IMG/VR virus record: IMGVR_UViG_3300018411_000017
Reading direction: 5' to 3' (one strand)
DNA: 64,000 nt
Source: a virus
Lineage: Duplodnaviria > Heunggongvirae > Uroviricota > Caudoviricetes
Shown here: positions 1-64,000 of the stretch, piece after piece
Layout: each line of letters begins with the position of its first letter
How positions within the stretch are numbered: position 1 is the first letter of the stretch
Made by a program: the position numbers and the translations under genes
The notes under the pieces: model-generated
The model's input: the letters and a program-made list of their open reading frames with translations, nothing else
The model's database searches: none
What the model was told of the DNA's origin: nothing

Positions 1-243
1 AAAAGCAAGCTATATGCTTGCTTTTTATATTTCCAACAAGCGTTGGTGATACATTTGTCTATCTTATGATTTTTATGCATATACTCCATCAAACTATATC
101 TCCATATGCGTATTAATACATCTGAATCAATATAAGAAGTCGGATATGTTTTTATGCAATATTTAACTTCTTCTTTTTGTAGATGTATAATTCCTATATA
201 AATCACACAAACAAATATTAATAAAACTATTATTCCAATCATA

Positions 244-585
244 TTATTCAATTAAATCTAGTCTTATAAGATCTGTTAATATTTGCATCATAGATCCTAA
301 ATTTCCAGCCGTTAAATTGGAACCAAAAGAATATTCATCAAAGAAGTCTGAAACTTTCATTTGGCCTTTAATAAGCTTTTCTAAATCTTCGGTCATATTA
401 GATATATATTTTTTATATAAATCACTTTTTTCACCAAATTTAGCTAGTTCTAATCCTAGCGATTTTTCTACCAAATATAATACTTCCTCTTCTGAAATAC
501 TCCTTGTTAGATTAAATCCGAACGGTATACCGCTTTCGGAATATATAACTTTAAAAGGTTTTAATTCTATGGTTTTTTCTTTCAT
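244..585 (-). CDS. hypothetical protein
   Basis: 113-aa ORF at the 3' end of the long minus-strand array; no recognisable motif. Confidence 0.45.
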   Translation of the reverse strand: MKEKTIELKPFKVIYSESGIPFGFNLTRSISEEEVLYLVEKSLGLELAKFGEKSDLYKKYISNMTEDLEKLIKGQMKVSDFFDEYSFGSNLTAGNLGSMMQILTDLIRLDLIE

Positions 586-596
586 ATCTATTTATT

Positions 597-1151
597 TTAT
601 GATAATCTTCTTATCATTAAATTAAAAAAAGCTTCATTTGATGAAGCCTCTCGTGCTATATCTTTAATAACTTTTGAATTTCTACGTTTTCTTAGCTTTA
701 AAAAGTCCAACGGTATTCCGTGGTGATTAACAGAGCTTAAGAGATCTGCATTAGGCCCTATGTCGAATACAATTGATCCATTAGGTTTATCAGATACATA
801 AGATTCATCACTATAGACAACGTCATTGTCGCACAGGTTTTGCAAACAATCTATTAATTTGGCTATGGTTTGAAACTTTCGTTTTAATACGGAATGTCTC
901 TCTTCATTTAAAATTCTTAATTGTTTTTGCAATTCTATAATCATATTATCAGTTGGATCAATTTTATACATAGAATATATCAACCATCCTCCTTGACCAA
1001 GATTTAAAGATTCTCTTGTTCCTTTATCTATTGGTAATGAAAAATATCGCATAAATAAAGGATTTTTATATATAGCTATAACACATTCAGTTATATTGCC
1101 TTTAAAGAAAATAAAATCGTTTAGATTATATTCATTCTTTATTATTTTCAT
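597..1151 (-). CDS. hypothetical protein, paralog family A (1 of 3)
   Basis: 184 aa; N-terminus MKIIKNEYNLNDFIFFKG..IAIYK..FMRYFSLP is shared with the next two ORFs. Confidence 0.55.
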   Translation of the reverse strand: MKIIKNEYNLNDFIFFKGNITECVIAIYKNPLFMRYFSLPIDKGTRESLNLGQGGWLIYSMYKIDPTDNMIIELQKQLRILNEERHSVLKRKFQTIAKLIDCLQNLCDNDVVYSDESYVSDKPNGSIVFDIGPNADLLSSVNHHGIPLDFLKLRKRRNSKVIKDIAREASSNEAFFNLMIRRLS

Positions 1152-1707
1152 GATCTAATATTGTATTTAATAAATATTTAAAAACCGTAGAATCGCCTAA
1201 TGCTGTATATGCGAAATTTCTGATATATTCATTGTTCTTTATTCCCATAAAAGATTTTATTGGAATATCACCATGATTTATTTTTATAATAGATGGGCAA
1301 TAACGAGGACTATTTTCAGTAAATAAAGGTGAATCAATTTTCCCATTTGAAATATAGTCTCCGTATTTGAAAATAATATCTTTTGAAGAAAAATCGAACA
1401 ACACATCCACTAAAGAAACAAGCGCTTTAAACTCTGTATTCAACCTTGAATATGGCTCTGTTTCTATTAAACGAAGGCAAGATTTTAAAGCTGAAACCAT
1501 TTCGGGTATAGGTTTTATTTGGTCCATTCGATCTTGAACCCAATCCTTAGATCCAATTTGTAAATTGTCATATTTATTAGTCAATATTGGAAATGAAAAG
1601 AATTCCATAAAGATTTTCACTTTATATACAGCTATAATAGTCCCAGTTGATCTTCCTTTATAAAATAAAAAATCATTTACATCGTATTTACTTTTTAATA
1701 TTTTCAT
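1132..1707 (-). CDS. hypothetical protein, paralog family A (2 of 3)
   Basis: 191 aa; MKILKSKYDVNDFLFYKG..IIAVYK..FMEFFSFP. Confidence 0.55.
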   Translation of the reverse strand: MKILKSKYDVNDFLFYKGRSTGTIIAVYKVKIFMEFFSFPILTNKYDNLQIGSKDWVQDRMDQIKPIPEMVSALKSCLRLIETEPYSRLNTEFKALVSLVDVLFDFSSKDIIFKYGDYISNGKIDSPLFTENSPRYCPSIIKINHGDIPIKSFMGIKNNEYIRNFAYTALGDSTVFKYLLNTILDHENNKE

Positions 1708-2257
1708 AATTTATCATAGTCTCTAAAAGTGGGCTCATTAATCCTGGCTCTGAAAGAACATCAAATATAAGCTCTTGAGTATCTGCGCAGCTTTGAGATT
1801 CAACAAAAACCATGTCATTTGTTTGTTCTAAAAAGGCTTTAACTGAGCGATCTTCATATATATTCAAAGCAATATCAGAATCTATTTTATTGGTAATAAG
1901 GTATTTATGTGCATATGTTGTTTTGCTACATGCTAAATCACATAGAAAATCCATAAGCTTTACTAGGCTATTAAATTTTTCCACAAGTACAACATTAAGA
2001 GTTGTCTCCATTTTGTGTATTTGTCTCTTTAATTCGGATATCATTTCTTGATCTGGTTCAATGTCACTAAACCGATATATATCCCAGTCATTTCCGCCTA
2101 ATCTATCTTCCACTTCTTGCGTTATAGGCTTTTTTATAGGAAATGTAAACAAACCCAATCCAGCCATTGTACCATAGGTAGCAAGTATTCTTCCAGTTTC
2201 AATACTCCTACAAAAAAGAAAGTTGTCTAATTTATATTTAGATTTTAATATTTTCAT
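1688..2257 (-). CDS. hypothetical protein, paralog family A (3 of 3)
   Basis: 189 aa; MKILKSKYKLDNFLFCRS..ILATYG..FTFP. Confidence 0.55.
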   Translation of the reverse strand: MKILKSKYKLDNFLFCRSIETGRILATYGTMAGLGLFTFPIKKPITQEVEDRLGGNDWDIYRFSDIEPDQEMISELKRQIHKMETTLNVVLVEKFNSLVKLMDFLCDLACSKTTYAHKYLITNKIDSDIALNIYEDRSVKAFLEQTNDMVFVESQSCADTQELIFDVLSEPGLMSPLLETMINYENIKK

Positions 2258-2697
2258 AATATAAAACTTTTAAGATAAGTAATGCCATTTGGAATTTCAA
2301 AATTCAATTCATTTTTATTAAAACGCAAGGCATGCTCAAATGTATGAATTCTTTTCTCTCCTATATATTTAGTTTCACATGTTATAAAATTTTCATACAG
2401 ACGAATTTCATATTCATCTTTTAGTAACATAAATGACGGTGTTTCAAGAATGCCTAAATGAGAAAAAGCATCTTCATATGTTGTTTCTATTAATGAAATT
2501 TTTCTAATTTCTAAACGGCCTATTTGCGGGAAAAGGGCATCATATAAAAATCTATGACCATTTAATAAATTAATACCATCATCAGAAAGCTCTGACCCGT
2601 AAATAATTTTAGGCATATCTTTAAATAAAACAGGATCATCTCCATAGCTTTTAGATATAAATAAATTTATTTCAATTGGTTTCCTTGTTATTTTCAT
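2254..2697 (-). CDS. hypothetical protein
   Basis: 147-aa ORF starting MKI, tightly packed in the array. Confidence 0.5.
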   Translation of the reverse strand: MKITRKPIEINLFISKSYGDDPVLFKDMPKIIYGSELSDDGINLLNGHRFLYDALFPQIGRLEIRKISLIETTYEDAFSHLGILETPSFMLLKDEYEIRLYENFITCETKYIGEKRIHTFEHALRFNKNELNFEIPNGITYLKSFIL

Positions 2698-2701
2698 GTG
2701 T

Positions 2702-3013
2702 TTATTTATTATAATGATACCAGTCCAAGGATGCTTGTAACCAGAATTCGTGACCTTCAGGAGTGTTATCCCAGTTAAAACATCTTGTAAGAAATCCTGA
2801 TTTCATTCTTTCATCAAAAAACGAACTAAAATTATTTATTTTATTTGTTTTCTCTTTTGAAAAATTGTAAATATATTTATCTAAAAGATTATGATCGATT
2901 AAAAATTCTTTAAACGAAATTGGCATAAAATCTTCTAAACTATTTTTTCCTTTTATTTTCATATTAACAACATTTAGCCAACTGATACCATTGATAGTCA
3001 TTCTCAATTGCAC
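2702..3013 (-). CDS. family B small protein (W..T.EG..YW motif), divergent member
   Basis: 103 aa; C-terminal FNWDNTPEGHEFWLQ matches the family B motif. Confidence 0.5.
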   Translation of the reverse strand: MQLRMTINGISWLNVVNMKIKGKNSLEDFMPISFKEFLIDHNLLDKYIYNFSKEKTNKINNFSSFFDERMKSGFLTRCFNWDNTPEGHEFWLQASLDWYHYNK

Positions 3014-3209
3014 ACCAAAAGGTAAAGCCTTCTTTTGAGAGAGAAAAAGAAAAGGAATTTATTGATGTGATTTTATGTCTAACGTTACCTTTTTCAAATT
3101 TAATTACATTATCTATAAATATATCTAATATATCCCATCCCTTTAAGAATGCTAGCAAATCAGAGTCTATTCTAGATATAACTAATTCTTTATTTTTAAT
3201 TATTTTCAT
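2964..3209 (-). CDS. family B small protein
   Basis: 81 aa; LAFLKGWDILDIFIDN ... FSLSKEGFTFWCAI. Confidence 0.55.
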   Translation of the reverse strand: MKIIKNKELVISRIDSDLLAFLKGWDILDIFIDNVIKFEKGNVRHKITSINSFSFSLSKEGFTFWCAIENDYQWYQLAKCC

Positions 3210-3475
3210 CTTTTTTCAATCCAAATATTAAAGTCATCATATATTTCACTCCAATAAGCATTTCCTTCTTTTGATTGTGTCCAAATAAATCCTTGGCGTG
3301 GTGTATGTACCGATTTGTTTTTATACTCTTTAAAAGATGTATAATTAACAAGATTATCGATAAAAATATCCAAGATTCCTTTCCAATTTAAAAACAATAT
3401 AAGATTGTCATCTAATTTATTTAGGGCTTCTTTGTCTAATCTAACTATTTTCATTAGTGCATTTCCATTTACCAT
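3206..3475 (-). CDS. family B small protein
   Basis: 89 aa; internal MKIVRL is the probable start; LFLNWKGILDIFIDN ... WTQSKEGNAYWSEI. Confidence 0.55.
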   Translation of the reverse strand: MVNGNALMKIVRLDKEALNKLDDNLILFLNWKGILDIFIDNLVNYTSFKEYKNKSVHTPRQGFIWTQSKEGNAYWSEIYDDFNIWIEKR

Positions 3476-3698
3476 ATTCTAAATCAATCTGGTCCCAATA
3501 TCTATAACCTTCTCTTGTTTCACTCCAAGTAAAAGCCTCAATTGGCCTAGATATACTTTTGTGTTTTGCTACAGAAAACACAGTATCACTAATAAAATTA
3601 TATATAAATATATCTAGTAATCCTTTCTCTTTCAAAAAAAGTATCAAATGATCTGATAACTTAGATAAGGCTTCTCCGTTTTGTTTTTTAATTTTCAT
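3441..3698 (-). CDS. family B small protein
   Basis: 85 aa; LFLKEKGLLDIFIYN ... FTWSETREGYRYWDQI. Confidence 0.55.
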   Translation of the reverse strand: MKIKKQNGEALSKLSDHLILFLKEKGLLDIFIYNFISDTVFSVAKHKSISRPIEAFTWSETREGYRYWDQIDLEYGKWKCTNENS

Positions 3699-3927
3699 TT
3701 TCTAAAACTTTTAGCCATTTACTCAATATTGCACACCAAAAATCAAAGTCTTCTTCTCTCCATGAAAAAGCTGCTGCTAATAAAACTTGAGGTGATGTTG
3801 TTTCAACATATTCTCTAAGGAATTCTTCATTTTTTTGATCAAACCCACCTTCTTCAAGAAATTTATTTAAACAATCTGTTTCAAATAAAAACTCTATAAA
3901 ACGATCGTAGATTTTATTTTTATCCAT
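3688..3927 (-). CDS. family B small protein (divergent)
   Basis: 79 aa; FLFETDCLNKFLEE ... FSWREEDFDFWCAI. Confidence 0.45.
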   Translation of the reverse strand: MDKNKIYDRFIEFLFETDCLNKFLEEGGFDQKNEEFLREYVETTSPQVLLAAAFSWREEDFDFWCAILSKWLKVLENEN

Positions 3928-4183
3928 GCTTTTCTTTAAGTTTTTGAATTATATAATTATCAAAATCAATCTGTATTTTTCTCCAATAAGAAGGTCCTTC
4001 TGGAGTATCCCTGAAGACAATAGTGCCTGCTATAGAATAAAATTTCATTCTTTCACTATAGCCCATAGCCTCTATATTTTTCACAAATTTATCTAAGCAA
4101 TTATTTTTCTGTAAAAACTCTAATAATATTGGCGATATTCTATTTACTATGCTTTTGTTTAATTTAACTATTTTCATATTCAT
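3920..4183 (-). CDS. family B small protein
   Basis: 87 aa; EFLQKNNCLDKFVKN ... FRDTPEGPSYWRKI. Confidence 0.55.
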   Translation of the reverse strand: MNMKIVKLNKSIVNRISPILLEFLQKNNCLDKFVKNIEAMGYSERMKFYSIAGTIVFRDTPEGPSYWRKIQIDFDNYIIQKLKEKHG

Positions 4184-4427
4184 TCCAATAATCTACCAAT
4201 TTATCATGCAACTCTCCCCAATAAATACCACCTTCGACAGTTTCGTCCCAAGTAAAAGAAAATAATATAGAATCTTCAATTCTATATTTAGAAATTACAG
4301 ATAATGGATCTTTATGTTGACTATTAATATTATTAAGGAATTTATGCAATGCATCATGTTCTATTAAAAAAGAAACCAAATTTTCGTTTAAATCCTCTTT
4401 TCGCAGAGTTCTTTTCCCTATTTTCAT
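4164..4427 (-). CDS. family B small protein
   Basis: 87 aa; SFLIEHDALHKFLNN ... FTWDETVEGGIYWGEL. Confidence 0.55.
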   Translation of the reverse strand: MKIGKRTLRKEDLNENLVSFLIEHDALHKFLNNINSQHKDPLSVISKYRIEDSILFSFTWDETVEGGIYWGELHDKLVDYWNEYENS

Positions 4428-4429
4428 AA

Positions 4430-4675
4430 TTAAAATTCTTTTTCTATTTTTTCTTGCATTTCAGACCAATAATGAAAGCCTTCAGGAGTAATGCTCCATG
4501 CAAAAGCAGTCCATAATATTACTTTTGGTTTATATTCTTTTATTTTAGATATAGGATCTTCATGAGAGTTATTGAAATTGTCTATAAAACTGTACAAAGC
4601 TCCATTCTTTCTTAAAAAAGAAGCAAATATGCAATCTAAATCTGATTCAGTTATTTTTCTTTTAGTTATTTTCAT
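4430..4675 (-). CDS. family B small protein
   Basis: 81 aa; SFLRKNGALYSFIDN ... FAWSITPEGFHYWSEM. Confidence 0.55.
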   Translation of the reverse strand: MKITKRKITESDLDCIFASFLRKNGALYSFIDNFNNSHEDPISKIKEYKPKVILWTAFAWSITPEGFHYWSEMQEKIEKEF

Positions 4676-4998
4676 AATAAATAAATTTAGTACCCCAAAT
4701 TGGATTCAAACCAATGTTTTAACCTTGAAGAGTTACGCCCTAGATCACTAGACGATTGGGGCTTATTAATAGTAGCAAGTATAAAATACACATAGGCCAA
4801 GTTAAAAGCGAAGACAAAGACCAGCTTCTAAACTAAGGCAAAGACAAAGTATTTTTTGTTTATTTTCTTAGAAGCTGTCGGTTTTTTGTTTGCTCATATA
4901 GCGTATATATTTTCGTCGCAAAACGCGTCGATCACGGTTTTGTATTTCATACTTGCTCAAAGTATAATATTAAATCTAATTTGATTTTAATTATACAC

Positions 4999-5889
4999 CT
5001 ATTTTATTAATGAATTTAATTCATCAAACAACTTTTGGAAATCAGATGGTATAACAATCTTGAGTTCAAGAAGCTCTTTCTTTTGTTCTTCAATAAAAGC
5101 TTCAGCCTGTTTGGCATATGTAGCAATAACTCTGTCATATTCTTCTGATTGAGCAGCATATTCCCTTTTAGCTTTAAGATTATGATCATCCATGATCTGC
5201 TTAACCTTAAACTTTAAAGAATTAAGCTGCTTATTTGCCGTTCTATGAGCAGACTGTAATTGCATGAATGTTTCATTCACCTCATCGACATCTGCTGATG
5301 GGGAATAAGTGTAGACTAGAGCATCACTCCCAGATCCAACCAGTTTAATTGGTTCTTTTCTTTTCAGTTCTAATTTGCGCCTCGCTTCAGCAAATGATTT
5401 GCCAGGATGAATCCGATTGCCTATAGCCGCTGAGGTAGCTTCTAAGATAAGATATCTTATTCTTTCTTGTTGAGATAATAATGCAATAGCATCATCTTCT
5501 GTCATAAAATCAAGACTGTGCGAACTTCTAGGATCAACAATTTCAATGCCTTTAATTTTTAAGAATTTTGAAGTAGAAATTCCTTCTATATAATCCAATT
5601 CTTCTTCTTTAGCTTTGATAGCTTCACGTAAATATGCGATCAAAGCGTTGCATTCTGCAACCTTATTAATTGATAAAACAATATTTCCTAATTCATCAGT
5701 ATCATAACCTTTTTCGGTAAGTTTTGATACATCTGAGGAAATTAAGCCAACATTGCAATTAACAAATGTAATATTTTCAAGTAGTGCTCTACTCTCTTCC
5801 ATTACTTCTTTTGCTATATTTGCGATGTGATTTGCGGAAGTTGAGGTTATACCTTTTGTTCCAAAAAATATCTTATTTTTCTCTTTCAT
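4999..5889 (-). CDS. hypothetical protein
   Basis: 296-aa ORF with a coiled-coil-rich C-terminus; no motif recognised. Confidence 0.55.
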   Translation of the reverse strand: MKEKNKIFFGTKGITSTSANHIANIAKEVMEESRALLENITFVNCNVGLISSDVSKLTEKGYDTDELGNIVLSINKVAECNALIAYLREAIKAKEEELDYIEGISTSKFLKIKGIEIVDPRSSHSLDFMTEDDAIALLSQQERIRYLILEATSAAIGNRIHPGKSFAEARRKLELKRKEPIKLVGSGSDALVYTYSPSADVDEVNETFMQLQSAHRTANKQLNSLKFKVKQIMDDHNLKAKREYAAQSEEYDRVIATYAKQAEAFIEEQKKELLELKIVIPSDFQKLFDELNSLIK

Positions 5890-5960
5890 ATTTCTATAAA
5901 TAAAAAATAGAACACCTATATGTATAGATGCTCTATTTTAATATATTTATTTATTTATTC

Positions 5961-6758
5961 TTACTTTGTAATTCTTAGGAATTCAGGAACAACTCCATAT
6001 AACGGGGCAGACCCATTCCACTTGTCGATAAATTGCTTGTATAGAATTTCCTTTGTCAAACCTCGGCTTGCGATAATAGCTTGTTGGGTTTTAAGTTCTT
6101 CAAGCTCATTTCGTTTTCGCTGTTCAATAATCTGTTGTTCTAAAACTGTAACATTTGTATTAACCTCATTACGGTTGTCGATTTTAGCTTTTACTTTCTG
6201 ACTAAATTCTAACTGTGCTGAAAATGTTAACAATTCAAAGCCTCGTTTAGCAAACTCTTGCTTGACTATTGCTTCTAAACGTTTTTCAAATAATAAAGAA
6301 CCTTGGTTTGCCATAAGTGTATCTGTTGAATACTTTCGGCTTTCCTCTTTCATTAAATCATAAATTCTTGGTTCTAGTATATTATCTTCTACTGCGTCAA
6401 GAAAATCATCGCCTATGCCTATATGTTTATTATCGAATATAACATCAATAGGCTTATCCGGCATAACTTTATAAGAATAAACTGGACGAGCAGAAAACTC
6501 TGTATTATCAGCCGCTTTTAGAGTATCAGGATTATCAAACTCTCCACGTTGCTCGAACGCTGGAACTTGATATAGCTCAGTACCCCAAGCCATCACATTG
6601 ACTTTACCGGTTACAATACGAAAATCGCTTTTACCTGCCTTACCATAATTTGTCATTAAGACCCCATAATGGTTCAGTTCAACTCTTTCACAACTCTGGA
6701 AAATAAAAGTGAGCATTAGCAAACTAATTGCTAAAAAGCTCTTAAAGAAATTTTTCAT
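5961..6758 (-). CDS. putative lipoprotein with SPFH/band-7 (prohibitin-like) domain
   Basis: Signal peptide plus lipobox (..IFQSC); HYGVLMTNYGK..GTELYQVP resembles the SPFH N-terminal motif; C-terminal coiled coil (EQQIIEQRKRNELEELK). Confidence 0.45.
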   Translation of the reverse strand: MKNFFKSFLAISLLMLTFIFQSCERVELNHYGVLMTNYGKAGKSDFRIVTGKVNVMAWGTELYQVPAFEQRGEFDNPDTLKAADNTEFSARPVYSYKVMPDKPIDVIFDNKHIGIGDDFLDAVEDNILEPRIYDLMKEESRKYSTDTLMANQGSLLFEKRLEAIVKQEFAKRGFELLTFSAQLEFSQKVKAKIDNRNEVNTNVTVLEQQIIEQRKRNELEELKTQQAIIASRGLTKEILYKQFIDKWNGSAPLYGVVPEFLRITK

Positions 6759-6908
6759 AAATTTTTTGAATTAAAAAACTTGTAAATATTAATAATATAA
6801 AAAATAAAAATATAGCTAACCATGGGTCTATAAAATTAAAGAGCCATGCTATTATATTTATGTCTAAGATAATCGCAACAGCAATTATCATTATAAGCGC
6901 AAATTGTT

Positions 6909-7094
6909 TCATGTTGTTTTTGTTGTTTTAGAATCTTCCATAATAACAATCCACATTACTCCCCATAAGAAAAAAAACAATGAATCTCCAAGAGATAGTA
7001 AATTTAATTGTTCACTATCTACATATTCAGCAAATTTAAACCCACTTGCAAAAACGATTCCAATTAACAATATATAATTAAAAATTTTGCTCAT
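6909..7094 (-). CDS. small membrane protein
   Basis: 61 aa, two hydrophobic segments. Confidence 0.4.
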   Translation of the reverse strand: MSKIFNYILLIGIVFASGFKFAEYVDSEQLNLLSLGDSLFFFLWGVMWIVIMEDSKTTKTT

Positions 7095-7303
7095 TTGAAT
7101 ATGTTATTTATAAAATTGTAAAATAAATTTTTAATCTGGTTCATATATATAACTAATATTATTAATGATATACATGAGATTAGAAAAATAAAAGCGTTTT
7201 CTCCATGTGATTTTGTTACTATTACAAAACAAAGCAACAGCAATGCTATATGAATAACATTGACTATTATTGTAATTAATAGTTTTTTAAGGTTTTCTTT
7301 CAT
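7091..7303 (-). CDS. small membrane protein
   Basis: 70 aa, highly hydrophobic. Confidence 0.4.
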   Translation of the reverse strand: MKENLKKLLITIIVNVIHIALLLLCFVIVTKSHGENAFIFLISCISLIILVIYMNQIKNLFYNFINNIFK

Positions 7304-7312
7304 AATACTAAA

Positions 7313-7714
7313 TTATTTGATTTCTTCCATCCATTGTTGGATGGTAATTTCCATTGAGCTAGTTCTTTTTGCTAGTTTCGGGAAAATACCGCTATAAACA
7401 GATTCAACTTCTACTTCTTCTCCTTTTATAAATAATGCCAGATCTGTTTCATCTTTAACATAAGCCTCTTCAGATATATCAACGACGACTGTCCTCGTTA
7501 AAGGGTTTTCAGAACTAACGGTCATGGTCCTTTTAATCTTATTTTTTGTAATGATTTTAGATTTATTCGCTACAGGAATACTTGTAGCCGTTTCAAATAG
7601 AATATCTAAAGCAGATTCATGTTGTTCTTCCGGTAAAAATGAAATTAAATTTGCAACGGCAGAATTTTCAATTTTAGCAGTTTCTAATATTTTTTTAATT
7701 AGTTTTGAATTCAT
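7313..7714 (-). CDS. hypothetical protein
   Basis: 133-aa ORF. Confidence 0.5.
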   Translation of the reverse strand: MNSKLIKKILETAKIENSAVANLISFLPEEQHESALDILFETATSIPVANKSKIITKNKIKRTMTVSSENPLTRTVVVDISEEAYVKDETDLALFIKGEEVEVESVYSGIFPKLAKRTSSMEITIQQWMEEIK

Positions 7715-8067
7715 AATTCTTTATTTTTAATATAATTATTTATTTTTTCTTTCAGATTTTCAAGATCATTTGTATAATCTTTTAGATATACTATCTCAAT
7801 ACGAGATCCTTTAATTGAGCTTTCGCCTATTTGTTCGGTATAATATTTTATATTATTAATTCTTTTAGCAGACAATCTAAACCCGGCAACTGAGGAGACA
7901 ACTTGATCTTTTAATGATTTCTCCATACGCTCATGGGTTGAGTGAGCAAACACGCATCTCACATCTTTAAGTATTCTCATTAAAATCTCAACTTCTGTTC
8001 CGTTTTGTACGGCAATAACAACATCATGATCAAGATTAAAATGTTCAATTTGTTTTGTTATCTTCAT
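7711..8067 (-). CDS. hypothetical protein
   Basis: 118-aa ORF starting MKI. Confidence 0.5.
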   Translation of the reverse strand: MKITKQIEHFNLDHDVVIAVQNGTEVEILMRILKDVRCVFAHSTHERMEKSLKDQVVSSVAGFRLSAKRINNIKYYTEQIGESSIKGSRIEIVYLKDYTNDLENLKEKINNYIKNKEL

Positions 8068-8254
8068 TTGTTATTTCTTTAGCGTATTTCCATTTTTCAG
8101 TTGTTTCACTCCATGCGGCTTCTTCAAATGTTTCCGCTCCATGCCAAGCTTCATATCCACCCGTTATTTCCTGAATAACAACTCTTTTAAAGCCCTTATT
8201 TTCCGATGTTATTTCTTGATTAGAAACCATCATAATTTTTGGATATTCATTCAT
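8045..8254 (-). CDS. hypothetical protein
   Basis: 69-aa ORF. Confidence 0.4.
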   Translation of the reverse strand: MNEYPKIMMVSNQEITSENKGFKRVVIQEITGGYEAWHGAETFEEAAWSETTEKWKYAKEITNEDNKTN

Positions 8255-8282
8255 AATGTTTAAGTTTTTTAGTTAATAGTAG

Positions 8283-8351
8283 TTCCCCTTATAGGATTCA
8301 AACCTATGAAATAAACATTTGTTTATTGTTTTATCTCTAAACTAAAGAGGA
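8283..8351 (-). ncRNA. tRNA-like element with miniaturised anticodon arm
   Basis: Minus-strand fold: acceptor TCCTCTT/AAGGGGA, D-arm GTTT-AGAGATA-AAAC, T-arm ATAGG-TTTGAAT-CCTAT, but only a 4-bp/4-nt hairpin (AAAC-AAAT-GTTT) where the anticodon arm should be. Confidence 0.45.
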
Positions 8352-8647
8352 TTCCGATTTCTTTAAACATAAATTAGCATTCTATGCAAGCGCATTTTAC
8401 GTTTTGGATGAAATCAATCCAGCAAATTAAGTTAGATTAACCGTATTCTGGTCATGTAACTTATCTTAGGCTATTTGCAAGCCTATGTAGATAACCAAGT
8501 CTACCGCTTGCCTATTGATCAGATAGGTTTTTTCAAAGCACATGATAAGACAATATATAATCTTATAATCGGCTTTTAGAGATATGTCATCAACGTACGC
8601 GCTATTCATTTATTGTCCGTTTTTGTTTGCATATCTCTATTCTTTAT

Positions 8648-9061
8648 TTAAATTTCATATTTAAAATATACGAAATTATCACTTTGTTTAATTATCTTAA
8701 AGTCATTTTTTAAATGCCAATTAATAGATGGAGTATTTGATACTTCTGCTATACTATATAAATCCATTGGAAAATTCATTATAAAACTTTTAAATAACAT
8801 TGTCGCCAACCCTATCCGTTTTATATTAGAACTCAAGTCACATAGCATATATGAATTTGGTTTTAACCAATCTAAATAATCGTCCAATTCTGGTTCTTCA
8901 AATTTTATAGTATAAATTAATTTAACTTCAAATTTGCTTCGTGGTGCGTGAATACCTAGATTAAGATGGCTTTTAATTGCTGAATAACATTTAAAAGTTT
9001 CATCATTTATATCAAAACAAAAATCAAATGTTTCATTACTGTTTTTATCAAAGCATTTCAT
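8648..9061 (-). CDS. hypothetical protein (weak GNAT-like RxxGxA motif)
   Basis: 137 aa; KRIGLATMLF resembles GNAT motif A, but this is weak. Confidence 0.4.
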   Translation of the reverse strand: MKCFDKNSNETFDFCFDINDETFKCYSAIKSHLNLGIHAPRSKFEVKLIYTIKFEEPELDDYLDWLKPNSYMLCDLSSNIKRIGLATMLFKSFIMNFPMDLYSIAEVSNTPSINWHLKNDFKIIKQSDNFVYFKYEI

Positions 9062-9065
9062 GATA

Positions 9066-9485
9066 TTATGGTTTTACAAATAAAACTCCATGTTTTGCAT
9101 TGTCTCTAAATCTAACCAATCTAACAAATCCCCTAAGTATTACCAAGCAAGGAATTTCTCTTTTTTGTTTTTTTGATTTAGACCAAAAAAAAGCGGATTG
9201 ACCTACTCCGTTAGTGATTGATTCAAAACAATATCCAGATAACGGAAGCTTTAGGCATTTATTTTCATCATTTAAATCTATTAAATTATTTGCAAAATAA
9301 CAGTATTCATTTTTAATAACATATGGGGATTTGCTTAATAATTCAAGTTCTGATTCAGTTGGCAATCTTTTAATTCCTGTATTCTCCATGAGCATAGCAT
9401 CCTTATAAAAATATAAATCTTTTCCAACATCTTTATAGAAATCAATGCCAGCTATATTTATTATATAACAATATCCTATTTTCAT
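9066..9485 (-). CDS. family C: FISUMP-like domain protein (no signal peptide)
   Basis: GIKRLPTESELELL ; LKLPLSGYCF ; AFFWSKS ; C-terminal VRLVRF. Confidence 0.55.
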   Translation of the reverse strand: MKIGYCYIINIAGIDFYKDVGKDLYFYKDAMLMENTGIKRLPTESELELLSKSPYVIKNEYCYFANNLIDLNDENKCLKLPLSGYCFESITNGVGQSAFFWSKSKKQKREIPCLVILRGFVRLVRFRDNAKHGVLFVKP

Positions 9486-9901
9486 AACTTATTCATTAAT
9501 AGAAAAGACAATTCAACGTCATAAGCTGCTGCCTGTACTCTTAATTCACGTTTATTTGAAAACGTAAAACATTTATCTCCATCCCCAAATCTATAAAATC
9601 CAGTATCATCGTGAACAATTGAGCTGGCTAACCATCTAAACCCCGTTGGAGGTAGTATTAATCTTTGGCTTGGTATATCAAGATTTTCTAAAGATTCAGC
9701 TATAAGTAAATGATTCTCGCTTATTTTGTGAGGTAATTTCAACAAAGCATTAAAAGCTTCTTCTGTTAATAATTGCATATTATGAGACTTTGCCATCTCT
9801 AAAGTTTCTTCGTAAGAAGATAATCTAAATGCTGTTTTATGGATAAAGAATCCTCCTAATTTAATTGAATTTGGATTTGGATTTTTAGCTTCTATTTTCA
9901 T
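9482..9901 (-). CDS. family C: FISUMP-like domain protein (divergent)
   Basis: QLLTEEAFNALLKL ; LILPPTGFRW. Confidence 0.45.
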   Translation of the reverse strand: MKIEAKNPNPNSIKLGGFFIHKTAFRLSSYEETLEMAKSHNMQLLTEEAFNALLKLPHKISENHLLIAESLENLDIPSQRLILPPTGFRWLASSIVHDDTGFYRFGDGDKCFTFSNKRELRVQAAAYDVELSFLLMNKL

Positions 9902-10332
9902 GGCGTTTTTAATAATATAGGTTGTCCATAAGATGAATCCGAATAAAATATTCTAATTCTATTATCTTTATTAAAACATAAATATGGCTGATTCTCCGTT
10001 GGATTTGGATTAGTGTTTTGTAACCAATAATAGCCGCCTATGTTTTTTCCAATAAATCGTTTTTGATTCAAATGATTATTATAATATCCCAATCTAGGGA
10101 ATTCAATCCTTCTATTTTCATCATCTAACCAAATACCTTGTTCTGCTATATAAAGACTAGTTGAGTCGTGTTTCCTTGGAAGAGTTAAAAGCAGTTCCAT
10201 TTCATGTTTACTAATCAATACTTTTCCAACAGACTCGGCGTACTCAATAGCTTGCTTATAGTTGAAATAGCCATTAATGGGTTTTTGATCAAACTTAATC
10301 CCTTTTATCTCAAATTGTTTTCTTATTTTCAT
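9898..10332 (-). CDS. family C: FISUMP-like domain protein
   Basis: EFPRLGYYNNH ; GGYYWLQN. Confidence 0.5.
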   Translation of the reverse strand: MKIRKQFEIKGIKFDQKPINGYFNYKQAIEYAESVGKVLISKHEMELLLTLPRKHDSTSLYIAEQGIWLDDENRRIEFPRLGYYNNHLNQKRFIGKNIGGYYWLQNTNPNPTENQPYLCFNKDNRIRIFYSDSSYGQPILLKTP

Positions 10333-10346
10333 AATTATTGTTGGTT

Positions 10347-10793
10347 TTATAAATCTGAAACAAAACGAACTGTAAATTTATATTCGCGAAAATACCTATC
10401 TACACCAGGGATTGAATCGCTATCAAAATATAGATGAGTTGCATTGTCTTCTGATAAAGAAGAATCAGCCCAATATATTCCAATGTCATAAACGCCATAA
10501 TTAGGCGTAATACTTTTGGGAGGGCAATACCCGCCAGAAGGTAAAAACAATGAATAGTTTGTTTTTAAATCTCTAACATCATTTGCATACCAAATTCCAC
10601 GATTATCTTTATCATATAAATAATGTAATTTATTAAGATTGCGAAATTCTTCTGGAGTTGGCAGTCTCTTATTTCTTATATAAGCTTGATGCATCGCATC
10701 TTTATGAGTGAAATGAGCTATATCTCCATCTTTAAAATTAGATATATCCCATTTCAATCCATTTAATATAACATAATCACCTCCTATCTTCAT
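10347..10793 (-). CDS. family C: FISUMP-like domain protein
   Basis: ILNGLKWDISNF ; KRLPTPEEFRNL ; SLFLPSGGY ; IYWADSS ; C-terminal FTVRFVSDL. Confidence 0.6.
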   Translation of the reverse strand: MKIGGDYVILNGLKWDISNFKDGDIAHFTHKDAMHQAYIRNKRLPTPEEFRNLNKLHYLYDKDNRGIWYANDVRDLKTNYSLFLPSGGYCPPKSITPNYGVYDIGIYWADSSLSEDNATHLYFDSDSIPGVDRYFREYKFTVRFVSDL

Positions 10794-11053
10794 AATCTAT
10801 AATAATTGTTTTCACTTTTATAAAAGAAGAATGTAGGATTCCCTTTAATTTGACATATCTGCAACCATTCCGTTTGGAATAAAGTGTAAGAATAAGCCAC
10901 AGACACATATGTATTGTCAGTTATATCATATAAAAAAACTTCTTTACTAGGAATATTTACCATTAGAAACATTACCTCATGTTTTTCTATGGTTTCCTGT
11001 TTTACGCAACTAGTTAATAAAACAAGTAATAATAATATGACTAAATGTTTCAT
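10790..11053 (-). CDS. small lipoprotein
   Basis: 87 aa; signal peptide with lipobox LLTSC. Confidence 0.45.
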   Translation of the reverse strand: MKHLVILLLLVLLTSCVKQETIEKHEVMFLMVNIPSKEVFLYDITDNTYVSVAYSYTLFQTEWLQICQIKGNPTFFFYKSENNYYRL

Positions 11054-11065
11054 GTTTTTAATATT

Positions 11066-11482
11066 TTAATAAATTGATTTTATTATAAAATTACGATCGT
11101 TACCTTTTGGTATAAGTTTATTTAACTTTTCTTTATCTTCTATATCACAAACGCTTGTTTGGCTTCTTTTAAGATTGTTAATAGATGAATTAATTTCTAA
11201 AACTATTCTGCTTTCATTATCATCATATACAGATCTATATATATTTAATAGCAAATAATCCGAATTGGAAATAGAAAAAGGTTTATTTACTATTTCTAAC
11301 AACGCAACTTTATAAGTTCCATATGGAATATCTAATCTATGAAAATATTGGAATAAACAACCTGCGCTATATGGATCATGAGCAATTCCGAATTCAGGTT
11401 TGCAAAACTTAATTCTTAACATTTTAAAATGGTCATAATATATATAAGCTTTTATGCAATTATTTGAATTTATTATTTTCAT
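11066..11482 (-). CDS. hypothetical protein, family G (1 of 2)
   Basis: 138 aa; KAYIYYDHFKMLRIKFCKPE resembles the N-terminus of the neighbouring ORF. Confidence 0.5.
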   Translation of the reverse strand: MKIINSNNCIKAYIYYDHFKMLRIKFCKPEFGIAHDPYSAGCLFQYFHRLDIPYGTYKVALLEIVNKPFSISNSDYLLLNIYRSVYDDNESRIVLEINSSINNLKRSQTSVCDIEDKEKLNKLIPKGNDRNFIIKSIY

Positions 11483-11880
11483 AAAACAATTTTAAATCTA
11501 TAATATTTTCCTGTCTTAAATCCGAATTCATCGTATATATCAAAATAAGTAGTCCAATTAGAAAATAGAGAAAAAGCATTTCTGGCTTGAAATTTTATCC
11601 GATTAAGAGATGCACTAAAAATAGATATCATAAATTCCGTTTCTATAAGAAATGTCAAATCGTCCATTTCAATTAACAATACCTCTCTACATTCTCCTGG
11701 CAAAATTTGAGGGAAAAAGTAATTATCAATACTCTGATATGGACCGTTATAACAATGGTATACTATTTGACCTTCGCCAACCGATCTACATTCCGGTTTA
11801 TAATAAGATATACTTAGATTATTATTTGAATTTCTATATAAATACATCTTTAACCCATTACCTTTTGATGATATTTTCAT
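11479..11880 (-). CDS. hypothetical protein, family G (2 of 2)
   Basis: 133 aa; KMYLYRNSNNNLSISYYKPE. Confidence 0.5.
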   Translation of the reverse strand: MKISSKGNGLKMYLYRNSNNNLSISYYKPECRSVGEGQIVYHCYNGPYQSIDNYFFPQILPGECREVLLIEMDDLTFLIETEFMISIFSASLNRIKFQARNAFSLFSNWTTYFDIYDEFGFKTGKYYRFKIVL

Positions 11881-12317
11881 AACTTTATTAATTTTAAAGA
11901 CAATTGATATTCCATATTAAAGGATGGAGCAGAATCGGCATGAATAAATCCGTTTGATAACATAATAAAGCAACATTTTCCTTCTTCTTTTTCTTTTGCC
12001 CAATAAAATCCACTTCCTAATGCTATTGGAGGCCTATTTTGTTGCCTATAACCTTGTATTGTGTTAAACCTCAAACATTTGTTAGGATCAGATAAATATT
12101 CTTTTTTTGGAGATAGATGACACCATCCATCTTCATATATTCTTTGCAGCTTAATAAGACCTGAAAAATCCTCCTTATCTGGTATTCTGGCATCAAATCT
12201 TTCGGCTAGAAATAAAGCTTCTTCATAAAGCATATGAGGACATCCTTTTAATGTAATGTCTTCTTTAATCCAAAAAAAACCATTTATTTCAATTGTCTCA
12301 ACTTTTTTTATTTTCAT
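11877..12317 (-). CDS. family C: FISUMP-like domain protein
   Basis: INGFFWIKEDI ; ARIPDKEDFSGL ; GFYWAKE ; C-terminal LSLKLIKL. Confidence 0.55.
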   Translation of the reverse strand: MKIKKVETIEINGFFWIKEDITLKGCPHMLYEEALFLAERFDARIPDKEDFSGLIKLQRIYEDGWCHLSPKKEYLSDPNKCLRFNTIQGYRQQNRPPIALGSGFYWAKEKEEGKCCFIMLSNGFIHADSAPSFNMEYQLSLKLIKL

Positions 12318-12757
12318 AATTTAATTAGCTTTAAACTAAATAAAAAATCCTGTACTCGAATATTTGATGGTGATTGGACTTTGGATTCATTGAAAAATAA
12401 ATAAGATCCATATTCATTTTCTATATCATCCAAATCGCACCAATAACAGGCTGTTGTTGCATTACTATCATCCGATTTTACATATATCCATCCATTAAAT
12501 TTAAATCTTAAAACATTGAATCCTTTTTTGAGTTCCTCATTTGTTTCAGCAAAAATCCATTCGCTTGTTTCTGGAATAAATTTATGAGATAATTTTAATA
12601 GTTTTTTATAATCGTCTGAATTCGGAATTCTTGCTTTATACTTTTTAGCCAAATGTAAAGCTTCTATATTAGAAACATTAACTCGCCCTTCAAATGATAT
12701 GTCTTCTTTAATCCACGTAATACCATTTAAGGTTATACAACTTTGTCCTATTTTCAT
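12314..12757 (-). CDS. family C: FISUMP-like domain protein
   Basis: LNGITWIKEDI ; ARIPNSDDYKKL ; CYWCD ; C-terminal FSLKLIKL. Confidence 0.55.
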   Translation of the reverse strand: MKIGQSCITLNGITWIKEDISFEGRVNVSNIEALHLAKKYKARIPNSDDYKKLLKLSHKFIPETSEWIFAETNEELKKGFNVLRFKFNGWIYVKSDDSNATTACYWCDLDDIENEYGSYLFFNESKVQSPSNIRVQDFLFSLKLIKL

Positions 12758-12837
12758 TACTTTTCTTTATTAAAAACCCCTCAAGCTATTACTAGCATTG
12801 AAGGGTTAAACAATTTATATAATAGAATTGAAGTTTT

Positions 12838-13065
12838 TTATTCACTTATATATGCCATAGATTTGATATCTTTCAAAAATCCTATTTCAATGCCATATAC
12901 GCCATCTTCTGTTATTTCCGATACATCTTCTATTAAGCTTTCCGAATCATCCTCATACAGCCTATAAATAGGCTCTACGTTTAAACTGTATATCTTTCTA
13001 GCGCAATCAGTGTTTATGACTTTCCAAACAAACTCATCGTCTTTAGTTATTTTTAAATTCAACAT
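12838..13065 (-). CDS. hypothetical protein
   Basis: 75-aa acidic ORF. Confidence 0.4.
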   Translation of the reverse strand: MLNLKITKDDEFVWKVINTDCARKIYSLNVEPIYRLYEDDSESLIEDVSEITEDGVYGIEIGFLKDIKSMAYISE

Positions 13066-13070
13066 AATAA

Positions 13071-13358
13071 TTATTTTATAGTATCACCAACAGATATTGA
13101 ATTATATTCGTAATCTGTAATAATTAAATGTACATAAGTAAAGTTATTACCCAATGTTATTGCACCGGATTGCTTTTTACTTAATACGACGAATCCAGTA
13201 AAACAAGCCAAAGGTCTATTCTTTATTATTCTTATAGTATCAGTCTCAATTTTTGTAGATTTTATTGGTTTTTTACCTTCTTGAAATCCAATATAATAGC
13301 TTATTCCAGCTATCATAGATGTCAATATTAAAATTGTTATTAATATTCCTGTTTTCAT
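13071..13358 (-). CDS. membrane-anchored small protein
   Basis: 95 aa; N-terminal TM or signal segment. Confidence 0.45.
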   Translation of the reverse strand: MKTGILITILILTSMIAGISYYIGFQEGKKPIKSTKIETDTIRIIKNRPLACFTGFVVLSKKQSGAITLGNNFTYVHLIITDYEYNSISVGDTIK

Positions 13359-13359
13359 A

Positions 13360-13560
13360 TTATGTAAATAAATTTATTCTATTTTTTAAACATTCAAGAT
13401 AAATCCCCATAGCACCGGATTGCATGGTTAACAAGCTTTTATAAATTGGATCTATTTGATTTGATTTTTCACATATTAAAAAATCATTCAATTCATTTAA
13501 TTTCAATTCCAACTCATATGCTTCATTTATTAAATCTTTTTTGATAATAAATTTTTCCAT
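13360..13560 (-). CDS. hypothetical protein
   Basis: 66-aa ORF. Confidence 0.4.
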   Translation of the reverse strand: MEKFIIKKDLINEAYELELKLNELNDFLICEKSNQIDPIYKSLLTMQSGAMGIYLECLKNRINLFT

Positions 13561-13582
13561 ATTTTATTATTTTAAAATAACC

Positions 13583-13686
13583 AGTGGAGAGAGTAGGAAT
13601 CGAACCTACATAAGTTGTCAAGCTTAATACATCTAGGGTTGACAATCCCATCATTGAGTATTTGCGTTTCCACTCCGCCATCTCCC
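13583..13686 (-). tRNA. atypical long tRNA-like gene (about 104 nt, class-II-like, anticodon unresolved)
   Basis: Minus strand: acceptor GGGGAGA/TCTCTCC (Ser-like), D-arm GCG-GAGTGGAAA-CGC, T-arm GTAGG-TTCGATT-CCTAC. The central region carries a perfect 7-bp hairpin TTGTCAA(17 nt)TTGACAA and is too long for a standard tRNA. Confidence 0.4.
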
Positions 13687-13761
13687 CTTTAAAACACTTT
13701 TTAATTATAATGGCAAAAAGTGCAAAATCCTTAGTCGAAAACGCAAAAGAAGGTTTATCGA

Positions 13762-13947
13762 CTAATAATTATCTGTAATAGATTTTTCTAATTCACGTTT
13801 TAGATAAACTCTAAGCTTTTTGGATATTATCTTTCTAATTCGTTTCTTGCGATCAGATTGATAATCTCGTGTGCCCCATGTTTTCGTACGAAAAACAGCT
13901 AATCCAGAATTATCTATTGTACTAATTAACTTTTTACCGGTTGCCAT
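13762..13947 (-). CDS. small basic protein, possibly ribosomal protein bL33-like
   Basis: 61 aa; MATGKK..FRTKT..R....KLRVYLKRELEK has the same residue spacing as bL33 (MAKG..FYTTTKN.R..KLEL.K..HVIYKE.K); call is tentative. Confidence 0.3.
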   Translation of the reverse strand: MATGKKLISTIDNSGLAVFRTKTWGTRDYQSDRKKRIRKIISKKLRVYLKRELEKSITDNY

Positions 13948-13973
13948 AATTTAAATTGAGTGTTTTTTGTAAA

Positions 13974-14228
13974 TTAATTATAGTCAATTATACGAACCCA
14001 GAGATAAAAAGGCTTATCAAAGCTGATATGTTCTCCATATTCGTTAACCGTCCCAGGCGCATAGTGAGCGTGTCCAAAGTCCACTTCTATAGTGTAATAA
14101 TCAATTTCATAATATCCTTTTTTATATCCAACAATTGGATAAAATTTGCCATTAAACTCGAATTTAATTGAGTCTCCTATTTTATATTTAAAATAATCAT
14201 CGATTCTTTTTTTTTTCAGTATTTTCAT
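13974..14228 (-). CDS. family E small protein (1 of 2)
   Basis: 84 aa; MKILKKKRIDDYFKYKIGD...IVGYKKGYY, paralog of 23562..23813. Confidence 0.5.
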   Translation of the reverse strand: MKILKKKRIDDYFKYKIGDSIKFEFNGKFYPIVGYKKGYYEIDYYTIEVDFGHAHYAPGTVNEYGEHISFDKPFYLWVRIIDYN

Positions 14229-14514
14229 CAGTTAGTATTTCAAAATGCACACATTTTCCATCAGATCTTTCTAAACAACTACATTGGCCTCTAACTTCTT
14301 TTATTTTTTCTATAGTACAATTGTATAATATGTTATTTATTTTAAAATAGCATTTATCACAAGATAAACCAGGAGATTCTAAACAAATAAATGGAAGCCC
14401 ATCATAAGTAAAAACTTCTCCTATTTCTCTTTCTTCTTTGAACATTTTTAATATTTTCATATCATATTTTTTCAACAAAACATACAAACATGAAATCTTC
14501 TCTTCCACCGGCAT
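14197..14514 (-). CDS. family D Cys-rich mini-protein
   Basis: Internal MKILKMFKEEREIGEVF is the probable start; Cys pattern C..C..C..C. Confidence 0.5.
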   Translation of the reverse strand: MPVEEKISCLYVLLKKYDMKILKMFKEEREIGEVFTYDGLPFICLESPGLSCDKCYFKINNILYNCTIEKIKEVRGQCSCLERSDGKCVHFEILTDENTEKKKNR

Positions 14515-14689
14515 AGCATGATCCAGTTATATCTTCATCTCTATTTCCACAGTCTAAACTATAAGATGTATTAAAAATGCACATTTCACATGATGAGGAA
14601 TCCGCTTGAACACATTCCAATAATTTTCCTTTATGATAAAAAGTCTCTCCGATTTTTCTTTCCTGAACTTTTTTTTGTTCTATTTTCAT
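14462..14689 (-). CDS. family D Cys-rich mini-protein
   Basis: 75 aa; IGETFYHKGKLLECV...CEMCIF...C...GSC...FMFV. Confidence 0.55.
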   Translation of the reverse strand: MKIEQKKVQERKIGETFYHKGKLLECVQADSSSCEMCIFNTSYSLDCGNRDEDITGSCYAGGREDFMFVCFVEKI

Positions 14690-14910
14690 AATATTTTTTT
14701 ATATATTATATAGCACTTATCGTCTCTAAAAGTTTCACTGCAAGAGTGAAAAAAAGGAAGCCAAGGCTTTGCACAACTAGCACGCATAGACCCTTCATTT
14801 CTTTGAAAGCAACATCCATTACATCTATTTTCTTTCGATGCTCTATCTAATACTCCATATCTATCGCCTTGAAATCTTATTACTTCTTTATATTTAGGAA
14901 GTATTTTCAT
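14686..14910 (-). CDS. family D Cys-rich mini-protein
   Basis: 74 aa; Cys-rich (CNGCCF..C..C). Confidence 0.5.
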   Translation of the reverse strand: MKILPKYKEVIRFQGDRYGVLDRASKENRCNGCCFQRNEGSMRASCAKPWLPFFHSCSETFRDDKCYIIYKKIL

Positions 14911-15146
14911 TCTGTTACTTCTTTAAAAATAACATTCTCTTTATCTCCTCTGGAAGTCCCAACGCAAGAACCTAATACTTTTCTTCCTGGTTTAAGACAC
15001 ACTATGCCTTTACTATAAAAACAACACCCAGAGCATACATAAGTATTAGGATTGTACTTTTGACATGTATATTTTTTTCCGCGATATTCAATGGTATCTC
15101 CTATTCTAATATAATAATCTTCTAAAGGTATTTTTTCTATTTTCAT
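14907..15146 (-). CDS. family D Cys-rich mini-protein
   Basis: 79 aa; IGDTIEYRGKKYTC...CSGCCF..C...GSC...VIF. Confidence 0.55.
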   Translation of the reverse strand: MKIEKIPLEDYYIRIGDTIEYRGKKYTCQKYNPNTYVCSGCCFYSKGIVCLKPGRKVLGSCVGTSRGDKENVIFKEVTE

Positions 15147-15367
15147 TATCTTACTTTTTTAAAAATAACTCCTGTTAAATCATATCTACTTATATTAGAG
15201 CAATATCCAGTTATATGTTTAATATTATTGCAATTTATTTCCATATCAGAGAAGTAACAGTCGATACAGCTATACGCTTCTTCGACACATTCTAATTGGG
15301 TCCCATCTTCTAATGTAAACCTATCTCCAATAGAATGCTTGTCTTTATTTATTTTAGATATTTTCAT
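15146..15367 (-). CDS. family D Cys-rich mini-protein
   Basis: 73 aa; IGDRFTLEDGTQLECV..CIDCYF..C...GYC...VIF. Confidence 0.55.
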   Translation of the reverse strand: MKISKINKDKHSIGDRFTLEDGTQLECVEEAYSCIDCYFSDMEINCNNIKHITGYCSNISRYDLTGVIFKKVR

Positions 15368-15560
15368 ATTGTTTCTTTTTTTTACTGTTTTTCCAAGATC
15401 TAAAACCTGTTTTAAAGCGAATTCTTTTAGGCCTATTACATCCTCTATGTAACTTACATATAGTACAAAAAAATTCTTTTTGTTTTATGTAAGTCTTATA
15501 ACAAACATTAAAAACGTGTCTATTATCAGTTGTTTCATAATTGTATTTTAGTCTATGCAT
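15354..15560 (-). CDS. small basic Cys-containing protein
   Basis: 68 aa; FCTICKLHRGCNRPKR; lysine/arginine-rich. Confidence 0.4.
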   Translation of the reverse strand: MHRLKYNYETTDNRHVFNVCYKTYIKQKEFFCTICKLHRGCNRPKRIRFKTGFRSWKNSKKKKQYENI

Positions 15561-15675
15561 AATATTTTGTTTTAGATAAAATAAATAAAGAGTGATACAT
15601 TGTGTACCACTCTTTTCACATATTAGTCTTCACAGATTTGTATGCGACTAAACTTATAAAATATGAAAAATATAG

Positions 15676-15747
15676 TACCGCGTAGAGGAGTCAAACCTCT
15701 TTTCTGCATTTGAGAGATGCAAGTCCTAATCGGTAGACGAACGCGGC
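15676..15747 (-). tRNA. tRNA, anticodon CTC (Glu-type), non-canonical D/T loops
   Basis: Manual fold on minus strand: acceptor GCCGCGT/ACGCGGT (6 WC pairs plus G-U); D-stem GTCT/GGAC with D-loop ACCGATTA (no GG); anticodon stem TGCAT/ATGCA with loop CTCTCAA; 4-nt variable loop; T-arm AGAGG-TTTGACT-CCTCT (U in place of C56). Confidence 0.55.
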
Positions 15748-15774
15748 GGAGGGCTAACGACGTAGCCCATATCG

Positions 15775-16194
15775 TTAAACAAGTTCTTTTACAACTCGTT
15801 TCTTTACAATTTTATATTGAATATCAATCCAATCCATTATATCTTTTGATGTTTTAAAAACGTCATGAGAAGTATAATCCATTGGACTTTTTTCCTTCTT
15901 TAAATACAGTGCAGAGTTATGAGCGATATTATATCCAACTTGTATGATAACATTTTTGTATTTAAAGCCTTCAAAAGACCTTAATGCGTCACATAAATCA
16001 AGGCATGTTTTGTAGTCATCAAAATAAAGTATTTCGTCTTTAAAATATGTTTTATTTAAGGCATTTACATGATTAGTACATTTAATTGGATAATCATACC
16101 ATTTGAAGAATCCTCTTTTTTGTATATTATATTTGTTTTGAGTTTTCCCTAATCCATTTATTATTGAGGTTTCTATAATTCTGAATTTCTTCAT
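15775..16194 (-). CDS. hypothetical protein, family F (1 of 2)
   Basis: 139 aa; MKKFRIIET... is a distant paralog of 25344..25757 (MKMKRYRIVEIV..., shared ..IIQVGY/IIIGYD and C-terminal K..V.KE). Confidence 0.5.
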   Translation of the reverse strand: MKKFRIIETSIINGLGKTQNKYNIQKRGFFKWYDYPIKCTNHVNALNKTYFKDEILYFDDYKTCLDLCDALRSFEGFKYKNVIIQVGYNIAHNSALYLKKEKSPMDYTSHDVFKTSKDIMDWIDIQYKIVKKRVVKELV

Positions 16195-16195
16195 G

Positions 16196-16387
16196 TTATT
16201 CTTTTAAGTCATTTTCGGATTCTTCTTTGGAATCTTTTTTTATTTGATTATTTACATTAATACATTTATAAACTATAAATACAGCTCCTATTACCTCTAT
16301 AATTATTACCATAGAAATAATTGCGAATATCCAAATTGCAATCATATTTTTTCCTTTTTTTTTACATTGTTCTATATTATCTTTCAA
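16196..16387 (-). CDS. small membrane protein
   Basis: 63 aa with one TM segment. Confidence 0.4.
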   Translation of the reverse strand: MKDNIEQCKKKGKNMIAIWIFAIISMVIIIEVIGAVFIVYKCINVNNQIKKDSKEESENDLKE

Positions 16388-16620
16388 ATTTAAAAAGGTA
16401 TTTCTAAAATAGTAGAATTAACTACTCAAAACTAAATACCAAGACTCTTAGAGTTAGTTTTCTATGAAAGCATATCTAATTACGTATATAGTCTTCCTGT
16501 GCTTATCCTCTTTATATATTCACATACTTAAAGATTGGAAGCGTACCCATTATGACTATCATGTATTCAAAATAACTTATTGGGATATTTTGTTTTTACA
16601 ATGTATATTAATTTATTTAA

Positions 16621-16821
16621 TTATTTCTTTAGCACCGGTATCTCCATCCAATGTGTGACACCTATAAGTTCATAATCTTCAGCCCAATTAGAATACCATT
16701 TATTATCAGACTTATCGTAATAACCAACAGTAGACGCGTGATTAAATACTAATACATCTTCTGACCAAACCTGACCATCAACACATTCAGGTAATCTTTC
16801 ATTTACAGGTATCCAATTCAT
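16621..16821 (-). CDS. DUF551-like phage protein
   Basis: 66 aa; MNWIPVNERLPE...VTHWMEIP matches the DUF551 signature (WI.V.ERLPE ... THWMPLP). Confidence 0.5.
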   Translation of the reverse strand: MNWIPVNERLPECVDGQVWSEDVLVFNHASTVGYYDKSDNKWYSNWAEDYELIGVTHWMEIPVLKK

Positions 16822-17212
16822 TTTCGTCTGTTTTAGTTTTATCGACTTTAACGCTATCTTTAAAACAAAAATCAGGAACCTTAATTATTGGCCTATCAAA
16901 CACTTTAGAATGAAAAGCTCCAACAAACCAGTTACTTTTTAATTCTGACTGATCTTCGAGAATCCGATTGACTTCATATAAATTCTTAACATCTTTTAGA
17001 GAAAGATGATTGTTGGATATTTTATAATTTAAATCGTCATAATTATCTTTGATAAATGTACGATTATCATTAGTGACGCTAAACGTTCCTACTATTATAA
17101 AGAAAAATATAATAGTTAATGCCAAAAACAATAAACCAAAGCAATCGTTATCTGTTATTGTACAAATTATAAATAAACAAAGGCATACTGTAAATATAAT
17201 TATTATTCCCAT
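16799..17212 (-). CDS. membrane protein
   Basis: 137 aa with two N-terminal TM segments. Confidence 0.45.
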   Translation of the reverse strand: MGIIIIFTVCLCLFIICTITDNDCFGLLFLALTIIFFFIIVGTFSVTNDNRTFIKDNYDDLNYKISNNHLSLKDVKNLYEVNRILEDQSELKSNWFVGAFHSKVFDRPIIKVPDFCFKDSVKVDKTKTDENELDTCK

Positions 17213-17241
17213 ATCTGTTTTAATTATTATTTTTTTATATT

Positions 17242-17700
17242 TTAAACATCTTGAACAAGTCTAATGCTTAACATTTGACTAAAACTCCCATATTCTAAAT
17301 CATGGTTTTTATCTCTAAACCATAAATAATATGGAGTATTTCCTTTATTAGTGCTAGCAGACCAATATCGGCCTTTAAAGCCTATATCAAACCCTTCATT
17401 TGGTGCAAGTATCGAAGAACTCCCCATGGCTGGAAGAAATAAAGACTTACTAGTACCTAATTCGTTATGTTTATTAGCGAACCATACGCCTTTTCGCTCT
17501 CCGTCCCATTGATGGCACAAGTCAAATAAATCTGATAATTCTTCGTTCGTAGGTAATCTCTTATTCTTATGATTGATTAATTCTACAGCTTCATCTCGAG
17601 TGAAATAAATTTTATTTAAATAAAGTTTATTGTTTATAGAGAAATTTTCAGTATCCCATAAAATTCCATTTAATTCTATCCTTCTATCACCTATTTTCAT
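17242..17700 (-). CDS. family C: FISUMP-like domain protein
   Basis: ELNGILWDTENF ; KRLPTNEELSDLF ; SLFLPAMG ; RYWSAST ; C-terminal LSIRLVQDV. Confidence 0.6.
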   Translation of the reverse strand: MKIGDRRIELNGILWDTENFSINNKLYLNKIYFTRDEAVELINHKNKRLPTNEELSDLFDLCHQWDGERKGVWFANKHNELGTSKSLFLPAMGSSSILAPNEGFDIGFKGRYWSASTNKGNTPYYLWFRDKNHDLEYGSFSQMLSIRLVQDV

Positions 17701-18062
17701 ACTTTAAAATTTGAAATTTTCGAATATTCATTATTTTGTCTTTCTATAGACACTTTAACGTGGTCCCAACAAAGGGTTAGTGCTTTTAGGTATTTAATAT
17801 CATATTCTGGTAGTTTCTTTTTACCACTTAAATAATTATCAAACTTATAATCATCAGAACTTCTTTCTTCTGTTATAACTTTATAGAATCCAGGGTGCCA
17901 TTCTGTTAACATTATTTTATTTTCATTCGCTTTTATTGTTAGATATAAATCATCTTCTACTTTGATTTTTAAATTCCAATAAAAGTGATAATGTGATTTA
18001 ATCCATTTACAAATAGACATCCAATTCTCGATTAAACATATATCTATTTCTTTACCTTTCAT
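17697..18062 (-). CDS. hypothetical protein
   Basis: 121-aa ORF. Confidence 0.45.
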   Translation of the reverse strand: MKGKEIDICLIENWMSICKWIKSHYHFYWNLKIKVEDDLYLTIKANENKIMLTEWHPGFYKVITEERSSDDYKFDNYLSGKKKLPEYDIKYLKALTLCWDHVKVSIERQNNEYSKISNFKV

Positions 18063-18073
18063 TTCTTTATGTT

Positions 18074-18565
18074 TTAAATGTCTTTCACCAACCTAAGAGG
18101 AAACTTTAATCCAGCTACATACATGACATTACTCATATTTACTTTATTAAACCAAAAGCAATTTTTTTCACCAAATGGATAAATATTCGCAATTCTCCAA
18201 TATATACCGATATTGTATTTTGAATGTATTTTATTATCGCAACAATCGAACCACCCTTCAAATGGCATATGTATAAACATATTCTCATCTAAATCTTTAT
18301 CAATATAAAATTTAGCTCCATTATTTAGTCCTTTATTGTTGTCTGCGACCATTTCTAGTTCAAATAAATCTTTTACATCATCCTTATTCGGCAGTCTTTT
18401 ACCTAAACTATTAGCTATTTCCATAGCCTCCTCATAAGTAAAATACTTATGATCTCCTACAATGGTATTTGTTAAATCCCATATTGTATTATTGATTCTA
18501 ATCCCTTTAGATATTTTCATCGACAAATTTATTTGTAATATTAAAATAAGCTTTAATTTTATCAA
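18074..18565 (-). CDS. family C: FISUMP-like domain protein
   Basis: Internal MKISKGIRINNTIWDL is the probable start; KRLPNKDDVKDLF ; IYWRIAN ; C-terminal PLRLVKDI. Confidence 0.55.
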   Translation of the reverse strand: MIKLKLILILQINLSMKISKGIRINNTIWDLTNTIVGDHKYFTYEEAMEIANSLGKRLPNKDDVKDLFELEMVADNNKGLNNGAKFYIDKDLDENMFIHMPFEGWFDCCDNKIHSKYNIGIYWRIANIYPFGEKNCFWFNKVNMSNVMYVAGLKFPLRLVKDI

Positions 18566-18836
18566 AGTCAGGAAATCCTGAAGCTCTTATCCTACTACCT
18601 ACTATAGTATCGGCTGAAATATTATTATATAAATAATCTATTAATTTTGAAAAAGCTTCTTCTTCGGAGTCACCCGTAAATATTTCACTATATTTAAGGC
18701 CTACCAACCAATTACTAGATATATACCATTTTTTATTATATTTATCAAAATAAGTACATGGATAAATCTTAGAATTAGCTTCTTCAATAAAACTTAAAAA
18801 ATCATTTAATGCTATTTTCTTCTTTAATATTTTCAT
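18507..18836 (-). CDS. hypothetical protein
   Basis: 109-aa ORF starting MKILKKK. Confidence 0.45.
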   Translation of the reverse strand: MKILKKKIALNDFLSFIEEANSKIYPCTYFDKYNKKWYISSNWLVGLKYSEIFTGDSEEEAFSKLIDYLYNNISADTIVGSRIRASGFPDFDKIKAYFNITNKFVDENI

Positions 18837-19052
18837 AATATAAAAATTAAATAATAAAAGGCGTGTTGTTAAACCAAAAGATGCTTTACTAGCAATTATG
18901 AAGATAATTTACCCACTACTAATAATACATTATACAATTATTTATTCTGTCTTTTTCAACTTATAATTGCGTGATTGTATAACTATATTAGTTCTTCTAC
19001 GTGTTCTACTCTTTAAACGATGGACACTTCCAATCCTACGTACCTTTTATTA

Positions 19053-19529
19053 TTAAATTAAATTACACATTTCTTGTAATGCATCATTCAAAGCTTCTTC
19101 ATAAGATGAAAAATCTTTTCCGCATACACCATCATAAGGAGGTCGCTCTATTTCATTTTGTGGATCTAATTGCACATCTATGATCTTATAAGTATAACCC
19201 GCAAATGTTGGTATAATGGCTGGATGTAACTTATGTTTGTCTCTGAACCATTTCTGAGCTACGTGTAATTCTAGCAATGGAACGACAATCTGTCTTTTAA
19301 TGGCTCCATTATCTAGTTTTTCTTCATAGCTATCACAGAAAGGGTCATAAGACTCTATTTCTTCCCATTCAGTCCAATTGGTTGGATCTTTTCTTTCTTC
19401 AGGATTCATTGATTCACAATGAAAGTTGATTCTACGTAGAATCATTTTGCAAGGTTTATTATAACCTTTTGCTTTAATTCTTTTTGCAGTTTCAAAGCTT
19501 GCATAACCATTAAATGTCAAGTTTGTCAT
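19053..19529 (-). CDS. hypothetical protein
   Basis: 158-aa ORF. Confidence 0.5.
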   Translation of the reverse strand: MTNLTFNGYASFETAKRIKAKGYNKPCKMILRRINFHCESMNPEERKDPTNWTEWEEIESYDPFCDSYEEKLDNGAIKRQIVVPLLELHVAQKWFRDKHKLHPAIIPTFAGYTYKIIDVQLDPQNEIERPPYDGVCGKDFSSYEEALNDALQEMCNLI

Positions 19530-19555
19530 AAGTGTTTATTTTATAAATTATTAAG

Positions 19556-19627
19556 TACTCAAACCAGGAGTTGAACCTGGGCTTCATGGATATAAGCCGT
19601 GCGTGCTAACCGTTACACCATTTGAGC
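19556..19627 (-). tRNA. tRNA, anticodon TAT (Ile-type, AUA decoder)
   Basis: Manual fold on minus strand: acceptor GCTCAAA/TTTGAGT; D-arm GTGT-AACGGTTA-GCAC; anticodon stem CACGG/CCATG (one C-A mismatch) with loop CTTATAT (U33, A37); 4-nt variable loop; T-arm CCAGG-TTCAACT-CCTGG. Confidence 0.55.
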
Positions 19628-20010
19628 GTTTGCCTTTTACACCTAAAACTAATTATACACCGTACGCCTACATAGTAGATTACGATTAATCAGAAACTGG
19701 TGTTCTCGAGGTCTTGAAAAGTTATTGAGTTTTTTAACCTAAAAACAGCTTACGAATATAGTATAAATGGGATTTAATATTATTTAATATTATTACCAAA
19801 CACATCAAGTATGTTACTATACTTAAGCTGAAAAAACTGACATTAATTATTAGTTTTTACTCCCTTAGTCATGCCCCTAAGCAGGCTTTGTAATCATAGG
19901 TCTTCGTAAGCCTATAATTGGTTTCATGCACAATATAGTATTTCAACTATATTTACTAAATAGATAGCTTTAAGCCTCTATTCACTCCAGTGCACTAGAA
20001 CATTATATAA

Positions 20011-20049
20011 CCATGTTTCTCAATAGTCCAAGAAACATGGGCGTTTTTA
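20011..20049 (+). terminator. strong hairpin followed by T-run (intrinsic-terminator-like, plus-strand orientation)
   Basis: CCATGTTTCT-caatagtcca-AGAAACATGG then GCGTTTTTA; lies in an ORF-free gap inside the minus-strand gene block. Confidence 0.4.
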
Positions 20050-20272
20050 CAATATATCATGAACACAACGGTCTAGATGTTTGATCATTGTGTTTAATCC
20101 ATAATATAGAAAAACTATACTTTTCTTTTATTCTCCAGAGCTTTAATGATGTTTGCAACCATTACTAAAGATGTTGGATAAGAGGATCTATCTCTTGCCA
20201 GGACTTTATATCCACACTATTATCCTAACTTTAATAGTGTGAATCTAGTTTTAAAGGATCTAGAAACCTAAT

Positions 20273-20620
20273 CTATAAATCTAATCGCTCTAATATCGGA
20301 GTTAATTTATCTTTCAACTCAGGATAATAGCGATACATGGTCGTTCTTGCATTCAATGATTTATCAGGTTTTGTTAAAGAACTGCACTCCCAATCTATTA
20401 TCATTGAAGTATAGTTTTTCCAAACAATGCTTTCAGGATGATGAGAGCTGAATTTGCGGTGAATCTTTTGTACGTATTTATATGGCATAATTAATCTAAG
20501 CCAAGGCTTATACCAATCATGAAATAAATGATACGGTTTCCAAACACCTAACAACACAGCGGTCATATTAAAAGCCAACCAATGAGCAAACCAATAAGAA
20601 AAAGACGATTTTTTATACAT
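20273..20620 (-). CDS. hypothetical protein
   Basis: 115 aa, Trp/Tyr-rich. Confidence 0.45.
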   Translation of the reverse strand: MYKKSSFSYWFAHWLAFNMTAVLLGVWKPYHLFHDWYKPWLRLIMPYKYVQKIHRKFSSHHPESIVWKNYTSMIIDWECSSLTKPDKSLNARTTMYRYYPELKDKLTPILERLDL

Positions 20621-20625
20621 AACAG

Positions 20626-21087
20626 TTATTCTAAATCTTTAACACAGCGAACTGTAAATTGATAATCGCCACTAATATAACCTTTTGAGATATAATCTCT
20701 AGCTCCACAAAAATAAAAACGATTACCTCTGATTGCTTCATCTCTTCCAGATCCCCAAAATTGAAAAGAATTAGGTTCATCTATAATATCACATTCATAA
20801 CGGCTTTTATAGCCTAAAAATGGTAAAAATAAAGATTGATCTGTTTTTAAAAGTTTTTTCTTTTCAGCAAACCATATTCCACGTAACTCCTTGTCTTCAA
20901 TTCTATATAAATTTCGTAATTGATCAATATCAAAACGATCTGGAAGTCTTTTCCCTTCTTGCAAAGCCAATCTTGTGGCTTCTTCATGCGTAAAATGGAC
21001 TTGACCAGAAACAGTTAAATTAGATCTGTCCCAAGCTGTGCCATTTAATATGATAATATCGTTTTCGGGTTTTTTAACAATCTTCAT
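20626..21087 (-). CDS. family C: FISUMP-like domain protein
   Basis: ILNGTAWDRSNL ; KRLPDRFDIDQL ; SLFLPFLGY ; C-terminal FTVRCVKDLE (canonical FISUMP end motif). Confidence 0.65.
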   Translation of the reverse strand: MKIVKKPENDIIILNGTAWDRSNLTVSGQVHFTHEEATRLALQEGKRLPDRFDIDQLRNLYRIEDKELRGIWFAEKKKLLKTDQSLFLPFLGYKSRYECDIIDEPNSFQFWGSGRDEAIRGNRFYFCGARDYISKGYISGDYQFTVRCVKDLE

Positions 21088-21405
21088 TTAAGGTAACCTT
21101 TCAATTATAACATTCGACTTAGCCCACTCCCATGTATCATAGCTAATAAAACCCCAATTTGGATTGTCTTCATCTGGATCAAATGTGTAATATTCAAACG
21201 TATAATTTTTATGCATACCCCAGTCACAAGATTCATATATTTCTTGAGCTAATTTCGTATCAATAGCTTGTCCAAAGTTATTAAGCAAAGTAACTCGATA
21301 TATTGGCTTGCCATGATTTCTATCAAAATCAACTTTTCGATCACATCCATGACAACTGCAAATTAAAAGGACAAGCGTTATTAACAATAATATCTTTTTT
21401 ATCAT
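21088..21405 (-). CDS. lipoprotein
   Basis: 105 aa; signal peptide with lipobox LLICSC. Confidence 0.5.
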   Translation of the reverse strand: MIKKILLLITLVLLICSCHGCDRKVDFDRNHGKPIYRVTLLNNFGQAIDTKLAQEIYESCDWGMHKNYTFEYYTFDPDEDNPNWGFISYDTWEWAKSNVIIERLP

Positions 21406-21731
21406 TTTTCTTTCATGTTTTTAAGAATGTTATAGACTTTAATCTTGTTATATATTCTAGACACTAAAATATATATCAGACAAAACATTATAAATATAGA
21501 TTCAATGGTTATAGCAAACCAAGAGAATAAACCAGATAGTATAACCAATATCCATTGAATATGGCTAGTGTAATACAAATCTTTGATTCCTAATAGACTT
21601 ACCATAATACTCATGGAAATGATAGAACCAATTCCATAAAGTAATATGCCAAATAAAATTAACATTATCATACTATAATCTCCATAAAAGATATAACATG
21701 TAAATAAGAAATATCGTAGCAAAAATGCCAA
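21402..21731 (-). CDS. membrane protein
   Basis: 109 aa, multi-TM. Confidence 0.4.
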   Translation of the reverse strand: MAFLLRYFLFTCYIFYGDYSMIMLILFGILLYGIGSIISMSIMVSLLGIKDLYYTSHIQWILVILSGLFSWFAITIESIFIMFCLIYILVSRIYNKIKVYNILKNMKEK

Positions 21732-22032
21732 AAGAAACGAAGAATCCTATTGAAAGTATTGTATCTATAACAGGATAAACTTTTATTTCTGGAATTTGGC
21801 ATATTACAAATGGTACAAATAATGTTGCGGCTATTTTAGCTGACACGACAGCTATACGTAAAAAGAATTCAGCTATTTTAGTCATAAAGCTTATCAATAT
21901 CATAGTCAAATAAATAATCAAATAAATTACCGATCTTATGAAACCAATTCTTTTTGGGTTTAAATCGGAAGTATTTATTTGGATCTTCTTCAGGATATGG
22001 ATATACTCTTCGAACTTTCCAACCTTTTTCAC
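21673..22032 (-). CDS. membrane protein (overlaps next ORF; one of the two is probably shorter)
   Basis: 119 aa, multi-TM; 155-nt overlap with 21878..22267. Confidence 0.35.
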   Translation of the reverse strand: MKKVGKFEEYIHILKKIQINTSDLNPKRIGFIRSVIYLIIYLTMILISFMTKIAEFFLRIAVVSAKIAATLFVPFVICQIPEIKVYPVIDTILSIGFFVSFGIFATIFLIYMLYLLWRL

Positions 22033-22267
22033 TGTAAATCTTCATTAACTCTGATACAACATCTTCAGACATATCTTTTTCAATACTTATAAAATCTGGA
22101 GATTTTTTAGCTAAATCCAATATTTCATAATCATAAATGTCAACCCATCCTTTTTTATATTTTCTTACTAGTAAAAGGTTGATAGTTTCAATTATCAGGC
22201 TAGGATCAGTTTTTTTAAGCGACTTAACCTCATCAGGTGTTAACGCTTGAGATCTACTAATTTTCAT
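21878..22267 (-). CDS. hypothetical protein
   Basis: 129 aa starting MKISRSQ. Confidence 0.45.
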   Translation of the reverse strand: MKISRSQALTPDEVKSLKKTDPSLIIETINLLLVRKYKKGWVDIYDYEILDLAKKSPDFISIEKDMSEDVVSELMKIYSEKGWKVRRVYPYPEEDPNKYFRFKPKKNWFHKIGNLFDYLFDYDIDKLYD

Positions 22268-22273
22268 AATAAT

Positions 22274-22645
22274 TTATCTTATTTCTTCAAAATCAACACC
22301 AACAGAATAATAACCATTTGACTCTCCGTACCATCTGATTGTTACATCTCCTTTAAAGGTAGACAATTTATAAAAAGTCCAGCAATAAAGATCATCGTGG
22401 TATTCTTTGTTAACATCTATAGGATCTTCGTCGCTCGTTTCTTTTTCAGCTAATAATATAGGAGAGTTTAGTAAGTCGTTAATATCTCCACAGACATCTT
22501 CTATAGAAACTCTTTCGCAACAGTCTTGGCTATGTTTCATCTCAAATCTACGTCCTTCAGACGTCGTGAAAATGACTTCAGCAGAGTCGTCTTCCAATCC
22601 ATCAATAGATGTAATCGTAAGTCCTTTTAATATACTAAAATTCAT
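22274..22645 (-). CDS. hypothetical protein
   Basis: 123-aa acidic ORF. Confidence 0.45.
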   Translation of the reverse strand: MNFSILKGLTITSIDGLEDDSAEVIFTTSEGRRFEMKHSQDCCERVSIEDVCGDINDLLNSPILLAEKETSDEDPIDVNKEYHDDLYCWTFYKLSTFKGDVTIRWYGESNGYYSVGVDFEEIR

Positions 22646-22648
22646 AAT

Positions 22649-22873
22649 TCATTTTTGTTTAAGTTCAACAAATATAATATCTTGTTTATCCGATCGACTC
22701 TCCCGGCCACATGGCCCAGTGAAATTATTTGGGCACTCATCCATATTTTGATCTGTAAAAATACATTTTTCACAACTGTAATTTTCTGATTCTACAGAAA
22801 CACATTGCAGCATCTTTAACCCAAAAGCAAACACCTCTCCAATGTTATATTCTGTTTTCTGTTTTATTTTCAT
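22649..22873 (-). CDS. family D Cys-rich mini-protein
   Basis: 74 aa; IGEVFAFGLKMLQCV..CEKCIF..C...GPC...IIFV. Confidence 0.55.
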   Translation of the reverse strand: MKIKQKTEYNIGEVFAFGLKMLQCVSVESENYSCEKCIFTDQNMDECPNNFTGPCGRESRSDKQDIIFVELKQK

Positions 22874-22880
22874 ATTATTT

Positions 22881-23099
22881 TTACTCTTCTGATTTCACAA
22901 AAATAACATCAGTTTTATCATCTCTTTTCCGCTTACCACATAATCCAATAACTTCCGTATATTTTTCATGGCAATTAATATCACAAAAAAAACAACCAAC
23001 ACAAAAATTCTCTTTTTCACTAGTAACGCATTTTAATCTTATTAGTCCAAACTGAAATGTTTCTCCAATTTGAAACTGATTTTTCTTATTTATCTTCAT
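22881..23099 (-). CDS. family D Cys-rich mini-protein
   Basis: 72 aa; IGETFQFGLIRLKCV..CVGCFFC..C...GLC...VIFV. Confidence 0.55.
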   Translation of the reverse strand: MKINKKNQFQIGETFQFGLIRLKCVTSEKENFCVGCFFCDINCHEKYTEVIGLCGKRKRDDKTDVIFVKSEE

Positions 23100-23105
23100 A
23101 ACCCA

Positions 23106-23543
23106 TTATTCTAATATACATATTACACTGTGCCCGTATTTTATATTATAGTCATGAGTGAATAGCCGGTGTTTGCCAAAGGTTAAAGAAGTCTTATAAT
23201 ATTCATATTTGTCAGAAGAACTCCAATAATATCCATATTGATTAAATTCTTTTATTATCGTAGAAGGAGGATCTATAAAACCATCAGCAGGTAAAAATAA
23301 AGACTTATCAGATGCAATATCTTCTGGATTTTCTGCGAACCACATACCATTTTTTGTATCGTCCCATAAGTTCGGAAGATTAATCAAATCCTCAAACTCC
23401 TCTTTAGTAGGGAGACGTCTATTTGAACTATTGAGAATGTCAATCGCTTGTTGATATGTGAAATAAGTTTGCCCATGAACCTCAAGAGCTATTGTGCTCC
23501 ATTTTAAACCATTTAAGATAACATGTGTTTTTTTTATTTTCAT
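23106..23543 (-). CDS. family C: FISUMP-like domain protein
   Basis: ILNGLKWSTIAL ; RRLPTKEEFEDLINL ; SLFLPADGF ; YYWSSS. Confidence 0.65.
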   Translation of the reverse strand: MKIKKTHVILNGLKWSTIALEVHGQTYFTYQQAIDILNSSNRRLPTKEEFEDLINLPNLWDDTKNGMWFAENPEDIASDKSLFLPADGFIDPPSTIIKEFNQYGYYWSSSDKYEYYKTSLTFGKHRLFTHDYNIKYGHSVICILE

Positions 23544-23561
23544 ATTAAATTCTCCATGTTT

Positions 23562-23813
23562 TTATTTTTTATAATATTTTGCTGAAACGAACCAACAATT
23601 AAATTTACTACAATCAATCGGATCGCCATATTCATCTATAGATCCCTCGCCATTATGCCCTCGAGTAGGAATTTGGATGCAATAATAAAGCCCATAACCA
23701 GATTTCGTGTGATATCCTATAATACAACAACGATCTCCATCATGATAAATATAATCTCCGATCTTATATTTAAAATCACCATCTATACGCTTTCTTTTAC
23801 CTATTATTTTCAT
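23562..23813 (-). CDS. family E small protein (2 of 2)
   Basis: 83 aa; MKIIGKRKRIDGDFKYKIGDYIY...IIGYHTKSGY. Confidence 0.5.
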   Translation of the reverse strand: MKIIGKRKRIDGDFKYKIGDYIYHDGDRCCIIGYHTKSGYGLYYCIQIPTRGHNGEGSIDEYGDPIDCSKFNCWFVSAKYYKK

Positions 23814-23874
23814 GATTTGTCAGTTTAATAAAAATAGCTTATAGTACTTTGTAATCATACTATAAGCCAATTAT

Positions 23875-24219
23875 TTATTTCAATACAAAATGACGAGTTT
23901 TTTGCTCAATTGATAATCCAGACAGTTTTAATAAATCTATTGGTATATCGTAAATATAGGCAGTGTAAAAGGTTTCGGATATTTTTTTATATGATCCATT
24001 AAAACCTCTTACTCTTTTTGCATTTTTCTTTTCTATATTATATACCCTTATAGTATTTTCGCTTCTAAATGAAGCCAAACCAGAAAAACTTATGTGTTTA
24101 CCTGAATTAATGTTTATAACACCTCGAGTATAAACATGATCTAATGCAATTCTTTTTTTTAGATTAACAATAGAAGCTCCGCAAAGAATCTGTTTGTTAA
24201 CTTTTATTCTTATTTCCAT
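23875..24219 (-). CDS. hypothetical protein
   Basis: 114-aa ORF. Confidence 0.45.
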   Translation of the reverse strand: MEIRIKVNKQILCGASIVNLKKRIALDHVYTRGVININSGKHISFSGLASFRSENTIRVYNIEKKNAKRVRGFNGSYKKISETFYTAYIYDIPIDLLKLSGLSIEQKTRHFVLK

Positions 24220-24234
24220 ATCTTTATTTTTTAT

Positions 24235-24696
24235 TTATTTCTTTAAAAGACATCCAGCCCATTTATCGTAATAATTATCAAGTTTAAAATCAATTGGATT
24301 TTCATTCTCAATCTCTTTCAAATAAAAAGTATCTTCCATTGAAATCCTTGTTAAATAATAAGGGATCTGATGCTTATCACAATAATCATAAATGAGCTTT
24401 TTCAACCTCTTAAACCTTTTATTAAAAGGAGAATTAGCTTTGAATAAGCCATAATCACTTGGAATAGATCCAAAATAACAATAGTTTAACTTACAAACCA
24501 ATGAGTTAGTATCACATCCGTTAGAAGTTAAATGAGAACAACGAGCGCAACATAATCCTGCTCTGTTTTTAAAACAACCATTGCACGTAACAGAATCATC
24601 TACTTTTCTTATATCACATGGATTATACAACTCGTTATATAAATCCAAAATTCTACAAGCTTGCAAATACTTGCGTTTCTTCTTTTCTATATCCAT
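24235..24696 (-). CDS. Cys-rich protein (putative zinc-binding)
   Basis: 153 aa; CNGCF..CCARCSH..C..C..C cluster. Confidence 0.45.
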   Translation of the reverse strand: MDIEKKKRKYLQACRILDLYNELYNPCDIRKVDDSVTCNGCFKNRAGLCCARCSHLTSNGCDTNSLVCKLNYCYFGSIPSDYGLFKANSPFNKRFKRLKKLIYDYCDKHQIPYYLTRISMEDTFYLKEIENENPIDFKLDNYYDKWAGCLLKK

Positions 24697-24715
24697 ATCT
24701 TATAAGTTTAAATTT

Positions 24716-24779
24716 GTCCGCTTGCAAGAATCGAACTTGCATTCCTTAAACTAAGGTTCTACCATTGAAATAAAGCGGG
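24716..24779 (-). ncRNA. tRNA-like element with miniaturised anticodon arm
   Basis: Minus strand: acceptor CCCGCTT/AAGCGGA (C1-A72 mismatch), D-arm TTTC-AATGGTA-GAA(C), T-arm GCAAG-TTCGATT-CTTGC; the anticodon position is only CCTTA-GTT-TAAGG, giving 64 nt total. Confidence 0.45.
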
Positions 24780-24957
24780 TGCCACTCCATCACTTAATTT
24801 AATAAATAATATATTAAAACATAAGCGATTATAGGAGTAAAAGGACTAAATCACCAGTTAATGCAATATTTATAATCTGGATAAGAGCTCGTCACCAATC
24901 TATAAATCTATGCGCGATTGTTTAGATTTAATCCTTATATTGTAATACTGTAATACA

Positions 24958-25338
24958 TCAACAGCAAGATGCCAGTTGAATGTTTTTTTGTAATTCCGTA
25001 ACCAATTTCTGTTTATTGTATATTAAAAATCCGATTCTTTCAATCTCATCCAAAATTCCAAGTGGGACAGGAACGGTTGGCTCTTGCCAAAATACACTAT
25101 TATCTTTTTCTTTTATAGGAAATTTGCGACTTAAACGTAAAGTCAAGTTACGTTTACCATCATAAAAGGTAACTACTGAACTGCTAACAAAATAATCAGG
25201 ACATTCAGCAAAAGCCTCCATAATCTTTGTTGGAATGGAACTTATAACGAAAGGAATTAAAATAGATTCTTTCTCTTTAGATAAATGAGAAATCTCATCC
25301 ATAAGAGACTTAAGCGTTTGTTTATTACCCGTTTTCAT
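24958..25338 (-). CDS. hypothetical protein
   Basis: 126-aa ORF. Confidence 0.45.
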   Translation of the reverse strand: MKTGNKQTLKSLMDEISHLSKEKESILIPFVISSIPTKIMEAFAECPDYFVSSSVVTFYDGKRNLTLRLSRKFPIKEKDNSVFWQEPTVPVPLGILDEIERIGFLIYNKQKLVTELQKNIQLASCC

Positions 25339-25343
25339 AATTA

Positions 25344-25757
25344 TTAAAATTCTTTTATAACAGAAATTTTAGAAGTTTTAATGGATTTATCTATAAAATC
25401 ATACAAACTCTTCAAATTGTCAAAAGATCTTTCACAAGAATAGTCTCCATATGAATCTTCCATCAAATAAATAATGCAATTCTTAATAGTGTCATACCCA
25501 ATGATAATTGAAATTCCTCTATATTTAAGATCTTTAAGATATTCTTGCAAAAATAAATGAGCTTCTTTATAACTTCTAAATTGATATTTCTTTCTTTCAA
25601 AACTGTTTAAACGCCCATTCAGATGATAAAAAGTACAAAGAATTGACCATTCATACCACCAAAACCAAACTCTTTCCTGAATAGCATAAGTGACTTCTTT
25701 ATTATTTAATAAATCAGTTGAAACAATTTCAACTATCCTATATCTCTTCATCTTCAA
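25344..25757 (-). CDS. hypothetical protein, family F (2 of 2)
   Basis: 137 aa; distant paralog of 15775..16194. Confidence 0.5.
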   Translation of the reverse strand: MKMKRYRIVEIVSTDLLNNKEVTYAIQERVWFWWYEWSILCTFYHLNGRLNSFERKKYQFRSYKEAHLFLQEYLKDLKYRGISIIIGYDTIKNCIIYLMEDSYGDYSCERSFDNLKSLYDFIDKSIKTSKISVIKEF

Positions 25758-26094
25758 TTACTATTCTGGTAATCTCCTTAAACAATTTACAAGGAAGACT
25801 TATCAATTCGGCAGATCCGTTACCATAAGCTATTACTATCTCATGATGTTTCTTAACATAGTCAAGCTCGGTGAAATCTTCCGGATATTGAGCTTTGGTA
25901 ATATTCCACATAGCTATATATGGATGATCAACCCTTTCATGCTTAGATTCTTTACCGTAGCTTTCATATAACCTTGTTATATGTTTATTTGGAACAGTTC
26001 TAATCTCAATCTTCTTACTAGTAGGAATAATTTCACCATATTTATTCTTATACGGTGAAATCAACTGAGCATAATACCTTATCTTCGTTTTCAT
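25738..26094 (-). CDS. hypothetical protein
   Basis: 118-aa ORF. Confidence 0.45.
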   Translation of the reverse strand: MKTKIRYYAQLISPYKNKYGEIIPTSKKIEIRTVPNKHITRLYESYGKESKHERVDHPYIAMWNITKAQYPEDFTELDYVKKHHEIVIAYGNGSAELISLPCKLFKEITRIVIEDEEI

Positions 26095-26100
26095 AATCTC

Positions 26101-26616
26101 TTATTTTCTTTTTTTTAAACAATCCATAGCGAATGGATAAGCTTCAGGATATAACTCTTTAATATCTTCAAGAATATCACAATCCAATAATTTAGATATA
26201 ATAGAAGAATGAGTACAAGTCATCTCTTCTGCATTAAGAGCCATAGCATTATTAAAACTTCTAAGAGAAGTCAATTCTTCTAAGCTTACTTCAAACTCAG
26301 GTTTGGACGGATTTATAGGATATCTTACAGTACCTTCATATTGAAACCTGTGATCTCCATTGACAAAAATTGCAGTAGTAGAAAATTTAGCCATAATTGG
26401 ATTAATACGAATTACATTGAGAATATCGTTATTTGACATTCCCTTAGTAATCGAATCGCTTAAAAGAGCTTTACGGAAAAAATCTTCATCTATTTTACTT
26501 AAAATTAAACCGTTAACAAAAGATCTACATTTATTTTTCAACCGATTATCCTTAATCATAAAAGATTTAGTCATATCATCAGCGATTTGAACCGCCAAAC
26601 TCATTGTCATTTTCAT
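26101..26616 (-). CDS. hypothetical protein
   Basis: 171-aa ORF. Confidence 0.5.
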   Translation of the reverse strand: MKMTMSLAVQIADDMTKSFMIKDNRLKNKCRSFVNGLILSKIDEDFFRKALLSDSITKGMSNNDILNVIRINPIMAKFSTTAIFVNGDHRFQYEGTVRYPINPSKPEFEVSLEELTSLRSFNNAMALNAEEMTCTHSSIISKLLDCDILEDIKELYPEAYPFAMDCLKKRK

Positions 26617-26647
26617 ATCTTAAAAGTTTTAATTGCTATAACAAATA

Positions 26648-27163
26648 CTAACTGTTTTTAGCCAAAGCCAATATGTTCTTAATCTCCATAACAGAAGGAG
26701 ACTCAACAGGAACACTAGCTCTTGCCATTTCCAAATATTTATAAGCTTCAGGAAACTCAGACTGAACCCTTTTATAAGTACCAAGCTTCAATAAGGTAGA
26801 CTCAATCTTATTAATTAAATCCATCTTAACCTTATAAAGAGCTTTTAACTCATCATGCAATGCCTTGATCTGAGCGAAAACTTTAGGAGAAACAGTAATT
26901 ACGGCCTGCTCACTAGGAAGCCTTCTACATTTTATATAGTTCAATCTGTTAACTCCATCTGATAAATTAACCTCACTCCTAGTAATAAAATACTTCGGAT
27001 ATTTCTTACTTATTTCCAATACTTCTATCGGAGTATTAGCAATAACTTCATCAGATACCATATCCAATAATTTAGACTCCAAAGGAGCAATCTTTGAATC
27101 ATATGCCGAATTAGACATCTCCTTAGAGATAATCTCGGCGATCTTTATTGTTATCTTTGACAT
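26648..27163 (-). CDS. hypothetical protein
   Basis: 171-aa ORF. Confidence 0.5.
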   Translation of the reverse strand: MSKITIKIAEIISKEMSNSAYDSKIAPLESKLLDMVSDEVIANTPIEVLEISKKYPKYFITRSEVNLSDGVNRLNYIKCRRLPSEQAVITVSPKVFAQIKALHDELKALYKVKMDLINKIESTLLKLGTYKRVQSEFPEAYKYLEMARASVPVESPSVMEIKNILALAKNS

Positions 27164-27182
27164 AATATTTATTTTAACTGTT

Positions 27183-27473
27183 TTACATAACTAAAAAATC
27201 GAAGCCTATCTCAATGTTAATCTCAGAGAAGTTTTTAATTACCTCATCCTGTATAGAAGTGATAACCAATGCCTCTCTGTCTTTAATCATCAAAGACCTA
27301 ATAATACCCTCTCTCGGAATGTTATCTGAGTTGTTGAAATAAAAACATTTTATACCATTTTTCTTAGAAACACAACGGTTCAAAGCATCCAATATCCTCT
27401 CGTCAATAATCTGCTCTAACGATATTAAGAAAAACTCTGTATGTAATGATTTCTGTTCGTGAAAACTTTCCAT
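27183..27473 (-). CDS. hypothetical protein
   Basis: 96-aa ORF. Confidence 0.45.
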   Translation of the reverse strand: MESFHEQKSLHTEFFLISLEQIIDERILDALNRCVSKKNGIKCFYFNNSDNIPREGIIRSLMIKDREALVITSIQDEVIKNFSEINIEIGFDFLVM

Positions 27474-27668
27474 TATTCTTTTTTTTTATACTTAATCATT
27501 CTTATCTATATCATAGGGCTCGCGCCGAAACCCGCACTAGCAAAGGGCTTGAGCGATTTTTGAGCTTGTTTTTGAAGCGGAAAAGTTGGGAGATGGTGAT
27601 AGCCACCATCCCTCAACCTCCCATTAAATTAACACAAATTAACTTAATGTAACTAATTAAAAACAAAC

Positions 27669-27851
27669 CTACTTATGAACTATTTCTGCCTCTATTATGA
27701 ATTTAATTGTTTCGAACGCAATGTCCGGATTTTGTTCGGCCTCCATAACAGATTTTATTAATTCCTTTTTAATATTGAAGTCATCGAGTTTAACTTGTTT
27801 GATTATTATTTTGTTATTCTCGACTTCGACTTGTAATGTTTCTATTTTCAT
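27669..27851 (-). CDS. hypothetical protein
   Basis: 60-aa ORF starting MKI; first gene of the minus-strand block. Confidence 0.4.
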   Translation of the reverse strand: MKIETLQVEVENNKIIIKQVKLDDFNIKKELIKSVMEAEQNPDIAFETIKFIIEAEIVHK

Positions 27852-27918
27852 ATTTATATTGGTTTTATTTTTTTTCTATTACGTATAGTTCTAGTACGTA
27901 TAGGTAAGTATAGTTAGT

Positions 27919-27967
27919 GTGTATCTGTTGCACTCGCTATCAATTATTGATGTATCTGTTGCACTCG
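27919..27967. repeat. two perfect 18-bp direct repeats TGTATCTGTTGCACTCGC
   Basis: Copies at 27919..27936 and 27950..27967 (31-bp spacing) in the divergent intergenic region; adjacent TACGTATAG x2 at 27879..27902. Confidence 0.8.
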
Positions 27968-28073
27968 CATTTTTTTTACAAATTTAATTCAGTATAAAAT
28001 AGCAGTCAAAAGATTCTTCTTTTGATGGGTATACTTCTGTATATTTGTATATTGTATACTTTAGTATCATGGA

Positions 28074-28142
28074 TGATATTTCGGTGTGCATAACTGATAT
28101 GTCATGTATCACAATTGATATTTCATGTATCATAACTGATAT
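28074..28142. repeat. iteron-like array: TGATAT hexamer four times at exact 21-bp spacing within TCATGTATCAnAAnTGATAT units
   Basis: TGATAT at 28074, 28095, 28116 and 28137; lies directly upstream of the wHTH gene 28240..28959. Confidence 0.75.
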
Positions 28143-28203
28143 GTTGTATTATATTTTATGTTTTATTAACATAATATATGAACGGTATATGAACAATAAT
28201 TAT

Positions 28204-28211
28204 TATATTTG
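28204..28211 (+). promoter_or_regulatory. Bacteroidetes-type -7 promoter element (TATATTTG)
   Basis: TAnnTTTG motif about 30 bp upstream of the ATG at 28240. Confidence 0.45.
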
Positions 28212-28239
28212 TATATTATTAATTCAAATATAATTTATT

Positions 28240-28959
28240 ATGGACGAACAAGAAGTAAAACAAAAGCCGAAATTCTTTTTACAACCAAATAAAAGCGCGC
28301 TATTACAATCTGGACTGCAATACCGTGACGTATTAACCTACGGAACGTTATTGTCTTTTTGCAATAAAAATTTAGAATGTTATCCCTCATTAAGATCTTT
28401 AGCTGAAAGATCTAAACTATCGGTTGGATTTCTATCTTCTTCAGTTGAAAGGTTGAAAAAAGCCAATTGGATAACTATTGAAAAGAAGTTAAACGGAAAA
28501 AGATCTTTTAATTATTATAAATGCAAACCGTTTGATGATTTTAAGATGGTTCCAATAGAAATCTTTGAGTCTGATTTACAAGCTGAAGATTTAGCAATAT
28601 TATTATGCATAAGGCAATTTTATTATGACGAAACGTTGATAACAGATATTAATATTGTAGAAATGTCTGATATACTTGGAGTATCTTATCCTACATTCTA
28701 TAGAAGATATGATATTCTTAAGAAGAAAGGATATATAACTATCAAAGTAAAAAATAATACATCTTTATCTAAATTAGAAGATAAAGACTTTGAGTGGAGG
28801 GTTAACATTGAGAAGAAGCTTAATGATACATATGATATGACTAAGAGAAATTCCGAAGAGATAGAGATGCTTAAAAATTTATTATATAAAACCATTAAAG
28901 CTGATAAGAAAGGTTCTAAGGAAGAATACTTTAAGTCACTGAAAAATAAGTCTGAATAA
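28240..28959 (+). CDS. DNA-binding protein with two wHTH-like domains (putative replication initiator or regulator)
   Basis: 239 aa; the two wHTH-like segments are SLRSLAERSKLSVGFLSSSVERLKKANWI and MSDILGVSYPTFYRRYDILKKKGYI; N-terminus is related to the N-terminus of the HNH protein at 32694; iterons lie upstream. Confidence 0.5.
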   Translation: MDEQEVKQKPKFFLQPNKSALLQSGLQYRDVLTYGTLLSFCNKNLECYPSLRSLAERSKLSVGFLSSSVERLKKANWITIEKKLNGKRSFNYYKCKPFDDFKMVPIEIFESDLQAEDLAILLCIRQFYYDETLITDINIVEMSDILGVSYPTFYRRYDILKKKGYITIKVKNNTSLSKLEDKDFEWRVNIEKKLNDTYDMTKRNSEEIEMLKNLLYKTIKADKKGSKEEYFKSLKNKSE

Positions 28960-29024
28960 TATCAAAAAGCGATGGGTCTCTTTATAAGAATATAGAACAT
29001 ATTACTTATCCCATCGCTTTTCTC

Positions 29025-29255
29025 CTATTTGTCATTGATATATAAATAAGCTAGATAGCCAGACATACAAACCGGTATTCCTATCCATACTATTAACAGA
29101 ATAACCATTAATGTATGGAATACAATCTCTCCAATGTTATTAAAATCCGCATGTGATATATATAATGAGACAAATAAATATCCCAAGTATATTAATCCTA
29201 CTGATATGATAAAGAATATTGCAGATAGTATCTTGCTAAAGATTCTCTGTTTCAT
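29025..29255 (-). CDS. small membrane protein (two TM)
   Basis: 76 aa, hydrophobic. Confidence 0.45.
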   Translation of the reverse strand: MKQRIFSKILSAIFFIISVGLIYLGYLFVSLYISHADFNNIGEIVFHTLMVILLIVWIGIPVCMSGYLAYLYINDK

Positions 29256-29524
29256 AGCTTATTCAGTTGATCCTTAACGGTGATAATTATCATACCAATC
29301 AGAAATGCTATACCCATTAGGTATAAAGCTATAATGATTGAGTAGAATAATATGAATCCTGCTAAGGTATCATAGAACTCGTTATTGGCAAGATCTACCT
29401 GAAGTAATGCTGGATTACTAATGATATGATCTATGTCAATACATGTAGTTATAAGAGCGACTGCAATGCTTATCGCACTTACCGCCATCCACGCGATGGC
29501 TATTATTCTGATCACATGTTTCAT
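29252..29524 (-). CDS. small membrane protein (three TM)
   Basis: 90 aa, hydrophobic. Confidence 0.45.
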   Translation of the reverse strand: MKHVIRIIAIAWMAVSAISIAVALITTCIDIDHIISNPALLQVDLANNEFYDTLAGFILFYSIIIALYLMGIAFLIGMIIITVKDQLNKL

Positions 29525-29739
29525 AACCTTTCTTTTTTCGTTTTCAGTTCTCTTAACCGATTAATTAGACTATCAGTAGGATAAACGCCATCGTTATACA
29601 ATAAAGCCTTCTCAGTGACATCTATGTCGATATCTAGCTGAACCTTATCCTTATAAGCTTTGACATCATCCTTGCTATTGCAAGATCCCACAACGCTAAC
29701 AATGCATAGGATTGTGATGAATAATAGTATATACCTCAT
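29521..29739 (-). CDS. small lipoprotein (paralog pair)
   Basis: 72 aa; lipobox VVGSC; C-terminal DSLINRLRELK is shared with the next ORF. Confidence 0.5.
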   Translation of the reverse strand: MRYILLFITILCIVSVVGSCNSKDDVKAYKDKVQLDIDIDVTEKALLYNDGVYPTDSLINRLRELKTKKERL

Positions 29740-29741
29740 AA

Positions 29742-29966
29742 TTATCTTATCTCTTTAAAGTATATACGATTTAATTCGTGCAATCTATCCATTAGACTAT
29801 CCTTTGGCAACGTGTTTAGCGTATCTGTCAGATAATACTCAGTCATCGCCATATCGGCGGTGATTTTCTCAAAGTAAAACTTTTTATACTTCTTCTGCTC
29901 TCTTGTCTCGCAAGAGGATAAAACAGCCATCATTAAGACAGCTATTACCAATGCAATGTATTTCAT
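29742..29966 (-). CDS. small lipoprotein (paralog pair)
   Basis: 74 aa; lipobox VLSSC; C-terminal DSLMDRLHELN. Confidence 0.5.
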   Translation of the reverse strand: MKYIALVIAVLMMAVLSSCETREQKKYKKFYFEKITADMAMTEYYLTDTLNTLPKDSLMDRLHELNRIYFKEIR

Positions 29967-30013
29967 ATCTTAAAAGTTAAAGTCAGCCCGAATTAACGGA
30001 CTGACATATGTTA

Positions 30014-30451
30014 TTAATCTATTACTACCACGTTACCACACTGATACTTCGCCCATCGTTCATATGAGCAGCAATCAGTCAAGATTTCATCAGATACACG
30101 ATCAAGAGCATTATTCTTGAATTCTTCAGCTAGTCCCTTTCTTTCAGCGTCCCACTTAGTTAGGAATTCTCCTTTGTGCTCAAGAGTTCTTACAACTCTT
30201 TGATAAGTGTAGCAAACTCTCATCTTAACCTTATTAAATGATTTAAAGGTTAAATTAATTTGGTCTCCGCTGAAAGGTTTTGCACTCTCTTTTATGACTG
30301 GTGTTGTATAAACTCCAGCTAATAAGGCAACGATATTATCAAACTCCTCTGAAGAGAAAGCTTCAGATTCTGACAATACTTCAACTACTGTAGCAACGTT
30401 GTTTTGGTCAACCATTTTGCTAACCAAAGCTTTAAATAATTCTTTGTTCAT
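30014..30451 (-). CDS. hypothetical protein
   Basis: 145-aa ORF. Confidence 0.5.
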   Translation of the reverse strand: MNKELFKALVSKMVDQNNVATVVEVLSESEAFSSEEFDNIVALLAGVYTTPVIKESAKPFSGDQINLTFKSFNKVKMRVCYTYQRVVRTLEHKGEFLTKWDAERKGLAEEFKNNALDRVSDEILTDCCSYERWAKYQCGNVVVID

Positions 30452-30541
30452 ATCTTATAAATTTTTAATTAGTTAATTTAAAAGTCGAGACCAGAGTGTA
30501 TCACTACAGTCTGATCCATAATGATTAATCAACATAATATT

Positions 30542-30814
30542 TTATCTAACTTTCTTTAGCTCGTTGAAAGCCTTCCTAGCGGCAATACCGCAAGGATATG
30601 GAAAGCTAGTGTCTTTATTTTTATCTTGGATAATAACATTATAACCGAACGCATGTTGCCCGGTTAAGGTAATGGTTCTACCCCATTTGTCTGTGAAAGA
30701 GTCTCTGACTCTTCGCTCACATCTCACTGGATTATATGTTCTCATATCTGTATTATTTAGAAGGGGAAAAAAGAAACCTAGAACTACAAGATAAATCTTG
30801 CTCTTATCCGACAA
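30542..30814 (-). CDS. hypothetical protein
   Basis: 90-aa ORF. Confidence 0.4.
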   Translation of the reverse strand: MSDKSKIYLVVLGFFFPLLNNTDMRTYNPVRCERRVRDSFTDKWGRTITLTGQHAFGYNVIIQDKNKDTSFPYPCGIAARKAFNELKKVR

Positions 30815-30919
30815 TTATTCTAGAATCATCCAGTGACGTGTTTATTTATACTCTATAACTGGACTAAGAGTTTAAAAGAGAGACTTTAATATTCGCCTCT
30901 CTCTATATTGTGTAATACT

Positions 30920-31099
30920 GCTATAAGTCGCAGTATTTTATTGTCTTTACCATCCTTTGAATTGGGCTTCTTTTGTCGCGATACACGACCTTTAGACCTT
31001 CAATTGTAGGATCAATTCCTACAACCTCGATGTCCCAATCTGAATGCGCAGGGATAGCCTGCAACATTTCTGTTATCTTAACGACTAATTCTTTTTGCA
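30920..31099 (-). CDS. small hypothetical protein (59 aa, below ORF-track threshold)
   Basis: ATG at 31099 (MQKELVVKITEMLQAIP...). On the minus strand it is followed by two hairpins: AATACTGC-tataagtc-GCAGTATT and AGAGAGAG..CTCTCT then TTTT. Confidence 0.35.
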
Positions 31100-32027
31100 T
31101 ATCTATAAGTTTTAATTAATTAATCTAAAAAAAATGAGTATCTCTAACACATATCGCCACTAAATAGAAAAGATTATACAGTTCTTATTTGCTTTGTATA
31201 TACCAACTTAATACTCTGAAGTTTAGGACAATTCTTACTAGTCCCTTTAGCCGAAACCCTTCTACGATTACAGAAACGGATTTCGTTGAATTCCTGTAAA
31301 AGAATTAATAGTAGATTCCACATCTTTAACACGTTTTGGGCATTAGCCCCACGCCAACTTGATGATATTCTACTACAGTTTATAAATTGTTGGATCTTCT
31401 TGATCCATGTCACCAGTCATCCTCTCAACTGGAGCAGTCATTTTTTTTATTACTACCAAAAATGACGGAAACTTAGCTAGACTAATCACTCCTGTCTAGG
31501 TTAATAGAGTGTTGCTTCGTTATTTATACTCTGAGCCAACCTGGAGCTTCAAGATAAACTTTTTAGGATTATCATGATATGTTTAAATGAGTATCTCTAA
31601 TTTAGCGCCTACAATTAGTAAGCGGTTATAACTTGATACTCTAAAGTTTAAGATGACAGTCATGACCACTGTCTAGATCCCAATCATTATCATAGGTTCA
31701 CTTTAATACGCAAACGATGTGGATAAACCATATTAAAGCTATACAATCTCTAACCCATAACCTTCCTAGGTGTTATAGCAACTTGATTGTCAATAGTTAA
31801 TTGATCTCTATACCTAAACAAATAAGTACAGAGAGATGACCTTTGGGTAGTCATCGTGAGGCCTATGCCAACCGGAAAACTTATTTATATGCCTGGGTAA
31901 AGACACGCTTATACCAGACTCCGTTGATCTTTTTCATAACTGTTCTTAATTATACTTGGTTATTCTTGGCCGGTTTCATACGGGAAGAACTATCAACAGC
32001 GTTAGCTGTTGACAGTCCTTAGACCGA

Positions 32028-32474
32028 TTACACGATAGTGTAATCAATCTTAATGATGCTACGGTCGTTAGCATCCCTTCCAAGGTTCTCGTACTGAGAA
32101 ACCTTGATAGTTTTGCCTACAAGAGAATTCTTAATAGTTCCGTAAGTCCCAAGGAGACCTCCTCTTTGCGCGGCCGACATATTCCTTTTCAAAGTTCCGA
32201 GGAAGATTCTCACAGGTAATCCAGTAGACGCCTCAGCAGCGTCAATCCAGATTACGTTTGCGTCAATCTTTTGTTTGACATTGTTTCTGGTTGTTTCAAT
32301 CTTACCCGCTTGAGACCCAAATCCAAGGATCTCGTAATCTTTTCCTGCCTCGATTTGGGCAAGACTAGTGGTGTTAAAGTCTTCCTTGACTTCTCCAGTA
32401 ACATCCTGGAGGAATGTTGGCTTAATACCAGCCAATAATGCCTTAGCGGCATCTTTTTTACCTTGTTCTAACAT
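32028..32474 (-). CDS. hypothetical protein
   Basis: 148-aa ORF. Confidence 0.5.
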   Translation of the reverse strand: MLEQGKKDAAKALLAGIKPTFLQDVTGEVKEDFNTTSLAQIEAGKDYEILGFGSQAGKIETTRNNVKQKIDANVIWIDAAEASTGLPVRIFLGTLKRNMSAAQRGGLLGTYGTIKNSLVGKTIKVSQYENLGRDANDRSIIKIDYTIV

Positions 32475-32651
32475 AATCTTTTTATTTAATTGTTAAAAAT
32501 CCTGGAGGAAAACTCTAAAATATTTTGGTTTCCAATCTCCAAAGTAGGGAGGGGGTGAAATACAAACAACCTCCACGGGTGTACTACAAACATGTTTTAC
32601 GCAATTAATTAATCTCTGGCATGATTTATTCTTTTATAAAAACATATTGCG

Positions 32652-32659
32652 TATATTTG
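32652..32659 (+). promoter_or_regulatory. Bacteroidetes-type -7 promoter element (TATATTTG)
   Basis: 34 bp upstream of the ATG at 32694. Confidence 0.45.
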
Positions 32660-32693
32660 CATTTAAAATTATTAATTAACAATAAGAAATATT

Positions 32694-33638
32694 ATGGGTA
32701 TTATAAAAAACAAACGGTTTAGTAATTTATTTATGTTATCGGCTTTAAGTTATTTTAAAGAAGATGATGGGTTCTGTTATTTTAGCAAAAAAGGCTTAAT
32801 AGAGACTTTTTGTTATAGTAAAAAAGATATTGTTTCAAGTAATTTAAAACATTTACAGAATATTGGTTTAATAGAAAATCATACAGTTAATGGATATTAT
32901 AACAAAATAAAGATACTTGATGATTCTATAGTTTGCTATGATTTTATGTTAAATAAAGATCTAACAATATATCAAAGGGGGTTTTTATATGCAATAAAAG
33001 ATCTAGATGTTCCATATGGCAAAAATAAATATCCTATTAAATATATATCGAGAAATCTGTCTACGGAAATTAAGCATACTGAATCTTATTTAAGTAGAAT
33101 AAGAAAAATTATAAATATTGAAGATTCTTTATTAAACAAAAAAATAGCTCATGGTATCATAAAGACAGATGCAGGTAATTTAGTAAAAAACGAATGCGGA
33201 TATAGGCTTTCATTTAAAGAATTAAAAGTTTGTAAATACTGCGGAGAGACTAATCAAGAGTCATTTTTTTATTTAACAAAAAATGTATGTAATAAATGCA
33301 TTGGATCTTATTCTATTGCGAGAGATGAATCTTATGCTGATTTATTGTATAAGAAATCAAAGTCAAGTCTTAAAAATAAGACATTTAATTACACGTTGAC
33401 CAGAGAATACATAATTGAGGTGTTAAAATCTCAAAATGGGAGATGTGCTTATTCTGGTATGGAGTTTAGTTTGCATGATAAAAGGTCCGCTCCAACTATC
33501 GATCGTATAGATTCGAGTAAGGGTTATGAGATTGGTAATATCGCAATTGTTAGATTAGATGTAAATATAATGAAGTCGAATTTAAGTTTTAGTGATTTTA
33601 AAATTTTAATAGATAACTTATTCCACAATCTATCATAA
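32694..33638 (+). CDS. HNH endonuclease with N-terminal wHTH domain (free-standing homing-endonuclease-like)
   Basis: C-terminal NGRCAYSGMEF...PTIDRIDSSKGYEIGNIAIV..VNIMKSN is an HNH motif; N-terminal FCYFSKKGLIETFCYSKKDIVSSNLKHLQNIGLI is wHTH-like and related to the 28240 protein. Confidence 0.65.
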   Translation: MGIIKNKRFSNLFMLSALSYFKEDDGFCYFSKKGLIETFCYSKKDIVSSNLKHLQNIGLIENHTVNGYYNKIKILDDSIVCYDFMLNKDLTIYQRGFLYAIKDLDVPYGKNKYPIKYISRNLSTEIKHTESYLSRIRKIINIEDSLLNKKIAHGIIKTDAGNLVKNECGYRLSFKELKVCKYCGETNQESFFYLTKNVCNKCIGSYSIARDESYADLLYKKSKSSLKNKTFNYTLTREYIIEVLKSQNGRCAYSGMEFSLHDKRSAPTIDRIDSSKGYEIGNIAIVRLDVNIMKSNLSFSDFKILIDNLFHNLS

Positions 33639-33783
33639 CCCCATTCTAATCCACTCTATCAAGTTTGAATTAATTCCTAATACAATTTACCCACAAAAAA
33701 TTATCATCTCTTAAATCGCTTTAAAATAAGCAATAGGGGGGTATATATTTTTATGTTTTATTTTATATAAAAAAATAAAATAT

Positions 33784-33791
33784 TATCTTTG
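33784..33791 (+). promoter_or_regulatory. Bacteroidetes-type -7 promoter element (TATCTTTG)
   Basis: 38 bp upstream of the ATG at 33830. Confidence 0.45.
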
Positions 33792-33829
33792 CATAATCAC
33801 GATGTTGTGATGTTTTAAAAGTTTACGTT

Positions 33830-34423
33830 ATGTATTTGAGTCAAATAAATAAGTTATTAAAGTTCTGTGGTCCATTTGGATTTGATGTTGTTTATGACGG
33901 TAATGTCATAGTATTTTCAAGAGAGTTAAGTGTTTTGTTGTTAGTCCCTGGTGTTAATGAGTATATATTGGATGATGGTAGTATATATGGCATTAATGAT
34001 ATTTACGACTTATTATATTTGTTGCGCCTTTTAGGCATTATAGATGACAATGACTACTCGTATTTATTATTTAGATCAGAGTTATTGTTTAAGGAGTCTG
34101 GTTATGTTTATTATATGGTTCAAAAGAGGTTGCCCGGTTTTTTTGTTAAGGAATTTTCTCTGGAGGAAATTTGTTCTGGTGAGACGTTTATTTATAAGTC
34201 AGAGGAGGGGGTTATGTTGCCGGCGTTTGATTATGAAGATTGGAATGGTGCTAATGCTCTTACGTTTGAGTTGGATGATTTTGATGGTGAGTATCAGGAT
34301 GGTCATATCGAGAGATATTTGAAAGAGTTCTTTTGTGGTAATATAGTTAAGGGATTAGCTGTTATTACTGGTTACGATGAAAGTTTTTTAATAAAAAGAT
34401 TAAGTTTCTTTTGGAGAGATTAA
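33830..34423 (+). CDS. hypothetical protein (compositionally atypical, GT-rich coding strand)
   Basis: 197-aa ORF; DNA is strikingly G+T-rich and C-poor compared with its neighbours. Confidence 0.5.
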   Translation: MYLSQINKLLKFCGPFGFDVVYDGNVIVFSRELSVLLLVPGVNEYILDDGSIYGINDIYDLLYLLRLLGIIDDNDYSYLLFRSELLFKESGYVYYMVQKRLPGFFVKEFSLEEICSGETFIYKSEEGVMLPAFDYEDWNGANALTFELDDFDGEYQDGHIERYLKEFFCGNIVKGLAVITGYDESFLIKRLSFFWRD

Positions 34424-34535
34424 AAAATGTATTATCTTTGTGAAGGTCATCTGATCGATTTCTTTTAATAGATGGGAGGTTGTTCATGTTGTTTTTCTTT
34501 TCATTGGTCAGATGGCCTATTGTTTTTTCTTTTCT

Positions 34536-34558
34536 CGCATCGGCGGATGCGATCTTTT
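34536..34558 (+). terminator. intrinsic terminator
   Basis: CGCATC-ggcg-GATGCG followed by ATCTTTTC. Confidence 0.5.
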
Positions 34559-34575
34559 CATAAATAAATAAATAA

Positions 34576-34613
34576 ACCCGGTCATGATAGCGTTCATGCC
34601 GGGTTTTCTTTTT
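34576..34613. terminator. bidirectional intrinsic terminator between convergent genes
   Basis: ACCCGG-(17-nt loop)-CCGGGT followed by TTTTCTTTTT on plus; A/T-rich run on the other side. Confidence 0.5.
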
Positions 34614-34908
34614 ATATATACTGTTTCCAGTTATTTTTTGGTCTTGTTTTAATATAGGTTTTATCTGATTGATTTAGATAAGCTTCTTTTTCAAATGGGT
34701 TATTTCTATATCCATATAAGCTATAGTAGTATAGGTATTTTATATAGAATGGTATATAGAATAGTTCTCTCATTTGTTTAGAGTGTATTGTTTCGTGTGT
34801 AATTATCTTTTCGGATAGTTTCACGTTTTTCCTTACGAATAATACTCCAAATAGATTTATCGCCGAGAATCCTTTGAATGGTATTATATTGTTTCTTATA
34901 ATAATCAC
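34612..34908 (-). CDS. small HExxH zincin-like protein (DUF4157-like motif)
   Basis: 98 aa; ITHETIHSKQ (HExxH) with a downstream FEKEAY glutamate. Confidence 0.4.
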   Translation of the reverse strand: MIIIRNNIIPFKGFSAINLFGVLFVRKNVKLSEKIITHETIHSKQMRELFYIPFYIKYLYYYSLYGYRNNPFEKEAYLNQSDKTYIKTRPKNNWKQYI

Positions 34909-35400
34909 TTATGGTTTATTTTTGATATCATTTATTGCTCCTATCTGTCCATTTATTCCATAGTAAGAAGTTGCCATATCCCATCCTCTGTTTATTGTTC
35001 TCATTGCTGGTCTTTTCAGTGGTTCTGGTAATCGTTTCACTACTTCTTTACTCGTCTTGATTACTATGGCTTTTGCTGAGTTTCTTACCGCGTCATTTAT
35101 TGTCTCGCCTGTATTTGACGCTTGCTCAAGTCCTTTGGTTAGTTTATCTTTTATTTGTCTGGATGTTATTCCATTTGCTGTTGATATGGCTGAGTCTTTA
35201 AAAGAAGGTAATGCTCCGGTTAATCCAGCTCTAACAAATCCTGTTAAGGCCATTTCTGGGTATACATTTTTCAGGCCTTGTTCAAGCGGTCTTCCATCTG
35301 GCGAGCGATTTGTGAGTGCAAATAGTTGAGATTTAAAAGACCCTCCTGATTGGTATTTAGATCTTTGTTCTATACCAGTTTTTGTTCGGGTTATATCCAT
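34909..35400 (-). CDS. hypothetical protein
   Basis: 163-aa ORF. Confidence 0.45.
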   Translation of the reverse strand: MDITRTKTGIEQRSKYQSGGSFKSQLFALTNRSPDGRPLEQGLKNVYPEMALTGFVRAGLTGALPSFKDSAISTANGITSRQIKDKLTKGLEQASNTGETINDAVRNSAKAIVIKTSKEVVKRLPEPLKRPAMRTINRGWDMATSYYGINGQIGAINDIKNKP

Positions 35401-35845
35401 ATTTCTTTTGTGTTAATGAATCAGTCATTGCTCTATTTACTTTATCTACAAAAGCGTTTTTCTTTTCCTCGCTTGAGAATCCATATTCCTTGCCGCCTAT
35501 ATTAGCTACATATCTTTTGGCTACTACTTCTACTCCTGGTAGATTTACTGTTGCAACTGGAGTATTATCATCTATGGGCTTGTTTGATTCTCTTATGTTT
35601 CCTTGCTTAGTTTTTACTCCTGCAACTATTCCTTTGCCCATTGCTTCTGTTTCTCCTTTTAGTTGTGTGCCATACTTCTTCCCTTTATAATCAAATACTT
35701 TTACTCCAGCTTTTCTTGCAGCAGAAAAGGCTTGCGCAAATGTTTGCGGAGTTGTTGTGATCGGTTGAATAATGCTTGGAGTCACTGGTGTTGACTCGGG
35801 AATAAGGTTTAATGGTGATACTGGTTTGTTTAATAGATTGTCCAT
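35357..35845 (-). CDS. hypothetical protein
   Basis: 162 aa; overlaps the previous ORF by 44 nt in another frame. Confidence 0.45.
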   Translation of the reverse strand: MDNLLNKPVSPLNLIPESTPVTPSIIQPITTTPQTFAQAFSAARKAGVKVFDYKGKKYGTQLKGETEAMGKGIVAGVKTKQGNIRESNKPIDDNTPVATVNLPGVEVVAKRYVANIGGKEYGFSSEEKKNAFVDKVNRAMTDSLTQKKYGYNPNKNWYRTKI

Positions 35846-35846
35846 A

Positions 35847-36551
35847 TTATAAATTATTGTCTCTAAGAATTTGCAAGATTGCTGGAATCTTTTTATTTCT
35901 AACGCAATCCTCGTCCGTTAATTCTACTATCTTAACATTTTCATTATCTTTAAATATTTCGCATATCTTTTTAAGGCAAGACGTTTTCTTATCTTTTAAG
36001 TCTATCTGTTCTATATCTCCAAGAAATATCATTTTAGAATTATCACCTAATCTTGATATAATTGTTTTAAACAAATCAGTTGAAAAATTTTGTGATTCGT
36101 CTATAATTATGATAGCATTCTCTATATTAATTCCTCTAATAAATGCTAGAGGAAGAACTTCTATTACACCATCACTTATAAGTTTGCTAGCTTTGCCTTT
36201 TTTCTCAAATATCTTGTCTAAAAGATAAGTAAACGAATACATATAAGGAGCCATTTTTTCATCTACTGTCCCAGGAATAAAACCAATCGATTCCTCTTTT
36301 ACAGAGGTGACTGATTTGACTAATATGATTTGTTTAAATTGATCTTCCTTTTTTAGAAGATGTAAGGATTGCAATAAAGATACATGAGTTTTCCCTGTCC
36401 CTGCCGGTCCTGTACATATAACTATTTCATGCTCTTTAATAGCTTTGCATAATAGTTTTTGGTTTGGTGTTTTACAATTAATTTTAGGTAATTTATCAAG
36501 AGGTTTATAGTCTAAAACTTCTTTAGCTTGGAGTTCTTTGCCTTTTTTCAT
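35847..36551 (-). CDS. phoH: PhoH-like ATPase
   Basis: Walker A ICTGPAGTGKTHV; IIIIDESQN (Walker B); GDIEQIDL; length about 234 aa, typical of PhoH. Confidence 0.8.
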   Translation of the reverse strand: MKKGKELQAKEVLDYKPLDKLPKINCKTPNQKLLCKAIKEHEIVICTGPAGTGKTHVSLLQSLHLLKKEDQFKQIILVKSVTSVKEESIGFIPGTVDEKMAPYMYSFTYLLDKIFEKKGKASKLISDGVIEVLPLAFIRGINIENAIIIIDESQNFSTDLFKTIISRLGDNSKMIFLGDIEQIDLKDKKTSCLKKICEIFKDNENVKIVELTDEDCVRNKKIPAILQILRDNNL

Positions 36552-36557
36552 AATTGA

Positions 36558-36971
36558 TTATTTTTGTTCAAGTTCAATCTTGTCTTCTTCATCTTTTATA
36601 TTCTTAATAGTTTCTTTTGCTATTGCTTCATAGCATTTGTCTACTATCCATCCAAGTAAATATTCAAATGTCTCATGCGCTGATGGTTCAGCTCCGATAT
36701 ATTCAAATAAATCTTTTGCTGCGTGAGAAGCTTCGTGTGCAACAACCCCAGGCTTTAGATGGTCAGGATGTAGTATGATTAGAGAAGCGCTTTCTCCTAC
36801 ATCCGACAAAGGATAGCACAATCCTTTATATCCGCAAGTTATTTTCTCAAGACTTTGAGAATCTATCTGTTTTAGTTGATTCAATATACTATCCGGATCA
36901 TCGGATATAGCTACATAAAACGTATAAGAATATATCTCTGTTTTATATTTATAGATTTTTGTTTTTGCCAT
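36558..36971 (-). CDS. putative zinc metallopeptidase-like protein (HExxH)
   Basis: 137 aa; VVAHEASHAAKD and a second HETFEYL. Confidence 0.4.
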   Translation of the reverse strand: MAKTKIYKYKTEIYSYTFYVAISDDPDSILNQLKQIDSQSLEKITCGYKGLCYPLSDVGESASLIILHPDHLKPGVVAHEASHAAKDLFEYIGAEPSAHETFEYLLGWIVDKCYEAIAKETIKNIKDEEDKIELEQK

Positions 36972-37197
36972 TATTCCATATATTGGTTATTGTTTCCAGT
37001 CCTAATAGAGCTGAAGAGCATATTGCTAATGTATCAGCCATTAATGGAGCTTGAGTCTCTTGTATGGTGCAATATATTATCACCCATATAAAAGATATCC
37101 ATCCTATTATTCCTGCGACTCTTTTTGAGCTGACTCCAGATCCTGAAGTTAGCATTTGTTTTAAGAACTCAATTGCTTTATTAAAAAACGTTTTCAT
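36949..37197 (-). CDS. small membrane protein (holin-like)
   Basis: 82 aa with two TM segments; immediately upstream of the SLT-like gene. Confidence 0.4.
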   Translation of the reverse strand: MKTFFNKAIEFLKQMLTSGSGVSSKRVAGIIGWISFIWVIIYCTIQETQAPLMADTLAICSSALLGLETITNIWNNGKNKNL

Positions 37198-37814
37198 TTC
37201 ATACCCTTTAATATGTGATTAATATAGTTAGCGAAATATACTCTTTGTTGCATATCTGGTTTACCAGGTCTTAGAAATTTCTCTGTAAATGTTACTGTAG
37301 CTTGTGACGGTGAGTCTGATTTTAAGAATGACTGTCTATTCTTTTCACCAAGCCATGCGTTGCTTAATATGGAAGAATCGTTTGAGAACATTTCTTCTGC
37401 TAAATGGTTTGCTTGAAACGTTAAATCATTTATATTTGATTTATTTTGTTTGGCTGAATTTATCAGGTGTTTATATCTTTCAGACCCTTTTGTGTATTGA
37501 GGTAGGCCATATCCTTGTCCTCCTGATTGATGTATTGCAGGGTTTAATTTAGACTCTTGATATAGAGATCCGATAACTCCTGCTATAGCTGTATTGTTTA
37601 ATCCTTTTGAGGCTAAAGCATCTTTTATTGTTTTGATCTGAGGTTTTAGTTTGTCAAGATTTTCTCTATGTCTTAAATCTATTAAGCCTCTATATTCTTC
37701 TGTTTTTGGTTTAAACTGAAGAGATTCATTTAAGTCTATTAGTGGATTACTATTTGGTCGTGGCATTATTATTGAATTTAAAATAATGTAAATGCATAAT
37801 AGCATCTGCTGCAT
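37194..37814 (-). CDS. lysozyme-like / lytic transglycosylase (SLT-like) domain protein
   Basis: AGVIGSLYQESKLNPAI..GGQGYGLPQYT resembles the SLT catalytic ES...GLMQ region. Confidence 0.45.
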   Translation of the reverse strand: MQQMLLCIYIILNSIIMPRPNSNPLIDLNESLQFKPKTEEYRGLIDLRHRENLDKLKPQIKTIKDALASKGLNNTAIAGVIGSLYQESKLNPAIHQSGGQGYGLPQYTKGSERYKHLINSAKQNKSNINDLTFQANHLAEEMFSNDSSILSNAWLGEKNRQSFLKSDSPSQATVTFTEKFLRPGKPDMQQRVYFANYINHILKGMK

Positions 37815-38247
37815 CGTTATCTTTTTTTGTTAACTGGATCTTATATATGTTATTTATAACATTGATCGTTCTGGTTTTCACATCTAATTCTTTGTCTGGA
37901 TCGTCTTTTAAGGTCCATGCTCGGACTCTATTTACATTCTGATGGATTATAGGTTTATCATATTTAGATCTTAGCATAGAGCTTATAATAGTGTTTATGA
38001 TTATAAGTTTGTTCACTGTTGATCTGTTAGAAGAATTAAGTAATGGTTCTTCTATTACAATAGTATCTATATTGATATCTGGTATTGTTTTAATTAATTC
38101 TTCTGCTATTCTATAATACGAATTAAAAGTTGAATCAGATGATGTTTCTGCTTTTATCTTCTTTGTATTAAAACTATAATAAATAAGTTTCGGAGCGTCT
38201 ATTGCTACTCCGATCATGCTTGTTGATATATCCAATGATAAAATCAT
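37750..38247 (-). CDS. ruvC: RuvC-like Holliday junction resolvase
   Basis: N-terminal ILSLDISTSMIGVAI (RuvC motif I with catalytic D) and C-terminal DAADAIMHLHY (RuvC DAADA motif). Confidence 0.65.
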   Translation of the reverse strand: MILSLDISTSMIGVAIDAPKLIYYSFNTKKIKAETSSDSTFNSYYRIAEELIKTIPDINIDTIVIEEPLLNSSNRSTVNKLIIINTIISSMLRSKYDKPIIHQNVNRVRAWTLKDDPDKELDVKTRTINVINNIYKIQLTKKDNDAADAIMHLHYFKFNNNATTK

Positions 38248-38321
38248 AATAATTTATTTTAATATTAGAATGCAAATATATTGTTTTTTATCCGATTTAT
38301 TTGTATGGCCCATCGTTTTTT

Positions 38322-38329
38322 CTTACTTT
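38322..38329 (+). promoter_or_regulatory. Bacteroidetes-type -7 promoter element (TACTTTTG)
   Basis: About 30 bp upstream of the in-frame ATG at 38360. Confidence 0.4.
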
Positions 38330-38359
38330 TGCAAGAAAATATTAATTAAATTTTATATT

Positions 38360-38692
38360 ATGATTACAAGTGTTATTGAGAATGAAAAAATGTATTATGA
38401 CTTTAAGTCATTATGTAATGTGTTAGATATCAAACCGGCGAATAGAACAAGATTAGGTAGATTGGTAAAGAGTTCTTCTATTCGGATTATAGAAGTAAAT
38501 CAAACCGGTAAAGAATTATCTTATGCTTATACGAGTAATGAGGGTATATCTATCATGTTAAATGAATTTAAAGGTTTAACTAAGATATTAAAAGCTTTTA
38601 AATTAAGAAAAGCTATTTATGACAAATGTTTGTTTAAAGGCTTTTTCAAGATGATTCTAACCGGGGAAATCCCATTAACTTATTTTAATTAA
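38360..38692 (+). CDS. hypothetical protein (first gene of plus-strand late block)
   Basis: The track ORF 38216..38692 runs back into the RuvC gene; the in-frame ATG at 38360 (MITSVIENEK..) has a promoter motif upstream. Confidence 0.45.
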   Translation: MITSVIENEKMYYDFKSLCNVLDIKPANRTRLGRLVKSSSIRIIEVNQTGKELSYAYTSNEGISIMLNEFKGLTKILKAFKLRKAIYDKCLFKGFFKMILTGEIPLTYFN

Positions 38693-38694
38693 CT

Positions 38695-39087
38695 ATGGCA
38701 AATATTCCAGTCCCAAACATCTCCCAGGTTTTAAATGGAGATAATTTCAAGCATTATATTACTATTGGAGATATAGTAGATGGCGTGAAACAAATATTAG
38801 ATTTAAGTGACATTGACATAACAGTTACTTACTTGACATTGAATTCTGTTAAGACATATGTAGCTTCAAAAGTTGGTTCAGTATATACAAATTGCTCATT
38901 AGATGTAACATTGAAAAAGCTAAAAGTTGTATTTGATAATTATGATTTAGACAATGGTGTTGTCCATTGTAGAGTAACTATTAAGATTGCTGACTCTGAT
39001 TATCCTGATGGCTTTGCTACTTTTAATAGATATATATGTACAGGTGTTGAGTTGGTAAGTGATACCTATTTTACTGATGGAATTTAA
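38695..39087 (+). CDS. hypothetical protein (possible virion or fiber-associated)
   Basis: 130-aa ORF immediately upstream of the tail fiber gene. Confidence 0.45.
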   Translation: MANIPVPNISQVLNGDNFKHYITIGDIVDGVKQILDLSDIDITVTYLTLNSVKTYVASKVGSVYTNCSLDVTLKKLKVVFDNYDLDNGVVHCRVTIKIADSDYPDGFATFNRYICTGVELVSDTYFTDGI

Positions 39088-39625
39088 TACTGAGTTAATA
39101 TTGTTATCGGATAATATTTCAACATCAGTTATATTACCTTTGGATAACACTAGCTATTCTAATATAAATTATTGTTATTATAACAATGTGTATTTATCTT
39201 GGGATAGCTATTTTAGTTTAAATGACAATATTCTGTTTTCTTATATAGAAAATATAGAATCAAATAATGCTATTTTAAATATAGTTAAAACTATTAGATC
39301 AAATATTGCTTTATCTTTTATAAGCGATTTGATTATTTCTGCAAAAACAGTAAGTTCTCATATAGAATTATTAACAGTAATCCTTTCTTCTTTAAAAGTT
39401 TGGAATGCTATAATCCTATCAAGGGTTTATTTGTTAAGCAATATAAGCAGTAATATTATATTTAAAAGTTCCTTTTTAAAAGGATGTACAATACCAAGAT
39501 TAGATATTAGAAACAGTTTACTTATAAAATATTACGGTGTAATTCCTAGACTGGCATATAAACTTATAAGTATTGGTAAGCGTTTCTTTTTCTTTAATAA
39601 CAAATTCTTATCAATGAAAAAATGA
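39059..39625 (+). CDS. hypothetical protein
   Basis: 188-aa ORF, Ser/Ile/Leu-rich. Confidence 0.45.
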   Translation: MIPILLMEFNTELILLSDNISTSVILPLDNTSYSNINYCYYNNVYLSWDSYFSLNDNILFSYIENIESNNAILNIVKTIRSNIALSFISDLIISAKTVSSHIELLTVILSSLKVWNAIILSRVYLLSNISSNIIFKSSFLKGCTIPRLDIRNSLLIKYYGVIPRLAYKLISIGKRFFFFNNKFLSMKK

Positions 39626-42600
39626 CAGAAGAAGAAAAAACACTTTTAATAAATGAGATTGTAGACTATTTAATCTCTCATTCTCAATCAGTGGAAGGCA
39701 TTCCTATTCAAGAGAATTTGGATGGCGTTAGTTCTTTCCCGGCTATAAAAGAAATATTAAACGAAGAGTCTCAAGTTGTTAGAGTGTCTTTAGACTCTAT
39801 ATTACCTGAGTTTAGATATTACAACGGACATGTACAGTATCGTTTTTCAAGTGGAAATTGGATAAATCTATTTCAAGTATCCACATCATTAGACGGTTAC
39901 GCTACAAAAGATTATGTGGATTTAAAAGTTAACGAGGTTATATCAAATGCGCCTGTAACTTTGAACACATTAAATAAGATTGCGGCTGCTTTAAATTATG
40001 ATCCCAGTTTTTATCAGAATATATATCAAGCTATTAATACCAAATGGACTACCAACCCTGTTAAGATAGCTAATTGGGATCAGGCTTTTGCGGATAGGCA
40101 TGCTCATGATAATATGTCTTCCTTAAATCTTATAACAGATATTTTAGTAGGGAAATGGAATGAAGCTTATTCTTGGGGTGATCACTCTGAGGCTGGGTAT
40201 GAACATGGATTAGGTAATCCATCGTCTAATGGTCAAATATTATCTTCTAATACAGATGGCACTAGGTCTTGGGTTGATCAATATACTCATCCTCAATCAA
40301 CTGTCGTTCCTGGAATTTATACAAAAGTAACTGTTGATTTGAACGGACATGTTACTTATGGAAATGGATTATCTCAAACTGACATACCTGGTATTAGCTG
40401 GAATCAAGTTCCTTTTGACAGACCAACTACTTTATTAGGTTATGGTATCACAGATGCTTATACTAAAAATTATATCGATAAGTATTTGCAGAGGAAATAC
40501 TCTGGCGTTGTTGATATAAGTGAAATTTTACTAAATGAAAACACTGTTACTGTACCTGCTTCTAAAGTAAATTTATATTCCAATTCAAAGTTTGAAGGGT
40601 ATGTCTCTGAGTATGAAATAGCCGAAAAAACATTTACTATTACAGGTATAGATGTCAAGTATATAGTTGTTTCTTATAATAACGGTTCTCCAGAATATAT
40701 AATCACCCAAGAAAGAGGTATGATTAATTATTCAAATGTAATTCCTATTATTACTCTCATTTATGATGGCGTAAAAATTCATTCCGTGAACTGGGATGAA
40801 CAAGCAAATGGATTATCAGAACGATTATTAAAAAGACTAAATAGGACTCAAAGATTCCAAAGAGATGGAGGTTTACTTATTAATGTTGACGGCAGTAGAA
40901 CTATAACAATTAGTCAGTCTACGATATATTTTGGAGCATCTGAGGTTGTTTATCCGTCGTCATCTAGCTCTACAAATTTGATATACCAATATCATCATAG
41001 TGATGGAGTGTGGACATATACAAGAAGTCAGTTCTTGAATAATTTAGAATATGATAATGGAACTAGTTTAGTTTCATTAAGCAGCGATAACAGATATACT
41101 GTAAATTGGGTTTATGCTGGCGTTGGAGATGATGGAGATATTATCACTGTACTTGGAACTGGTGATTATAAATTGGATGAAGTCGTTAATGCTCAACCGC
41201 CGTCAATATTACCAGATATAATTAGGTTTCACGGTATATTGGTTGGCAAAGTTATATATCAAAAAGGGTTAAATACTCCATATCAAGTAATTAGCATATC
41301 TGAACAATCTATTTCATCAGGAGGATCTGTAGTAGAACATAATAATTTAAATGGATTACAAGGAGGCAATCTAGAAGAGTTTTATCATTTGAGCCACAGC
41401 GAATATTTAAATGCTCAAGACTCTTTGTCTTTTAGTTCTACTCCTGGAACTTATAGATCCGTTACAACAGATTTAAAAGGGAGAATTATTTCTGGTACAA
41501 ATCCAACCACGCTATCAGAATACGGTATATCTGATGAAGATGTTACAAATAGCTTGCTGACTGGATATGTGCCAGGTCCTAATTCCGAAGTTTCATCTAC
41601 TGATAATATAATAGAAGCTATTGGTAAATTACAAGCTTACATTAACGCCAGACAAGGAACCGTTACCTCTGTTGGAATTAGTGTTCCATTAGGCTTTACA
41701 GTGTTAAACTCTCCTATTACAACAAATGGGATTATTGGACTTGGGTATGCCGAAGGGTATTCATTGCCTTCCAATTCCATACAATCTAATTGGTCATCGG
41801 CTTATGATTATTCCTTAATAGGACATCTTCCATTAACAGGAGGAAATCTATCTGGAAATTTAGGGATAACTGGCGATCTTAATATATCTGGGAATATCTA
41901 TCAATCTGGTTCTGTTTATGAGACTCATGCTGAAAATATATATTCTAAAAACGATTATATATACATGAGAGATGGATCTTCTACTGGATTGCTAGATGGT
42001 TATTACTCCGGATTGGAGTTCGTTAAGTACGATGGTGTAAATAACGGAAGATTAGCTATTGATTCATATGGAGTCGCTAGAGTTGGCGACGTTGGTGATG
42101 AACAGCCATTGGCCACAAGAGAGGAAACTCCTTTATCAAATGGGTATGCTTATTGGGATGGATTAAATAAAAGATTTGGCACAAAGCTGATACCGTTTTT
42201 TGAAATAGTAAATAGGCCTACAACTTTAACTGGATATGGCATTACAGATGGACAACCATTAGATGCCGATTTATCTGCGATAGCCAACTTAAGTGACACT
42301 AGTGGTTTACTTAGAAAAACATCTATCAATACCTGGGTGTTAGATACTAATATATATTTAACTGCAATAACAAAAGCACAAGTTGAAGCTGTATTAACAG
42401 GTGATATTGCAACTCATACTCATAGTCAATACTTAACAGGAAACCAAACTATTACAGTATCAGGTGATGCAACAGGTAGTGGAATCACTTCTATAGCTCT
42501 AACATTAGCAAACAGTGGAGTAGCAGCCGGAACATATAATAATGTTGCTACTCAAGTTAGACCTTTTACCGTTGATTCTAAAGGACGGATAACTAGTATT

Positions 42601-45600
42601 GGTACTGCCGTTACAATTACACCTGATTGGGTTAATATAACAAGCAAACCTACAACTTTAGCAGGTTACGGTATCACTGATGCTTATACAACATCTTCTG
42701 CCGATAATACATTCTTGAAATTGGCTGGTGGTACATTAACCGACAGTCTTACCATCGAAGGTAATGGTGAATATCGACTTTTAACTATTGGCGATAGTGA
42801 CGGTATAAATATTAAATTGCATAATGCTTATTGGCTAGGGATCGGCACTGGTAGATGCGCATCTTTAAGCACTTATAACAATACAACGCATTTAGGTTCT
42901 ATTAGTGTTTATGAGTATCCTTTCTTTACAAATGGAGCTGGTACGAACTATACTATTTGGCACGCTGGTAATATGGGTTCAGGTAGCGGATTGGATGCTG
43001 ATTTACTAGATGGATTAAATAGCTCTTTCTTTTTTAGAACAAATGGAGGTGTAAAAGGGAATTTTAATGACGCATCTACTTTAGTAGACAATTCGACTTG
43101 TTATTGGACACCAACAACTGTTGGTAGTCCAAATGGTGCGTATGGAGTTTTAATGAGTGTTTCGGATAATATAGGATGGTATAATCAACTTGGCTTTGGA
43201 ACTGATACTCGTATTTATTTTAGACAATCTATTAATAGTCCTACAAATTTTGGAGGTTGGAATACCTTAGCATTTACTACTGATAATGTTGCATCTGCTA
43301 CAAAACTTGCTACAACTAGAAGTATTTGGGGGCAAAATTTTGATGGTAGTGGGAATGTTAGTGGTGCAATGACTGGGGTGAGCACAATTTCAGCTAGCGG
43401 AAATATCACAACAAGTGGAATTGTTTATACAAACGGAAAAGCTAACACTGGTGATCAAGATTTATCTAATTTATCTACTTATGATTATGTAGATAATACA
43501 TTCTTGAAATTGGCTGGTGGAACAATGACAGGAACTCTTGATTTTTCAGTAGCAGGAAATAATGTTGCTAATTTTAAATCTAGCAGTTCTATTGGCGTTG
43601 TAACACTTGCTGGTAATGGTACTTATGGTACAAGATTAGATATAAAAAATGCAACAAATACAGCAAATGTAATACAACTTAATTTTGATGGTAGTGGTTA
43701 TTTTGCGTCAAATGTTACTGCCGCTAATTATCTAAGAGCCGATGGTGCTACTGTTTGGCATTCAGGCAACGATGGTGCTGGTAGTGGATTAGATGCTGAT
43801 TTACTAGATAATATGGATTCAACTTATTTTGACCATCGTTATTATATAGGATCACATCCTGATTATAGAAATATAGTCATATTACTTTTTGATATTAATG
43901 CGTGGAATCAGCATCGTATTAATGGAAGATTTTATTCAGAATCAGGTGGAGGTGGTCGTTATATATCCACCGATGTAGATATATGGTATTCACGATGGAA
44001 CGTTGATACAAATTATGATAAAAGTATTAATATAGTTAATAAAAGTATTTTTGGTTCTTTGGATTTAGTTACTTGTGTATATAATGGGATTACTTATTTG
44101 GCTTTAAAATATGATGATAACGATCAGGCAAAATCTTGGCATTTCAGTGGAACTGGAACAGAATCTTTTACTATGGTGGAATACTATAATCGTCAAACTA
44201 GTACTGCTATTAATAGTGAGATATATAATAGCTTGACTGACGTAAATAGTTGGAATACTTATAGTATAAGACACGGAGCAAAATCATTTGCTTATACTGA
44301 TTCAAACGTTGCTTCTGCTACTAAACTACAAACAGGTAGATATTTATTTGGTCAATATTTCGATGGAACAAGTGATGTAAATGGTGATTGCGTTATTAAT
44401 CGTAATGGTGCAGATACAGGTATTAAAATTTATAATGATAGTGACACATATAGTTCTATTAGATTTAATGATACATCAGGTCTTTTTGCAACTATACACG
44501 CCTTTACACAATCAGCACATATATATAATGGAGAAAAATCAATTAACCTTGATGCAGCAGCAATAACATTTGGGTATTGGGACGATCCAACTTTATATAT
44601 TAAAAGACCTGCTAAGAGAGTAGGTATTAATACAACTAATCCTCAATCAGCTTTAGATATAGCAAGCGGTTCTTTAACCTTGAGATCATTTGTTAGCCGT
44701 GACGCTAATACTGGTGAAGGTTTTGAAATTGGATATTCAAACGGTGGCGTATTGCAAGCTTATGATAGAACAGCATCTGCTTATAAACCGATTACTTACA
44801 ATGCTTCACAGCATACATTTAATATTGGTAATGTATTAATCGGTACTGAAATTGATTCAGGTTATAAATTAGATGTTGCTGGCACATTAAGAACAACAGG
44901 TGCTGCTACTTTTAATTCTTTAGGAATCGCAAATACAAGTTCCACTTCGGGAAATGGCATATCTCTATATGGTGGAGCTAATTCTGGTAAACCAACATAC
45001 GGACTATTTTTTGGAGGAACATCAACTTTTGGAACTCACGGAGGTGTTAGTGCAGATTGGGCAACATATTTTACTATGGATAATACTCCAGCTAGAGGTT
45101 GGATATTTAAAAGAGATACTGTAAACGTTGCTTCTATTAGTGCAGGAGGCAATGCTAACTTTAATGGCATTTTAAGAGTTGGTAGTTATATTTCTACTGG
45201 CGAAGCCGCCGATGATTCTTATGGGTGGATTAATGTTACAAGAAGCGCCTCGATTGAAAATGCATCTTATTTTTCAATGGTAAGAGCTGGAAGTTATGCG
45301 GTAGGATTTGGTATAGCGACTGATAATAGTATTATTATTGGAGGTGCTGCTAATGATAGAACTATTGTAGATACTTATTTAAAATTAAGTAGTCAGCACG
45401 TATCAACAACTAAGCCATTTAGTTCTAGTAATAGAATATTTACAGGCTATGACTCAGGCGTAGCAAATTCAATAAGTTGTTCAGGGTGGTTCAGAAGTGA
45501 AAGTACGACAGGGTGGTACAATGCAACTTATGGTGGTGGCATTTGGATGAATGGCAATACGTATGTAGAAGTATATGGTAATAAAGCTTTTAAAGTTACT

Positions 45601-46089
45601 TCAACGGCTAGTGATAGTATTAATACGGATGGGGGAATAGACGCATCCGGTTCAATAACCACCGATTCTGGATTTATAAATACTAGCTATCCAGCAGACG
45701 CAATATTATTAGCTGGTGGTGGTGCTACAGCTCAATCTGCTTTACCATTTAAAACTGGAACTCTTATAAACGCTGGAACTGTATATTTAACTAATCCATC
45801 TCCATCTGCATCGACTGGATTGGTAATAAATTCATTTGCAATAGGTCCATATGAGTCGCAAGATGGAATTGACTATGATATAACATTTAATGTTAACTCA
45901 GGATATTCAAGTTTTGATGAAACAGCTTTAAAGAATGGGAAATATGTTATAAGTATAACATCGTTAGCTACTGGCCAAAATAGTTATTTACCTAACGTCC
46001 CTAATATATCTTATATTAACACTAATAATTTTACTGTTACAGCATATTACAACGGACCATATATTGTTAATATATTATATAGAGTTTAA
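39622..46089 (+). CDS. giant tail fiber protein (2155 aa) with phage-fiber GYGITDA repeats
   Basis: Four copies of the tail-fiber repeat (PTTLLGYGITDAYTK, PTTLTGYGITDGQP, PTTLAGYGITDAYTT, NTFLKLAGGT..); GSGLDADLLDG x2; internal duplicated module NVASATKL.T.R...GQ.FDG x2. Confidence 0.8.
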   Translation: MTEEEKTLLINEIVDYLISHSQSVEGIPIQENLDGVSSFPAIKEILNEESQVVRVSLDSILPEFRYYNGHVQYRFSSGNWINLFQVSTSLDGYATKDYVDLKVNEVISNAPVTLNTLNKIAAALNYDPSFYQNIYQAINTKWTTNPVKIANWDQAFADRHAHDNMSSLNLITDILVGKWNEAYSWGDHSEAGYEHGLGNPSSNGQILSSNTDGTRSWVDQYTHPQSTVVPGIYTKVTVDLNGHVTYGNGLSQTDIPGISWNQVPFDRPTTLLGYGITDAYTKNYIDKYLQRKYSGVVDISEILLNENTVTVPASKVNLYSNSKFEGYVSEYEIAEKTFTITGIDVKYIVVSYNNGSPEYIITQERGMINYSNVIPIITLIYDGVKIHSVNWDEQANGLSERLLKRLNRTQRFQRDGGLLINVDGSRTITISQSTIYFGASEVVYPSSSSSTNLIYQYHHSDGVWTYTRSQFLNNLEYDNGTSLVSLSSDNRYTVNWVYAGVGDDGDIITVLGTGDYKLDEVVNAQPPSILPDIIRFHGILVGKVIYQKGLNTPYQVISISEQSISSGGSVVEHNNLNGLQGGNLEEFYHLSHSEYLNAQDSLSFSSTPGTYRSVTTDLKGRIISGTNPTTLSEYGISDEDVTNSLLTGYVPGPNSEVSSTDNIIEAIGKLQAYINARQGTVTSVGISVPLGFTVLNSPITTNGIIGLGYAEGYSLPSNSIQSNWSSAYDYSLIGHLPLTGGNLSGNLGITGDLNISGNIYQSGSVYETHAENIYSKNDYIYMRDGSSTGLLDGYYSGLEFVKYDGVNNGRLAIDSYGVARVGDVGDEQPLATREETPLSNGYAYWDGLNKRFGTKLIPFFEIVNRPTTLTGYGITDGQPLDADLSAIANLSDTSGLLRKTSINTWVLDTNIYLTAITKAQVEAVLTGDIATHTHSQYLTGNQTITVSGDATGSGITSIALTLANSGVAAGTYNNVATQVRPFTVDSKGRITSIGTAVTITPDWVNITSKPTTLAGYGITDAYTTSSADNTFLKLAGGTLTDSLTIEGNGEYRLLTIGDSDGINIKLHNAYWLGIGTGRCASLSTYNNTTHLGSISVYEYPFFTNGAGTNYTIWHAGNMGSGSGLDADLLDGLNSSFFFRTNGGVKGNFNDASTLVDNSTCYWTPTTVGSPNGAYGVLMSVSDNIGWYNQLGFGTDTRIYFRQSINSPTNFGGWNTLAFTTDNVASATKLATTRSIWGQNFDGSGNVSGAMTGVSTISASGNITTSGIVYTNGKANTGDQDLSNLSTYDYVDNTFLKLAGGTMTGTLDFSVAGNNVANFKSSSSIGVVTLAGNGTYGTRLDIKNATNTANVIQLNFDGSGYFASNVTAANYLRADGATVWHSGNDGAGSGLDADLLDNMDSTYFDHRYYIGSHPDYRNIVILLFDINAWNQHRINGRFYSESGGGGRYISTDVDIWYSRWNVDTNYDKSINIVNKSIFGSLDLVTCVYNGITYLALKYDDNDQAKSWHFSGTGTESFTMVEYYNRQTSTAINSEIYNSLTDVNSWNTYSIRHGAKSFAYTDSNVASATKLQTGRYLFGQYFDGTSDVNGDCVINRNGADTGIKIYNDSDTYSSIRFNDTSGLFATIHAFTQSAHIYNGEKSINLDAAAITFGYWDDPTLYIKRPAKRVGINTTNPQSALDIASGSLTLRSFVSRDANTGEGFEIGYSNGGVLQAYDRTASAYKPITYNASQHTFNIGNVLIGTEIDSGYKLDVAGTLRTTGAATFNSLGIANTSSTSGNGISLYGGANSGKPTYGLFFGGTSTFGTHGGVSADWATYFTMDNTPARGWIFKRDTVNVASISAGGNANFNGILRVGSYISTGEAADDSYGWINVTRSASIENASYFSMVRAGSYAVGFGIATDNSIIIGGAANDRTIVDTYLKLSSQHVSTTKPFSSSNRIFTGYDSGVANSISCSGWFRSESTTGWYNATYGGGIWMNGNTYVEVYGNKAFKVTSTASDSINTDGGIDASGSITTDSGFINTSYPADAILLAGGGATAQSALPFKTGTLINAGTVYLTNPSPSASTGLVINSFAIGPYESQDGIDYDITFNVNSGYSSFDETALKNGKYVISITSLATGQNSYLPNVPNISYINTNNFTVTAYYNGPYIVNILYRV

Positions 46090-46119
46090 TTAAAATTTTA
46101 TTATTATTGATATTTTTTA

Positions 46120-46127
46120 TATCTTTG
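46120..46127 (+). promoter_or_regulatory. Bacteroidetes-type -7 promoter element (TATCTTTG)
   Basis: About 34 bp upstream of the ATG at 46162. Confidence 0.45.
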
Positions 46128-46161
46128 CAAAAAATAGATTTGATTTTTATATTTAAATATT

Positions 46162-46611
46162 ATGATTATGAATTTGAACGATGTTTTAATGAGACAAAGC
46201 TTTTTTGTTAATTTAGCTTTAAAAAATGGGAGTAAAGAACTTAGTAAAGAGCTAAAATTTAAGATTATAAACAATAGGACCAAGTTGAATAAATACAGAA
46301 AAGAGTTTGAAGAATTTATTCAGGAGTCTATTGAAGAGTTTAAGACTGATGAATACAAAGAGTTATCAGCTAAAGAAGGTAAGACCGAGAAAGAATCGGA
46401 AGAATTAAAAGGTATGACAAATAAACTTCAAAGCGAAGTAGATGGATTTATAAACAAAGTGTTATCTGAAGAGAAAGATTTTGAATTAAAGTTTACAGAT
46501 GAAGAATTGAGTGAATTAATTGATGTTAACTCCGGGATTGATGCTTCAGTAAATGGAGTTAAACTTAAATCAGAAGACTTTTTGGAACAGGTATATATAA
46601 TGTTTTCTTAA
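46162..46611 (+). CDS. hypothetical coiled-coil protein
   Basis: 149 aa; Glu/Lys-rich predicted coiled coil. Confidence 0.5.
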   Translation: MIMNLNDVLMRQSFFVNLALKNGSKELSKELKFKIINNRTKLNKYRKEFEEFIQESIEEFKTDEYKELSAKEGKTEKESEELKGMTNKLQSEVDGFINKVLSEEKDFELKFTDEELSELIDVNSGIDASVNGVKLKSEDFLEQVYIMFS

Positions 46612-46842
46612 TATTAGATTATAAAATAGTTGTATGTCAAAATATATATGTTATTCATTGGTGGTTCTTGGATAAACATAAATTCAGATAGCTTTGGTGG
46701 TTCTAGCTATTCTTCTATTTATAGAAAAAATACTTTTTAAATATACAAGAATGAACTGTTTTGATGAATTTGCTATTAAACTACAATTATATAGCCCGAT
46801 TCTTTTTAATGGTATTTAATAATATAATAAACTTTAAATAAC

Positions 46843-47103
46843 ATGAAAAAGGAAAATGTGATAGGGTGGATTTTAACTGTTTTAATTTCTATAGCTGGCG
46901 CATGGTATGCTATAGATTCACGTGTTTACTCTGTTGAAAAGAAAATTGAATTACTGCAAATGCAGATAGATAATTCGAATAAAGTTCTTGACAAACAGCA
47001 AAGGGACATGGAGGATGTTAAAGATATGTTCAATAGAATCGATAAAAATATTGTAGAAATTAGAGGTGTGTTAAACACAAAAGCCGATAAAAGTTATCGG
47101 TAA
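46843..47103 (+). CDS. small TM plus coiled-coil protein (holin/XhlA/spanin-like)
   Basis: 86 aa; N-terminal TM VIGWILTVLISIAGAWYAI followed by a coiled coil. Confidence 0.45.
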   Translation: MKKENVIGWILTVLISIAGAWYAIDSRVYSVEKKIELLQMQIDNSNKVLDKQQRDMEDVKDMFNRIDKNIVEIRGVLNTKADKSYR

Positions 47104-47114
47104 TAAAAAAAAAA

Positions 47115-47140
47115 GGGAGCACAATCGTGTTCCCTTTTTC
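47115..47140 (+). terminator. intrinsic terminator
   Basis: GGGAGCAC-aatc-GTGTTCCC followed by TTTTTCTG. Confidence 0.6.
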
Positions 47141-47293
47141 TGTTTAATGTTTAAAAGACTTTGCGTTCTTAGCAAAAGATCCACACTTAGGTCTTTTTAT
47201 GAATACACCACTGTTTGCAGGCTTTTTAATTAAAAGATTTAGATTTAATGCCATAATAACTTAGTTTGATTTGTTTTGTTGTTAAAATTGTGT

Positions 47294-47301
47294 TATTTTT
47301 G
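47294..47301 (+). promoter_or_regulatory. Bacteroidetes-type -7 promoter element (TATTTTTG)
   Basis: About 28 bp upstream of the ATG at 47330. Confidence 0.45.
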
Positions 47302-47329
47302 CAGCAAATATAATTAAAAAATAATTAAT

Positions 47330-48256
47330 ATGAATATGAACAATGAATTGTCTTATGATAAAATAAATGGAGATGTTTATTTTATAGAAGAATCTCATAA
47401 GTATGGGAACGTGAAATATCCAAATATAGAATACTTATCTGTTACAACTGCTATAGGAAAATATCATGAGAAGTTTGATGATGACTTTTGGTCTTCTTAT
47501 AAGGCTATAGAAAAAATATTTGGAATAAAAACCTTTAAAAACAGTGGAATAAGAAAAACTCTATTAAACACTAAAAAATGGAAAGATGATTATTTGGATT
47601 TAGTTGATATAGACAAGAATCTATTCTTTGATATAAAAAGAGGAATACTATTAGAATATGAAACAAATAGAAGAGAGTCTTGTGAGATAGGTACTGCTTA
47701 TCATTTAAAACGTGAGTTGGAATTTTATAATAAACCAACCATTAAAATACCTAATCTAATAGGTGACGAGACCGAATTCCAATGTGAAAAACATAATTGG
47801 GATTTATCAAGAGAAAATGCTATATTGCCAGAGTATTTAGTTTATTATCATTCTGATGATGGGTTGCTAAATATTGCAGGCCAAGTAGATTTGCTTATTA
47901 AAAAAGGCAATGAGATATCAATATATGATTATAAAAGTAATAAAAACGGTATTGATAAGAAAGCTTATTTTAATAAGTCGACTAATAGAACTAAAAGGAT
48001 GTTTTATCCTTTGACTCACATAGATGATACCACATATAATCACTATGAATTACAGCTTTCTTTTTACGCTTGGATGTTAAAAAAGGTTAATCCTAATTTT
48101 GAAATAAAACAATTAGTGTTATTACATAACCCAAGAGGAGAAGGTGAAGAAACTAGATTCGATTTGGTTTATAGAGAAAAAGAAATCGAAGCTTTAGTTC
48201 ATGATTTATGGAAACAAAAATATTTAGATAAACAAAAAAATGTTATTATGATGTAA
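47330..48256 (+). CDS. PD-(D/E)xK family exonuclease (Cas4/RecB/lambda-exo-like)
   Basis: ISIYDYKSNK (hhDYK core) and YELQLSFYAWML (QxxxY motif III). Confidence 0.6.
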   Translation: MNMNNELSYDKINGDVYFIEESHKYGNVKYPNIEYLSVTTAIGKYHEKFDDDFWSSYKAIEKIFGIKTFKNSGIRKTLLNTKKWKDDYLDLVDIDKNLFFDIKRGILLEYETNRRESCEIGTAYHLKRELEFYNKPTIKIPNLIGDETEFQCEKHNWDLSRENAILPEYLVYYHSDDGLLNIAGQVDLLIKKGNEISIYDYKSNKNGIDKKAYFNKSTNRTKRMFYPLTHIDDTTYNHYELQLSFYAWMLKKVNPNFEIKQLVLLHNPRGEGEETRFDLVYREKEIEALVHDLWKQKYLDKQKNVIMM

Positions 48257-48263
48257 AATGTAA

Positions 48264-49853
48264 ATGTATATGATTAATGAAAATGTATTATTTGGTTTAA
48301 ATGCCAAAAAAGAGATTAAGATTGGTATTGATATTGTATCAGATGCCGTTAAAAGCACTTTAGGGCCTCAAGGTAAGAACGTTATTATAGATAAATATAA
48401 TGGGTCTCCCCATATCACTAAAGACGGTGTAACGGTCGCTAAAGAGATTATATTAAAAGAAAAGTACCAATCTATGGGAGCTAGACTTATACAGGATGTA
48501 GCTGATAAAACCTGTCAAGAAGTCGGAGACGCTACAACTACATCAGTTGTTTTAGCTCAAGCTATTATAAAAGAGGGGTTGAATGTTTTGCAGAATGGAT
48601 CTGTTAATCCAACTGATCTAAGAAAAGGGATAGAAAAAGCGTCTCAAATAGTAACCGATTTTATATCTAAATCGTCTATCAGTTTAGATGATGATATTAA
48701 AATGGTAAAAGACGTAGCCACTATTTCTGCTAATAATGATGAATATCTTGGTGATATTATTAGCAATGCTATTTCAATGGTTGGTAAATATGGAGCAGTT
48801 AGAGTAGAGTCTTCTAATAATAATGAGACTTATTTAAAAACTGTTGAAGGTTTCAATATTAAAGAGCGAGGATATTTATCTCCTTATTTTATAACAAATG
48901 ACGCTACTCAGGAATGCATCCTAGAAGGAGTTGTTATTTATATCACTGACGATAAAATAGAAAAGTCTATTGATGCTATTTCTATATTAAACAACTTCGC
49001 TGCATTAATGAAAAACAACAAGAATATTAAATCATTATTAGTTATTGCTGAAGATGTAACTGGAGAAGCGTTTTCTACATTTGTCATTAACAAAGTACAG
49101 GGTGATCTTAACTTATGTGTTATAAAAGGTCCCGAATTTGGACAGAATAGGAAAGACTCCATGGAAGATATCGCTATTCTTACCAATGGAGGCGTTGATA
49201 GTATTATAAAGAAAGAAGGCAAATTTGGTTATGCTGAAAAGGTTATTGTCGGTAAGGATTCGACAATTGTATATTGTAAAAACCAAAACGATAGAGTTTT
49301 GCAACGGATTAATATTCTTAAAAGTTTAATTTCCGCTTCAAAGAATGAGTTTGATAGCAATCTATTAAAGGAAAGATTATCTCGTTTCTCTGATGGAGTG
49401 GCTACTATATATGTTGGGGCTAAAACGGAGATAGAGCTTAAAGAAAAAATGGATAGAATTGATGATGCCTTGTGTGCTACTCGTGCAGCATTAGAGGATG
49501 GAGTCGTTCCTGGCGGAGGCGTTGTGTTCTTAAAAGCTAAAGTGGAACTGTTAAAGAATAAGACTTTATTCTCTGATAACGAAAAAGCCGGATGGAATGT
49601 TATAAATGAAGCTTTACAAGCTCCTATTAGTCAACTTCTAATTAATGCTGATTTACCGGCTACTGAGATTGTAGAGGAAATACTTTCAAAAAGAACGCTT
49701 AATTATGGGTATAATGCCAAGAGTGGCAGATATGGAAATTTAATAAAGTTTGGAGTAATTGATCCTGCTAAGTCATTGAAGGTTTCATTCCAAAATGCAG
49801 TATCTATTTCTACTTTATTTTTAACTACCGAATGCGCTATAAGCTGTGTTTAA
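48264..49853 (+). CDS. groL: chaperonin GroEL (Cpn60) homolog
   Basis: 529 aa; AVKSTLGPQGKNVIIDKYNGSPHITKDGVTVAKEI closely parallels the GroEL N-terminus; GGG..VVPGGG-type C-terminal region. Confidence 0.9.
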   Translation: MYMINENVLFGLNAKKEIKIGIDIVSDAVKSTLGPQGKNVIIDKYNGSPHITKDGVTVAKEIILKEKYQSMGARLIQDVADKTCQEVGDATTTSVVLAQAIIKEGLNVLQNGSVNPTDLRKGIEKASQIVTDFISKSSISLDDDIKMVKDVATISANNDEYLGDIISNAISMVGKYGAVRVESSNNNETYLKTVEGFNIKERGYLSPYFITNDATQECILEGVVIYITDDKIEKSIDAISILNNFAALMKNNKNIKSLLVIAEDVTGEAFSTFVINKVQGDLNLCVIKGPEFGQNRKDSMEDIAILTNGGVDSIIKKEGKFGYAEKVIVGKDSTIVYCKNQNDRVLQRINILKSLISASKNEFDSNLLKERLSRFSDGVATIYVGAKTEIELKEKMDRIDDALCATRAALEDGVVPGGGVVFLKAKVELLKNKTLFSDNEKAGWNVINEALQAPISQLLINADLPATEIVEEILSKRTLNYGYNAKSGRYGNLIKFGVIDPAKSLKVSFQNAVSISTLFLTTECAISCV

Positions 49854-50082
49854 TATTATTAAAGGTCATATAAATGAAGTCTTAAAAAAAGAACAAGATT
49901 TATATTTATATAGAATAGGAATATGTAAAGAGTGTCCATTGTATACAAACACAAAAATAGGACATTTATGTGACAAAGCTAAGTATATCAATAAAGATGA
50001 TAAAATAATCCACGGTTGTGGATGTAGATTAGATGCTAAAGCAAGATTGTTTGATGAGAAATGTATATTAAATAAATGGTAA
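49846..50082 (+). CDS. small Cys-rich protein
   Basis: 78 aa; CKEC..C..HGCGC..C; sits between groEL and groES. Confidence 0.4.
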   Translation: MFNIIKGHINEVLKKEQDLYLYRIGICKECPLYTNTKIGHLCDKAKYINKDDKIIHGCGCRLDAKARLFDEKCILNKW

Positions 50083-50447
50083 TGATTATGAAAAATTTAG
50101 TAAAAGGTAAAAAGGTTACTCCATTGTATAACCACGTAGTAGTAAGAGATTTGAATGATAGCTCTAGATATTTTCCAGTTAAAAATGAAGCTGGTATCAT
50201 AAGAGCTAATGGATCATCTTTTGATGATGGAATTGAAGAGTACAATGTAGCTTCTAGTATAATGGGAATTGGAGAGGTTATTGCGGTTGGGCCAGAAGTT
50301 AAAATGGTTAAACCCGGAGATGAGGTTATGTATGATATCCGATCTATGTTGCCAATGCCAATTAAATTTGATGAAGATGAAGAACTTATGCCAAGGGTAA
50401 GACATATTAGTGAACAGAATATTAAATGTATATTTATTGATGAATAA
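50076..50447 (+). CDS. groS: co-chaperonin GroES (Cpn10)-like
   Basis: PLYNHVVVRDL ... GEVIAVGPEVKMVKPGDEV mirrors GroES (PL.DRVLVK ... GKVVAVGPG..VKVGDKV). Confidence 0.7.
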   Translation: MVMIMKNLVKGKKVTPLYNHVVVRDLNDSSRYFPVKNEAGIIRANGSSFDDGIEEYNVASSIMGIGEVIAVGPEVKMVKPGDEVMYDIRSMLPMPIKFDEDEELMPRVRHISEQNIKCIFIDE

Positions 50448-50449
50448 CT

Positions 50450-50668
50450 ATGGAAGATAAGAAGTTTTTTTCGCCTGGAGACATTGTTATGTTGAACAAG
50501 AGTCTTTCTAATCAACCTTTGCGAATGATGATTATAGGTAAAGAGGTTGATAGTTGTGGCATGCTTCTTGGCTTTAGATGTTTATTTTTTGATTATACAG
50601 GCGCACCTCACGAGTGCGTCTTTAATACGAAAGACTTAATACTGGAGGATATAGAATATGCTAAATAA
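50450..50668 (+). CDS. hypothetical protein
   Basis: 72-aa ORF. Confidence 0.4.
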   Translation: MEDKKFFSPGDIVMLNKSLSNQPLRMMIIGKEVDSCGMLLGFRCLFFDYTGAPHECVFNTKDLILEDIEYAK

Positions 50669-51230
50669 ATACTTCGTTTACGAAGATTTTAAAATTGATC
50701 TAAATAGACCAGAGCTCCTTCTAGTGAAGGAGTTCGAGTCTTTAATGGATATTAAATATAATAAATGTGATGAAGATAAGACTGGAAAGTTAAGATTGAA
50801 AGCGTTTAATATATTCAAATATCTTTTTTTGTTTCATGACAGTAGCTCACCTTATTCGGATGAACCGAGAGAGAAGAGAATGGAATATTCTCTTGCTGAT
50901 GCAGGTTTAACGAATAAGATATTGTTAGACCCTATTTTTAAAGCTGCTGAACAGAAATATGAACAACTCACAAAAACTAGATTAATGAAAACTCTTGAAG
51001 CTGCACAAGTTGCAGTGGATAAGTTTTCTATGTATTTTCATATGGTTGATTATACTGAAATAGATCCTGAGACTGGTAAAGCTAGATATAATATTAAAGA
51101 CGGCATAGCTGCTGTTTCAAACTTAGACAAATTAGTATCTGGACTTAATAAATTAGAAGAACAAGTAAAGAAAGAATCTGAAGGCGAAAGCGGAATACGC
51201 GGAGACGCTGAAAGAGGATTAATGGATTAA
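50658..51230 (+). CDS. hypothetical protein (positional candidate terminase small subunit)
   Basis: 190-aa helical protein immediately upstream of terL; no diagnostic motif. Confidence 0.3.
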   Translation: MLNKYFVYEDFKIDLNRPELLLVKEFESLMDIKYNKCDEDKTGKLRLKAFNIFKYLFLFHDSSSPYSDEPREKRMEYSLADAGLTNKILLDPIFKAAEQKYEQLTKTRLMKTLEAAQVAVDKFSMYFHMVDYTEIDPETGKARYNIKDGIAAVSNLDKLVSGLNKLEEQVKKESEGESGIRGDAERGLMD

Positions 51231-51234
51231 TATT

Positions 51235-52128
51235 ATGAATGAATTTAAAGATTGGGACGTAAAGATTGATGATCAGATAGACTTTTTTGACCCTAGTCTA
51301 TCTTATGAATTAACTGGGTATAGACCAATAACAGAAACGGAAGGATTAGACTTTGACCCTTCATGGTTTATGGAGGTTGTTGATTATAAAAATAAAAAAG
51401 GAGTACATTGTCCTAACCCTCCTGGCTCTTATGCTTTTAAAAACTTTTGGCTTGGAGAATATGATAAATGCAAAAATGGCTATAGCGTTAACGGTTATAG
51501 GATAACAGGCCATCATTATTTCTTTTTAAACTTTTATAAGCTTCTTAATGCGAATAATGTTGGCAAAGCAGGTTCTGGCCGTGAATATAGCAATCCTAAT
51601 TTTTGGGCTAAACACTATGAGTATTTTCATTATTTAGAAATGTGCGAATTGTTAGAAAAAGATGCTTGCGCTCTGAAAAGTCGTGGAGTCGGTTTTTCGG
51701 AGATTGGAGCTAGCATAGGGGCCTGCACATACTCAGTTGTGCAAAACTCAAAAACAATGTATATTGCCTCTGCTGAGAATTACTTATTGAAAAATGGTGT
51801 ATTACAGAAAGTATGGGATTGCCTTGAAACTCTTAACCAAGAAACAGAAGGAGGCTTAAGGCATTTGACGCAAAAGAAAAAAGAGCCAATGTGGAGAAGA
51901 GCTTCTGTGCTAGATAAACAAGGTCAGGAGTCTGGATGGATGTCTGAGGTATTTGGACAGGTTGTAGACAATTCAAGAAAATTAAGAGGTGTTCGTTTGG
52001 AATATTTACTATTCGAAGAATCAGGTTCTTTTAATGGATTAGTCACTGTGTATAATAAATCTGAAGCGCTAGTAAATTTGCTTGGGAAAAAGATCGGAAC
52101 AAGAATACTCTGGGGAACCGGTGAATAA
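51235..52128 (+). CDS. terL: terminase large subunit, N-terminal ATPase segment (upstream part of split gene)
   Basis: Walker-A-like KSRGVGFSEIGAS and Walker-B-like LEYLLFEESGS; ends with a stop just before the 1.1 kb insert. Confidence 0.6.
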   Translation: MNEFKDWDVKIDDQIDFFDPSLSYELTGYRPITETEGLDFDPSWFMEVVDYKNKKGVHCPNPPGSYAFKNFWLGEYDKCKNGYSVNGYRITGHHYFFLNFYKLLNANNVGKAGSGREYSNPNFWAKHYEYFHYLEMCELLEKDACALKSRGVGFSEIGASIGACTYSVVQNSKTMYIASAENYLLKNGVLQKVWDCLETLNQETEGGLRHLTQKKKEPMWRRASVLDKQGQESGWMSEVFGQVVDNSRKLRGVRLEYLLFEESGSFNGLVTVYNKSEALVNLLGKKIGTRILWGTGE

Positions 52129-52169
52129 CATTTTCTCCACCTGTTTGTTTTTTTTTATAATATTTTTTG

Positions 52170-52177
52170 TATATTTG
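52170..52177 (+). promoter_or_regulatory. Bacteroidetes-type -7 promoter element (TATATTTG) for the homing endonuclease
   Basis: 15 bp upstream of the ATG at 52192. Confidence 0.4.
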
Positions 52178-52191
52178 CATCTTAATATTAA

Positions 52192-53052
52192 ATGCGTAAT
52201 AAAATGGAAAATGTACAAAAACTGGAGATGGCTTTAATTGCGGCTGAAGAATATATAAATTCTAAAAAAGGAAGCATTAGTCTTACTCAATTGCAAAACA
52301 AATATGGTGTTAGAAGACAAGTTATTTCTAAAATTTTAAAAAATAAAGGAATTGAAGTTATAAATTATCAAAATCTGTCAAGAATAAATGAAAATATTTT
52401 TGACAATATTGATACAGAAGAAAAAGCCTATTGGCTTGGATTCATATATGCGGATGGATGTATATCCAATAATGGATATCGCTTTGAAGTTAGGTTGTCA
52501 AAAAAAGATGAAGATCATTTAATGAAATTGACTAGTTTTTTTAATGATGAAGGCAATTATAGATATGCAGAATCAAATGGGCATCAAGCTGTTCATTATT
52601 CTGTAAGAAATAAGCATTTGTGGGAAACATTAAATAATTATGGATGTACCCCAAGAAAGTCATTAACTGTCGTATTCCCTGATGAATCTATATTCTCAAG
52701 AAAAGAATTTATAAAAGACTTTATTCGAGGATATTGCGATGGGGATGGTTCATTAGGTGTTTATTTAGTTAAAAATAAAAATAGGATGCTAGAGCATTTA
52801 AGCTTTTGTGGTTCTGAAATGTTTTTAAACAAAATGGATGAATATCTTCCACGTCATTCTTCTGTATATGAAAAGAAAGACAATAAAATACATGTGATAA
52901 AATATTCAGCTTTTAAGGCAAGACTAAACGCTAGATTTATATACGAAAATTCCAATATTTACATGAATAGGAAATATAATGTTTTTGAAAATTTTTGCCG
53001 TCTTGAATTGGAAAATTCAAGATTACGACAGAGCAAAAACGGTGAAAGCTGA
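52192..53052 (+). CDS. LAGLIDADG homing endonuclease (double-motif) with N-terminal HTH
   Basis: KAYWLGFIYADGCIS (motif 1) and FIRGYCDGDGSLG (motif 2). Confidence 0.8.
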   Translation: MRNKMENVQKLEMALIAAEEYINSKKGSISLTQLQNKYGVRRQVISKILKNKGIEVINYQNLSRINENIFDNIDTEEKAYWLGFIYADGCISNNGYRFEVRLSKKDEDHLMKLTSFFNDEGNYRYAESNGHQAVHYSVRNKHLWETLNNYGCTPRKSLTVVFPDESIFSRKEFIKDFIRGYCDGDGSLGVYLVKNKNRMLEHLSFCGSEMFLNKMDEYLPRHSSVYEKKDNKIHVIKYSAFKARLNARFIYENSNIYMNRKYNVFENFCRLELENSRLRQSKNGES

Positions 53053-53235
53053 GATGCTGATACCGTGCTAAATCTTTCTATTTCGAAAGGAGAAAGATCA
53101 GTGTAACGCATAGATGCTGAATAAATATAATGCATCCACGAGTGCTCTGCACCCAGGACGGGTGAAAATATATGCTGAACTTATATGAATTCAAATATAA
53201 GAACATATGGATAAAAAGCCATATGGGTAACACAA

Positions 53236-54444
53236 TTGGGAGACTCGGGACCGGCCTTGGCGGGTCTTGAAAAAATATTTTTAAATCCTCAAAACTTTAA
53301 CATACTCCCTTATTATCATAATCATTTTGAGAATGGAGAGTATAGATTAACTGGATTTTTTATTCCTGCTTATAGCTGTCTACCTCCTTTAATGGATAGT
53401 AGAGGCGTTACTAATCAGGAAAAAGCTAAAGAGCATTATAATAAGATTAGAGCTCAAAAAGTAAGCACACCACAAAACTGGCTAGAATATTGTTCTGAGT
53501 TTTGTTTTTATCCGGAAGAGGCATTGTCTAAACAAGGAGAGAATCAATTTGATCAGGTAAAAATAACAGAACAGATAACAGAAGTTAAGATATTAAAAAA
53601 TACACCAAAAACGTTAAAGGTAGGGAAACTGACATGGAATTATAAAGATAATTCTGAAGAGATAATCGGAGTTACATTTAGACCTGATCCTAGTGGTAAT
53701 ATCATTGTATTAGAGGAGCCATTAACAGATGACATAGGAAAACCTTTTGAAGGGTTGTATGTCGGAGGAATCGACTCTATTGACCACGCAGAAGGAGACT
53801 CCGTTGTAGGTTCTGATGGTTCTAAATTTGCTATAACAATTAAGAAAAGGACATTTGGTAATGAAGGCAACAAGTATGTTTGTATGTATATAGAAAGACC
53901 AAAGGATGTAAGAACAGCGTACGAAAATGCAGCTAAAATATTATGGTGGTATGGATGTAAAGCAAACTTAGAAGATACTAAGATCGGATTTAGAATGTAT
54001 TTACAAGAGCGAAAATTACTTTATAAAATGTTAATGAAAAGACCTGTTTCAGCTCAATCATCTATCAAGCGTTCTTCTACATTATGGGGTACTCCAGGGT
54101 CTGAGAAGATGATACAACACGGATTAGATCTCGTTGCTCAATATGTTGATGACTTTTATTTTAATATATGGTTTATAGATATGTTAGAGCAATTACAAAA
54201 GTTTTCATATGAAGCAAAAGGTCGATTTGATATTATATTGGCTATGGTTTATACGGAAATAGCAGATGAAGATATGATGGGAATTGTAGTTAAAAAAGAT
54301 AATCCGATGCAATCAGACTGGGAAGAGTATGGCGAGATTGGTTGGTTTACAGATAGTAGAGGTTATAAATATTTTGGCTACGAAAAGCAATATGACAATT
54401 ACTCAAGCGAACGAAATCCGAGAATTCATTCTAACATATTTTAG
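53236..54444 (+). CDS. terL: terminase large subunit, C-terminal nuclease segment (downstream part of split gene)
   Basis: Frame is open from 53215; the first possible start is TTG at 53236 and there is no in-frame ATG; LYVGGIDSIDHAEGDS is an RNase-H-like nuclease Asp motif. Confidence 0.6.
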   Translation: MGDSGPALAGLEKIFLNPQNFNILPYYHNHFENGEYRLTGFFIPAYSCLPPLMDSRGVTNQEKAKEHYNKIRAQKVSTPQNWLEYCSEFCFYPEEALSKQGENQFDQVKITEQITEVKILKNTPKTLKVGKLTWNYKDNSEEIIGVTFRPDPSGNIIVLEEPLTDDIGKPFEGLYVGGIDSIDHAEGDSVVGSDGSKFAITIKKRTFGNEGNKYVCMYIERPKDVRTAYENAAKILWWYGCKANLEDTKIGFRMYLQERKLLYKMLMKRPVSAQSSIKRSSTLWGTPGSEKMIQHGLDLVAQYVDDFYFNIWFIDMLEQLQKFSYEAKGRFDIILAMVYTEIADEDMMGIVVKKDNPMQSDWEEYGEIGWFTDSRGYKYFGYEKQYDNYSSERNPRIHSNIF

Positions 54445-54658
54445 AAATATAGAAGAAGAAGAATATATAGGTAAGATGGAACTAGATGAAGTTAATGGGG
54501 TTTACATGATTTCATTGGCTCAAGGAAACCCAGACAGACCTGTGAAAATGTTTATAGAGGCTGAAACGATGGGAGAATTATATATAAAAATAGAATCGGA
54601 ATTAAGAAGTCGAGTATTCCCTCGTGTAAGATATGGTACATTATATAAATACAAATAA
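54329..54658 (+). CDS. hypothetical small protein
   Basis: 109-aa ORF overlapping the terL 3' end; the true start is probably the internal Met. Confidence 0.35.
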   Translation: MARLVGLQIVEVINILATKSNMTITQANEIREFILTYFRNIEEEEYIGKMELDEVNGVYMISLAQGNPDRPVKMFIEAETMGELYIKIESELRSRVFPRVRYGTLYKYK

Positions 54659-54663
54659 ATAGA

Positions 54664-56919
54664 ATGGAAGATAATACGACCAATATATTTGCAGAACTGA
54701 TTCCTGAAAAAAATAAAGAAGACGAAAAATATATTCAGAGAAAGGCTGACCAGATAATATCTGCATTAGTATACGATAAAGATCATTTAAGAAAAGCTTA
54801 CAACTATTACAATGGAGTAATGGATAAAGATCAATATCGCTATATAGAAGAAAACTACGGAATTGGGTCTCCAACATCTGTTCAGTTTATTCCTTTGATA
54901 AGAAGACACGTAGATGCTCTTGTTGGTAGGCATTTGCAAACAAAGGTAAAACCAAAAGTAACCTGCAAAGATTCAAAAACTCTCACTAATATATTTAGAG
55001 AGAAGCAATTAAAAATAAATGAAGAAGTTCATAAAAGATATATGGATCAGTTAAATAATAACTTGATGTATGCTTTTATGGATGAATCAGAAAAGAAATC
55101 AAAACAGCCTCCTGTAGATAAAGCCACTGAGCTTGAAATACAAAAGCTTCGAGACGATATAGATAAAAATTTTATATCAGAATATGAGTTGTCAGTACAG
55201 AATGTACTTACTTTTATAGATCAAAATAAGCATGTTGATTTATATAACAAGAAAAAGATCTTATATCTTGATTTGTTAATCGCTGGACAATGTTATTACC
55301 GAACAACTCTTAAAAGAAAAGGAGAGACTCCGGAGATAGAGATATTAAATCCAATGGATGTTTTTTATGAAAAGAATGCGAATTCTCCATATGTAAAAAA
55401 TTCTACGAGAGCTGTTGTCAGAAAGTACATGAACAAACAGCAGATTATTACGAAATATGGTCATTTATTATCAAAAGAAGAACTGGAGAAACTGGATTCA
55501 AGACTTGAAACTACTACTGATTATAATAGCAATATTGTATATGTAAGAACAAGTGAAGGTTCTCTTGTATCTAATTTAGGCGTTACAACTGTTGATTCGC
55601 TACAAGATTCTGACAAGACAAATCTGTTTAACAACTATTACGCAGTTTATGAAGTCGAGTGGATTTCTAATAATAAGTATAAAAATGATAAGGGAGAGGA
55701 CTGTTTTAGAGCTGATAGATACGAAGCGGTTAGAATAGGTAATGATATTTATATAGAGCTTGGTAAATCAGAAAACACTATTAGAAGTGCAGAACATCCT
55801 GATGAATGTTGTTTATCTATTAACGGTATAGCTTATTCCGATAGAAATGGAGCTCCATATTCTTTAGTATTAGCTACAGCAAGTTTGCAGGATAAATATA
55901 ACTTATTATTTTATTATAGAGATGCTTTGATCGCAAGCTCAGGTATTAGAGGAGACTTTTTGGATGTATCTAGGCTTCCTGAATGGCTTGGTAAAACTCC
56001 ACAAGAAAGGATATTAAAATATCATGCTTATAAAAAGAAAGTTGGAATAGCTTTAATAGACACGAATCAGCCAGGAGATGGTCAGCTAAATACTATATAT
56101 CATGGATATGATGATACTGTAGATGGAAACGCTATTAATGCAATACAACAAGCAATATCTCAAATAGAGGATACTTGTTCATCTATAACGGGAGTGTATA
56201 GGGAACAGCTTGGTGGGATCGAACAGAGAGATGCTGTTACAAATGTGCAAGTTGGAATTAATCAATCTACTATAGTCACAAAGCAGTATCATCAAATGAT
56301 GGACAATATTACAACTGAGATCTTAATTGATATGGTTAACATGTGTAAGATTGCTTATTCTGAGGGAATGATTGGATCTGTGATACTTGGTGATAAACTT
56401 CAAAAAGTATTTTCTATTGATCCGTTATATTTTTCATTTACTGATTATGATATACATATAGCTGATAGCGGAGACATTATACAGCAAATGACAGAGATAA
56501 AGCAAATATCATATGAGTTAATAAAATCTGGACAAGTTGATATAGATGTTGTGTTTGAAGCTATTACCGCTGAAAGTTTAGGCGAAATGAAATCTGATAT
56601 ATTAAAAGCTTATAAAAAGCGTAGAGAAGAGAATAATCAATTGGAACAAGCTACTCAAGCTGTTCAACAATATGAAAATCAGATTAAGCAATTGCAGGAT
56701 GAACTTAATAAAACTAAAAACGATTTCGATCAATATAAAGCTAAAGAGATAGAGCTTAAAGCTACAAAGATTCAACGTGATTATGAAATCGCAAAAGAAG
56801 CAAATGCTATTAAAAACACGACAGATTCTAAAAAGATGGAGAATGACGCCAAGAAAGTAGAGCTTGAAATGGCTCAACTGTTTGACCAAAATCCTTATAA
56901 CAATAAAATAAAAGACTAA
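54664..56919 (+). CDS. putative portal protein
   Basis: 751 aa immediately downstream of terL; call rests on size and position; C-terminal coiled-coil tail. Confidence 0.5.
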   Translation: MEDNTTNIFAELIPEKNKEDEKYIQRKADQIISALVYDKDHLRKAYNYYNGVMDKDQYRYIEENYGIGSPTSVQFIPLIRRHVDALVGRHLQTKVKPKVTCKDSKTLTNIFREKQLKINEEVHKRYMDQLNNNLMYAFMDESEKKSKQPPVDKATELEIQKLRDDIDKNFISEYELSVQNVLTFIDQNKHVDLYNKKKILYLDLLIAGQCYYRTTLKRKGETPEIEILNPMDVFYEKNANSPYVKNSTRAVVRKYMNKQQIITKYGHLLSKEELEKLDSRLETTTDYNSNIVYVRTSEGSLVSNLGVTTVDSLQDSDKTNLFNNYYAVYEVEWISNNKYKNDKGEDCFRADRYEAVRIGNDIYIELGKSENTIRSAEHPDECCLSINGIAYSDRNGAPYSLVLATASLQDKYNLLFYYRDALIASSGIRGDFLDVSRLPEWLGKTPQERILKYHAYKKKVGIALIDTNQPGDGQLNTIYHGYDDTVDGNAINAIQQAISQIEDTCSSITGVYREQLGGIEQRDAVTNVQVGINQSTIVTKQYHQMMDNITTEILIDMVNMCKIAYSEGMIGSVILGDKLQKVFSIDPLYFSFTDYDIHIADSGDIIQQMTEIKQISYELIKSGQVDIDVVFEAITAESLGEMKSDILKAYKKRREENNQLEQATQAVQQYENQIKQLQDELNKTKNDFDQYKAKEIELKATKIQRDYEIAKEANAIKNTTDSKKMENDAKKVELEMAQLFDQNPYNNKIKD

Positions 56920-57368
56920 TGAATACACCTAAATATATTATTATACATTGTTCTGCGACTAAGGTTACTTCTAATTTTACAGTAGAACAGATTATCGATA
57001 TGCATAAACAGCGAGGATTTAACACCATTGGATATCATTATTATATAACTAAAGACGGAGTTATTCATAAAGGAAGAGATGAATCTATCAATGGAGCGCA
57101 CTGTTTAGGGTATAATTCAAAATCTATAGGCGTTTGTTACGAGGGTGGGCTTGATAAAAACGGAAAGGCAAAAGATACTAGAACTGACGCGCAAAAAGAA
57201 TCTCTCATTAGTTTGATTAAGCAATTAAAAGGTAAATATAAAATAGATAAAGTAATGGGACATAGAGATACTTCGCCTGATAAAGACGGTGACGGTATTG
57301 TAGAACCTCATGAATGGATAAAGCAATGTCCTTGTTTTAATGCTATAGATGAATATAAAACTATTTAG
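56919..57368 (+). CDS. N-acetylmuramoyl-L-alanine amidase (Amidase_2 / T7 lysozyme family)
   Basis: IIIHCSAT..GYHYYI..GAHC..NSKSIGVCYEGG..GHRD..CPCF aligns with the Zn ligands and catalytic residues of T7 lysozyme. Confidence 0.9.
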   Translation: MNTPKYIIIHCSATKVTSNFTVEQIIDMHKQRGFNTIGYHYYITKDGVIHKGRDESINGAHCLGYNSKSIGVCYEGGLDKNGKAKDTRTDAQKESLISLIKQLKGKYKIDKVMGHRDTSPDKDGDGIVEPHEWIKQCPCFNAIDEYKTI

Positions 57369-57370
57369 AT

Positions 57371-60300
57371 ATGTCAACAATAAACATAGAATCAGGAGGC
57401 AAATCAATCCCTATCGCAAAGGTAGGGATTATTGACTCCCAAGAAAAGATATTATTAGGTAGCCTTGAAAGAGATTTAGTATTGCAAACATTAGGCAATA
57501 TATCAATTCAAGCTGGTAATATGTTCTATAAGCTATCATTTGATAGTTCTGGGAATATTTCTACTTCTAACAATAATATGGTAGAGTTACAGAGTCTTGA
57601 TAATTTCTCTATATCGTCTTATGATAATGGCACTTTTATATTTGATTTATCAACTGAATCATTGTATTTAGTATATAGCAAAGACCTAATCCCTATTGCA
57701 GGAGTCAGTGCATCTGACTATATTTATTTATCATTTATAAATGAACAGACATTAACAGGCGAACAAAAACAAAGACTTGTATTAAATTCAGGTGCTTATG
57801 TTAAGTCATTAAACGATGTCGCCTATTTTTCTCGTGCTGATGTTTATGAGAATCAGATCATATTTGTAGAAGACGAAAAACAGCATTATATATTAACCGA
57901 TATAAACAATCCAAACGGTAAGTCCGCTTGGACTACATTTTATATAGGAATGAATGGAGGTATAATATATAATGGTCTTGAAATACAAAATACAAATAGA
58001 GAGAATCTATTGCATTTAAATGGAGTAGATGATTTTACCCCAGGACGATTTAATGGGTTAAAAATAGGAAATTCTGAAAAAAGCGTAAAGCTATCTGTCA
58101 ATACGAAAAATCAAACAGTAATAGATTCTAATACAGAATCATTAATTATAAAAACTGCTAAAGCCGATATATTATATTATCACGATGGAAATCTTGGTAT
58201 ATATGGAGAGCCAGCAACATCAGATAAATACAAAATAGCCATTAATGGTACAACCAAGTTCAGTGATTCAGTATTTTTAGAAAGACGATTAACGTCGACT
58301 GACTTTATAACTACTAATATAACTCATTGGGATGGCGGGCAAGGATTTGGGTTGATAAAGACTGTTAATAATAAGTGGTTCTTTGAATGCGATGATATGG
58401 TAGTTAGAGGATCGTTAGTTGCCAATAAATTAAAACTTAAGGAATTAGAAGTTGAAAGGGCTTACGCTACAGGCGGGCATATGCTTATAACAGATGGTGC
58501 GGATGTAGATGCTGTTTATTATAGGTTGCCAACTGCTGAAGAATTGGAAACTGCTAATATTGCTAATAATGGCAATTACGGGACTTTGGATGCTAATACC
58601 TATTATTACTTTATAACATTTAAAGACTCCACAGAGAAAGACGATAGTAATGCTTATGTAGCTTTAGATACAACACCAAATGCTACGACTTCAACATCTG
58701 GAGAAGGATCTAGTATAGAAGAGGATACATTAGATGCAGAAAACTATTGTCCATTTATCAATGGAGATGTACTTCTTTGTCAAACAGCGTCTGGCAAATC
58801 GGCTAAAAAATACTATTGTTTAGTAACTTATTCTACTAATAAATACGCTGTTGTTAAAGCTAATGATTTTAGAAATAACATTATATATCAATATAATGAA
58901 CTCGGTGAAATCGTAAATGTTGATACAAGATTTTTGGTTGAATCAGGAGATACATTAATAAGAGTTACTAATATATTATATAAGAATGGTATTTATGAAT
59001 ATAAAAATAGGCGCAGATTCATAGATATAGACGGTACTAGAAATCAAATAACGATGTATGATAATTTAGGTGATCCAAATCTGTTTACTAGTACACCTAC
59101 AGAATTTAATACATACGATGATATAAATATAATTACCGGCATAGGTCCCAATGGAGCTTTGAGGCTAAGAATGGGCGAATTATCCGATTTAAACATACCC
59201 GGTTTAACAGGTTATGGGTTATATGGAGATAATGTCTATTTGAAAGGTAGGCTAATAGTAAAAACTGATGATTATGAAGAGATCGTAGGAGCTAATAGAG
59301 GGTCTTGGGTTTTTGGTAATCTAAATAAATATTATATTAATGATTTAGTCACTTATAATGGATCTGTTTATAGATGCATTGTAGAACATCAAAATACGAT
59401 TTCATCTAGCTCAATACCTGGCGTTTCTGATTTTTGGGAGATATGGGTTCAAAAAGGAACAGACGGTACTCCTGGGTCTAACTTTAGTTACGTTGATATT
59501 GTTGGAGATCAAGTATTTATATACAATTCAGGTTCTGGGACATATGATAAAACTGTGATTCCATTGACTTGTACGGCTTTTAATGTCGATTACGATAGCT
59601 TAATTAATATAAAATTTGAATGGGTTATATCAGGAGCTGTAATATACTCTCATACTTATTTAAAATCAGAAGTTACAGCAGGTTCTATTTCTGATTCTAA
59701 AAATATATATGTTACTGGTATAAACGAAGGAATGGATTGGTCTAGCTTGTGGAATGGAGATTCGTCTTTAACGGTTTCTTGTAGGGTTTATATAAATGAT
59801 TCAACGGATTATAATTCAGATGTGTTTTCTGTTTACAAAGTTCAAAATGGTGCAGACGGAGAAACTCCATTGACTGGTTATATCACAAATGACGCTATAT
59901 CTTTGAGCGCTGATACTAACAATAATGTTATTAGCTATTCTTATGCGAATGGATATTTCAAAGTATTTTATGGATTAACTGATGTAACTAGTGGTTGTAC
60001 GTTTTCGTCTACATCTATAAATTGCACAGGGTCTATTAATACGTCTGGATATTATAATGTAACGGATATGACTCAAGCTGCTACTATTGCTACATTAACA
60101 TTAACAGCGACGTACAACGGAACTACTATTACAAAAGAATTTTCATTGTCTAAGTCAAGAACAGGATCTTCTGCTATTTTATATGAGGTTAAACCAAGTG
60201 TTTATACTGTGACCAAAAGTATAACAAATACTTTTACTCCTACGAGCGTTGTTTTCTCATTCTATAAAACAGAAGGATCTTCTACCGTTTCTTATTCAGG

Positions 60301-63300
60301 ATATTATAGAACTTATTCGTCAACAGATGGGACCGTATATAGCTTGATAACAAGTTCAAGTGGCACTTCGGCGTCTGTAACGCCTAATTCTACTTATAGA
60401 TCATTTAAATGTGAATTATATACAGACTCGAGTTATACAACAAAGGTTGATGAACAGTCGGTTTTAGTGGTTAGCGATGGAGCAACTGGATTAAACTCTG
60501 TAAATGGAGTATTGACAAATGATGCTGTTACGGTTTTTGCGGCAACTGATGGAACCGTGTCAGACTTTTCATATGCTGCTGGGACTTTTAAAATGTATTA
60601 TGGGACTACAGATGTAACGGCTTCTTCTACTTTTAGTTCTACTGCGACTAATTGTACTGGATCGATTGCGTCTAATGGAGTCTATTCTATTACGGCATTC
60701 CCTGCTGCTAATAACAATGGATATCTAAATTTAACTGGAACATATAATGGAGTTTCTATTACACGAATATTTTCTATATCAAAATCAAAAACTGGATCGA
60801 CTGGAGCAGATGCTGTTATATATGAAATACAATCAAGTACTTCTACAATAGCTAAAAATATAAGCAATGTATTTTCTCCTACATCAGTAACTTTTACATT
60901 TTATAGAAGATATGGTTCAGGAAATAGGTCTTTATTTACGGGATATTATAAAACGTTTTATTCTACTGATGGGGTTAATTACACCCAGATATCTTCAACA
61001 TCTGGTTCCTCTGTGTCTGTAACACCTGGAACATCGTATAGATCAATTAAGTGCGATCTTTACTCTGATTCTGGTTACGTAAATCTTGTAGATTCTCAAA
61101 CCTGTTTAATTGTTTCTGATGGAAATACTGGGGCTGCTGGCCAAGATGCATTCACTGTAATATTAAGCAATGAGGCTATGACTGTGCCGGCTATGTATTC
61201 CGGTGCTTTCCCTGCAAATATATTCTCTGATTATGACTACAGTTCTAATGTTGTAGTATATAGAGGGTCTACCAAATTAAATTATGCAGCCACATCAGGA
61301 TATAGCTATACAGTTGGTTTATTGACTGGTTCTAGGTTTAGTACAACCATTTCAACATCAGGCACAGAATGTAAAATTAGAATAAACAATATTACTCAAG
61401 ATTTATCTGGTGGATTATATATCCCAGATTATATGGTTGCTAATTTTTACGTTTCCATATTATATAATAACGTAGCTACTGGCACTGCTTTCACTAAAAC
61501 AATAGCTGTTTCCAAAGCAAAACAAGGTCCATTGTTGGATTGGATAAAAGAATGGGATAGCAATTCAACTTTAGTAGGTTCTCAATATGTTATATCTCCT
61601 AAGATATTTGCTGGTACAAATAATGGCGGATCTCCTACTGGTGTTATAGTTGGTAGAAATGCATTTAATTTAACAGAGATTGGAGTTGCTGGATATTATA
61701 ATGGAAATAATACGTTCTATTTAAGCGCTCTAGACGGATCTTTTAAATTCGGACAAGGCAATAGTTCTATTGTTTATAATCCTTCAGCTAATACTGTTAC
61801 GTTTGGCTCTAACGTATCTTTGAATTGGACTAATTATACAGATACTGCTGTTAATAATGTCCAAGTTGGCGGGAAAAATATAATAAGAAATTCCTTTAAT
61901 TGGCAGGATTTTAGCTACTGGGAAGGCAATGGGTCCACGATGTCTATAGTCGGTATAGATGGCTCTAATTGCATGAGATTGACAGGTGTTTATGGTGTCG
62001 GTCAATATATTGGCAAGCAATTAAAACCAAATACATATTACACCTTTAGCGCATATGCAAGATCTTCTGTTGATCTACCAGGTGGAGCTGATCAACAGTT
62101 GCATATCCAGATATGGAGAGTTGAAGATACTGGAAATGTACACCAAGATAGCGCCGTTAATTCAGATACCAATTTCTCTGCTAATGTATGGAAAAAAGCT
62201 TGGTATACATTTAAAACTCCTGCTAGTTCGGAATTGTGTTATTGTCGACTATATTTTTATCCATTATCATCTGGTACATTTGATGTTAGATATTGCCAAT
62301 TAGAAGAAGGTAATAAACCTACAGATTGGTCTCCATGTCCTGATGACGTATCTAATTCCATTCTTATAGCAAAAAATGCTGCTGATGCTGCTCAGATTGA
62401 TGCTGATCAAGCGCAATATGATGCCAATATAGCTAATGGCAAGCTAAGTGATTTGGCAAATGACAATAAGCTTACTGCTGTCGAAAAACAACAGACTAAG
62501 ACAGAATGGGATATAATCGCGTCTGAGTATAGTAAAATAACTAGTCAAGCATCTACCTATGGAGTTGATTATAGTTCTTATACGAACGCTTATAATGCGC
62601 TGTCTTCTTACATAACTCCTTTATTAGGCGATTTAACAACTACATCTGATATAGCGGGATCTACCTTCAGATCAAATTTTAAATCTTATTACGACGCTCG
62701 AACTGATCTTTTAAATGTTATTGCTATAAAAGCAAAGACATTAGCTGGTAATGCTCAAGACGCTGCGGATAACGCTCAAACTTCTGCGAATAATGCAAAC
62801 TCGTTATTATCAGATATGTCAAATGACGGAAAGCTGACTTCTGTTGAAAAGCAACAAATCAAATTAGAATGGGATGGAATTAATGCTGAATATCAAAAGA
62901 ATGCAAATCAAGCATATGCATTTGGACAAGATTATACAGCTTATTACAATGCCTATAACGGGTTAAATGGATATTTGAGTCCATTATTAAGCAATTTAGC
63001 TTCAACATCAGATATCAATGGTACAACTTTTAGAAGTTATTTTAGTTCTTATTATGCCGCTAGAACTGATTTATTAAATGCTATTTCAATTGCGGCAAAA
63101 TCTCAAGCTATTAGTACAGCTTCGGATGACGCTACTGATAAGTCTAATACAGCTTATACTAATGCTAAAAATTATGTAGATGCTAATTATGTAAACAATA
63201 CGACATATTCTAACGGAATTGCTGGGGCTGTTAATAAAGCAGACGACGCTAGGGAGACTGCATTAGCAATGGCTTTTGGCAGAATGGTATATAGAGATCC

Positions 63301-64000
63301 AATGTTTATAGATGGGTTAAATGGATTAAGTGTTTATAATAATAATGGTGGTAGCGCCGTGACGTTAACGAGAATAGGGAGCTTATCAGGATGCCCTAAC
63401 CCATATGGATATGCAGTTCAAATACATTACGATGGCGGGTCTGTTAGCCCTGGTCTTGGAGGTTTCACATTCCAAACCCAATCAAGAGCTGGCGCTATTT
63501 TTATTACTAGATTTATAGCGAAAATACCGGTTGGATATTCTTTGGTATTTGCTTCAAATCCATTTGGAGATGGTGGCTCTTCTAAATGGTTGTCAAATAG
63601 TGTTGGAACTGGAGTTTGGACTGAATATGCATACAAAGTAACTTGTGGTTCTAGCGGTACGTTTTCATCTACAAATTTCTTTTACCTAAATGGTTCAGGA
63701 GCTGTAACTTGGTATTTGGCTTATGCAACTGTATTTGATATAACAGCAGGAGAAAAATATACAACAACTATAGATGAGAATGGAATTTATACTGGTACAT
63801 TAACAGCTTTACAAGTTAATGCTGTAGCTATTAACGCTAATTCTATTACCACTGGAACACTGAGCGCTGATAGAATAGCCGCCAATTCATTAACTGCCAA
63901 TCACATTCAAACTAATACAATTACAACATTAGGGAATGTTACTGCTGGATCATTTAATCTTGGTAATGGCAAGTTTATTGTTGATTCTAATGGCAATTTG
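57371..64000 (+). CDS. giant tail/adhesin-like structural protein, partial (>2200 aa, continues beyond window)
   Basis: ATG at 57371; frame is open to the window end; three tandem repeats of about 209 aa (about 59880..61530) and two of about 123 aa (about 62400..63130). Confidence 0.7.
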   Translation, partial: MSTINIESGGKSIPIAKVGIIDSQEKILLGSLERDLVLQTLGNISIQAGNMFYKLSFDSSGNISTSNNNMVELQSLDNFSISSYDNGTFIFDLSTESLYLVYSKDLIPIAGVSASDYIYLSFINEQTLTGEQKQRLVLNSGAYVKSLNDVAYFSRADVYENQIIFVEDEKQHYILTDINNPNGKSAWTTFYIGMNGGIIYNGLEIQNTNRENLLHLNGVDDFTPGRFNGLKIGNSEKSVKLSVNTKNQTVIDSNTESLIIKTAKADILYYHDGNLGIYGEPATSDKYKIAINGTTKFSDSVFLERRLTSTDFITTNITHWDGGQGFGLIKTVNNKWFFECDDMVVRGSLVANKLKLKELEVERAYATGGHMLITDGADVDAVYYRLPTAEELETANIANNGNYGTLDANTYYYFITFKDSTEKDDSNAYVALDTTPNATTSTSGEGSSIEEDTLDAENYCPFINGDVLLCQTASGKSAKKYYCLVTYSTNKYAVVKANDFRNNIIYQYNELGEIVNVDTRFLVESGDTLIRVTNILYKNGIYEYKNRRRFIDIDGTRNQITMYDNLGDPNLFTSTPTEFNTYDDINIITGIGPNGALRLRMGELSDLNIPGLTGYGLYGDNVYLKGRLIVKTDDYEEIVGANRGSWVFGNLNKYYINDLVTYNGSVYRCIVEHQNTISSSSIPGVSDFWEIWVQKGTDGTPGSNFSYVDIVGDQVFIYNSGSGTYDKTVIPLTCTAFNVDYDSLINIKFEWVISGAVIYSHTYLKSEVTAGSISDSKNIYVTGINEGMDWSSLWNGDSSLTVSCRVYINDSTDYNSDVFSVYKVQNGADGETPLTGYITNDAISLSADTNNNVISYSYANGYFKVFYGLTDVTSGCTFSSTSINCTGSINTSGYYNVTDMTQAATIATLTLTATYNGTTITKEFSLSKSRTGSSAILYEVKPSVYTVTKSITNTFTPTSVVFSFYKTEGSSTVSYSGYYRTYSSTDGTVYSLITSSSGTSASVTPNSTYRSFKCELYTDSSYTTKVDEQSVLVVSDGATGLNSVNGVLTNDAVTVFAATDGTVSDFSYAAGTFKMYYGTTDVTASSTFSSTATNCTGSIASNGVYSITAFPAANNNGYLNLTGTYNGVSITRIFSISKSKTGSTGADAVIYEIQSSTSTIAKNISNVFSPTSVTFTFYRRYGSGNRSLFTGYYKTFYSTDGVNYTQISSTSGSSVSVTPGTSYRSIKCDLYSDSGYVNLVDSQTCLIVSDGNTGAAGQDAFTVILSNEAMTVPAMYSGAFPANIFSDYDYSSNVVVYRGSTKLNYAATSGYSYTVGLLTGSRFSTTISTSGTECKIRINNITQDLSGGLYIPDYMVANFYVSILYNNVATGTAFTKTIAVSKAKQGPLLDWIKEWDSNSTLVGSQYVISPKIFAGTNNGGSPTGVIVGRNAFNLTEIGVAGYYNGNNTFYLSALDGSFKFGQGNSSIVYNPSANTVTFGSNVSLNWTNYTDTAVNNVQVGGKNIIRNSFNWQDFSYWEGNGSTMSIVGIDGSNCMRLTGVYGVGQYIGKQLKPNTYYTFSAYARSSVDLPGGADQQLHIQIWRVEDTGNVHQDSAVNSDTNFSANVWKKAWYTFKTPASSELCYCRLYFYPLSSGTFDVRYCQLEEGNKPTDWSPCPDDVSNSILIAKNAADAAQIDADQAQYDANIANGKLSDLANDNKLTAVEKQQTKTEWDIIASEYSKITSQASTYGVDYSSYTNAYNALSSYITPLLGDLTTTSDIAGSTFRSNFKSYYDARTDLLNVIAIKAKTLAGNAQDAADNAQTSANNANSLLSDMSNDGKLTSVEKQQIKLEWDGINAEYQKNANQAYAFGQDYTAYYNAYNGLNGYLSPLLSNLASTSDINGTTFRSYFSSYYAARTDLLNAISIAAKSQAISTASDDATDKSNTAYTNAKNYVDANYVNNTTYSNGIAGAVNKADDARETALAMAFGRMVYRDPMFIDGLNGLSVYNNNGGSAVTLTRIGSLSGCPNPYGYAVQIHYDGGSVSPGLGGFTFQTQSRAGAIFITRFIAKIPVGYSLVFASNPFGDGGSSKWLSNSVGTGVWTEYAYKVTCGSSGTFSSTNFFYLNGSGAVTWYLAYATVFDITAGEKYTTTIDENGIYTGTLTALQVNAVAINANSITTGTLSADRIAANSLTANHIQTNTITTLGNVTAGSFNLGNGKFIVDSNGNL

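Follow-up and report, generated by a model that had tools for sequence, protein, structure and literature searches.

In our study, the long block of small genes on the minus strand of the analysed DNA (the window, 64,000 nucleotides) was found to be remodelled between close relatives by recombination, both between paralogs in register and at short stretches of homology. The block appears to be the accessory arm of a phage and is probably expressed early, the timing being suggested by analogy and by its position beside a candidate origin and a Rep gene. We favour, with reasonable confidence, the whole reading in which an accessory arm of old paralog families, remodelled by recombination, would hold a counter-defence and takeover repertoire.

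244-27851, minus strand: co-directional block of 72 small genes (ORF coverage and start refinement), left end cut by the window edge.
27852-28239, no strand assigned: upstream boundary, a 388-nt AT-rich region with 21-nt (x3.3), 15-nt and ~18-nt direct repeats.

An ENA metagenome contig of 158,426 bp matches the window with 100% identity. The portal protein has 42-45% identity to those of uncultured phages from the gut, while its identity to the portals of crAss-like phages and of Cellulophaga phi14:2 is 22-25%; by sequence, the source appears to be an uncultured ~158-kb phage with a distantly crAss-like portal. The opposite arm holds PhoH, GroEL, a split TerL, the portal and a giant tail-like ORF. 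From 1 to 28 kb the minus strand is 80-100% covered by ORFs of at least 60 aa and the plus strand is covered little. Start refinement left 72 non-overlapping minus-strand ORFs of at least 45 aa in 244-27851, with a median of 111 aa (61 of 72 have 150 aa or fewer) and 88.7% of the sequence coding. The first-pass annotation had described a single-strand block of about 70 small genes at these coordinates; strand and gene number were borne out, whereas the extent was not, as the window edge truncates the block, which on the source contig runs leftward for at least another 7.3 kb and 18 genes. The overlapping stop and start codons it had reported in many genes were also seen, 30 of the 72 junctions being overlaps and 15 of these 30 being 4-nt ATGA overlaps. 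The median dN/dS of 116 orthologue pairs is 0.15, and 98% of the pairs lie below 0.5, therefore the 72 small genes are real protein-coding genes. Recognisable domains are few, as had been claimed: among ~72 products only DUF7448, PF21825 and DUF551 passed the Pfam thresholds. The boundary region adjoins a diverging RepO/DnaD-like gene (28240-28959) and is a candidate origin and divergent control region.

Families were detected by BLASTP, iterated HMMs and phmmer, and comprise A (10 genes, the largest), B (8), C (9, including the 13974/23562 pair), D (3), F (2), G (2) and H (2), which make up 36 of the 72 genes.

597-2257, minus strand: family D tandem array, three genes of ~190 aa, all starting MKI (BLASTP).
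2702-4675, minus strand: family B tandem array, eight genes of ~82 aa with a W..T.EG..YW motif (BLASTP, iterated HMMs).
9066-10793, minus strand: family A array 1, four genes of ~140-148 aa, each a predicted stand-alone C-type-lectin-like domain (BLASTP).
11066-11880, minus strand: two family H genes of 138 and 133 aa, each starting MKI.
11877-12757, minus strand: family A array 2, two genes (BLASTP).
13974-15367, minus strand: family C array, six Cys-rich genes of ~75-87 aa, all starting MKI, including the divergent member 13974-14228 (BLASTP, HMMs).
17242-18520, minus strand: dispersed family A genes 17242-17700 and 18074-18520 with a singleton between them (BLASTP).
20626-21087, minus strand: dispersed family A gene (BLASTP).
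22649-23813, minus strand: family C pair 22649-22873 and 22881-23099, family A gene 23106-23543 and C-like gene 23562-23813 (BLASTP, HMMs).

The earlier proposal of at least seven paralog families withstood profile comparison, under which the seven neither collapsed nor merged. Iterated HMMs enlarged B and C, and hhalign among A, B, C and D gave probabilities of 1.4-3.6%, so that these four are distinct families and no single artefact. Amino acid identity between paralogs of the block is at most 47%, and self-BLASTN of the block detected no nucleotide-level self-similarity except one 65-nt 5' segment; judged by this divergence, the duplications behind the families are old. Family D has only 11 representatives among 1.84 billion proteins and is a lineage-restricted ORFan family. 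The predicted fold of family B is a small helical bundle (model pLDDT 88.5) which has no match in the PDB and matches uncharacterised crAss-like phage proteins in BFVD. Half of the genes of the arm belong to seven old, lineage-restricted paralog families, mostly in tandem arrays.

The block was compared with four collinear relatives (L004, L005, L008 and L010; 85-95% nucleotide identity). Whole-gene indels separate these relatives, and 41 of the 72 genes are absent from at least one. Copy number is also not conserved, since families B, D and one A array vary: across the window and the relatives family B has 8, 7, 7, 5 or 6 copies, family D has three or two (two in L010, through a 126-nt in-register junction), and family A array 1 has four or five, the extra 137-aa copy being present in L004, L005 and L008. 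Family H is represented by one copy in L008 and by one disrupted copy in L010. In L004, gene P0007 is a chimera, its 5' 194 nt being 91% identical to a 154-aa paralog and its 3' 370 nt 99% identical to a 10347-like gene. The crossover sits in the KRLPT-coding stretch between two family A paralogs and accounts for a 7.4-kb deletion. The first-pass annotation had seen a hyper-plastic region generating diversity by duplication; variable gene content and copy number agree with this, but the duplications are old, and present-day variation therefore consists mainly of loss, chimera formation and exchange and not of new duplication. In-register homologous recombination between paralogs produces chimeric genes and multi-kb deletions, and through short-homology recombination at 8-39 nt common to neighbours around the start codons exact cassettes are gained or lost.

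A conserved start context accompanies this plasticity. The motif ATGAAAATA has 37 matches in the window versus 4.4 +/- 2.3 in shuffles, 33 of them on the minus strand inside the block, and WTTATGAAAATA has 9 matches versus 0.3 expected. Starts of the block are MKI in 36 of 72 genes, close to the roughly 35 motif-bearing MKI genes counted earlier, and MK in 51 of 72; none of the 24 remaining genes of the window starts MKI. The MKI start is found in 31 of 36 family members versus 5 of 36 singletons and, counted by lineage, in 5 of 7 families versus 5 of 36 singletons (p = 0.004), and it marks five multi-copy families that are not homologous to one another. The shared start reads ATT-AUG-AAA-AUA behind an A-rich leader without a Shine-Dalgarno (SD) sequence. 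It is constrained at the nucleotide level, because ATGAAAATA is retained in 63 of 64 orthologous starts between block genes and relatives and the codon-3 isoleucine is ATA in 36 of 39 cases (48% background, p = 4.5e-9). Within ATGAAAATA, 1 of 128 synonymous third positions has changed versus 18% in gene bodies (p = 3e-10). It might be argued that MKI is a mere relic of the founder of each family, its function limited to encoding Met-Lys-Ile, as 31 of the 36 MKI genes fall in five families. We consider this improbable, since these families have no detectable homology and different predicted folds and five singletons carry MKI too; moreover, the AAA/ATA synonymous positions are ~20-fold more conserved than other third positions, the strong preference for ATA over ATT/ATC is confined to codon 3, and MKI is absent from the other genes of the window. 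In MT835470, a 117-kb INPHARED record with the second-closest portal (42% identity), the motif is nearly absent, with 1 occurrence in 117 kb.

Translation initiation in F. johnsoniae is determined, without SD, by an A-rich tract at -14 to -11, an A at -3 and an unstructured region (Baez et al. 2019, PMC6847099). The block starts fit this Bacteroidia pattern: they are likewise unstructured, no G-rich SD was found upstream of them, and A is over-represented from -14 to -10 and at -3. Half of the block genes additionally have exactly AAA AUA as codons 2-3, which lies outside the described signal. Avoidance of structure as the cause of the exact 9-mer was rejected, as non-MKI starts are equally unstructured (-1.1 versus -1.0 kcal/mol predicted for MKI starts). 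The start motif would primarily be a fixed context for translation initiation and early elongation, whose AUA codon may be decoded by tRNA-Ile(UAU), which the phage itself encodes within this block.

Alternatively, the motif may serve recombination as a dedicated signal embedded in coding sequence, comparable to T4 PeSL cassettes or integron attC sites, and actively drive duplication, deletion and exchange of cassettes; this would explain why its carriers are multi-copy, and we regard it as possible, though rather unlikely. Nine of ~27 distinct indel junctions lie in microhomology with TTTCAT or TTTTCAT (~2.5% expected, binomial p = 1e-8), and gene 22881-23099 is missing in three relatives with a junction of 20-39 nt that has the start motif inside. 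The tie to multi-copy families points in the same direction, as do the exact nucleotide conservation beyond the need of the protein, the MKIxK columns, which are the only ones common to families B and C in hhalign, and the 65-nt 5' module (83% identity) common to one family D gene and an unrelated, non-homologous singleton. However, small indels were counted in 17/112 cases for MKI genes against 14/80 for the other genes, which is not a significant difference; loss or gain is no more frequent for MKI genes than for the rest, and hence the motif cannot be shown to drive plasticity. Many of the junctions are found at other places or within paralog bodies, and a site-specific recombinase was not seen in the window. 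Selection of surviving clean excisions also biases junctions toward gene boundaries, and the start junctions may simply be survivors in which the neighbours were left intact. With translation as its primary role, the motif would secondarily supply microhomology for gain and loss of cassettes.

The tRNA-like elements and structured gaps said to be interspersed in the block are indeed present, as six elements (two canonical, four aberrant) and as several structured gaps.

4691-4762, minus strand: aberrant tRNA-like element, 6-nt anticodon loop.
8283-8351, minus strand: aberrant tRNA-like element, 6-nt anticodon loop.
13585-13687, minus strand: aberrant tRNA-like element, 20-26-nt insertion in the anticodon loop.
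15675-15747, minus strand: canonical tRNA-Glu(CUC).
19555-19627, minus strand: canonical tRNA-Ile(UAU).
19628-20272, minus strand: 645-nt non-coding stretch 5' of tRNA-Ile, predicted to be strongly structured (z = -4.3).
24716-24779, minus strand: aberrant tRNA-like element, truncated anticodon arm.

The codon read by tRNA-Ile(UAU), AUA, occupies position 3 in the MKI genes and is used for isoleucine more often in the block than any other. In L008 an 807-nt insertion with an HNH gene replaces the loop region of the 4691-4762 element, and the 8283-8351 element is 100% identical in three relatives and 98.5% in the fourth. Six of 12 gaps fold with z <= -3.9 versus dinucleotide shuffles (coding controls, -2.5 to +0.6); the 19628-20272 stretch differs between relatives.

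The family A model (pLDDT 91) has the Lcl C-terminal domain as its best PDB match (probability 0.97; E = 0.1, TM ~0.5), followed by C-type lectin-like domains, and HMM matches to Lcl_C and FISUMP are weak, scoring under the Pfam and NCBIfam thresholds. Family A thus resembles, on the predicted model, a stand-alone C-type-lectin-like domain of the Lcl_C/DUF1566/FISUMP kind. It shares with those domains the pattern NG..W, RLPT..E...L, YW and a C-terminal VR.V.D-like strand, and with them and DGR variable proteins a variability concentrated in the C-terminal half; it differs in being a cytoplasmic-looking 140-150-aa domain without signal peptide or partner domains, which begins at once (MKI..LNG..W) and has no lipobox. 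Several neighbouring genes have clear lipoprotein or transmembrane N-termini, and L005 encodes a 308-aa protein bearing the family A domain. In human microbiomes, no domains are more common among DGR targets than DUF1566 and Fib_succ_major (PMC4159848). Family A proteins, and perhaps others, could be exported or virion-associated adhesins or receptor-binding modules whose arrays form a host-range repertoire, not one for intracellular takeover or anti-defence. Such domains typically bind ligands outside the cell and serve as DGR targets in tropism proteins (PMC4159848), and both the Lcl adhesin match and the longer L005 protein agree with this; nevertheless it seems quite unlikely, as family A lacks the export signals that its neighbours have, sits in the non-structural arm distant from the tail genes and consists of single domains without an anchoring module. 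Targeted mutagenesis of these lectin-fold genes, for example by a diversity-generating retroelement, is extremely improbable although the fold class is a classic DGR target: the single 65-nt match in self-BLASTN leaves no TR/VR-like repeat in the block, no reverse-transcriptase match was obtained among block products or scanned right-arm proteins, and the paralogs differ along their whole length and by indels, not just at A-templated sites. Family A diversity comes from at least ten diverged paralogs instead of retro-mutagenesis.

Anti-defence functions had also been proposed for the region, and one concrete match was obtained, which concerns one of the 72 genes.

4999-8254, minus strand: conserved single-copy segment with a 296-aa protein, a predicted lipoprotein, hydrophobic proteins and others (relatives, dN/dS).
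13360-13560, minus strand: 66-aa Sequestin (PF21825, crAss001_48-like) homologue (Pfam HMM).

The homologue scores 50.4 bits against PF21825 (cutoff 24.8) over 57 of 61 HMM positions, its Q47 and R61 standing where SequestinA has pocket residues, and is kept in L005 and L010 and missing in L004 and L008. Tested members of the family sequester 3'cADPR and cancel type I Thoeris (bioRxiv 10.1101/2025.07.12.664507), which makes this gene, by family membership, a candidate 3'cADPR sponge against Thoeris. Genes of the conserved segment have the lowest dN/dS within the block; orthologues of the predicted lipoprotein (5961-6758) carry a precomputed Band_7 match, and three small hydrophobic proteins are encoded at 6742-7303.

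Among the closest known systems are the hyperplastic regions of T4-type phages, in which modules are shuffled by way of PeSLs (Arbiol et al. 2010, PMC2839356; Comeau et al. 2014, PMC4122927). These regions and the block are both one-strand clusters of small, mostly ORFan, dispensable-type genes with whole-gene insertion, deletion and replacement between close relatives, junctions at a short conserved sequence recurring at gene boundaries, and a Sequestin homologue, which in T4 is Y16O (bioRxiv 10.1101/2025.07.12.664507). In contrast, the T4 PeSL is an intergenic promoter and terminator cassette, whereas the repeat of the block is the translation start ATT ATG AAA ATA, which is partly coding, and block genes abut or overlap; sigma-70-type promoter matches are not enriched in the block, and large tandem paralog families, half of its genes, are atypical of T4-type regions. 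Host-takeover or pre-early modules (SPO1 gp37-60, the T5 pre-early region and the terminal-repeat genes of Herelleviridae) are long co-directional runs of small genes without assigned function beside a replication/control region and are thought to shut off the host and counter its defences. The block shares this arrangement. In such modules, which belong to large virulent phages, early promoters are strong and repeated and paralogs are few; the block instead shows a repeated context around the start codon, its seven paralog families and tRNA-like elements scattered among the genes.

The arm would provide the phage with a set of small proteins, binders or inhibitors, with which to counter defences and take over the host. 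This possibility draws on the Sequestin-family gene, tested relatives of which are 3'cADPR sponges, and on the lectin-like scaffold of family A, which tolerates extreme variation of its ligand-binding face and has here been diversified by paralogy.

The minus strand of the left 28 kb of the window, where the G+C content is 27-31%, was found to be almost entirely coding. Between 244 and 27851 it carries 72 genes of at least 45 aa (median 111 aa; 61 genes of at most 150 aa), which cover 88.7% of the span. This gene set comes from a greedy non-overlapping call, in which the start was moved to an in-frame Met-Lys-Ile (MKI) if the longest ORF opened a few codons upstream. Thirty of the 72 junctions overlap, 15 of these being of the 4-nt ATGA type, and an MKI start is present in 36 of the 72 genes; the single-strand block of small genes described in the first-pass annotation is therefore confirmed. 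Comparison with four longer contigs from relatives (L004, L005, L008 and L010) gave a median dN/dS of 0.15 across 116 orthologue pairs, with 98% of the values below 0.5, and hence the ORFs of the block are real genes. Window positions 10-12962 are 100% identical to the ENA contig ERZ27247961:k141_490116 (158,426 bp), on which the block runs at least 7.3 kb past the left edge of the window on the same strand, with 18 further genes, four of them MKI genes.

Half of the genes (36/72) were grouped into seven paralog families by BLASTP, iterated HMM searches and phmmer:

Family A, minus strand: 10 copies of about 145 aa, in two arrays and dispersed copies
2702-4675, minus strand: family B, 8 copies of about 82 aa, in tandem
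13974-15367 (array) and 22649-23813, minus strand: family C, 9 copies of about 75 aa, Cys-rich
597-2257, minus strand: family D, 3 copies of about 190 aa
Families F, G and H, minus strand: 2 copies each

Profile-profile comparison of families A, B, C and D against each other gave probabilities of only 1.4-3.6%, the columns common to B and C were limited to MKIxK, and the predicted folds differ, family A being alpha/beta and family B all-helical. For these reasons the families neither collapse nor merge, and the earlier claim of paralog families has withstood profile comparison. The families are old, the highest identity between paralogs being 47% at the amino acid level. Self-BLASTN of the block has shown no nucleotide-level similarity apart from one 65-nt stretch of 83% identity (1652-1713 against 18779-18842), which comprises the leader and the first ~19 codons of a family-D gene (MKILKSKYDVNDFLF) and of an unrelated singleton (MKILKKKIALNDFLSF) and amounts to a shared 5' module. 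Among 5.8 billion proteins, the homologues of families A, B and C are almost all same-lineage orthologues; a set of 1.84 billion proteins contains 11 representatives of family D. The model of family B is a confident helical bundle, for which the fold search gave no PDB match; its structural matches are to uncharacterised crAss-like phage proteins of ~92 aa.

The start context ATG AAA ATA is the repeated element of the block. ATGAAAATA occurs 37 times in the window in comparison to 4.4 +/- 2.3 in dinucleotide shuffles, 33 of the copies being on the minus strand within the block, and the count of the 12-mer WTTATGAAAATA is 9, where 0.3 would be expected. Of the 73 starts scored, 45 have AAA as the second codon and 36 have ATA as the third. 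The MKI start marks the multi-copy families: it is carried by 31/36 family members against 5/36 singletons (Fisher p = 7e-10) and, when counted by lineage, by five of the seven families against the same 5/36 singletons (p = 0.004). The motif is unchanged in 63 of 64 in-register orthologous comparisons, and its synonymous third positions have changed in 1 of 128 cases in comparison to a divergence of 18% at the third positions of gene bodies (p = 3e-10). Isoleucine at codon 3 is encoded by ATA in 36/39 cases, and in the rest of the block the share of ATA is 48% (p = 4.5e-9). The start motif is thus under constraint at the nucleotide level, beyond that acting at the amino acid level.

No G-rich Shine-Dalgarno (SD) sequence was found upstream of the block starts, which show an excess of A at positions -14 to -10 and -3 and of T at -2 and -1. 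In Flavobacterium johnsoniae, a member of Bacteroidia that ignores SD, this upstream pattern promotes initiation (PMC6847099). SD-less initiation of the Bacteroidia type is recognized by the absence of SD, A at -14 to -11 and at -3, and an unstructured initiation region (PMC6847099), and the block shows all of these features, with a mean MFE, taken from -20 to +20, of -1.0 kcal/mol at initiation regions against -4.0 for internal windows. MKI and non-MKI starts do not differ in this lack of structure, and hence the exact 9-mer must have a reason other than avoidance of structure. Genes of the other arm of the window are likewise without SD, but none of 24 starts with MKI. A TTAAAA(C) word at about -16 is ~3-fold enriched and confined to a quarter of the genes. 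The SD-less starts, together with lipoboxes of the SC type, suggest that the host belongs to the Bacteroidota.

The four relatives are collinear with the block at about 80-95% nucleotide identity and differ from it by whole genes, 41 of the 72 block genes being absent from at least one of them. Among the compared genomes, the copy number is 8, 7, 7, 5 or 6 for family B, 3 or 2 for family D and 4 or 5 for the array at 9066-10793, which bears out the proposed variation in copy number. L004 is without window 10678-18066 (7.4 kb) and L010 without 19134-22637. In L010, a family-H gene is also broken into fragments of 48 aa and 62 aa (8915-9316). Two modes of recombination are visible, paralog against paralog and start against start. 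The first is represented by the L004 gene P0007, a chimera whose 5' 194 nt are 91% identical to the 154-aa family-A paralog of L005 and L010 and whose 3' 370 nt match the 10347-like gene at 99% identity. The crossover took place within ~20 nt encoding the conserved KRLPT motif, and it accounts exactly for the 7.4-kb deletion in L004. In-register paralog junctions of the same kind were found in family B (85 nt) and family D (126 nt).

The second mode was recognized from microhomology of 8-39 nt that contains the start motif, read as its reverse complement TTTCAT or TTTTCAT, at 9 of ~27 distinct indel junctions, a total of our own counting; ~2.5% would be expected under random placement (binomial p = 1e-8). 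The start motif is therefore a junction in use. MKI genes were not lost or gained more often than the others (small indels 17/112 against 14/80), so a higher volatility of these genes is ruled out, and clean excisions are the most likely survivors. For both reasons the motif should be regarded as a used junction rather than a demonstrated driver of the plasticity.

The tRNA-like elements and structured gaps reported earlier were also recovered: six tRNA or tRNA-like elements are present, all on the coding strand, and half of the intergenic gaps are significantly structured. Two elements, tRNA-Ile(UAU) and tRNA-Glu(CUC), are canonical, and the other four have anticodon arms that are 6-nt, interrupted or truncated. 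The elements and structured regions are:

4691-4762, 8283-8351, 13585-13687 and 24716-24779, minus strand: aberrant tRNA-like elements, acceptor and T arms intact, anticodon arms aberrant
5890-5960, 12758-12837 and 15561-15674: terminator-like hairpins (predicted structure)
4763-4998, minus strand: long non-coding leader 5' of a tRNA-like gene (structure z = -5.7)
19628-20272, minus strand: long non-coding leader 5' of a tRNA gene (structure z = -4.3)

All six elements are 90-100% identical in the relatives (five of them 92-100%), and the surrounding aligned segments are 78-95% identical. tRNA-Ile(UAU) reads AUA, which is the third codon of the MKI start and also the commonest Ile codon in the block. 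The four aberrant elements may be decayed genes, processing signals or nuclease decoys. In L008, an 807-nt insertion (8124-8930) carrying a gene for a 238-aa HNH endonuclease replaces 10 nt (window 4723-4732) in the anticodon loop of the element at 4691-4762; a search of Rfam gave no match to a group I intron around it. The two long leaders matched no Rfam family and, from their predicted structures, may be stable RNAs of no known family. An AT-rich and repeat-rich region of 388 nt (27852-28239) separates the block from a RepO/DnaD-like gene that diverges from it (28240-28959); this region contains a 21-nt unit repeated 3.3 times, two copies of GCGAGTGCAACAGATACA and a 15-nt unit repeated twice. 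These repeats look like origin iterons, and the region is a candidate origin and control region.

Family A was modeled with a pLDDT of 91, and its top PDB match is 8q4e, the C-terminal domain of Legionella Lcl (probability 0.97, E = 0.1, TM 0.48-0.53), followed by many C-type lectin-like domains. At the sequence level, the best score against Lcl_C was 23.6 bits, below the cutoff of 34.9, and FISUMP TIGR02145 was matched below its curated threshold by three of the ten members (best E = 1e-4). No match was obtained in the PDB sequence-profile search or by tblastn of a family A protein against INPHARED. L005 also encodes a 308-aa protein (7723-8649), possibly a fusion, whose N-terminal part is a family-A domain. 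Domains of the Lcl_C/DUF1566/FISUMP type are the commonest target of diversity-generating retroelements (DGR) in human microbiomes (PMC4159848). A reading of the block as a DGR target was rejected, since it contains no pair of template and variable repeats (TR/VR), the 65-nt 5' match being its one nucleotide-level repeat, and no reverse transcriptase was matched among the block products or the scanned right-arm proteins.

The statement that almost none of the products have recognizable domains holds, as only three pass a Pfam threshold:

22274-22645, minus strand: DUF7448 product
16621-16821, minus strand: DUF551 product
13360-13560, minus strand: PF21825 product

Several of the block genes encode lipoproteins or small membrane proteins, and a PADLOC scan gave marginal matches only. 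The 66-aa product of 13360-13560 matches PF21825 at E = 2.1e-13 (50.4 bits, cutoff 24.8) over profile positions 4-60 of 61 and is, on this profile match, a predicted member of the Sequestin family. Tested members of this family, which includes T4 Y16O, sequester 3'cADPR and cancel type I Thoeris, and the conserved pocket residues of SequestinA are E12, Q47 and R61 (bioRxiv 10.1101/2025.07.12.664507). Matched by residue number without alignment, the block protein has Q47 and R61 at the pocket numbers and E13 beside position 12. Of the relatives, L005 and L010 carry the gene and L004 and L008 lack it. We infer that the block products may serve counter-defence and takeover, as a repertoire of small proteins that bind or inhibit.

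As for the identity of the phage, megablast of both window halves against INPHARED gave no match, nor did the exact 49-mer and portal-based scans of IMG/VR. A place in Crassvirales would call for a portal, TerL and MCP closely homologous to those of crAss-like phages and for a giant virion RNA polymerase. The portal is 42-45% identical to those of uncultured human-gut phages and 22-25% identical to crAss-like and Cellulophaga phi14:2 portals. None of the block genes has a homologue in MT835470, a 117-kb genome with a portal of 42% identity, and ATGAAAATA occurs there once in 117 kb. The other arm encodes RepO/DnaD-like, PhoH, 2155-aa fibre-like, exonuclease, GroEL, split TerL, portal and amidase products and a giant tail-like ORF; TerL and portal have PHROG matches. 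The giant ORF (57371-64000, plus strand; at least 2209 aa) is cut by the right end of the window and matches 'tail protein' PHROGs of 3000-3600 aa and no RNA polymerase. Stop-codon recoding or non-coding DNA at 57.4-64 kb is ruled out by this one plus-strand ORF. TerL lies in two plus-strand ORFs (51235-52128 and 53236-54444) matching the N- and C-terminal halves of one PHROG, with an endonuclease gene (52192-53052) between them; TerL may be interrupted by an intron or a mobile element, or it may be truly split. Another free-standing nuclease gene (32694-33638, plus strand) encodes a protein of 314 aa, the C-terminal domain of which is HNH / endonuclease VII-like. GroEL (48264-49853, plus strand; 529 aa; PHROG E = 6e-130) is 43% identical to a Flavobacterium GroEL, and this lone genome match, found through pattern pre-filtering only, is uninformative about the host.

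The hyperplastic accessory region of large phages is a well-known kind, represented by the hyperplastic regions (HPRs) of T4 (PMC2839356, PMC4122927). Like the HPRs of T4-type phages, which are clusters of small, dispensable and mostly ORFan genes varying among close relatives, the block has few recognizable domains and 41/72 variable genes. In both, indel or replacement junctions fall at a repeated element, in the block at the start motif (9 of ~27, with microhomology of 8-126 nt). PeSL shuffling in T4-type phages is also marked by excised mini-circles, which arise when the repeats recombine. Whereas the T4-type regions carry PeSL cassettes between genes, consisting of a sigma-70-like early promoter and a stem-loop terminator, the block is without such a cassette. 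Its sigma-70 promoter-like sites are not enriched (124 against 129.8 in shuffles), terminator-like sites number 8 against 5.7 in shuffles, the repeated element is the start-codon context, and most genes abut or overlap. What is unusual in the block is the scale of tandem paralogy, an invariant start 9-mer that multi-copy families share in spite of being non-homologous and that serves as an indel junction, an array of stand-alone proteins with a predicted lectin fold, and the conserved aberrant tRNA-like elements.

We regard it as a speculative and rather improbable reading that the AUG-AAA-AUA start is a dual-use element, acting at both the DNA and RNA levels, and that the tRNA-like elements are not decayed genes. 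At the DNA level, the start would serve as a short homology where gene cassettes get duplicated, deleted and swapped, as a coding-embedded analogue of PeSLs or attC, and this would explain why the motif-bearing genes became multi-copy families. At the RNA level, the AUA codon would make translation of the families as a set dependent on tRNA-Ile(UAU), which the phage itself encodes in the same block. As a further part of this reading, the tRNA-like elements with crippled anticodon arms would act as processing punctuation or as decoys for host anticodon nucleases.

New anti-defence and host-takeover proteins are repeatedly discovered in the hyperplastic regions of large phages. The present block comes from an abundant, uncultured lineage with Bacteroidia-type signals, and it offers seven protein families with natural copy-number variation and a validated anti-defence family as a landmark. 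Its start 9-mer makes two ideas testable, that a translation start can also serve for recombination, as a junction, and that a phage tRNA can gate the expression of a gene set.

Follow-up and report, generated by a model that had tools for sequence, protein, structure and literature searches.

Eight tandem paralogs of a small domain common among phages form an array of variable copy number in a tailed phage

Introduction

Why does a tailed phage carry eight versions of one small gene side by side, and what do their products do? Tandem multigene families in the accessory regions of phages are an already known phenomenon. The run considered here lies at positions 2702-4675 of the window, by which we mean the whole 64,000-nucleotide stretch of DNA that was analysed, taken from a Caudoviricetes genome with a G+C content of ~28% (IMG/VR record IMGVR_UViG_3300018411_000017). 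It sits within a block of ~32 kb made up of small genes on the same strand, to which no function is assigned, and a tRNA-like gene is found directly upstream, 15 nt from the first copy. A sequence-only reading had described eight tandem, overlapping minus-strand genes for a novel family of small proteins with an N-terminal MKI signature and an invariant C-terminal motif, F.W..T.EG..YW, hyper-diversified in the early region of the phage.

Results

Exactly eight back-to-back minus-strand paralogs, each encoding 79-87 aa, fill this interval, labelled here from A (first) to H (last):

Copy A, 4430..4675, minus strand: 81 aa, MKITKRK...AFAWSITPEGFHYW...; first array gene; family HMM E 6.6e-27; phrog_16354 E 3e-7.
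Copy B, 4164..4427, minus strand: 87 aa; HMM E 5.1e-25; 2-nt gap from A; orthologs in every relative.
Copy C, 3920..4177, minus strand: 85 aa, start MKIVKL, alternative ATG at 4183; HMM E 2.9e-24.
Copy D, 3688..3927, minus strand: 79 aa; HMM E 3.5e-20; 8-nt overlap with C.
Copy E, 3441..3698, minus strand: 85 aa; HMM E 1.4e-25; 11-nt overlap with D.
Copy F, 3206..3454, minus strand: 82 aa, start MKIVRL, longer reading from 3475; HMM E 7.6e-24; 14-nt overlap with E.
Copy G, 2964..3209, minus strand: 81 aa; HMM E 8.5e-22; ATGA overlap with F; orthologs in every relative.
Copy H, 2702..2962, minus strand: 86 aa, start MKIKGK at 2962; last array gene; HMM E 1.4e-23.

The description as eight tandem, overlapping minus-strand genes holds, with overlaps at five of the seven junctions (B/C by 14 nt, C/D by 8, D/E by 11, E/F by 14 and F/G by 4, ATGA) and gaps of 2 nt at A/B and 1 nt at G/H, but the product range of 79-103 aa given originally is corrected here to 79-87 aa. 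These lengths use the MKI or MD starts that align across the copies and occur in orthologs; upstream extensions would give readings of 103 aa (copy H, GTG at 3013), 89 aa and 87 aa (MNMKIV, start 4183), and a database protein (P0011) is the exact 86-aa form of copy H. Misassigned frames had been raised as a concern, and the frames are correct: gene callers report the same ORFs in independent assemblies, the copies have orthologs in related contigs, and dN/dS is below 1 wherever it is computable. The array probably constitutes one operon, in which the stop/start overlaps would provide translational coupling. Programmed frameshifting at the overlapping junctions was rejected, as nothing supports it and termination-reinitiation coupling is the ordinary reading of such junctions. 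The assignment to an early region had been derived from gene layout only, and scans for sigma-70-type and Bacteroidetes-type -33/-7 promoter motifs lend it no backing, showing no enrichment above chance level.

A family HMM run on the 64-kb window returned only these eight copies (E 3.5e-20 to 6.6e-27) and no further one, a result that is partly by construction given that the seed alignment included the eight copies. Independent support for kinship comes from pairwise local alignments with the first three residues removed, in which all weak pairs tested scored above 300 shuffles (z 4.7-11.8; for copy D, which diverges most and is also the most acidic at pI 4.3, z 4.7-7.7 against the others), and from matches of five of the eight copies to PHROGs of unknown function at E<1e-3. 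Aromatic or hydrophobic residues dominate the conserved positions (F20, L21, L27, F30, N33, F58, W60, E65, G66, Y69, W70), and only F20, L21, L27, the glutamate and the final tryptophan are invariant in all eight copies. The C-terminal motif is thus a consensus: copy D lacks T.EG and reads FSWREEDFDFW, and the first tryptophan is replaced by phenylalanine in copies C and G, the variant in G being FSFSLSKEGFTFW. Nor does MKI mark the family, since it is a trait of the whole block, where 27 of the 67 non-array minus-strand genes begin with MKI and 43 of the 67 with MK. The copies differ from one another at the remaining positions, in a central segment (~residues 34-55) and in net charge (pI 4.3-9.6), and the positions that vary between orthologs coincide with those that vary between paralogs (Spearman rho 0.61, p 1e-9). 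This correlation and the range of pI point to a conserved scaffold with a variable remainder; the core and a T.EG helix cap would be built from the conserved residues, with the variable ones placed on the surface.

Close relatives of the ~158-kb phage carry 5-8 copies each, those with conserved flanks holding 8, 6, 6, 7, 6 and 5. Copies A, B, D, E and G occur in every close relative (copy A at 83-94% identity in L006-L011) and copies C, F and H are variable: C is confined to the window lineage and L006/L007, F is missing from L006 and L011, and H is missing from four relatives, with a 51%-identical allele in its place in L009. Copy E is shortened to 67 aa in L008 and L009. Paralog identity among the eight copies is 26-44%, several orthologs were compared per copy (only two distinct ones for E), and these comparisons indicate that the copies are old duplicates, each comparable copy with its own orthologs. 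On substitution counts that are small (1-56 per gene), dN/dS in the array was 0.12-0.86 in comparisons with synonymous differences (0.54-0.72 for B, 0.12-0.22 for D), against 0.01-0.12 in flanking genes (0.01-0.03 for Band_7, 0.05-0.12 for a 296-aa neighbour and 0.04-0.08 for a 113-aa neighbour); no computable comparison gave a sign of positive selection. Retained copies are under relaxed purifying selection while others are gained, lost, truncated or replaced. Faster evolution than the flanks and variable copy number agree with the diversification claimed earlier, but "hyper-diversification" is misleading for such old copies with dN/dS in this range. Amplification recurs, since L005, an unrelated large phage, has its own tandem array of 5-7 copies. 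LoVEphage-type Bacteroides phages have only the Band_7 gene in common with the window.

An AF2 model of copy A (pLDDT 89.2) predicts an all-alpha five-helix bundle of ~70 aa with a long C-terminal helix and a topology that may be likened to SAM (sterile alpha motif) domains, for example those of tankyrase, Eph receptors and polyhomeotic. No SAM family appeared in a Pfam-A hmmscan of the eight copies (E up to 1) or among 103 relatives, and the G-h-G hairpin of HhH and (HhH)2 DNA-binding modules is absent from the copies. A natural two-module relative is modelled as a rigid unit (pLDDT 89.7, pTM 0.74), helix 5 of module 1 running nearly straight into helix 1 of module 2. Fold searches gave no confident match: the best matches in BFVD are uncharacterised proteins from crAss-like, Siphoviridae and Microviridae entries, and the sole annotated one, "putative antirestriction protein", came at E 5.5 and TM 0.19. 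Neither by sequence nor by fold did the PDB yield a match to any known anti-defence protein. No membrane segment is predicted in the array proteins, and this lack of a hydrophobic stretch rules out a secreted or membrane protein; a DNA mimic or uniformly acidic anti-restriction protein was ruled out by the pI range of 4.3-9.6.

That the family is not a described domain was borne out by fold and sequence searches alike. HMM scans of the eight copies gave no significant match in Pfam, NCBIfam or PADLOC (one copy reached E 0.023 against one PADLOC model, which is not significant, and the others were unmatched there), profile searches of PDB sequences with two family alignments returned chance hits only (E 0.4 or worse), and no enzyme or defence family matched the array proteins. 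Novelty is another matter: the family matches five PHROGs of unknown function (phrog_16354, phrog_25460, phrog_10949, phrog_20568 and phrog_38635), and the metagenomic search that the sequence-only reading had proposed finds it to be common, the family profile matching 4,414 metagenome protein clusters at 50% identity. PHROG matches were obtained for copies A, B, E, F and H at E 3e-7 to 7.5e-4 and for D only at 0.034; C and G did not match phrog_16354, phrog_25460 or phrog_10949, and multi-repeat relatives reached E 3.5e-39. What these PHROG families have in common with the array copies is the C-terminal F.W..T.EG..[YF]W helix-cap motif; the matches are mostly limited to the C-terminal 20-45 residues, and no function, structure, tandem-array or repeat architecture is described for them.

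The module occurs as a single gene, as a tandem gene array, and repeated 2-6 times, possibly up to 9, within one polypeptide; 121 of the 144 top-scoring relatives hold 2-6 modules per chain, a count biased by summed scores that favour multi-module proteins. Tailed phages of ~48-180 kb carry it, and a single copy is present in 5.8-kb gut Microviridae. Searches of GenBank phages by tblastn with copy A and two relatives (P0121, P0143) found only two Microviridae and the unannotated record of a 735-kb uncultured phage (25% identity, E 2e-4), so the module is possibly present in a megaphage. No family member came out of an exact-motif scan of 185,579 species genomes, a DNA pattern for F.W..TPEG..YW had no match in GTDB genomes and three marginal ones in IMG/VR, and none of 21 GTDB matches to a shorter DNA pattern was a family member by HMM. 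Word-indexed homolog searches returned near-orthologs with few exceptions, their only label being "hypothetical protein" with no function named; a cluster look-up likewise supplied no names for the matching clusters, and the literature, searched by PHROG id, by motif and by concept, offered nothing relevant. All contexts examined were phage or phage-like contigs. Replication and nucleotide-metabolism genes surround the family in other phages: the gene for P0121, which has five modules, is flanked by primase and DNA polymerase A, the L005 array by DHFR on one side and RtcB/ThyA on the other, and further neighbours include RtcB, CCA-adding enzyme, RNA ligase and dCMP deaminase. A Pfam scan of the 103 relatives (20 individually, 83 as an alignment) returned nothing but two fusion partners, the dATP/dGTP diphosphohydrolase N-domain dGTP_diPhyd_N and DUF6378; any Pfam domain was seen in only 2 of the 83 longer relatives.

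Discussion

Taken together, the comparisons indicate that all eight genes are genuine and arose by ancient duplication, as paralogs of a small, widespread domain that is predicted to be all-alpha. That they are an artefact or functionless, decaying duplicates, whether wrongly assigned frames or neutral junk ORFs as may arise in an AT-rich genome, is exceedingly improbable. At ~28% G+C spurious long ORFs are easily found, the MKI start is genome-wide, and relatives have lost or truncated some of the copies, but this reading is already refuted by the multiple orthologs per copy (if only two distinct ones for E), the dN/dS below 1, the 4,414 matching clusters and the confident AF2 model, and independent gene callers give the same ORFs.

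We favour, at a probability of about 0.4, the reading that the array is a birth-and-death family whose products are non-enzymatic binding modules directed at host factors. Each copy would bind its own macromolecular partner, most likely a host protein hit early in infection so as to take over the cell, counter its defences or exclude competitors, and the array would persist as a multigene family under birth-and-death evolution because the targets differ between hosts or strains. The birth-and-death pattern itself follows from the 5-8 copies in relatives, the truncation of E in two and the replacement of H in one. The function would be autonomous and not tied to the machinery of tailed phages, as suggested by the single copy in Microviridae, the BFVD matches, the match in the 735-kb phage and the empty scan of 185,579 genomes. 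A host-directed role is what we infer for the modules, and the replication and nucleotide-metabolism neighbours and the two fusions fit a phage-internal role equally well.

One such role is that of a co-assembling scaffold, in which the eight products would pack head to tail into a hetero-oligomeric rod, as an unfused counterpart to the multi-repeat proteins, in a phage-internal process such as the organisation of replication or nucleotide-metabolism enzymes. The multi-repeat chains, common in the biased top-scoring sample, and the near-continuity of helix 5 and helix 1 in the rigid two-module model would fit module co-assembly better than eight independent targets, the settings of P0121 and the L005 array and the fusions with dGTP_diPhyd_N and DUF6378 point the same way, and the overlapping stop/start junctions would permit equimolar synthesis if translation is coupled. 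A fixed stoichiometry is hard to fit to 5-8 copies among close relatives with E truncated in two, however, single-copy Microviridae keep the module without these enzymes, and Pfam domains are rare in the longer relatives; we regard this explanation as unlikely, if a serious one. Binding of a small ligand or nucleic acid seems to us improbable. Here the near-invariant W60, E65 and W70, two tryptophans and a glutamate, would line an aromatic-plus-acid pocket for a nucleobase, nucleotide signal or RNA, as in a sponge or tRNA-related factor, and both fusions, the RtcB, CCA-adding enzyme, RNA ligase and dCMP deaminase neighbours and the tRNA-like gene upstream of the array would agree with it. The same residue pattern equally fits core packing plus a helix cap, though, D is without T.EG and C and G without the first tryptophan, the pI range argues against a common nucleic-acid ligand, the HhH hairpin is absent, and such neighbours are typical for any gene in the non-structural region of a large phage.

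The array resembles some known groups of viral genes. The MGF360, MGF505 and MGF110 families of African swine fever virus and the "genomic accordions" of poxviruses are tandem viral multigene families that expand and contract. Like the array, they consist of tandem paralogs of one small fold with strain-variable copy number, evolve faster than their neighbours and are found in the non-structural region of the genome of a large dsDNA virus, but they belong to eukaryotic viruses and their folds are unrelated to the array module; moreover, their link to host range or immune evasion has been shown experimentally, whereas the array is known from its genes alone. Large phages also carry blocks of small early host-takeover genes, such as SPO1 gp37-60 and the early genes of T4 or T5, and anti-defence gene islands. 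With these the block around the array shares dense same-strand small ORFs, a large lytic-type phage and presence or absence between strains. They consist mostly of unrelated genes, whereas the array is one domain amplified eightfold, and unlike the early blocks of SPO1, T4 and T5 its domain is also found as intra-protein repeats and in ssDNA Microviridae.

A broader and quite speculative extension, which we think has a small chance of being right, is that this domain superfamily, confined to phages as far as sampling shows, serves as modular banks of decoys or inhibitors, each module neutralising a different target of host immunity or takeover. The repertoire would be scaled by tandem gene duplication (eight copies here, 5-7 in L005) or by stringing modules in one polypeptide, and copy-number differences between strains would then directly record the host defences met.

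The array module is very common in phages yet without a curated description, and the array in this large phage of gut type is a well-supported candidate for experimental work. The domain is compact and confidently foldable, its consensus is clear, it comes in three architectures, and close relatives provide a natural series of presence and absence, all of which renders it tractable for the definition of a new domain family and for pull-down and anti-defence work in Bacteroidota-type phage-host systems. Should the modules be a structural scaffold only, they would amount to a routine new domain with no function assigned; should they be target-specific inhibitors, such arrays would supply host-interaction specificities as a ready-made catalogue.

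A tight array of eight related genes

Eight back-to-back minus-strand genes at 2702-4675, as proposed by the sequence-only reading, were borne out by the ORF list and a family HMM. They are labelled A to H in transcription order.

Array genes in the ORF list
4430-4675, minus, copy A
4164-4427, minus, copy B
3920-4177, minus, copy C
3688-3927, minus, copy D
3441-3698, minus, copy E
3206-3454, minus, copy F
2964-3209, minus, copy G
2702-2962, minus, copy H

As read from the sequence, A/B and G/H are separated by 2 nt and 1 nt, B/C, C/D, D/E and E/F overlap by 14, 8, 11 and 14 nt, F/G meet in an ATGA, and 4 nt separate copy H from the next gene. With aligned starts the proteins measure 79-87 aa, which keeps the lower end of the 79-103 aa originally proposed and lowers the upper one, and the database protein P0011 is copy H in exactly the 86-aa form. 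An artefactual or junk origin of the array is excluded, and A-H count as real coding genes.

The family HMM, seeded with the eight copies and 16 distant relatives, recovered exactly A-H across the 64-kb window (E 3.5e-20 to 6.6e-27, partly by construction as the copies are in the seed) and no further copy. Support independent of this HMM comes from shuffle tests with the first three residues removed, which gave z of 4.7-11.8 for the six weakest pairs, and from the five copies that match PHROGs of unknown function at E<1e-3 (phrogs 16354, 25460 and 10949; weaker matches to phrog_20568 and phrog_38635), mainly on the C-terminal motif. The consensus of A-H is MKI.K...L...L..FL.....LDKFI.N...(variable)...F.W..T.EG..YW. 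Its C-terminal motif, first taken as invariant, is a consensus only, from which copies C (IVFRDTPEGPSYW), D (FSWREEDFDFW) and G (FSFSLSKEGFTFW) deviate; F20, L21, L27, E and the last W are invariant in the alignment. Nor is the MKI start a family feature: among the 67 non-array minus-strand genes of window 1-32600, 27 (40%) start with MKI and 43 (64%) with MK, from which we infer a start-region preference of the genome (codons ATGAAAAT...) that looks genome-wide. Such a preference can look like an N-terminal family motif. Downstream of the paralog blocks, an ORF of 113 aa (244-585, minus) weakly matches the family profile, only in the profile's N-terminal half (positions 12-51, E 0.0017), and could be either a chance hit or a strongly diverged family member.

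Genomic surroundings and tRNA genes

The window has a G+C content of 27-36% and lies within the 158,426-bp metagenomic contig that carries P0011. A near-continuous series of small minus-strand genes runs from 1 to ~32,000; on the plus-strand half lie genes for a tail-fibre-like protein of 2,155 aa, an exonuclease, GroEL, a split large terminase and a portal. DNA similarity to GenBank phages was confined to the Band_7 gene (5961-6758), which is 67% identical to 'LoVEphage'-type phages of Bacteroides/Phocaeicola. No Shine-Dalgarno-like sequence was present in the start regions read, which presumably fits a Bacteroidota host, and promoter scans stayed at chance level. Other tandem paralog families share the minus-strand block with the array, which is one among several expanded families of this phage.

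Other features of the window
597-2257, minus, three ~188-aa genes sharing MKILKSKY..NDFLF
8648-12757, minus, about ten consecutive genes of 133-148 aa, LNG..W motif in several of them (and again at 17242, 18074, 20626 and 23106)
13974-15367, 22649-23099 and 23562-23813, minus, several 72-84-aa genes sharing MKI.K....IGD/E.F
4691-4762, minus, tRNA gene, 15 nt upstream of copy A
15675-15747, minus, tRNA Glu-CTC, inside the small-gene block
19555-19627, minus, tRNA Ile-TAT, inside the small-gene block
51235-52128, plus, large terminase, matching the N-terminal half of phrog_6681
52192-53052, within 51235-54444 (plus), endonuclease ORF (phrog_4645) between the terminase halves
53236-54444, plus, large terminase, matching the C-terminal half of phrog_6681

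The terminase appears to have been split by insertion of an intron or homing endonuclease. ARAGORN by default finds two tRNAs and misses that next to the array, which scores 44.4 bits with Rfam RF00005 (gathering threshold 29), has a 6-nt anticodon loop (CUUCAA) and is called 'tRNA-?(Glu|SeC)(tc)' under relaxed settings. In the related contigs L006 and L009 this tRNA is 73 nt long, its anticodon loop being larger by one base (52 and 47 bits); a C-to-T change in the anticodon region of L009 turns UUC into UUU or, shifted one base, UCA into UUA, and in the latter case the tRNA would be of suppressor type. In four other relatives the gene is split at the anticodon region by an insertion of ~810 bp (L008 and L010, 2556-3364; L011, 4899-5705; L012, 1114-1920), which holds an ORF of 235-238 aa that weakly matches HNH. 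A scan at Rfam's gathering threshold found no group I intron in the insertion, which may represent an intron or may simply disrupt the gene. Between the insertion and copy A, L008 and L010 have in addition an IS605 OrfB/TnpB-type gene of 379 aa.

Turnover of the array

Related contigs keep the flanks (Band_7, a 296-aa gene, and 147-, 189-, 191-, 184- and 113-aa genes), and despite this their array content differs.

Array content (dash, copy missing)
Window: ABCDEFGH
L006: ABCDE-G-
L008 and L010: AB-DEFG-
L009: AB-DEFGH' (H' only 51% identical to H)
L011: AB-DE-G-

L008 and L009 have a shortened copy E of 67 aa. Nei-Gojobori dN/dS, rough because substitution counts per gene are small, was 0.12-0.86 for the array genes overall (A and B ~0.5-0.7 in most comparisons; E and G 0.24-0.86; C, D and F ~0.1-0.3), 0.01-0.03 for Band_7, 0.05-0.12 and 0.04-0.08 for the 296- and 113-aa genes, 0.10-0.39 for the three ~188-aa paralogs and 0.28-0.38 for the 147-aa gene. 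Positions that vary among orthologs coincide with those that vary among paralogs (rho 0.61), a pattern in which a scaffold is conserved and the remainder varies. Since the paralogs are only 26-44% identical (E/F the closest, 44%), the duplications are far older than the strain divergence, and the suspected hyper-diversification is not a recent runaway duplication. The array is, as judged by these comparisons, an old family in birth-and-death evolution.

A tandem array arose independently in L005, a contig (~84-180 kb depending on assembly) of a large phage unrelated to that of the window. There, 5-7 family members occupy 7983-10673 between DHFR and RtcB/ThyA, with a 222-aa membrane-protein-like ORF in the middle. 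Gene junctions are conserved in this array too. The ORF and six members end in W-stop, five cases showing (I/V)W-stop and at least two an overlap with the next ATG (ATATGGTAG type), and the junction sequence appears to have been duplicated together with the gene.

A widespread phage module

An exhaustive profile search retrieved 4,414 clusters (50% identity) at E<=1e-3 and 155 at E<=1e-10. The 144 best relatives contain one (23), two (76), three (25), four (17), five (2) or six (1) modules, a distribution skewed to multi-module proteins because module scores sum; a looser scan gave up to nine matches in P0148 (964 aa). The module thus occurs as solo gene, as tandem gene array and as repeats within one polypeptide. 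Solo copies lie in the 5.8-kb gut Microviridae MG945453 (5015-5275) and MG945509, and a 735-kb uncultured phage gave a weak tblastn match. The contexts retrieved were all phage-like, with P0121 flanked by primase and DNA polymerase A, P0143 close to dCMP deaminase, thioredoxin and RtcB, and P0123 and P0148 amid numerous small ORFs. An exact DNA pattern for W..TPEG..YW, present in about a quarter of the members collected here, matched 21 times in 185,579 species genomes, and because the HMM confirmed none as a member, cellular genomes and prophages appear, by the single motif variant scanned, to have few or no members of the family.

Pfam, NCBIfam, PADLOC and PDB sequence searches of the family gave no match, and to that extent its supposed novelty holds; five PHROGs of unknown function already match it and are its closest catalogued entities. 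Word-indexed homolog searches gave no relative a functional name, and literature searches found nothing relevant. A Pfam domain occurs in two of the 83 relatives of >=200 aa: P0213 has a dATP/dGTP diphosphohydrolase N-terminal domain (dGTP_diPhyd_N, PF18909) before two modules, and P0229 has four modules before DUF6378 (PF19905). The module is confidently predicted to fold as one small helical domain. Among known folds it would come closest to SAM, although the sequences gave no SAM profile match, and in BFVD its best fold matches were to uncharacterised proteins from crAss-like phages, Siphoviridae and Microviridae. The eight proteins have pI values of 4.3-9.6, no enzyme signature and no predicted membrane segment (maximal Kyte-Doolittle over 19 residues <=1.45).

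Possible roles of the array

The tight packing with overlapping junctions, the copy turnover between strains, the conserved core positions versus divergent remaining positions and charge, and the presence of the module in unrelated phages, ssDNA ones included, suggest that A-H may be non-enzymatic binding modules, each with a different partner, a tentative reading to which we assign a probability of roughly 0.4. Given how little machinery Microviridae have in common with tailed phages, host components would be likelier partners than phage ones. The copies in Microviridae, like the variable copy number, speak against the main rival, in which the modules would co-assemble into a scaffold serving some process internal to the phage. 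In favour of such a scaffold, which we consider unlikely overall, are the fusion of several modules in relatives, the rigid model of a two-module protein, and the location of relatives near genes for replication and nucleotide metabolism. The two NTP-pyrophosphohydrolase-type fusions hint at a candidate pocket for a ligand or RNA, made up of W60, E65 and W70, a quite improbable alternative to partner-specific binding modules.

Viral multigene families that grow and shrink, such as African swine fever virus MGFs and poxvirus accordions, would be the closest analogues of the array in behaviour, together with small early-gene blocks in large phages. We conclude that the array represents an undescribed domain family, abundant, clean and tractable, with an already known evolutionary behaviour.

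Follow-up and report, generated by a model that had tools for sequence, protein, structure and literature searches.

tRNA-Like Genes Without a Usable Anticodon Arm in a Large Tailed Bacteriophage

Introduction

Three intergenic elements on the minus strand of a large phage genome, named E8283, E24716 and E4691 after their first positions, are tRNA homologues by sequence and structure, but none of them forms a canonical anticodon loop and they should not be filed as tRNAs. Two of the three, E8283 and E24716, are under purifying selection, whereas E4691 is an allele that has lost one base; it belongs to a phage tRNA-Glu(UUC) gene which is decaying or diversifying in this species. In general, the elements appear to derive from phage tRNA genes whose anticodon arm has ceased to be usable, the body of the molecule having been kept by selection in E8283 and E24716. 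The explanation tentatively favoured here is that, like the t-elements of plant mitochondria, they might be excised from early transcripts by RNase P and RNase Z, an event which would yield a small, uncharged, CCA-tailed RNA and would at the same time set the ends of the messages. The structure and the conservation of these elements are solid, and a broader viral class of truncated tRNA-like sequences is indicated.

The role of tRNA genes in phages is debated between codon supply and counter-defence, and annotation pipelines drop tRNA-like calls that are "undetermined" or fall below threshold. The elements described here indicate that some of these discarded calls are conserved genes in which only the decoding part is missing. 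As processing signals they would be to bacterial viruses what tRNA punctuation is to organelles, and would offer a natural "tRNA scaffold"; a role in trans would make them a new class of viral non-coding RNA.

The Phage and Its tRNA-Type Genes

The window, i.e., the whole stretch of DNA that was analysed, is 64,000 nucleotides long (about 30% GC; IMG/VR record IMGVR_UViG_3300018411_000017) and belongs to a large phage with genes for GroEL (48264-49853), a terminase fragment (53236-54444) and a portal protein (54664-56919). Its closest deposited relatives are the Bacteroides phages DAC and SJC, with only about 42% protein identity, and a megablast of positions 4000-9000 against deposited phages returned no nucleotide match. 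One JGI contig of 109 kb and numerous ENA and Logan assemblies contain the same phage, which a search of IMG/VR did not retrieve. Small minus-strand ORFs are densely packed from position 1 to about 27,000, and all six tRNA-type genes of the window lie on this early-ORF strand, each alone in an intergenic spacer; the anticodon arm is aberrant in four of them. Five of the six are located 15-28 nt upstream of the next start codon, the spacer being A/U-rich and devoid of terminator-like hairpins. The trinucleotide A-C-U follows the five best tRNA-type genes, and CCA is encoded by none of the six.

As to the transcription signals, canonical Bacteroidota promoters (TTG...TAnnTTTG) occur mainly at the divergent region near 28 kb, which they flank, and not at the elements, while sigma-70 promoter and terminator scans stayed at background level. 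A motif resembling TTG-N15/16-TAnnnTT can be read, weakly, 12-13 nt upstream of both E8283 and E4691, and the motif TTGCATARAAT, upstream of E8283, is not enriched. A terminator-like hairpin is present at 15615-15587, downstream of the tRNA-type gene E15675. Among the 28 ORFs scanned in the window there was no integrase, no candidate partner gene and no aminoacyl-transferase.

A tRNA Body With an Aberrant Anticodon Arm

An initial annotation of this DNA had described three minus-strand intergenic elements endowed with acceptor, D and T arms, and this description is borne out by the sequence and by the Rfam tRNA model RF00005, whose gathering score of 29 bits is exceeded by all three, so that the folds do have the covariance-model support whose lack that annotation had regarded as fatal. 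E8283 (8283..8351, minus strand), a tRNA-like element of 69 nt and 28% GC, was found with permissive filters and scores 43.8 bits (E = 2.5e-6). It is composed of the acceptor UCCUCUU/AAGGGGA, the D arm GUUU-AGAGAUA-AAAC, a 3-nt variable loop and the T arm AUAGG-UUUGAAU-CCUAU, and ends with the discriminator A followed by a C. E24716 (24716..24779, minus strand), of 64 nt, scores 34.9 bits when the segment 24650-24850 is searched alone, the speed filters having missed it in a 30-kb search; its acceptor, CCCGCUU/AAGCGGA, contains the C1-A72 mismatch already reported in the initial annotation, its D arm is UUUC-AAUGGUA-GAAC and its T arm GCAAG-UUCGAUU-CUUGC. The third element, E4691 (4691..4762, minus strand), is the window allele of a polymorphic gene derived from tRNA-Glu(UUC) and has the acceptor GCCCCAA/TTGGGGT, as first reported. 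It had been considered the weakest of the three and had been given the start 4692 instead of 4691; with 44.4 bits it is, on the contrary, the top-scoring one, while the coordinates of the other two elements and the T-loops assigned to all three (TTTGAAT in E8283 and E4691, TTCGATT in E24716) agree with the sequence.

In each of the three elements a 7-bp acceptor stem, a D arm and a T arm are accompanied by the matching tertiary pairs (8-14, 15-48, 18-55, 19-56 and 54-58), with the C1-A72 mismatch and a 3-bp D stem, both in E24716, as the exceptions. Read from the sequence, U8-A14, G53-C61 and U54-A58 are common to all three, and the 15:48 pair is G:C, G:C and A:U. The interaction between positions 18-19 and 55-56 covaries over the six tRNA-type genes, the 19:56 pair being either A:U or G:C: a GA in the D-loop is associated with a UUUGA T-loop in E4691, E8283 and E15675, which share the U56/A19 combination and the trailing A-C-U, and a GG with UUCGA or UUCAA in E13585, E19555 and E24716. 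Over 13 tRNA-type sequences, 97% of the acceptor, D-stem and T-stem cells pair and both-sided changes are seen in 12 of the 16 pairs, figures that are partly circular because the extra sequences were picked for pairing.

The anticodon arm is the part that departs from the canonical form of a 5-bp stem with a 7-nt loop and U33, which is found neither in E8283 and E24716 nor in the window allele of E4691. The initial annotation had assigned to all of them a 4-5 bp hairpin with a 3-4 nt loop, a drawing that holds for E24716, where a mini hairpin of 4-5 bp is closed by a GUU triloop, and fails for E4691, which has a 5-bp stem and a 6-nt loop (CUUCAA). In E8283 the hairpin AUAAA-CAAAUG-UUUAU can be drawn with 5 bp and a 6-nt loop or, alternatively, as a 7-bp stem with an AAAU tetraloop; no pairing register yields 5 bp and a 7-nt loop. 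The minimum-energy fold of E24716 is a cloverleaf, and the closest alternative drawing of its arm is a 3-bp stem with the loop UAGUUUA, having A33. An assembly error as the source of the 6-nt loops was discarded, both intergenic regions being 100% identical in 5-6 independent assemblies. The earlier view that these elements do not decode stands in a slightly softened form: their tRNA shape is genuine, their anticodon arms are abnormal, and decoding is very unlikely.

The remaining tRNA-type genes comprise a fourth aberrant one and two canonical genes used for comparison. E13585 (13585..13687, minus strand; 103 nt, 44.4 bits with RF00005) is normal in its acceptor, D and T arms; some 27 nt separate the two strands of its anticodon stem, and its long variable region is able to pair with this insert, as it does in the minimum-energy fold. 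E15675 (15675..15747, minus strand) is a canonical tRNA-Glu(CUC) and E19555 (19555..19627, minus strand) a canonical tRNA-Ile(UAU) scoring 60.5 bits with RF00005. These two are the only calls made by ARAGORN with default settings. The program, suggested as a check in the initial annotation, calls none of the three focal elements by default; with the option -ps95 it reports 4690-4762 and 8282-8351 as tRNA-??? with 2-base "anticodons", which correspond to the 6-nt loops, and calls E13585 only by assuming a 20-nt "intron". A further ARAGORN call, a "tRNA-Ile" at 8460-8553, was rejected for its poor D arm, its absence from strain L206 and its being seen neither by Rfam nor by a body-only covariance model (R1), restricted to the acceptor, D and T arms. 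Over the whole 64 kb, searched without filters, R1 found no tRNA-like element beyond the inventory given above; it scores E15675 at 60 bits, although the sequence of E15675 helped to build the model. Window-wide Rfam scans for tmRNA, YrlA and other curated tRNA-like RNAs gave nothing above noise except tRNA.

Conservation of E8283 and E24716

The strains compared were gathered through homologues of the 296-aa ORF at 4999-5889, which are 86-99% identical among strains and 37-43% identical in distant relatives. Among 14 strain sequences only 2 of the 69 sites of E8283 vary, namely one base of the apical loop, where a single strain has AAAC instead of AAAU, and the discriminator, an A in nine sequences and a G in five. 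The proportion of variable columns is 21/207 (10%) in the adjacent 69-aa ORF (Fisher p 0.04), 158/732 (22%) in the next two ORFs (p 2e-5) and 8/45 (18%) in the 45 nt upstream of the element (p 0.008). Similarly, in strain L207, whose region round E24716 is 88.4% identical to the window over 852 nt (11.6% divergence), the element differs at 1 of 64 nt, the first base of the triloop (GUU to UUU); the binomial probability of at most one change in 64 nt at this divergence is about 0.004. A neutral tRNA pseudogene was accordingly rejected for both elements (2/69 against 10-22%, and 1/64 against 11.6%).

Since changes are rarer in them than in their surroundings, E8283 and E24716 are under purifying selection except at the tip of the hairpin and, in E8283, at the discriminator. 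The sites that vary are those that a non-decoding, uncharged RNA can spare, and those that a decoding, charged tRNA least could. The conservation that the initial annotation had looked for is therefore found in E8283 and E24716, and not in E4691, where diversity equals or exceeds that of the flanks (see below).

The strains represent one species with a divergence of at most about 12%, and because this sample is shallow E8283 displays conservation without covariation of its own. Outside this phage species no homologues of the neighbouring 69-aa and 153-aa proteins were found, so that synteny led to no distant orthologue in which covariation of E8283 or E24716 might be seen. None of the 80 Band_7/SPFH loci retrieved as homologues was syntenic, and a pattern scan of JGI metagenomes gave an unrelated tRNA-Arg as its only match.

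Truncated tRNA-Like Sequences in Other Viruses

Pattern scans of IMG/VR brought to light more than 20 further viral tRNA-like sequences in which the body is intact and the anticodon arm truncated or absent, with only 7-20 nt between the D stem and the T stem, as compared with 22-24 in canonical class I tRNAs. A scan for the D-loop/T-loop combination of E24716, restricted to short spacings, yielded 16 distinct sequences in about nine families. All of them have a D stem, an acceptor of 7 bp with 6 or more of the pairs formed and a T stem of 5 bp with 4 or more, the gap being only 8-19 nt. Among the truncated forms, the arm ACGG-UUUUU-CCGU occurs in 11 contigs; a family with a 5-bp stem and a tetraloop displays compensatory changes (CAUCC/GGGUG versus UACCC/GGGUA, contigs L260 and L250 compared); others have a 5-bp stem with a UGA triloop or, in one case, no arm at all. 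An apparent homologue of E8283 (L051) is devoid of the anticodon arm and shows compensatory changes at 1:72 and 51:63. Most of these viral sequences are solitary and some are found within tRNA clusters; they do not consistently lie beside ORF starts. Loops of 6 or 8 nt are also called by ARAGORN in several unrelated phage tRNA genes.

To compare viruses with cells, the D arm/T-loop pattern of E8283 was run with an unbiased gap of 5-30 nt. Of 20 distinct viral sequences, seven are shortened (7, 8, 9, 14, 15, 20 and 20 nt), whereas the same pattern in 185,579 bacterial and archaeal species (one genome each) matched seven canonical tRNAs and four chance sequences, with no truncated form having an intact acceptor; the numbers are small and the patterns narrow, that of E8283 being the only one run on cellular genomes. 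Judging from these scans, tRNA-like sequences with a truncated arm look recurrent, being spread over many unrelated viral contigs, and virus-associated. The full-text literature returned no description of phage tRNA-like sequences with truncated anticodon arms, which is not proof of absence. A broader proposal, that phages widely encode selected "headless" tRNA mimics, complete in body but with an anticodon arm cut down to a short capped hairpin or deleted, is possible, if doubtful; these would be no relics but either trans-acting sponges for host proteins that bind the tRNA body, such as defence nucleases, sensors and modification enzymes, or non-ribosomal substrates, with E8283 and E24716 among them.

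E4691, a Polymorphic tRNA-Glu(UUC) Locus

The initial annotation had grouped E4691 with the miniaturised elements. Its tRNA fold is real; however, it is not a fixed element, but one allele of a highly polymorphic and probably decaying tRNA-Glu(UUC) gene. The loop CUUCAA of the window is one U shorter than the UCUUCAA of other strains, an allele which scores 51.9 bits as a tRNA. Among contigs that share an identical neighbouring 296-aa protein the loops UCUUUAA, UCUUCAA, UCUUAAA, CUUUAA and CAUUUAA are found, and UAUUUAA occurs at the locus in other strains, the anticodon being UUC, UUU or UUA depending on the allele. Altogether there are at least eight alleles, some with changed anticodons, others with loops of 6 nt, with acceptor mismatches (4:69, 1:72) or with an inserted HNH gene. 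Position 69 can be any of the four bases depending on the strain, with loss of the 4:69 pair; U and A alternate at position 72 and G and A at position 1, and the D-loop is variable too, while the T arm, the variable loop and positions 2-7 are invariant in 15 alleles. Among the contigs with the identical neighbouring protein, nucleotide diversity is 0.054 in the element and 0.028-0.030 in the flanking non-coding DNA; overall, the values are 0.057 and about 0.06, respectively. Both the diversity and the acceptor mismatches are as expected for neutral decay.

In two contigs (L203 and L226) an 809-bp insert replaces the loop, within the anticodon arm, and leaves both halves of the tRNA intact. The insert contains an ORF for a 235-aa HNH endonuclease (PF01844), preceded by its own TTG-N20-TATATTTG promoter, and about 110 nt of non-coding sequence. 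A group I intron was rejected, as no Rfam intron is detected at E<=5 in L203 and only these ~110 nt are non-coding; with so little non-coding sequence and no match to an Rfam intron, the insert is a free-standing homing-endonuclease cassette. A diversity-generating retroelement (DGR) was likewise discarded as the cause of the hypervariability, no second (template) copy of E4691 being present in the window; no reverse transcriptase was matched among the 28 ORFs scanned, most of which are 150 aa or longer, several others of that size lying outside the scan. It is an attractive idea that the clustered changes of E4691 might confer resistance to target recognition by the endonuclease. Homing endonuclease genes also occur elsewhere in the phage, namely an HNH ORF at 32694-33638 and a LAGLIDADG ORF at 52192-53052. 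The more distant relative L201 has a tRNA-Glu(UUC) whose D arm matches that of E4691 and which also has the unusual C33; this gene lies at a different genomic position, and the syntenic intergenic region has no tRNA-like element.

Proposed Processing Signals and Other Explanations

RNase P, RNase Z and the CCA-adding enzyme recognise the part of the tRNA that is conserved in these elements, and the part that has been lost is the one needed for decoding and by many synthetases. As far as can be judged from sequence comparison, the anticodon arm seems dispensable, given the anticodon swaps of E4691, the 809-bp cassette accommodated inside its arm and the truncated forms of other viruses. Because the acceptor/T/D body is preserved and the elements stand just upstream of ORFs without a terminator, punctuation of the early transcripts would be the most economical function. 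According to the proposed mechanism, the elements would be co-transcribed with the leftward early genes and would fold into the L-shape; the 5' cut would be made by host RNase P and the cut after the discriminator by RNase Z or some other 3' processing activity, the CCA tail being probably added by the host CCA-adding enzyme. The upstream message would thereby acquire its 3' end, the downstream ORF would be left with a short A/U-rich 5' leader of 15-28 nt, and a small, stable RNA of tRNA-like shape would be freed.

Some observations do not sit easily with punctuation. The motifs upstream of E8283 and E4691, if they are promoters, would put the elements at the head of the transcripts; the syntenic region of L201 lacks a tRNA-like element; and the truncated sequences of other phages are usually away from ORF starts. 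Moreover, processing needs the acceptor and T arms only, and in E8283 the D arm, the variable loop and the sequence of the anticodon stem are strictly conserved too, which suggests an extra partner or a role in trans.

Such a role would be that of trans-acting tRNA mimics, i.e., excised, stable, non-decoding RNAs titrating a host protein that binds the tRNA body, such as a defence nuclease, a modification enzyme or a sensor, and would leave translation undisturbed. The conservation of the whole L-shape (D arm, variable loop and tertiary pairs), beyond what processing enzymes need, is consistent with it, and so are the solitary position of most such elements in other phages, away from ORF starts, and the apparent virus-specificity of the class in the limited test available (7/20 truncated among viral sequences against 0/7 among real cellular tRNAs). 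Phage tRNAs are known to serve in counter-defence when the host deploys anticodon nucleases, PARIS or retron effectors (PMC10264068; PMC11464382; PMC11555353). The known counter-defence tRNAs, however, decode, have 7-nt loops and take the place of host tRNAs that have been cleaved; to lure an anticodon nuclease, a decoy would require the anticodon loop, the very part that is missing; and the scan of the 28 ORFs offered no candidate partner gene. We consider this explanation a serious rival, if a somewhat unlikely one. Distinctly unlikely is the reading of the elements as non-functional relics, tRNA genes inactivated by anticodon-loop deletions (which may have been selected because they protect from a homing endonuclease targeting that site) and persisting only because little time has elapsed. 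It fits E4691, with its alleles, mismatches, HNH insertion and a diversity not below that of the flanks, as well as the presence of other homing endonuclease genes in the phage and the odd 6- and 8-nt loops of unrelated phage tRNA genes. It clashes with E8283 and E24716, which are the most conserved stretches of their neighbourhoods and change only in the apical loop or at the discriminator, with the invariant portions of E4691 itself (T arm, variable loop and positions 2-7 in 15 alleles), and with the perfect 7-bp acceptors, 5-bp T stems and compensatory changes kept by truncated forms in other phages.

The intact acceptor stems and discriminators would in principle allow charging by an anticodon-blind synthetase, with the elements serving as non-ribosomal aminoacyl donors or as frameshifting, doublet or quadruplet decoders; the 6-nt loops could open to 8 nt, and ARAGORN guesses Glu/SeC and Phe/Ile as the identities. 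Such charging is very improbable when set against the discriminator of E8283, which is A or G, the GUU to UUU change in the triloop of E24716 and the anticodon changes of E4691; GluRS reads the anticodon and, read from their sequences, the three focal elements have no G3:U70 pair and no long variable arm, and no aminoacyl-transferase gene is among the ORFs scanned. The least probable of all is that what is conserved is a DNA site, be it for homing-endonuclease recognition, recombination/integration or protein binding. The HNH cassette does insert at the anticodon arm of E4691, and conservation is fairly good, too, over the 40 nt upstream of E8283; nevertheless, the conservation tracks the tRNA fold, including the covariation of tertiary pairs, for which a DNA site has no need. 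In particular, the integration-site remnants envisaged in the initial annotation find no support, as both acceptor strands are present, unlike in attP-type 3' tRNA fragments, and no integrase was matched among the 28 ORFs.

Comparison With Known Systems

The vtRNAs of murid gammaherpesvirus 68 are likewise tRNA-like RNAs encoded by a virus. Their virus is a eukaryotic one, RNA polymerase III transcribes them, they are linked to miRNA precursors, and their structural defects are of another kind. Closer to the processing role favoured here are the t-elements of plant mitochondria, at which cleavage by RNase P and RNase Z defines the ends of mRNAs (Forner et al., 2007; PMC1920247) and which are CCA-tailed and not aminoacylated (bioRxiv 10.1101/2024.09.09.612099). 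The phage elements resemble them in being tRNA-derived, non-canonical cloverleaves that keep the acceptor and a T arm of the GGTTCRANYCC type and stand beside protein-coding genes. Unlike t-elements, they belong to a bacteriophage rather than an organelle, their defect is a truncated anticodon arm with the D arm and the tertiary pairs intact, and their processing is a prediction. A second parallel is offered by mascRNA and the MEN-beta RNA, cloverleaf mimics of about 60 nt from vertebrate lncRNAs, whose acceptor and T arms are well formed, while the anticodon stem-loop is small and poorly conserved. mascRNA is released through cleavage by RNase P and RNase Z, receives a CCA tail and stays uncharged (bioRxiv 10.1101/2024.09.09.612099); it differs in that it is eukaryotic and nuclear, has a degenerate D region and defines the 3' end of one long transcript.

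With the phage tRNAs whose altered anticodon loops let them escape tRNA-targeting defences (PMC10264068; PMC11464382; PMC11555353) the elements share the phage origin and a variation confined mainly to the anticodon loop, the E4691 lineage having in addition the unusual C33; those tRNAs, by contrast, have 7-nt loops and decode, and E8283 and E24716 are unable to form such a loop. Finally, tRNA finders report tRNA pseudogenes and "Undet" tRNAs with 6- or 8-nt loops, and E4691, a recent one-base deletion in a polymorphic locus, fits among them, whereas E8283 and E24716 are better conserved than the sequence around them, and their arms are far shorter than a one-base indel would give. The E4691 locus provides a population snapshot of a phage tRNA gene that is being dismantled at its anticodon loop, with a homing endonuclease inserting at that very place.

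Variation and insertion at the tRNA-Glu-derived locus

The tRNA-Glu(UUC)-derived gene found at 4691–4762 (–) of the window (E4691, with a 6-nt anticodon loop) is polymorphic among strains. In the alleles carried by contigs L219–L228, all four bases are found at acceptor position 69, while position 72 is either U or A, and this variation is seen among contigs in which the adjoining 296-aa protein (window 4999–5889) is identical. That the same positions of the stem have changed repeatedly points less to drift than to selection or a mutational hotspot. In two strain variants of the same locus, L203 (2984–3870) and L226, the tRNA-Glu-like gene is interrupted precisely in its anticodon arm by an 809-bp cassette. 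The cassette encodes a 235-aa HNH endonuclease ORF behind its own Bacteroidota-type promoter and, because both tRNA halves are intact, its mRNA is naturally placed inside a tRNA scaffold.

This phage group has a tRNA-Glu(UUC) (L206, L208, L227 and, in the distant relative L201, 9397–9470) in which C33 takes the place of the near-universal U33. C33 is present in two lineages, between which protein identity is only ~43%, and may be a nuclease-evasion change.

A distant homologue of the 296-aa ORF (38% identity) is located on the contig L197, in a GC-rich element (2824–4026 and neighboring genes). RtcB RNA ligase, SIR2, MoxR ATPase and Ser/Thr kinase genes are also present there, beside a gene for tRNA-Leu and one for an excisionase-like HTH protein.

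Other tRNA-type genes in the window

A fourth aberrant tRNA-type gene is located at 13585–13687 (–) and scores 44.4 bits with the Rfam tRNA model RF00005 (gathering score 29 bits). Its acceptor, D and T arms are normal, and the strands of the anticodon stem lie about 27 nt apart. The insert contains UUGUCAA, which is complementary to UUGACAA of the long variable region, and the two are paired in the minimum-energy fold. A canonical tRNA-Glu(CUC) was called by ARAGORN at 15675–15747 (–) and was not reported by Rfam cmscan in a 30-kb search, even at E ≤ 10, so that real tRNAs are here also subject to filter losses.

Unusual tRNA-like genes on other viral contigs

Two unrelated phage groups, represented by the IMG/VR contigs L233 (~4810–4920, reverse complement) and L260 (~5270–5330; both in element-strand coordinates), have in common the motif GCCGTACA(C/T)CCT(A/T)TAA(-/A)AGCGTAGCC, placed 35–60 nt after a truncated tRNA-like element. 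In L233 the motif runs into a second odd tRNA-like element, with T arm and acceptor and without a clear anticodon arm. Among a further set of IMG/VR contigs, those with a Band_7 homologue (L127–L185), a tRNA gene is widespread (e.g., L127 4779–4855) to which ARAGORN assigns the 4-base anticodon gggt, corresponding to an 8-nt loop.

Other genes and promoters of the window

Genes with 66–70% identity to that of the Band_7/SPFH protein (5961–6758, –) occur on more than 300 IMG/VR contigs having no other gene in common with this phage. The Band_7/SPFH gene is apparently an accessory gene that moves horizontally. At 51235–54444 (+), a LAGLIDADG endonuclease-like ORF (52192–53052) lies immediately upstream of an ORF matching the C-terminal half only of the large terminase (profile positions 341–731), an arrangement in which the terminase gene may have been split by a mobile element. 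The region 8648–12757 (–) contains about nine ORFs of 133–148 aa in tandem, several of them clearly paralogous, and the two tested had no Pfam match. Finally, three canonical Bacteroidota promoter matches (TTG-N-TAnnTTTG), pointing in both directions, are found at 27979–28251, where the leftward block of small ORFs joins the rightward genes; this is probably the divergent promoter region for early expression.
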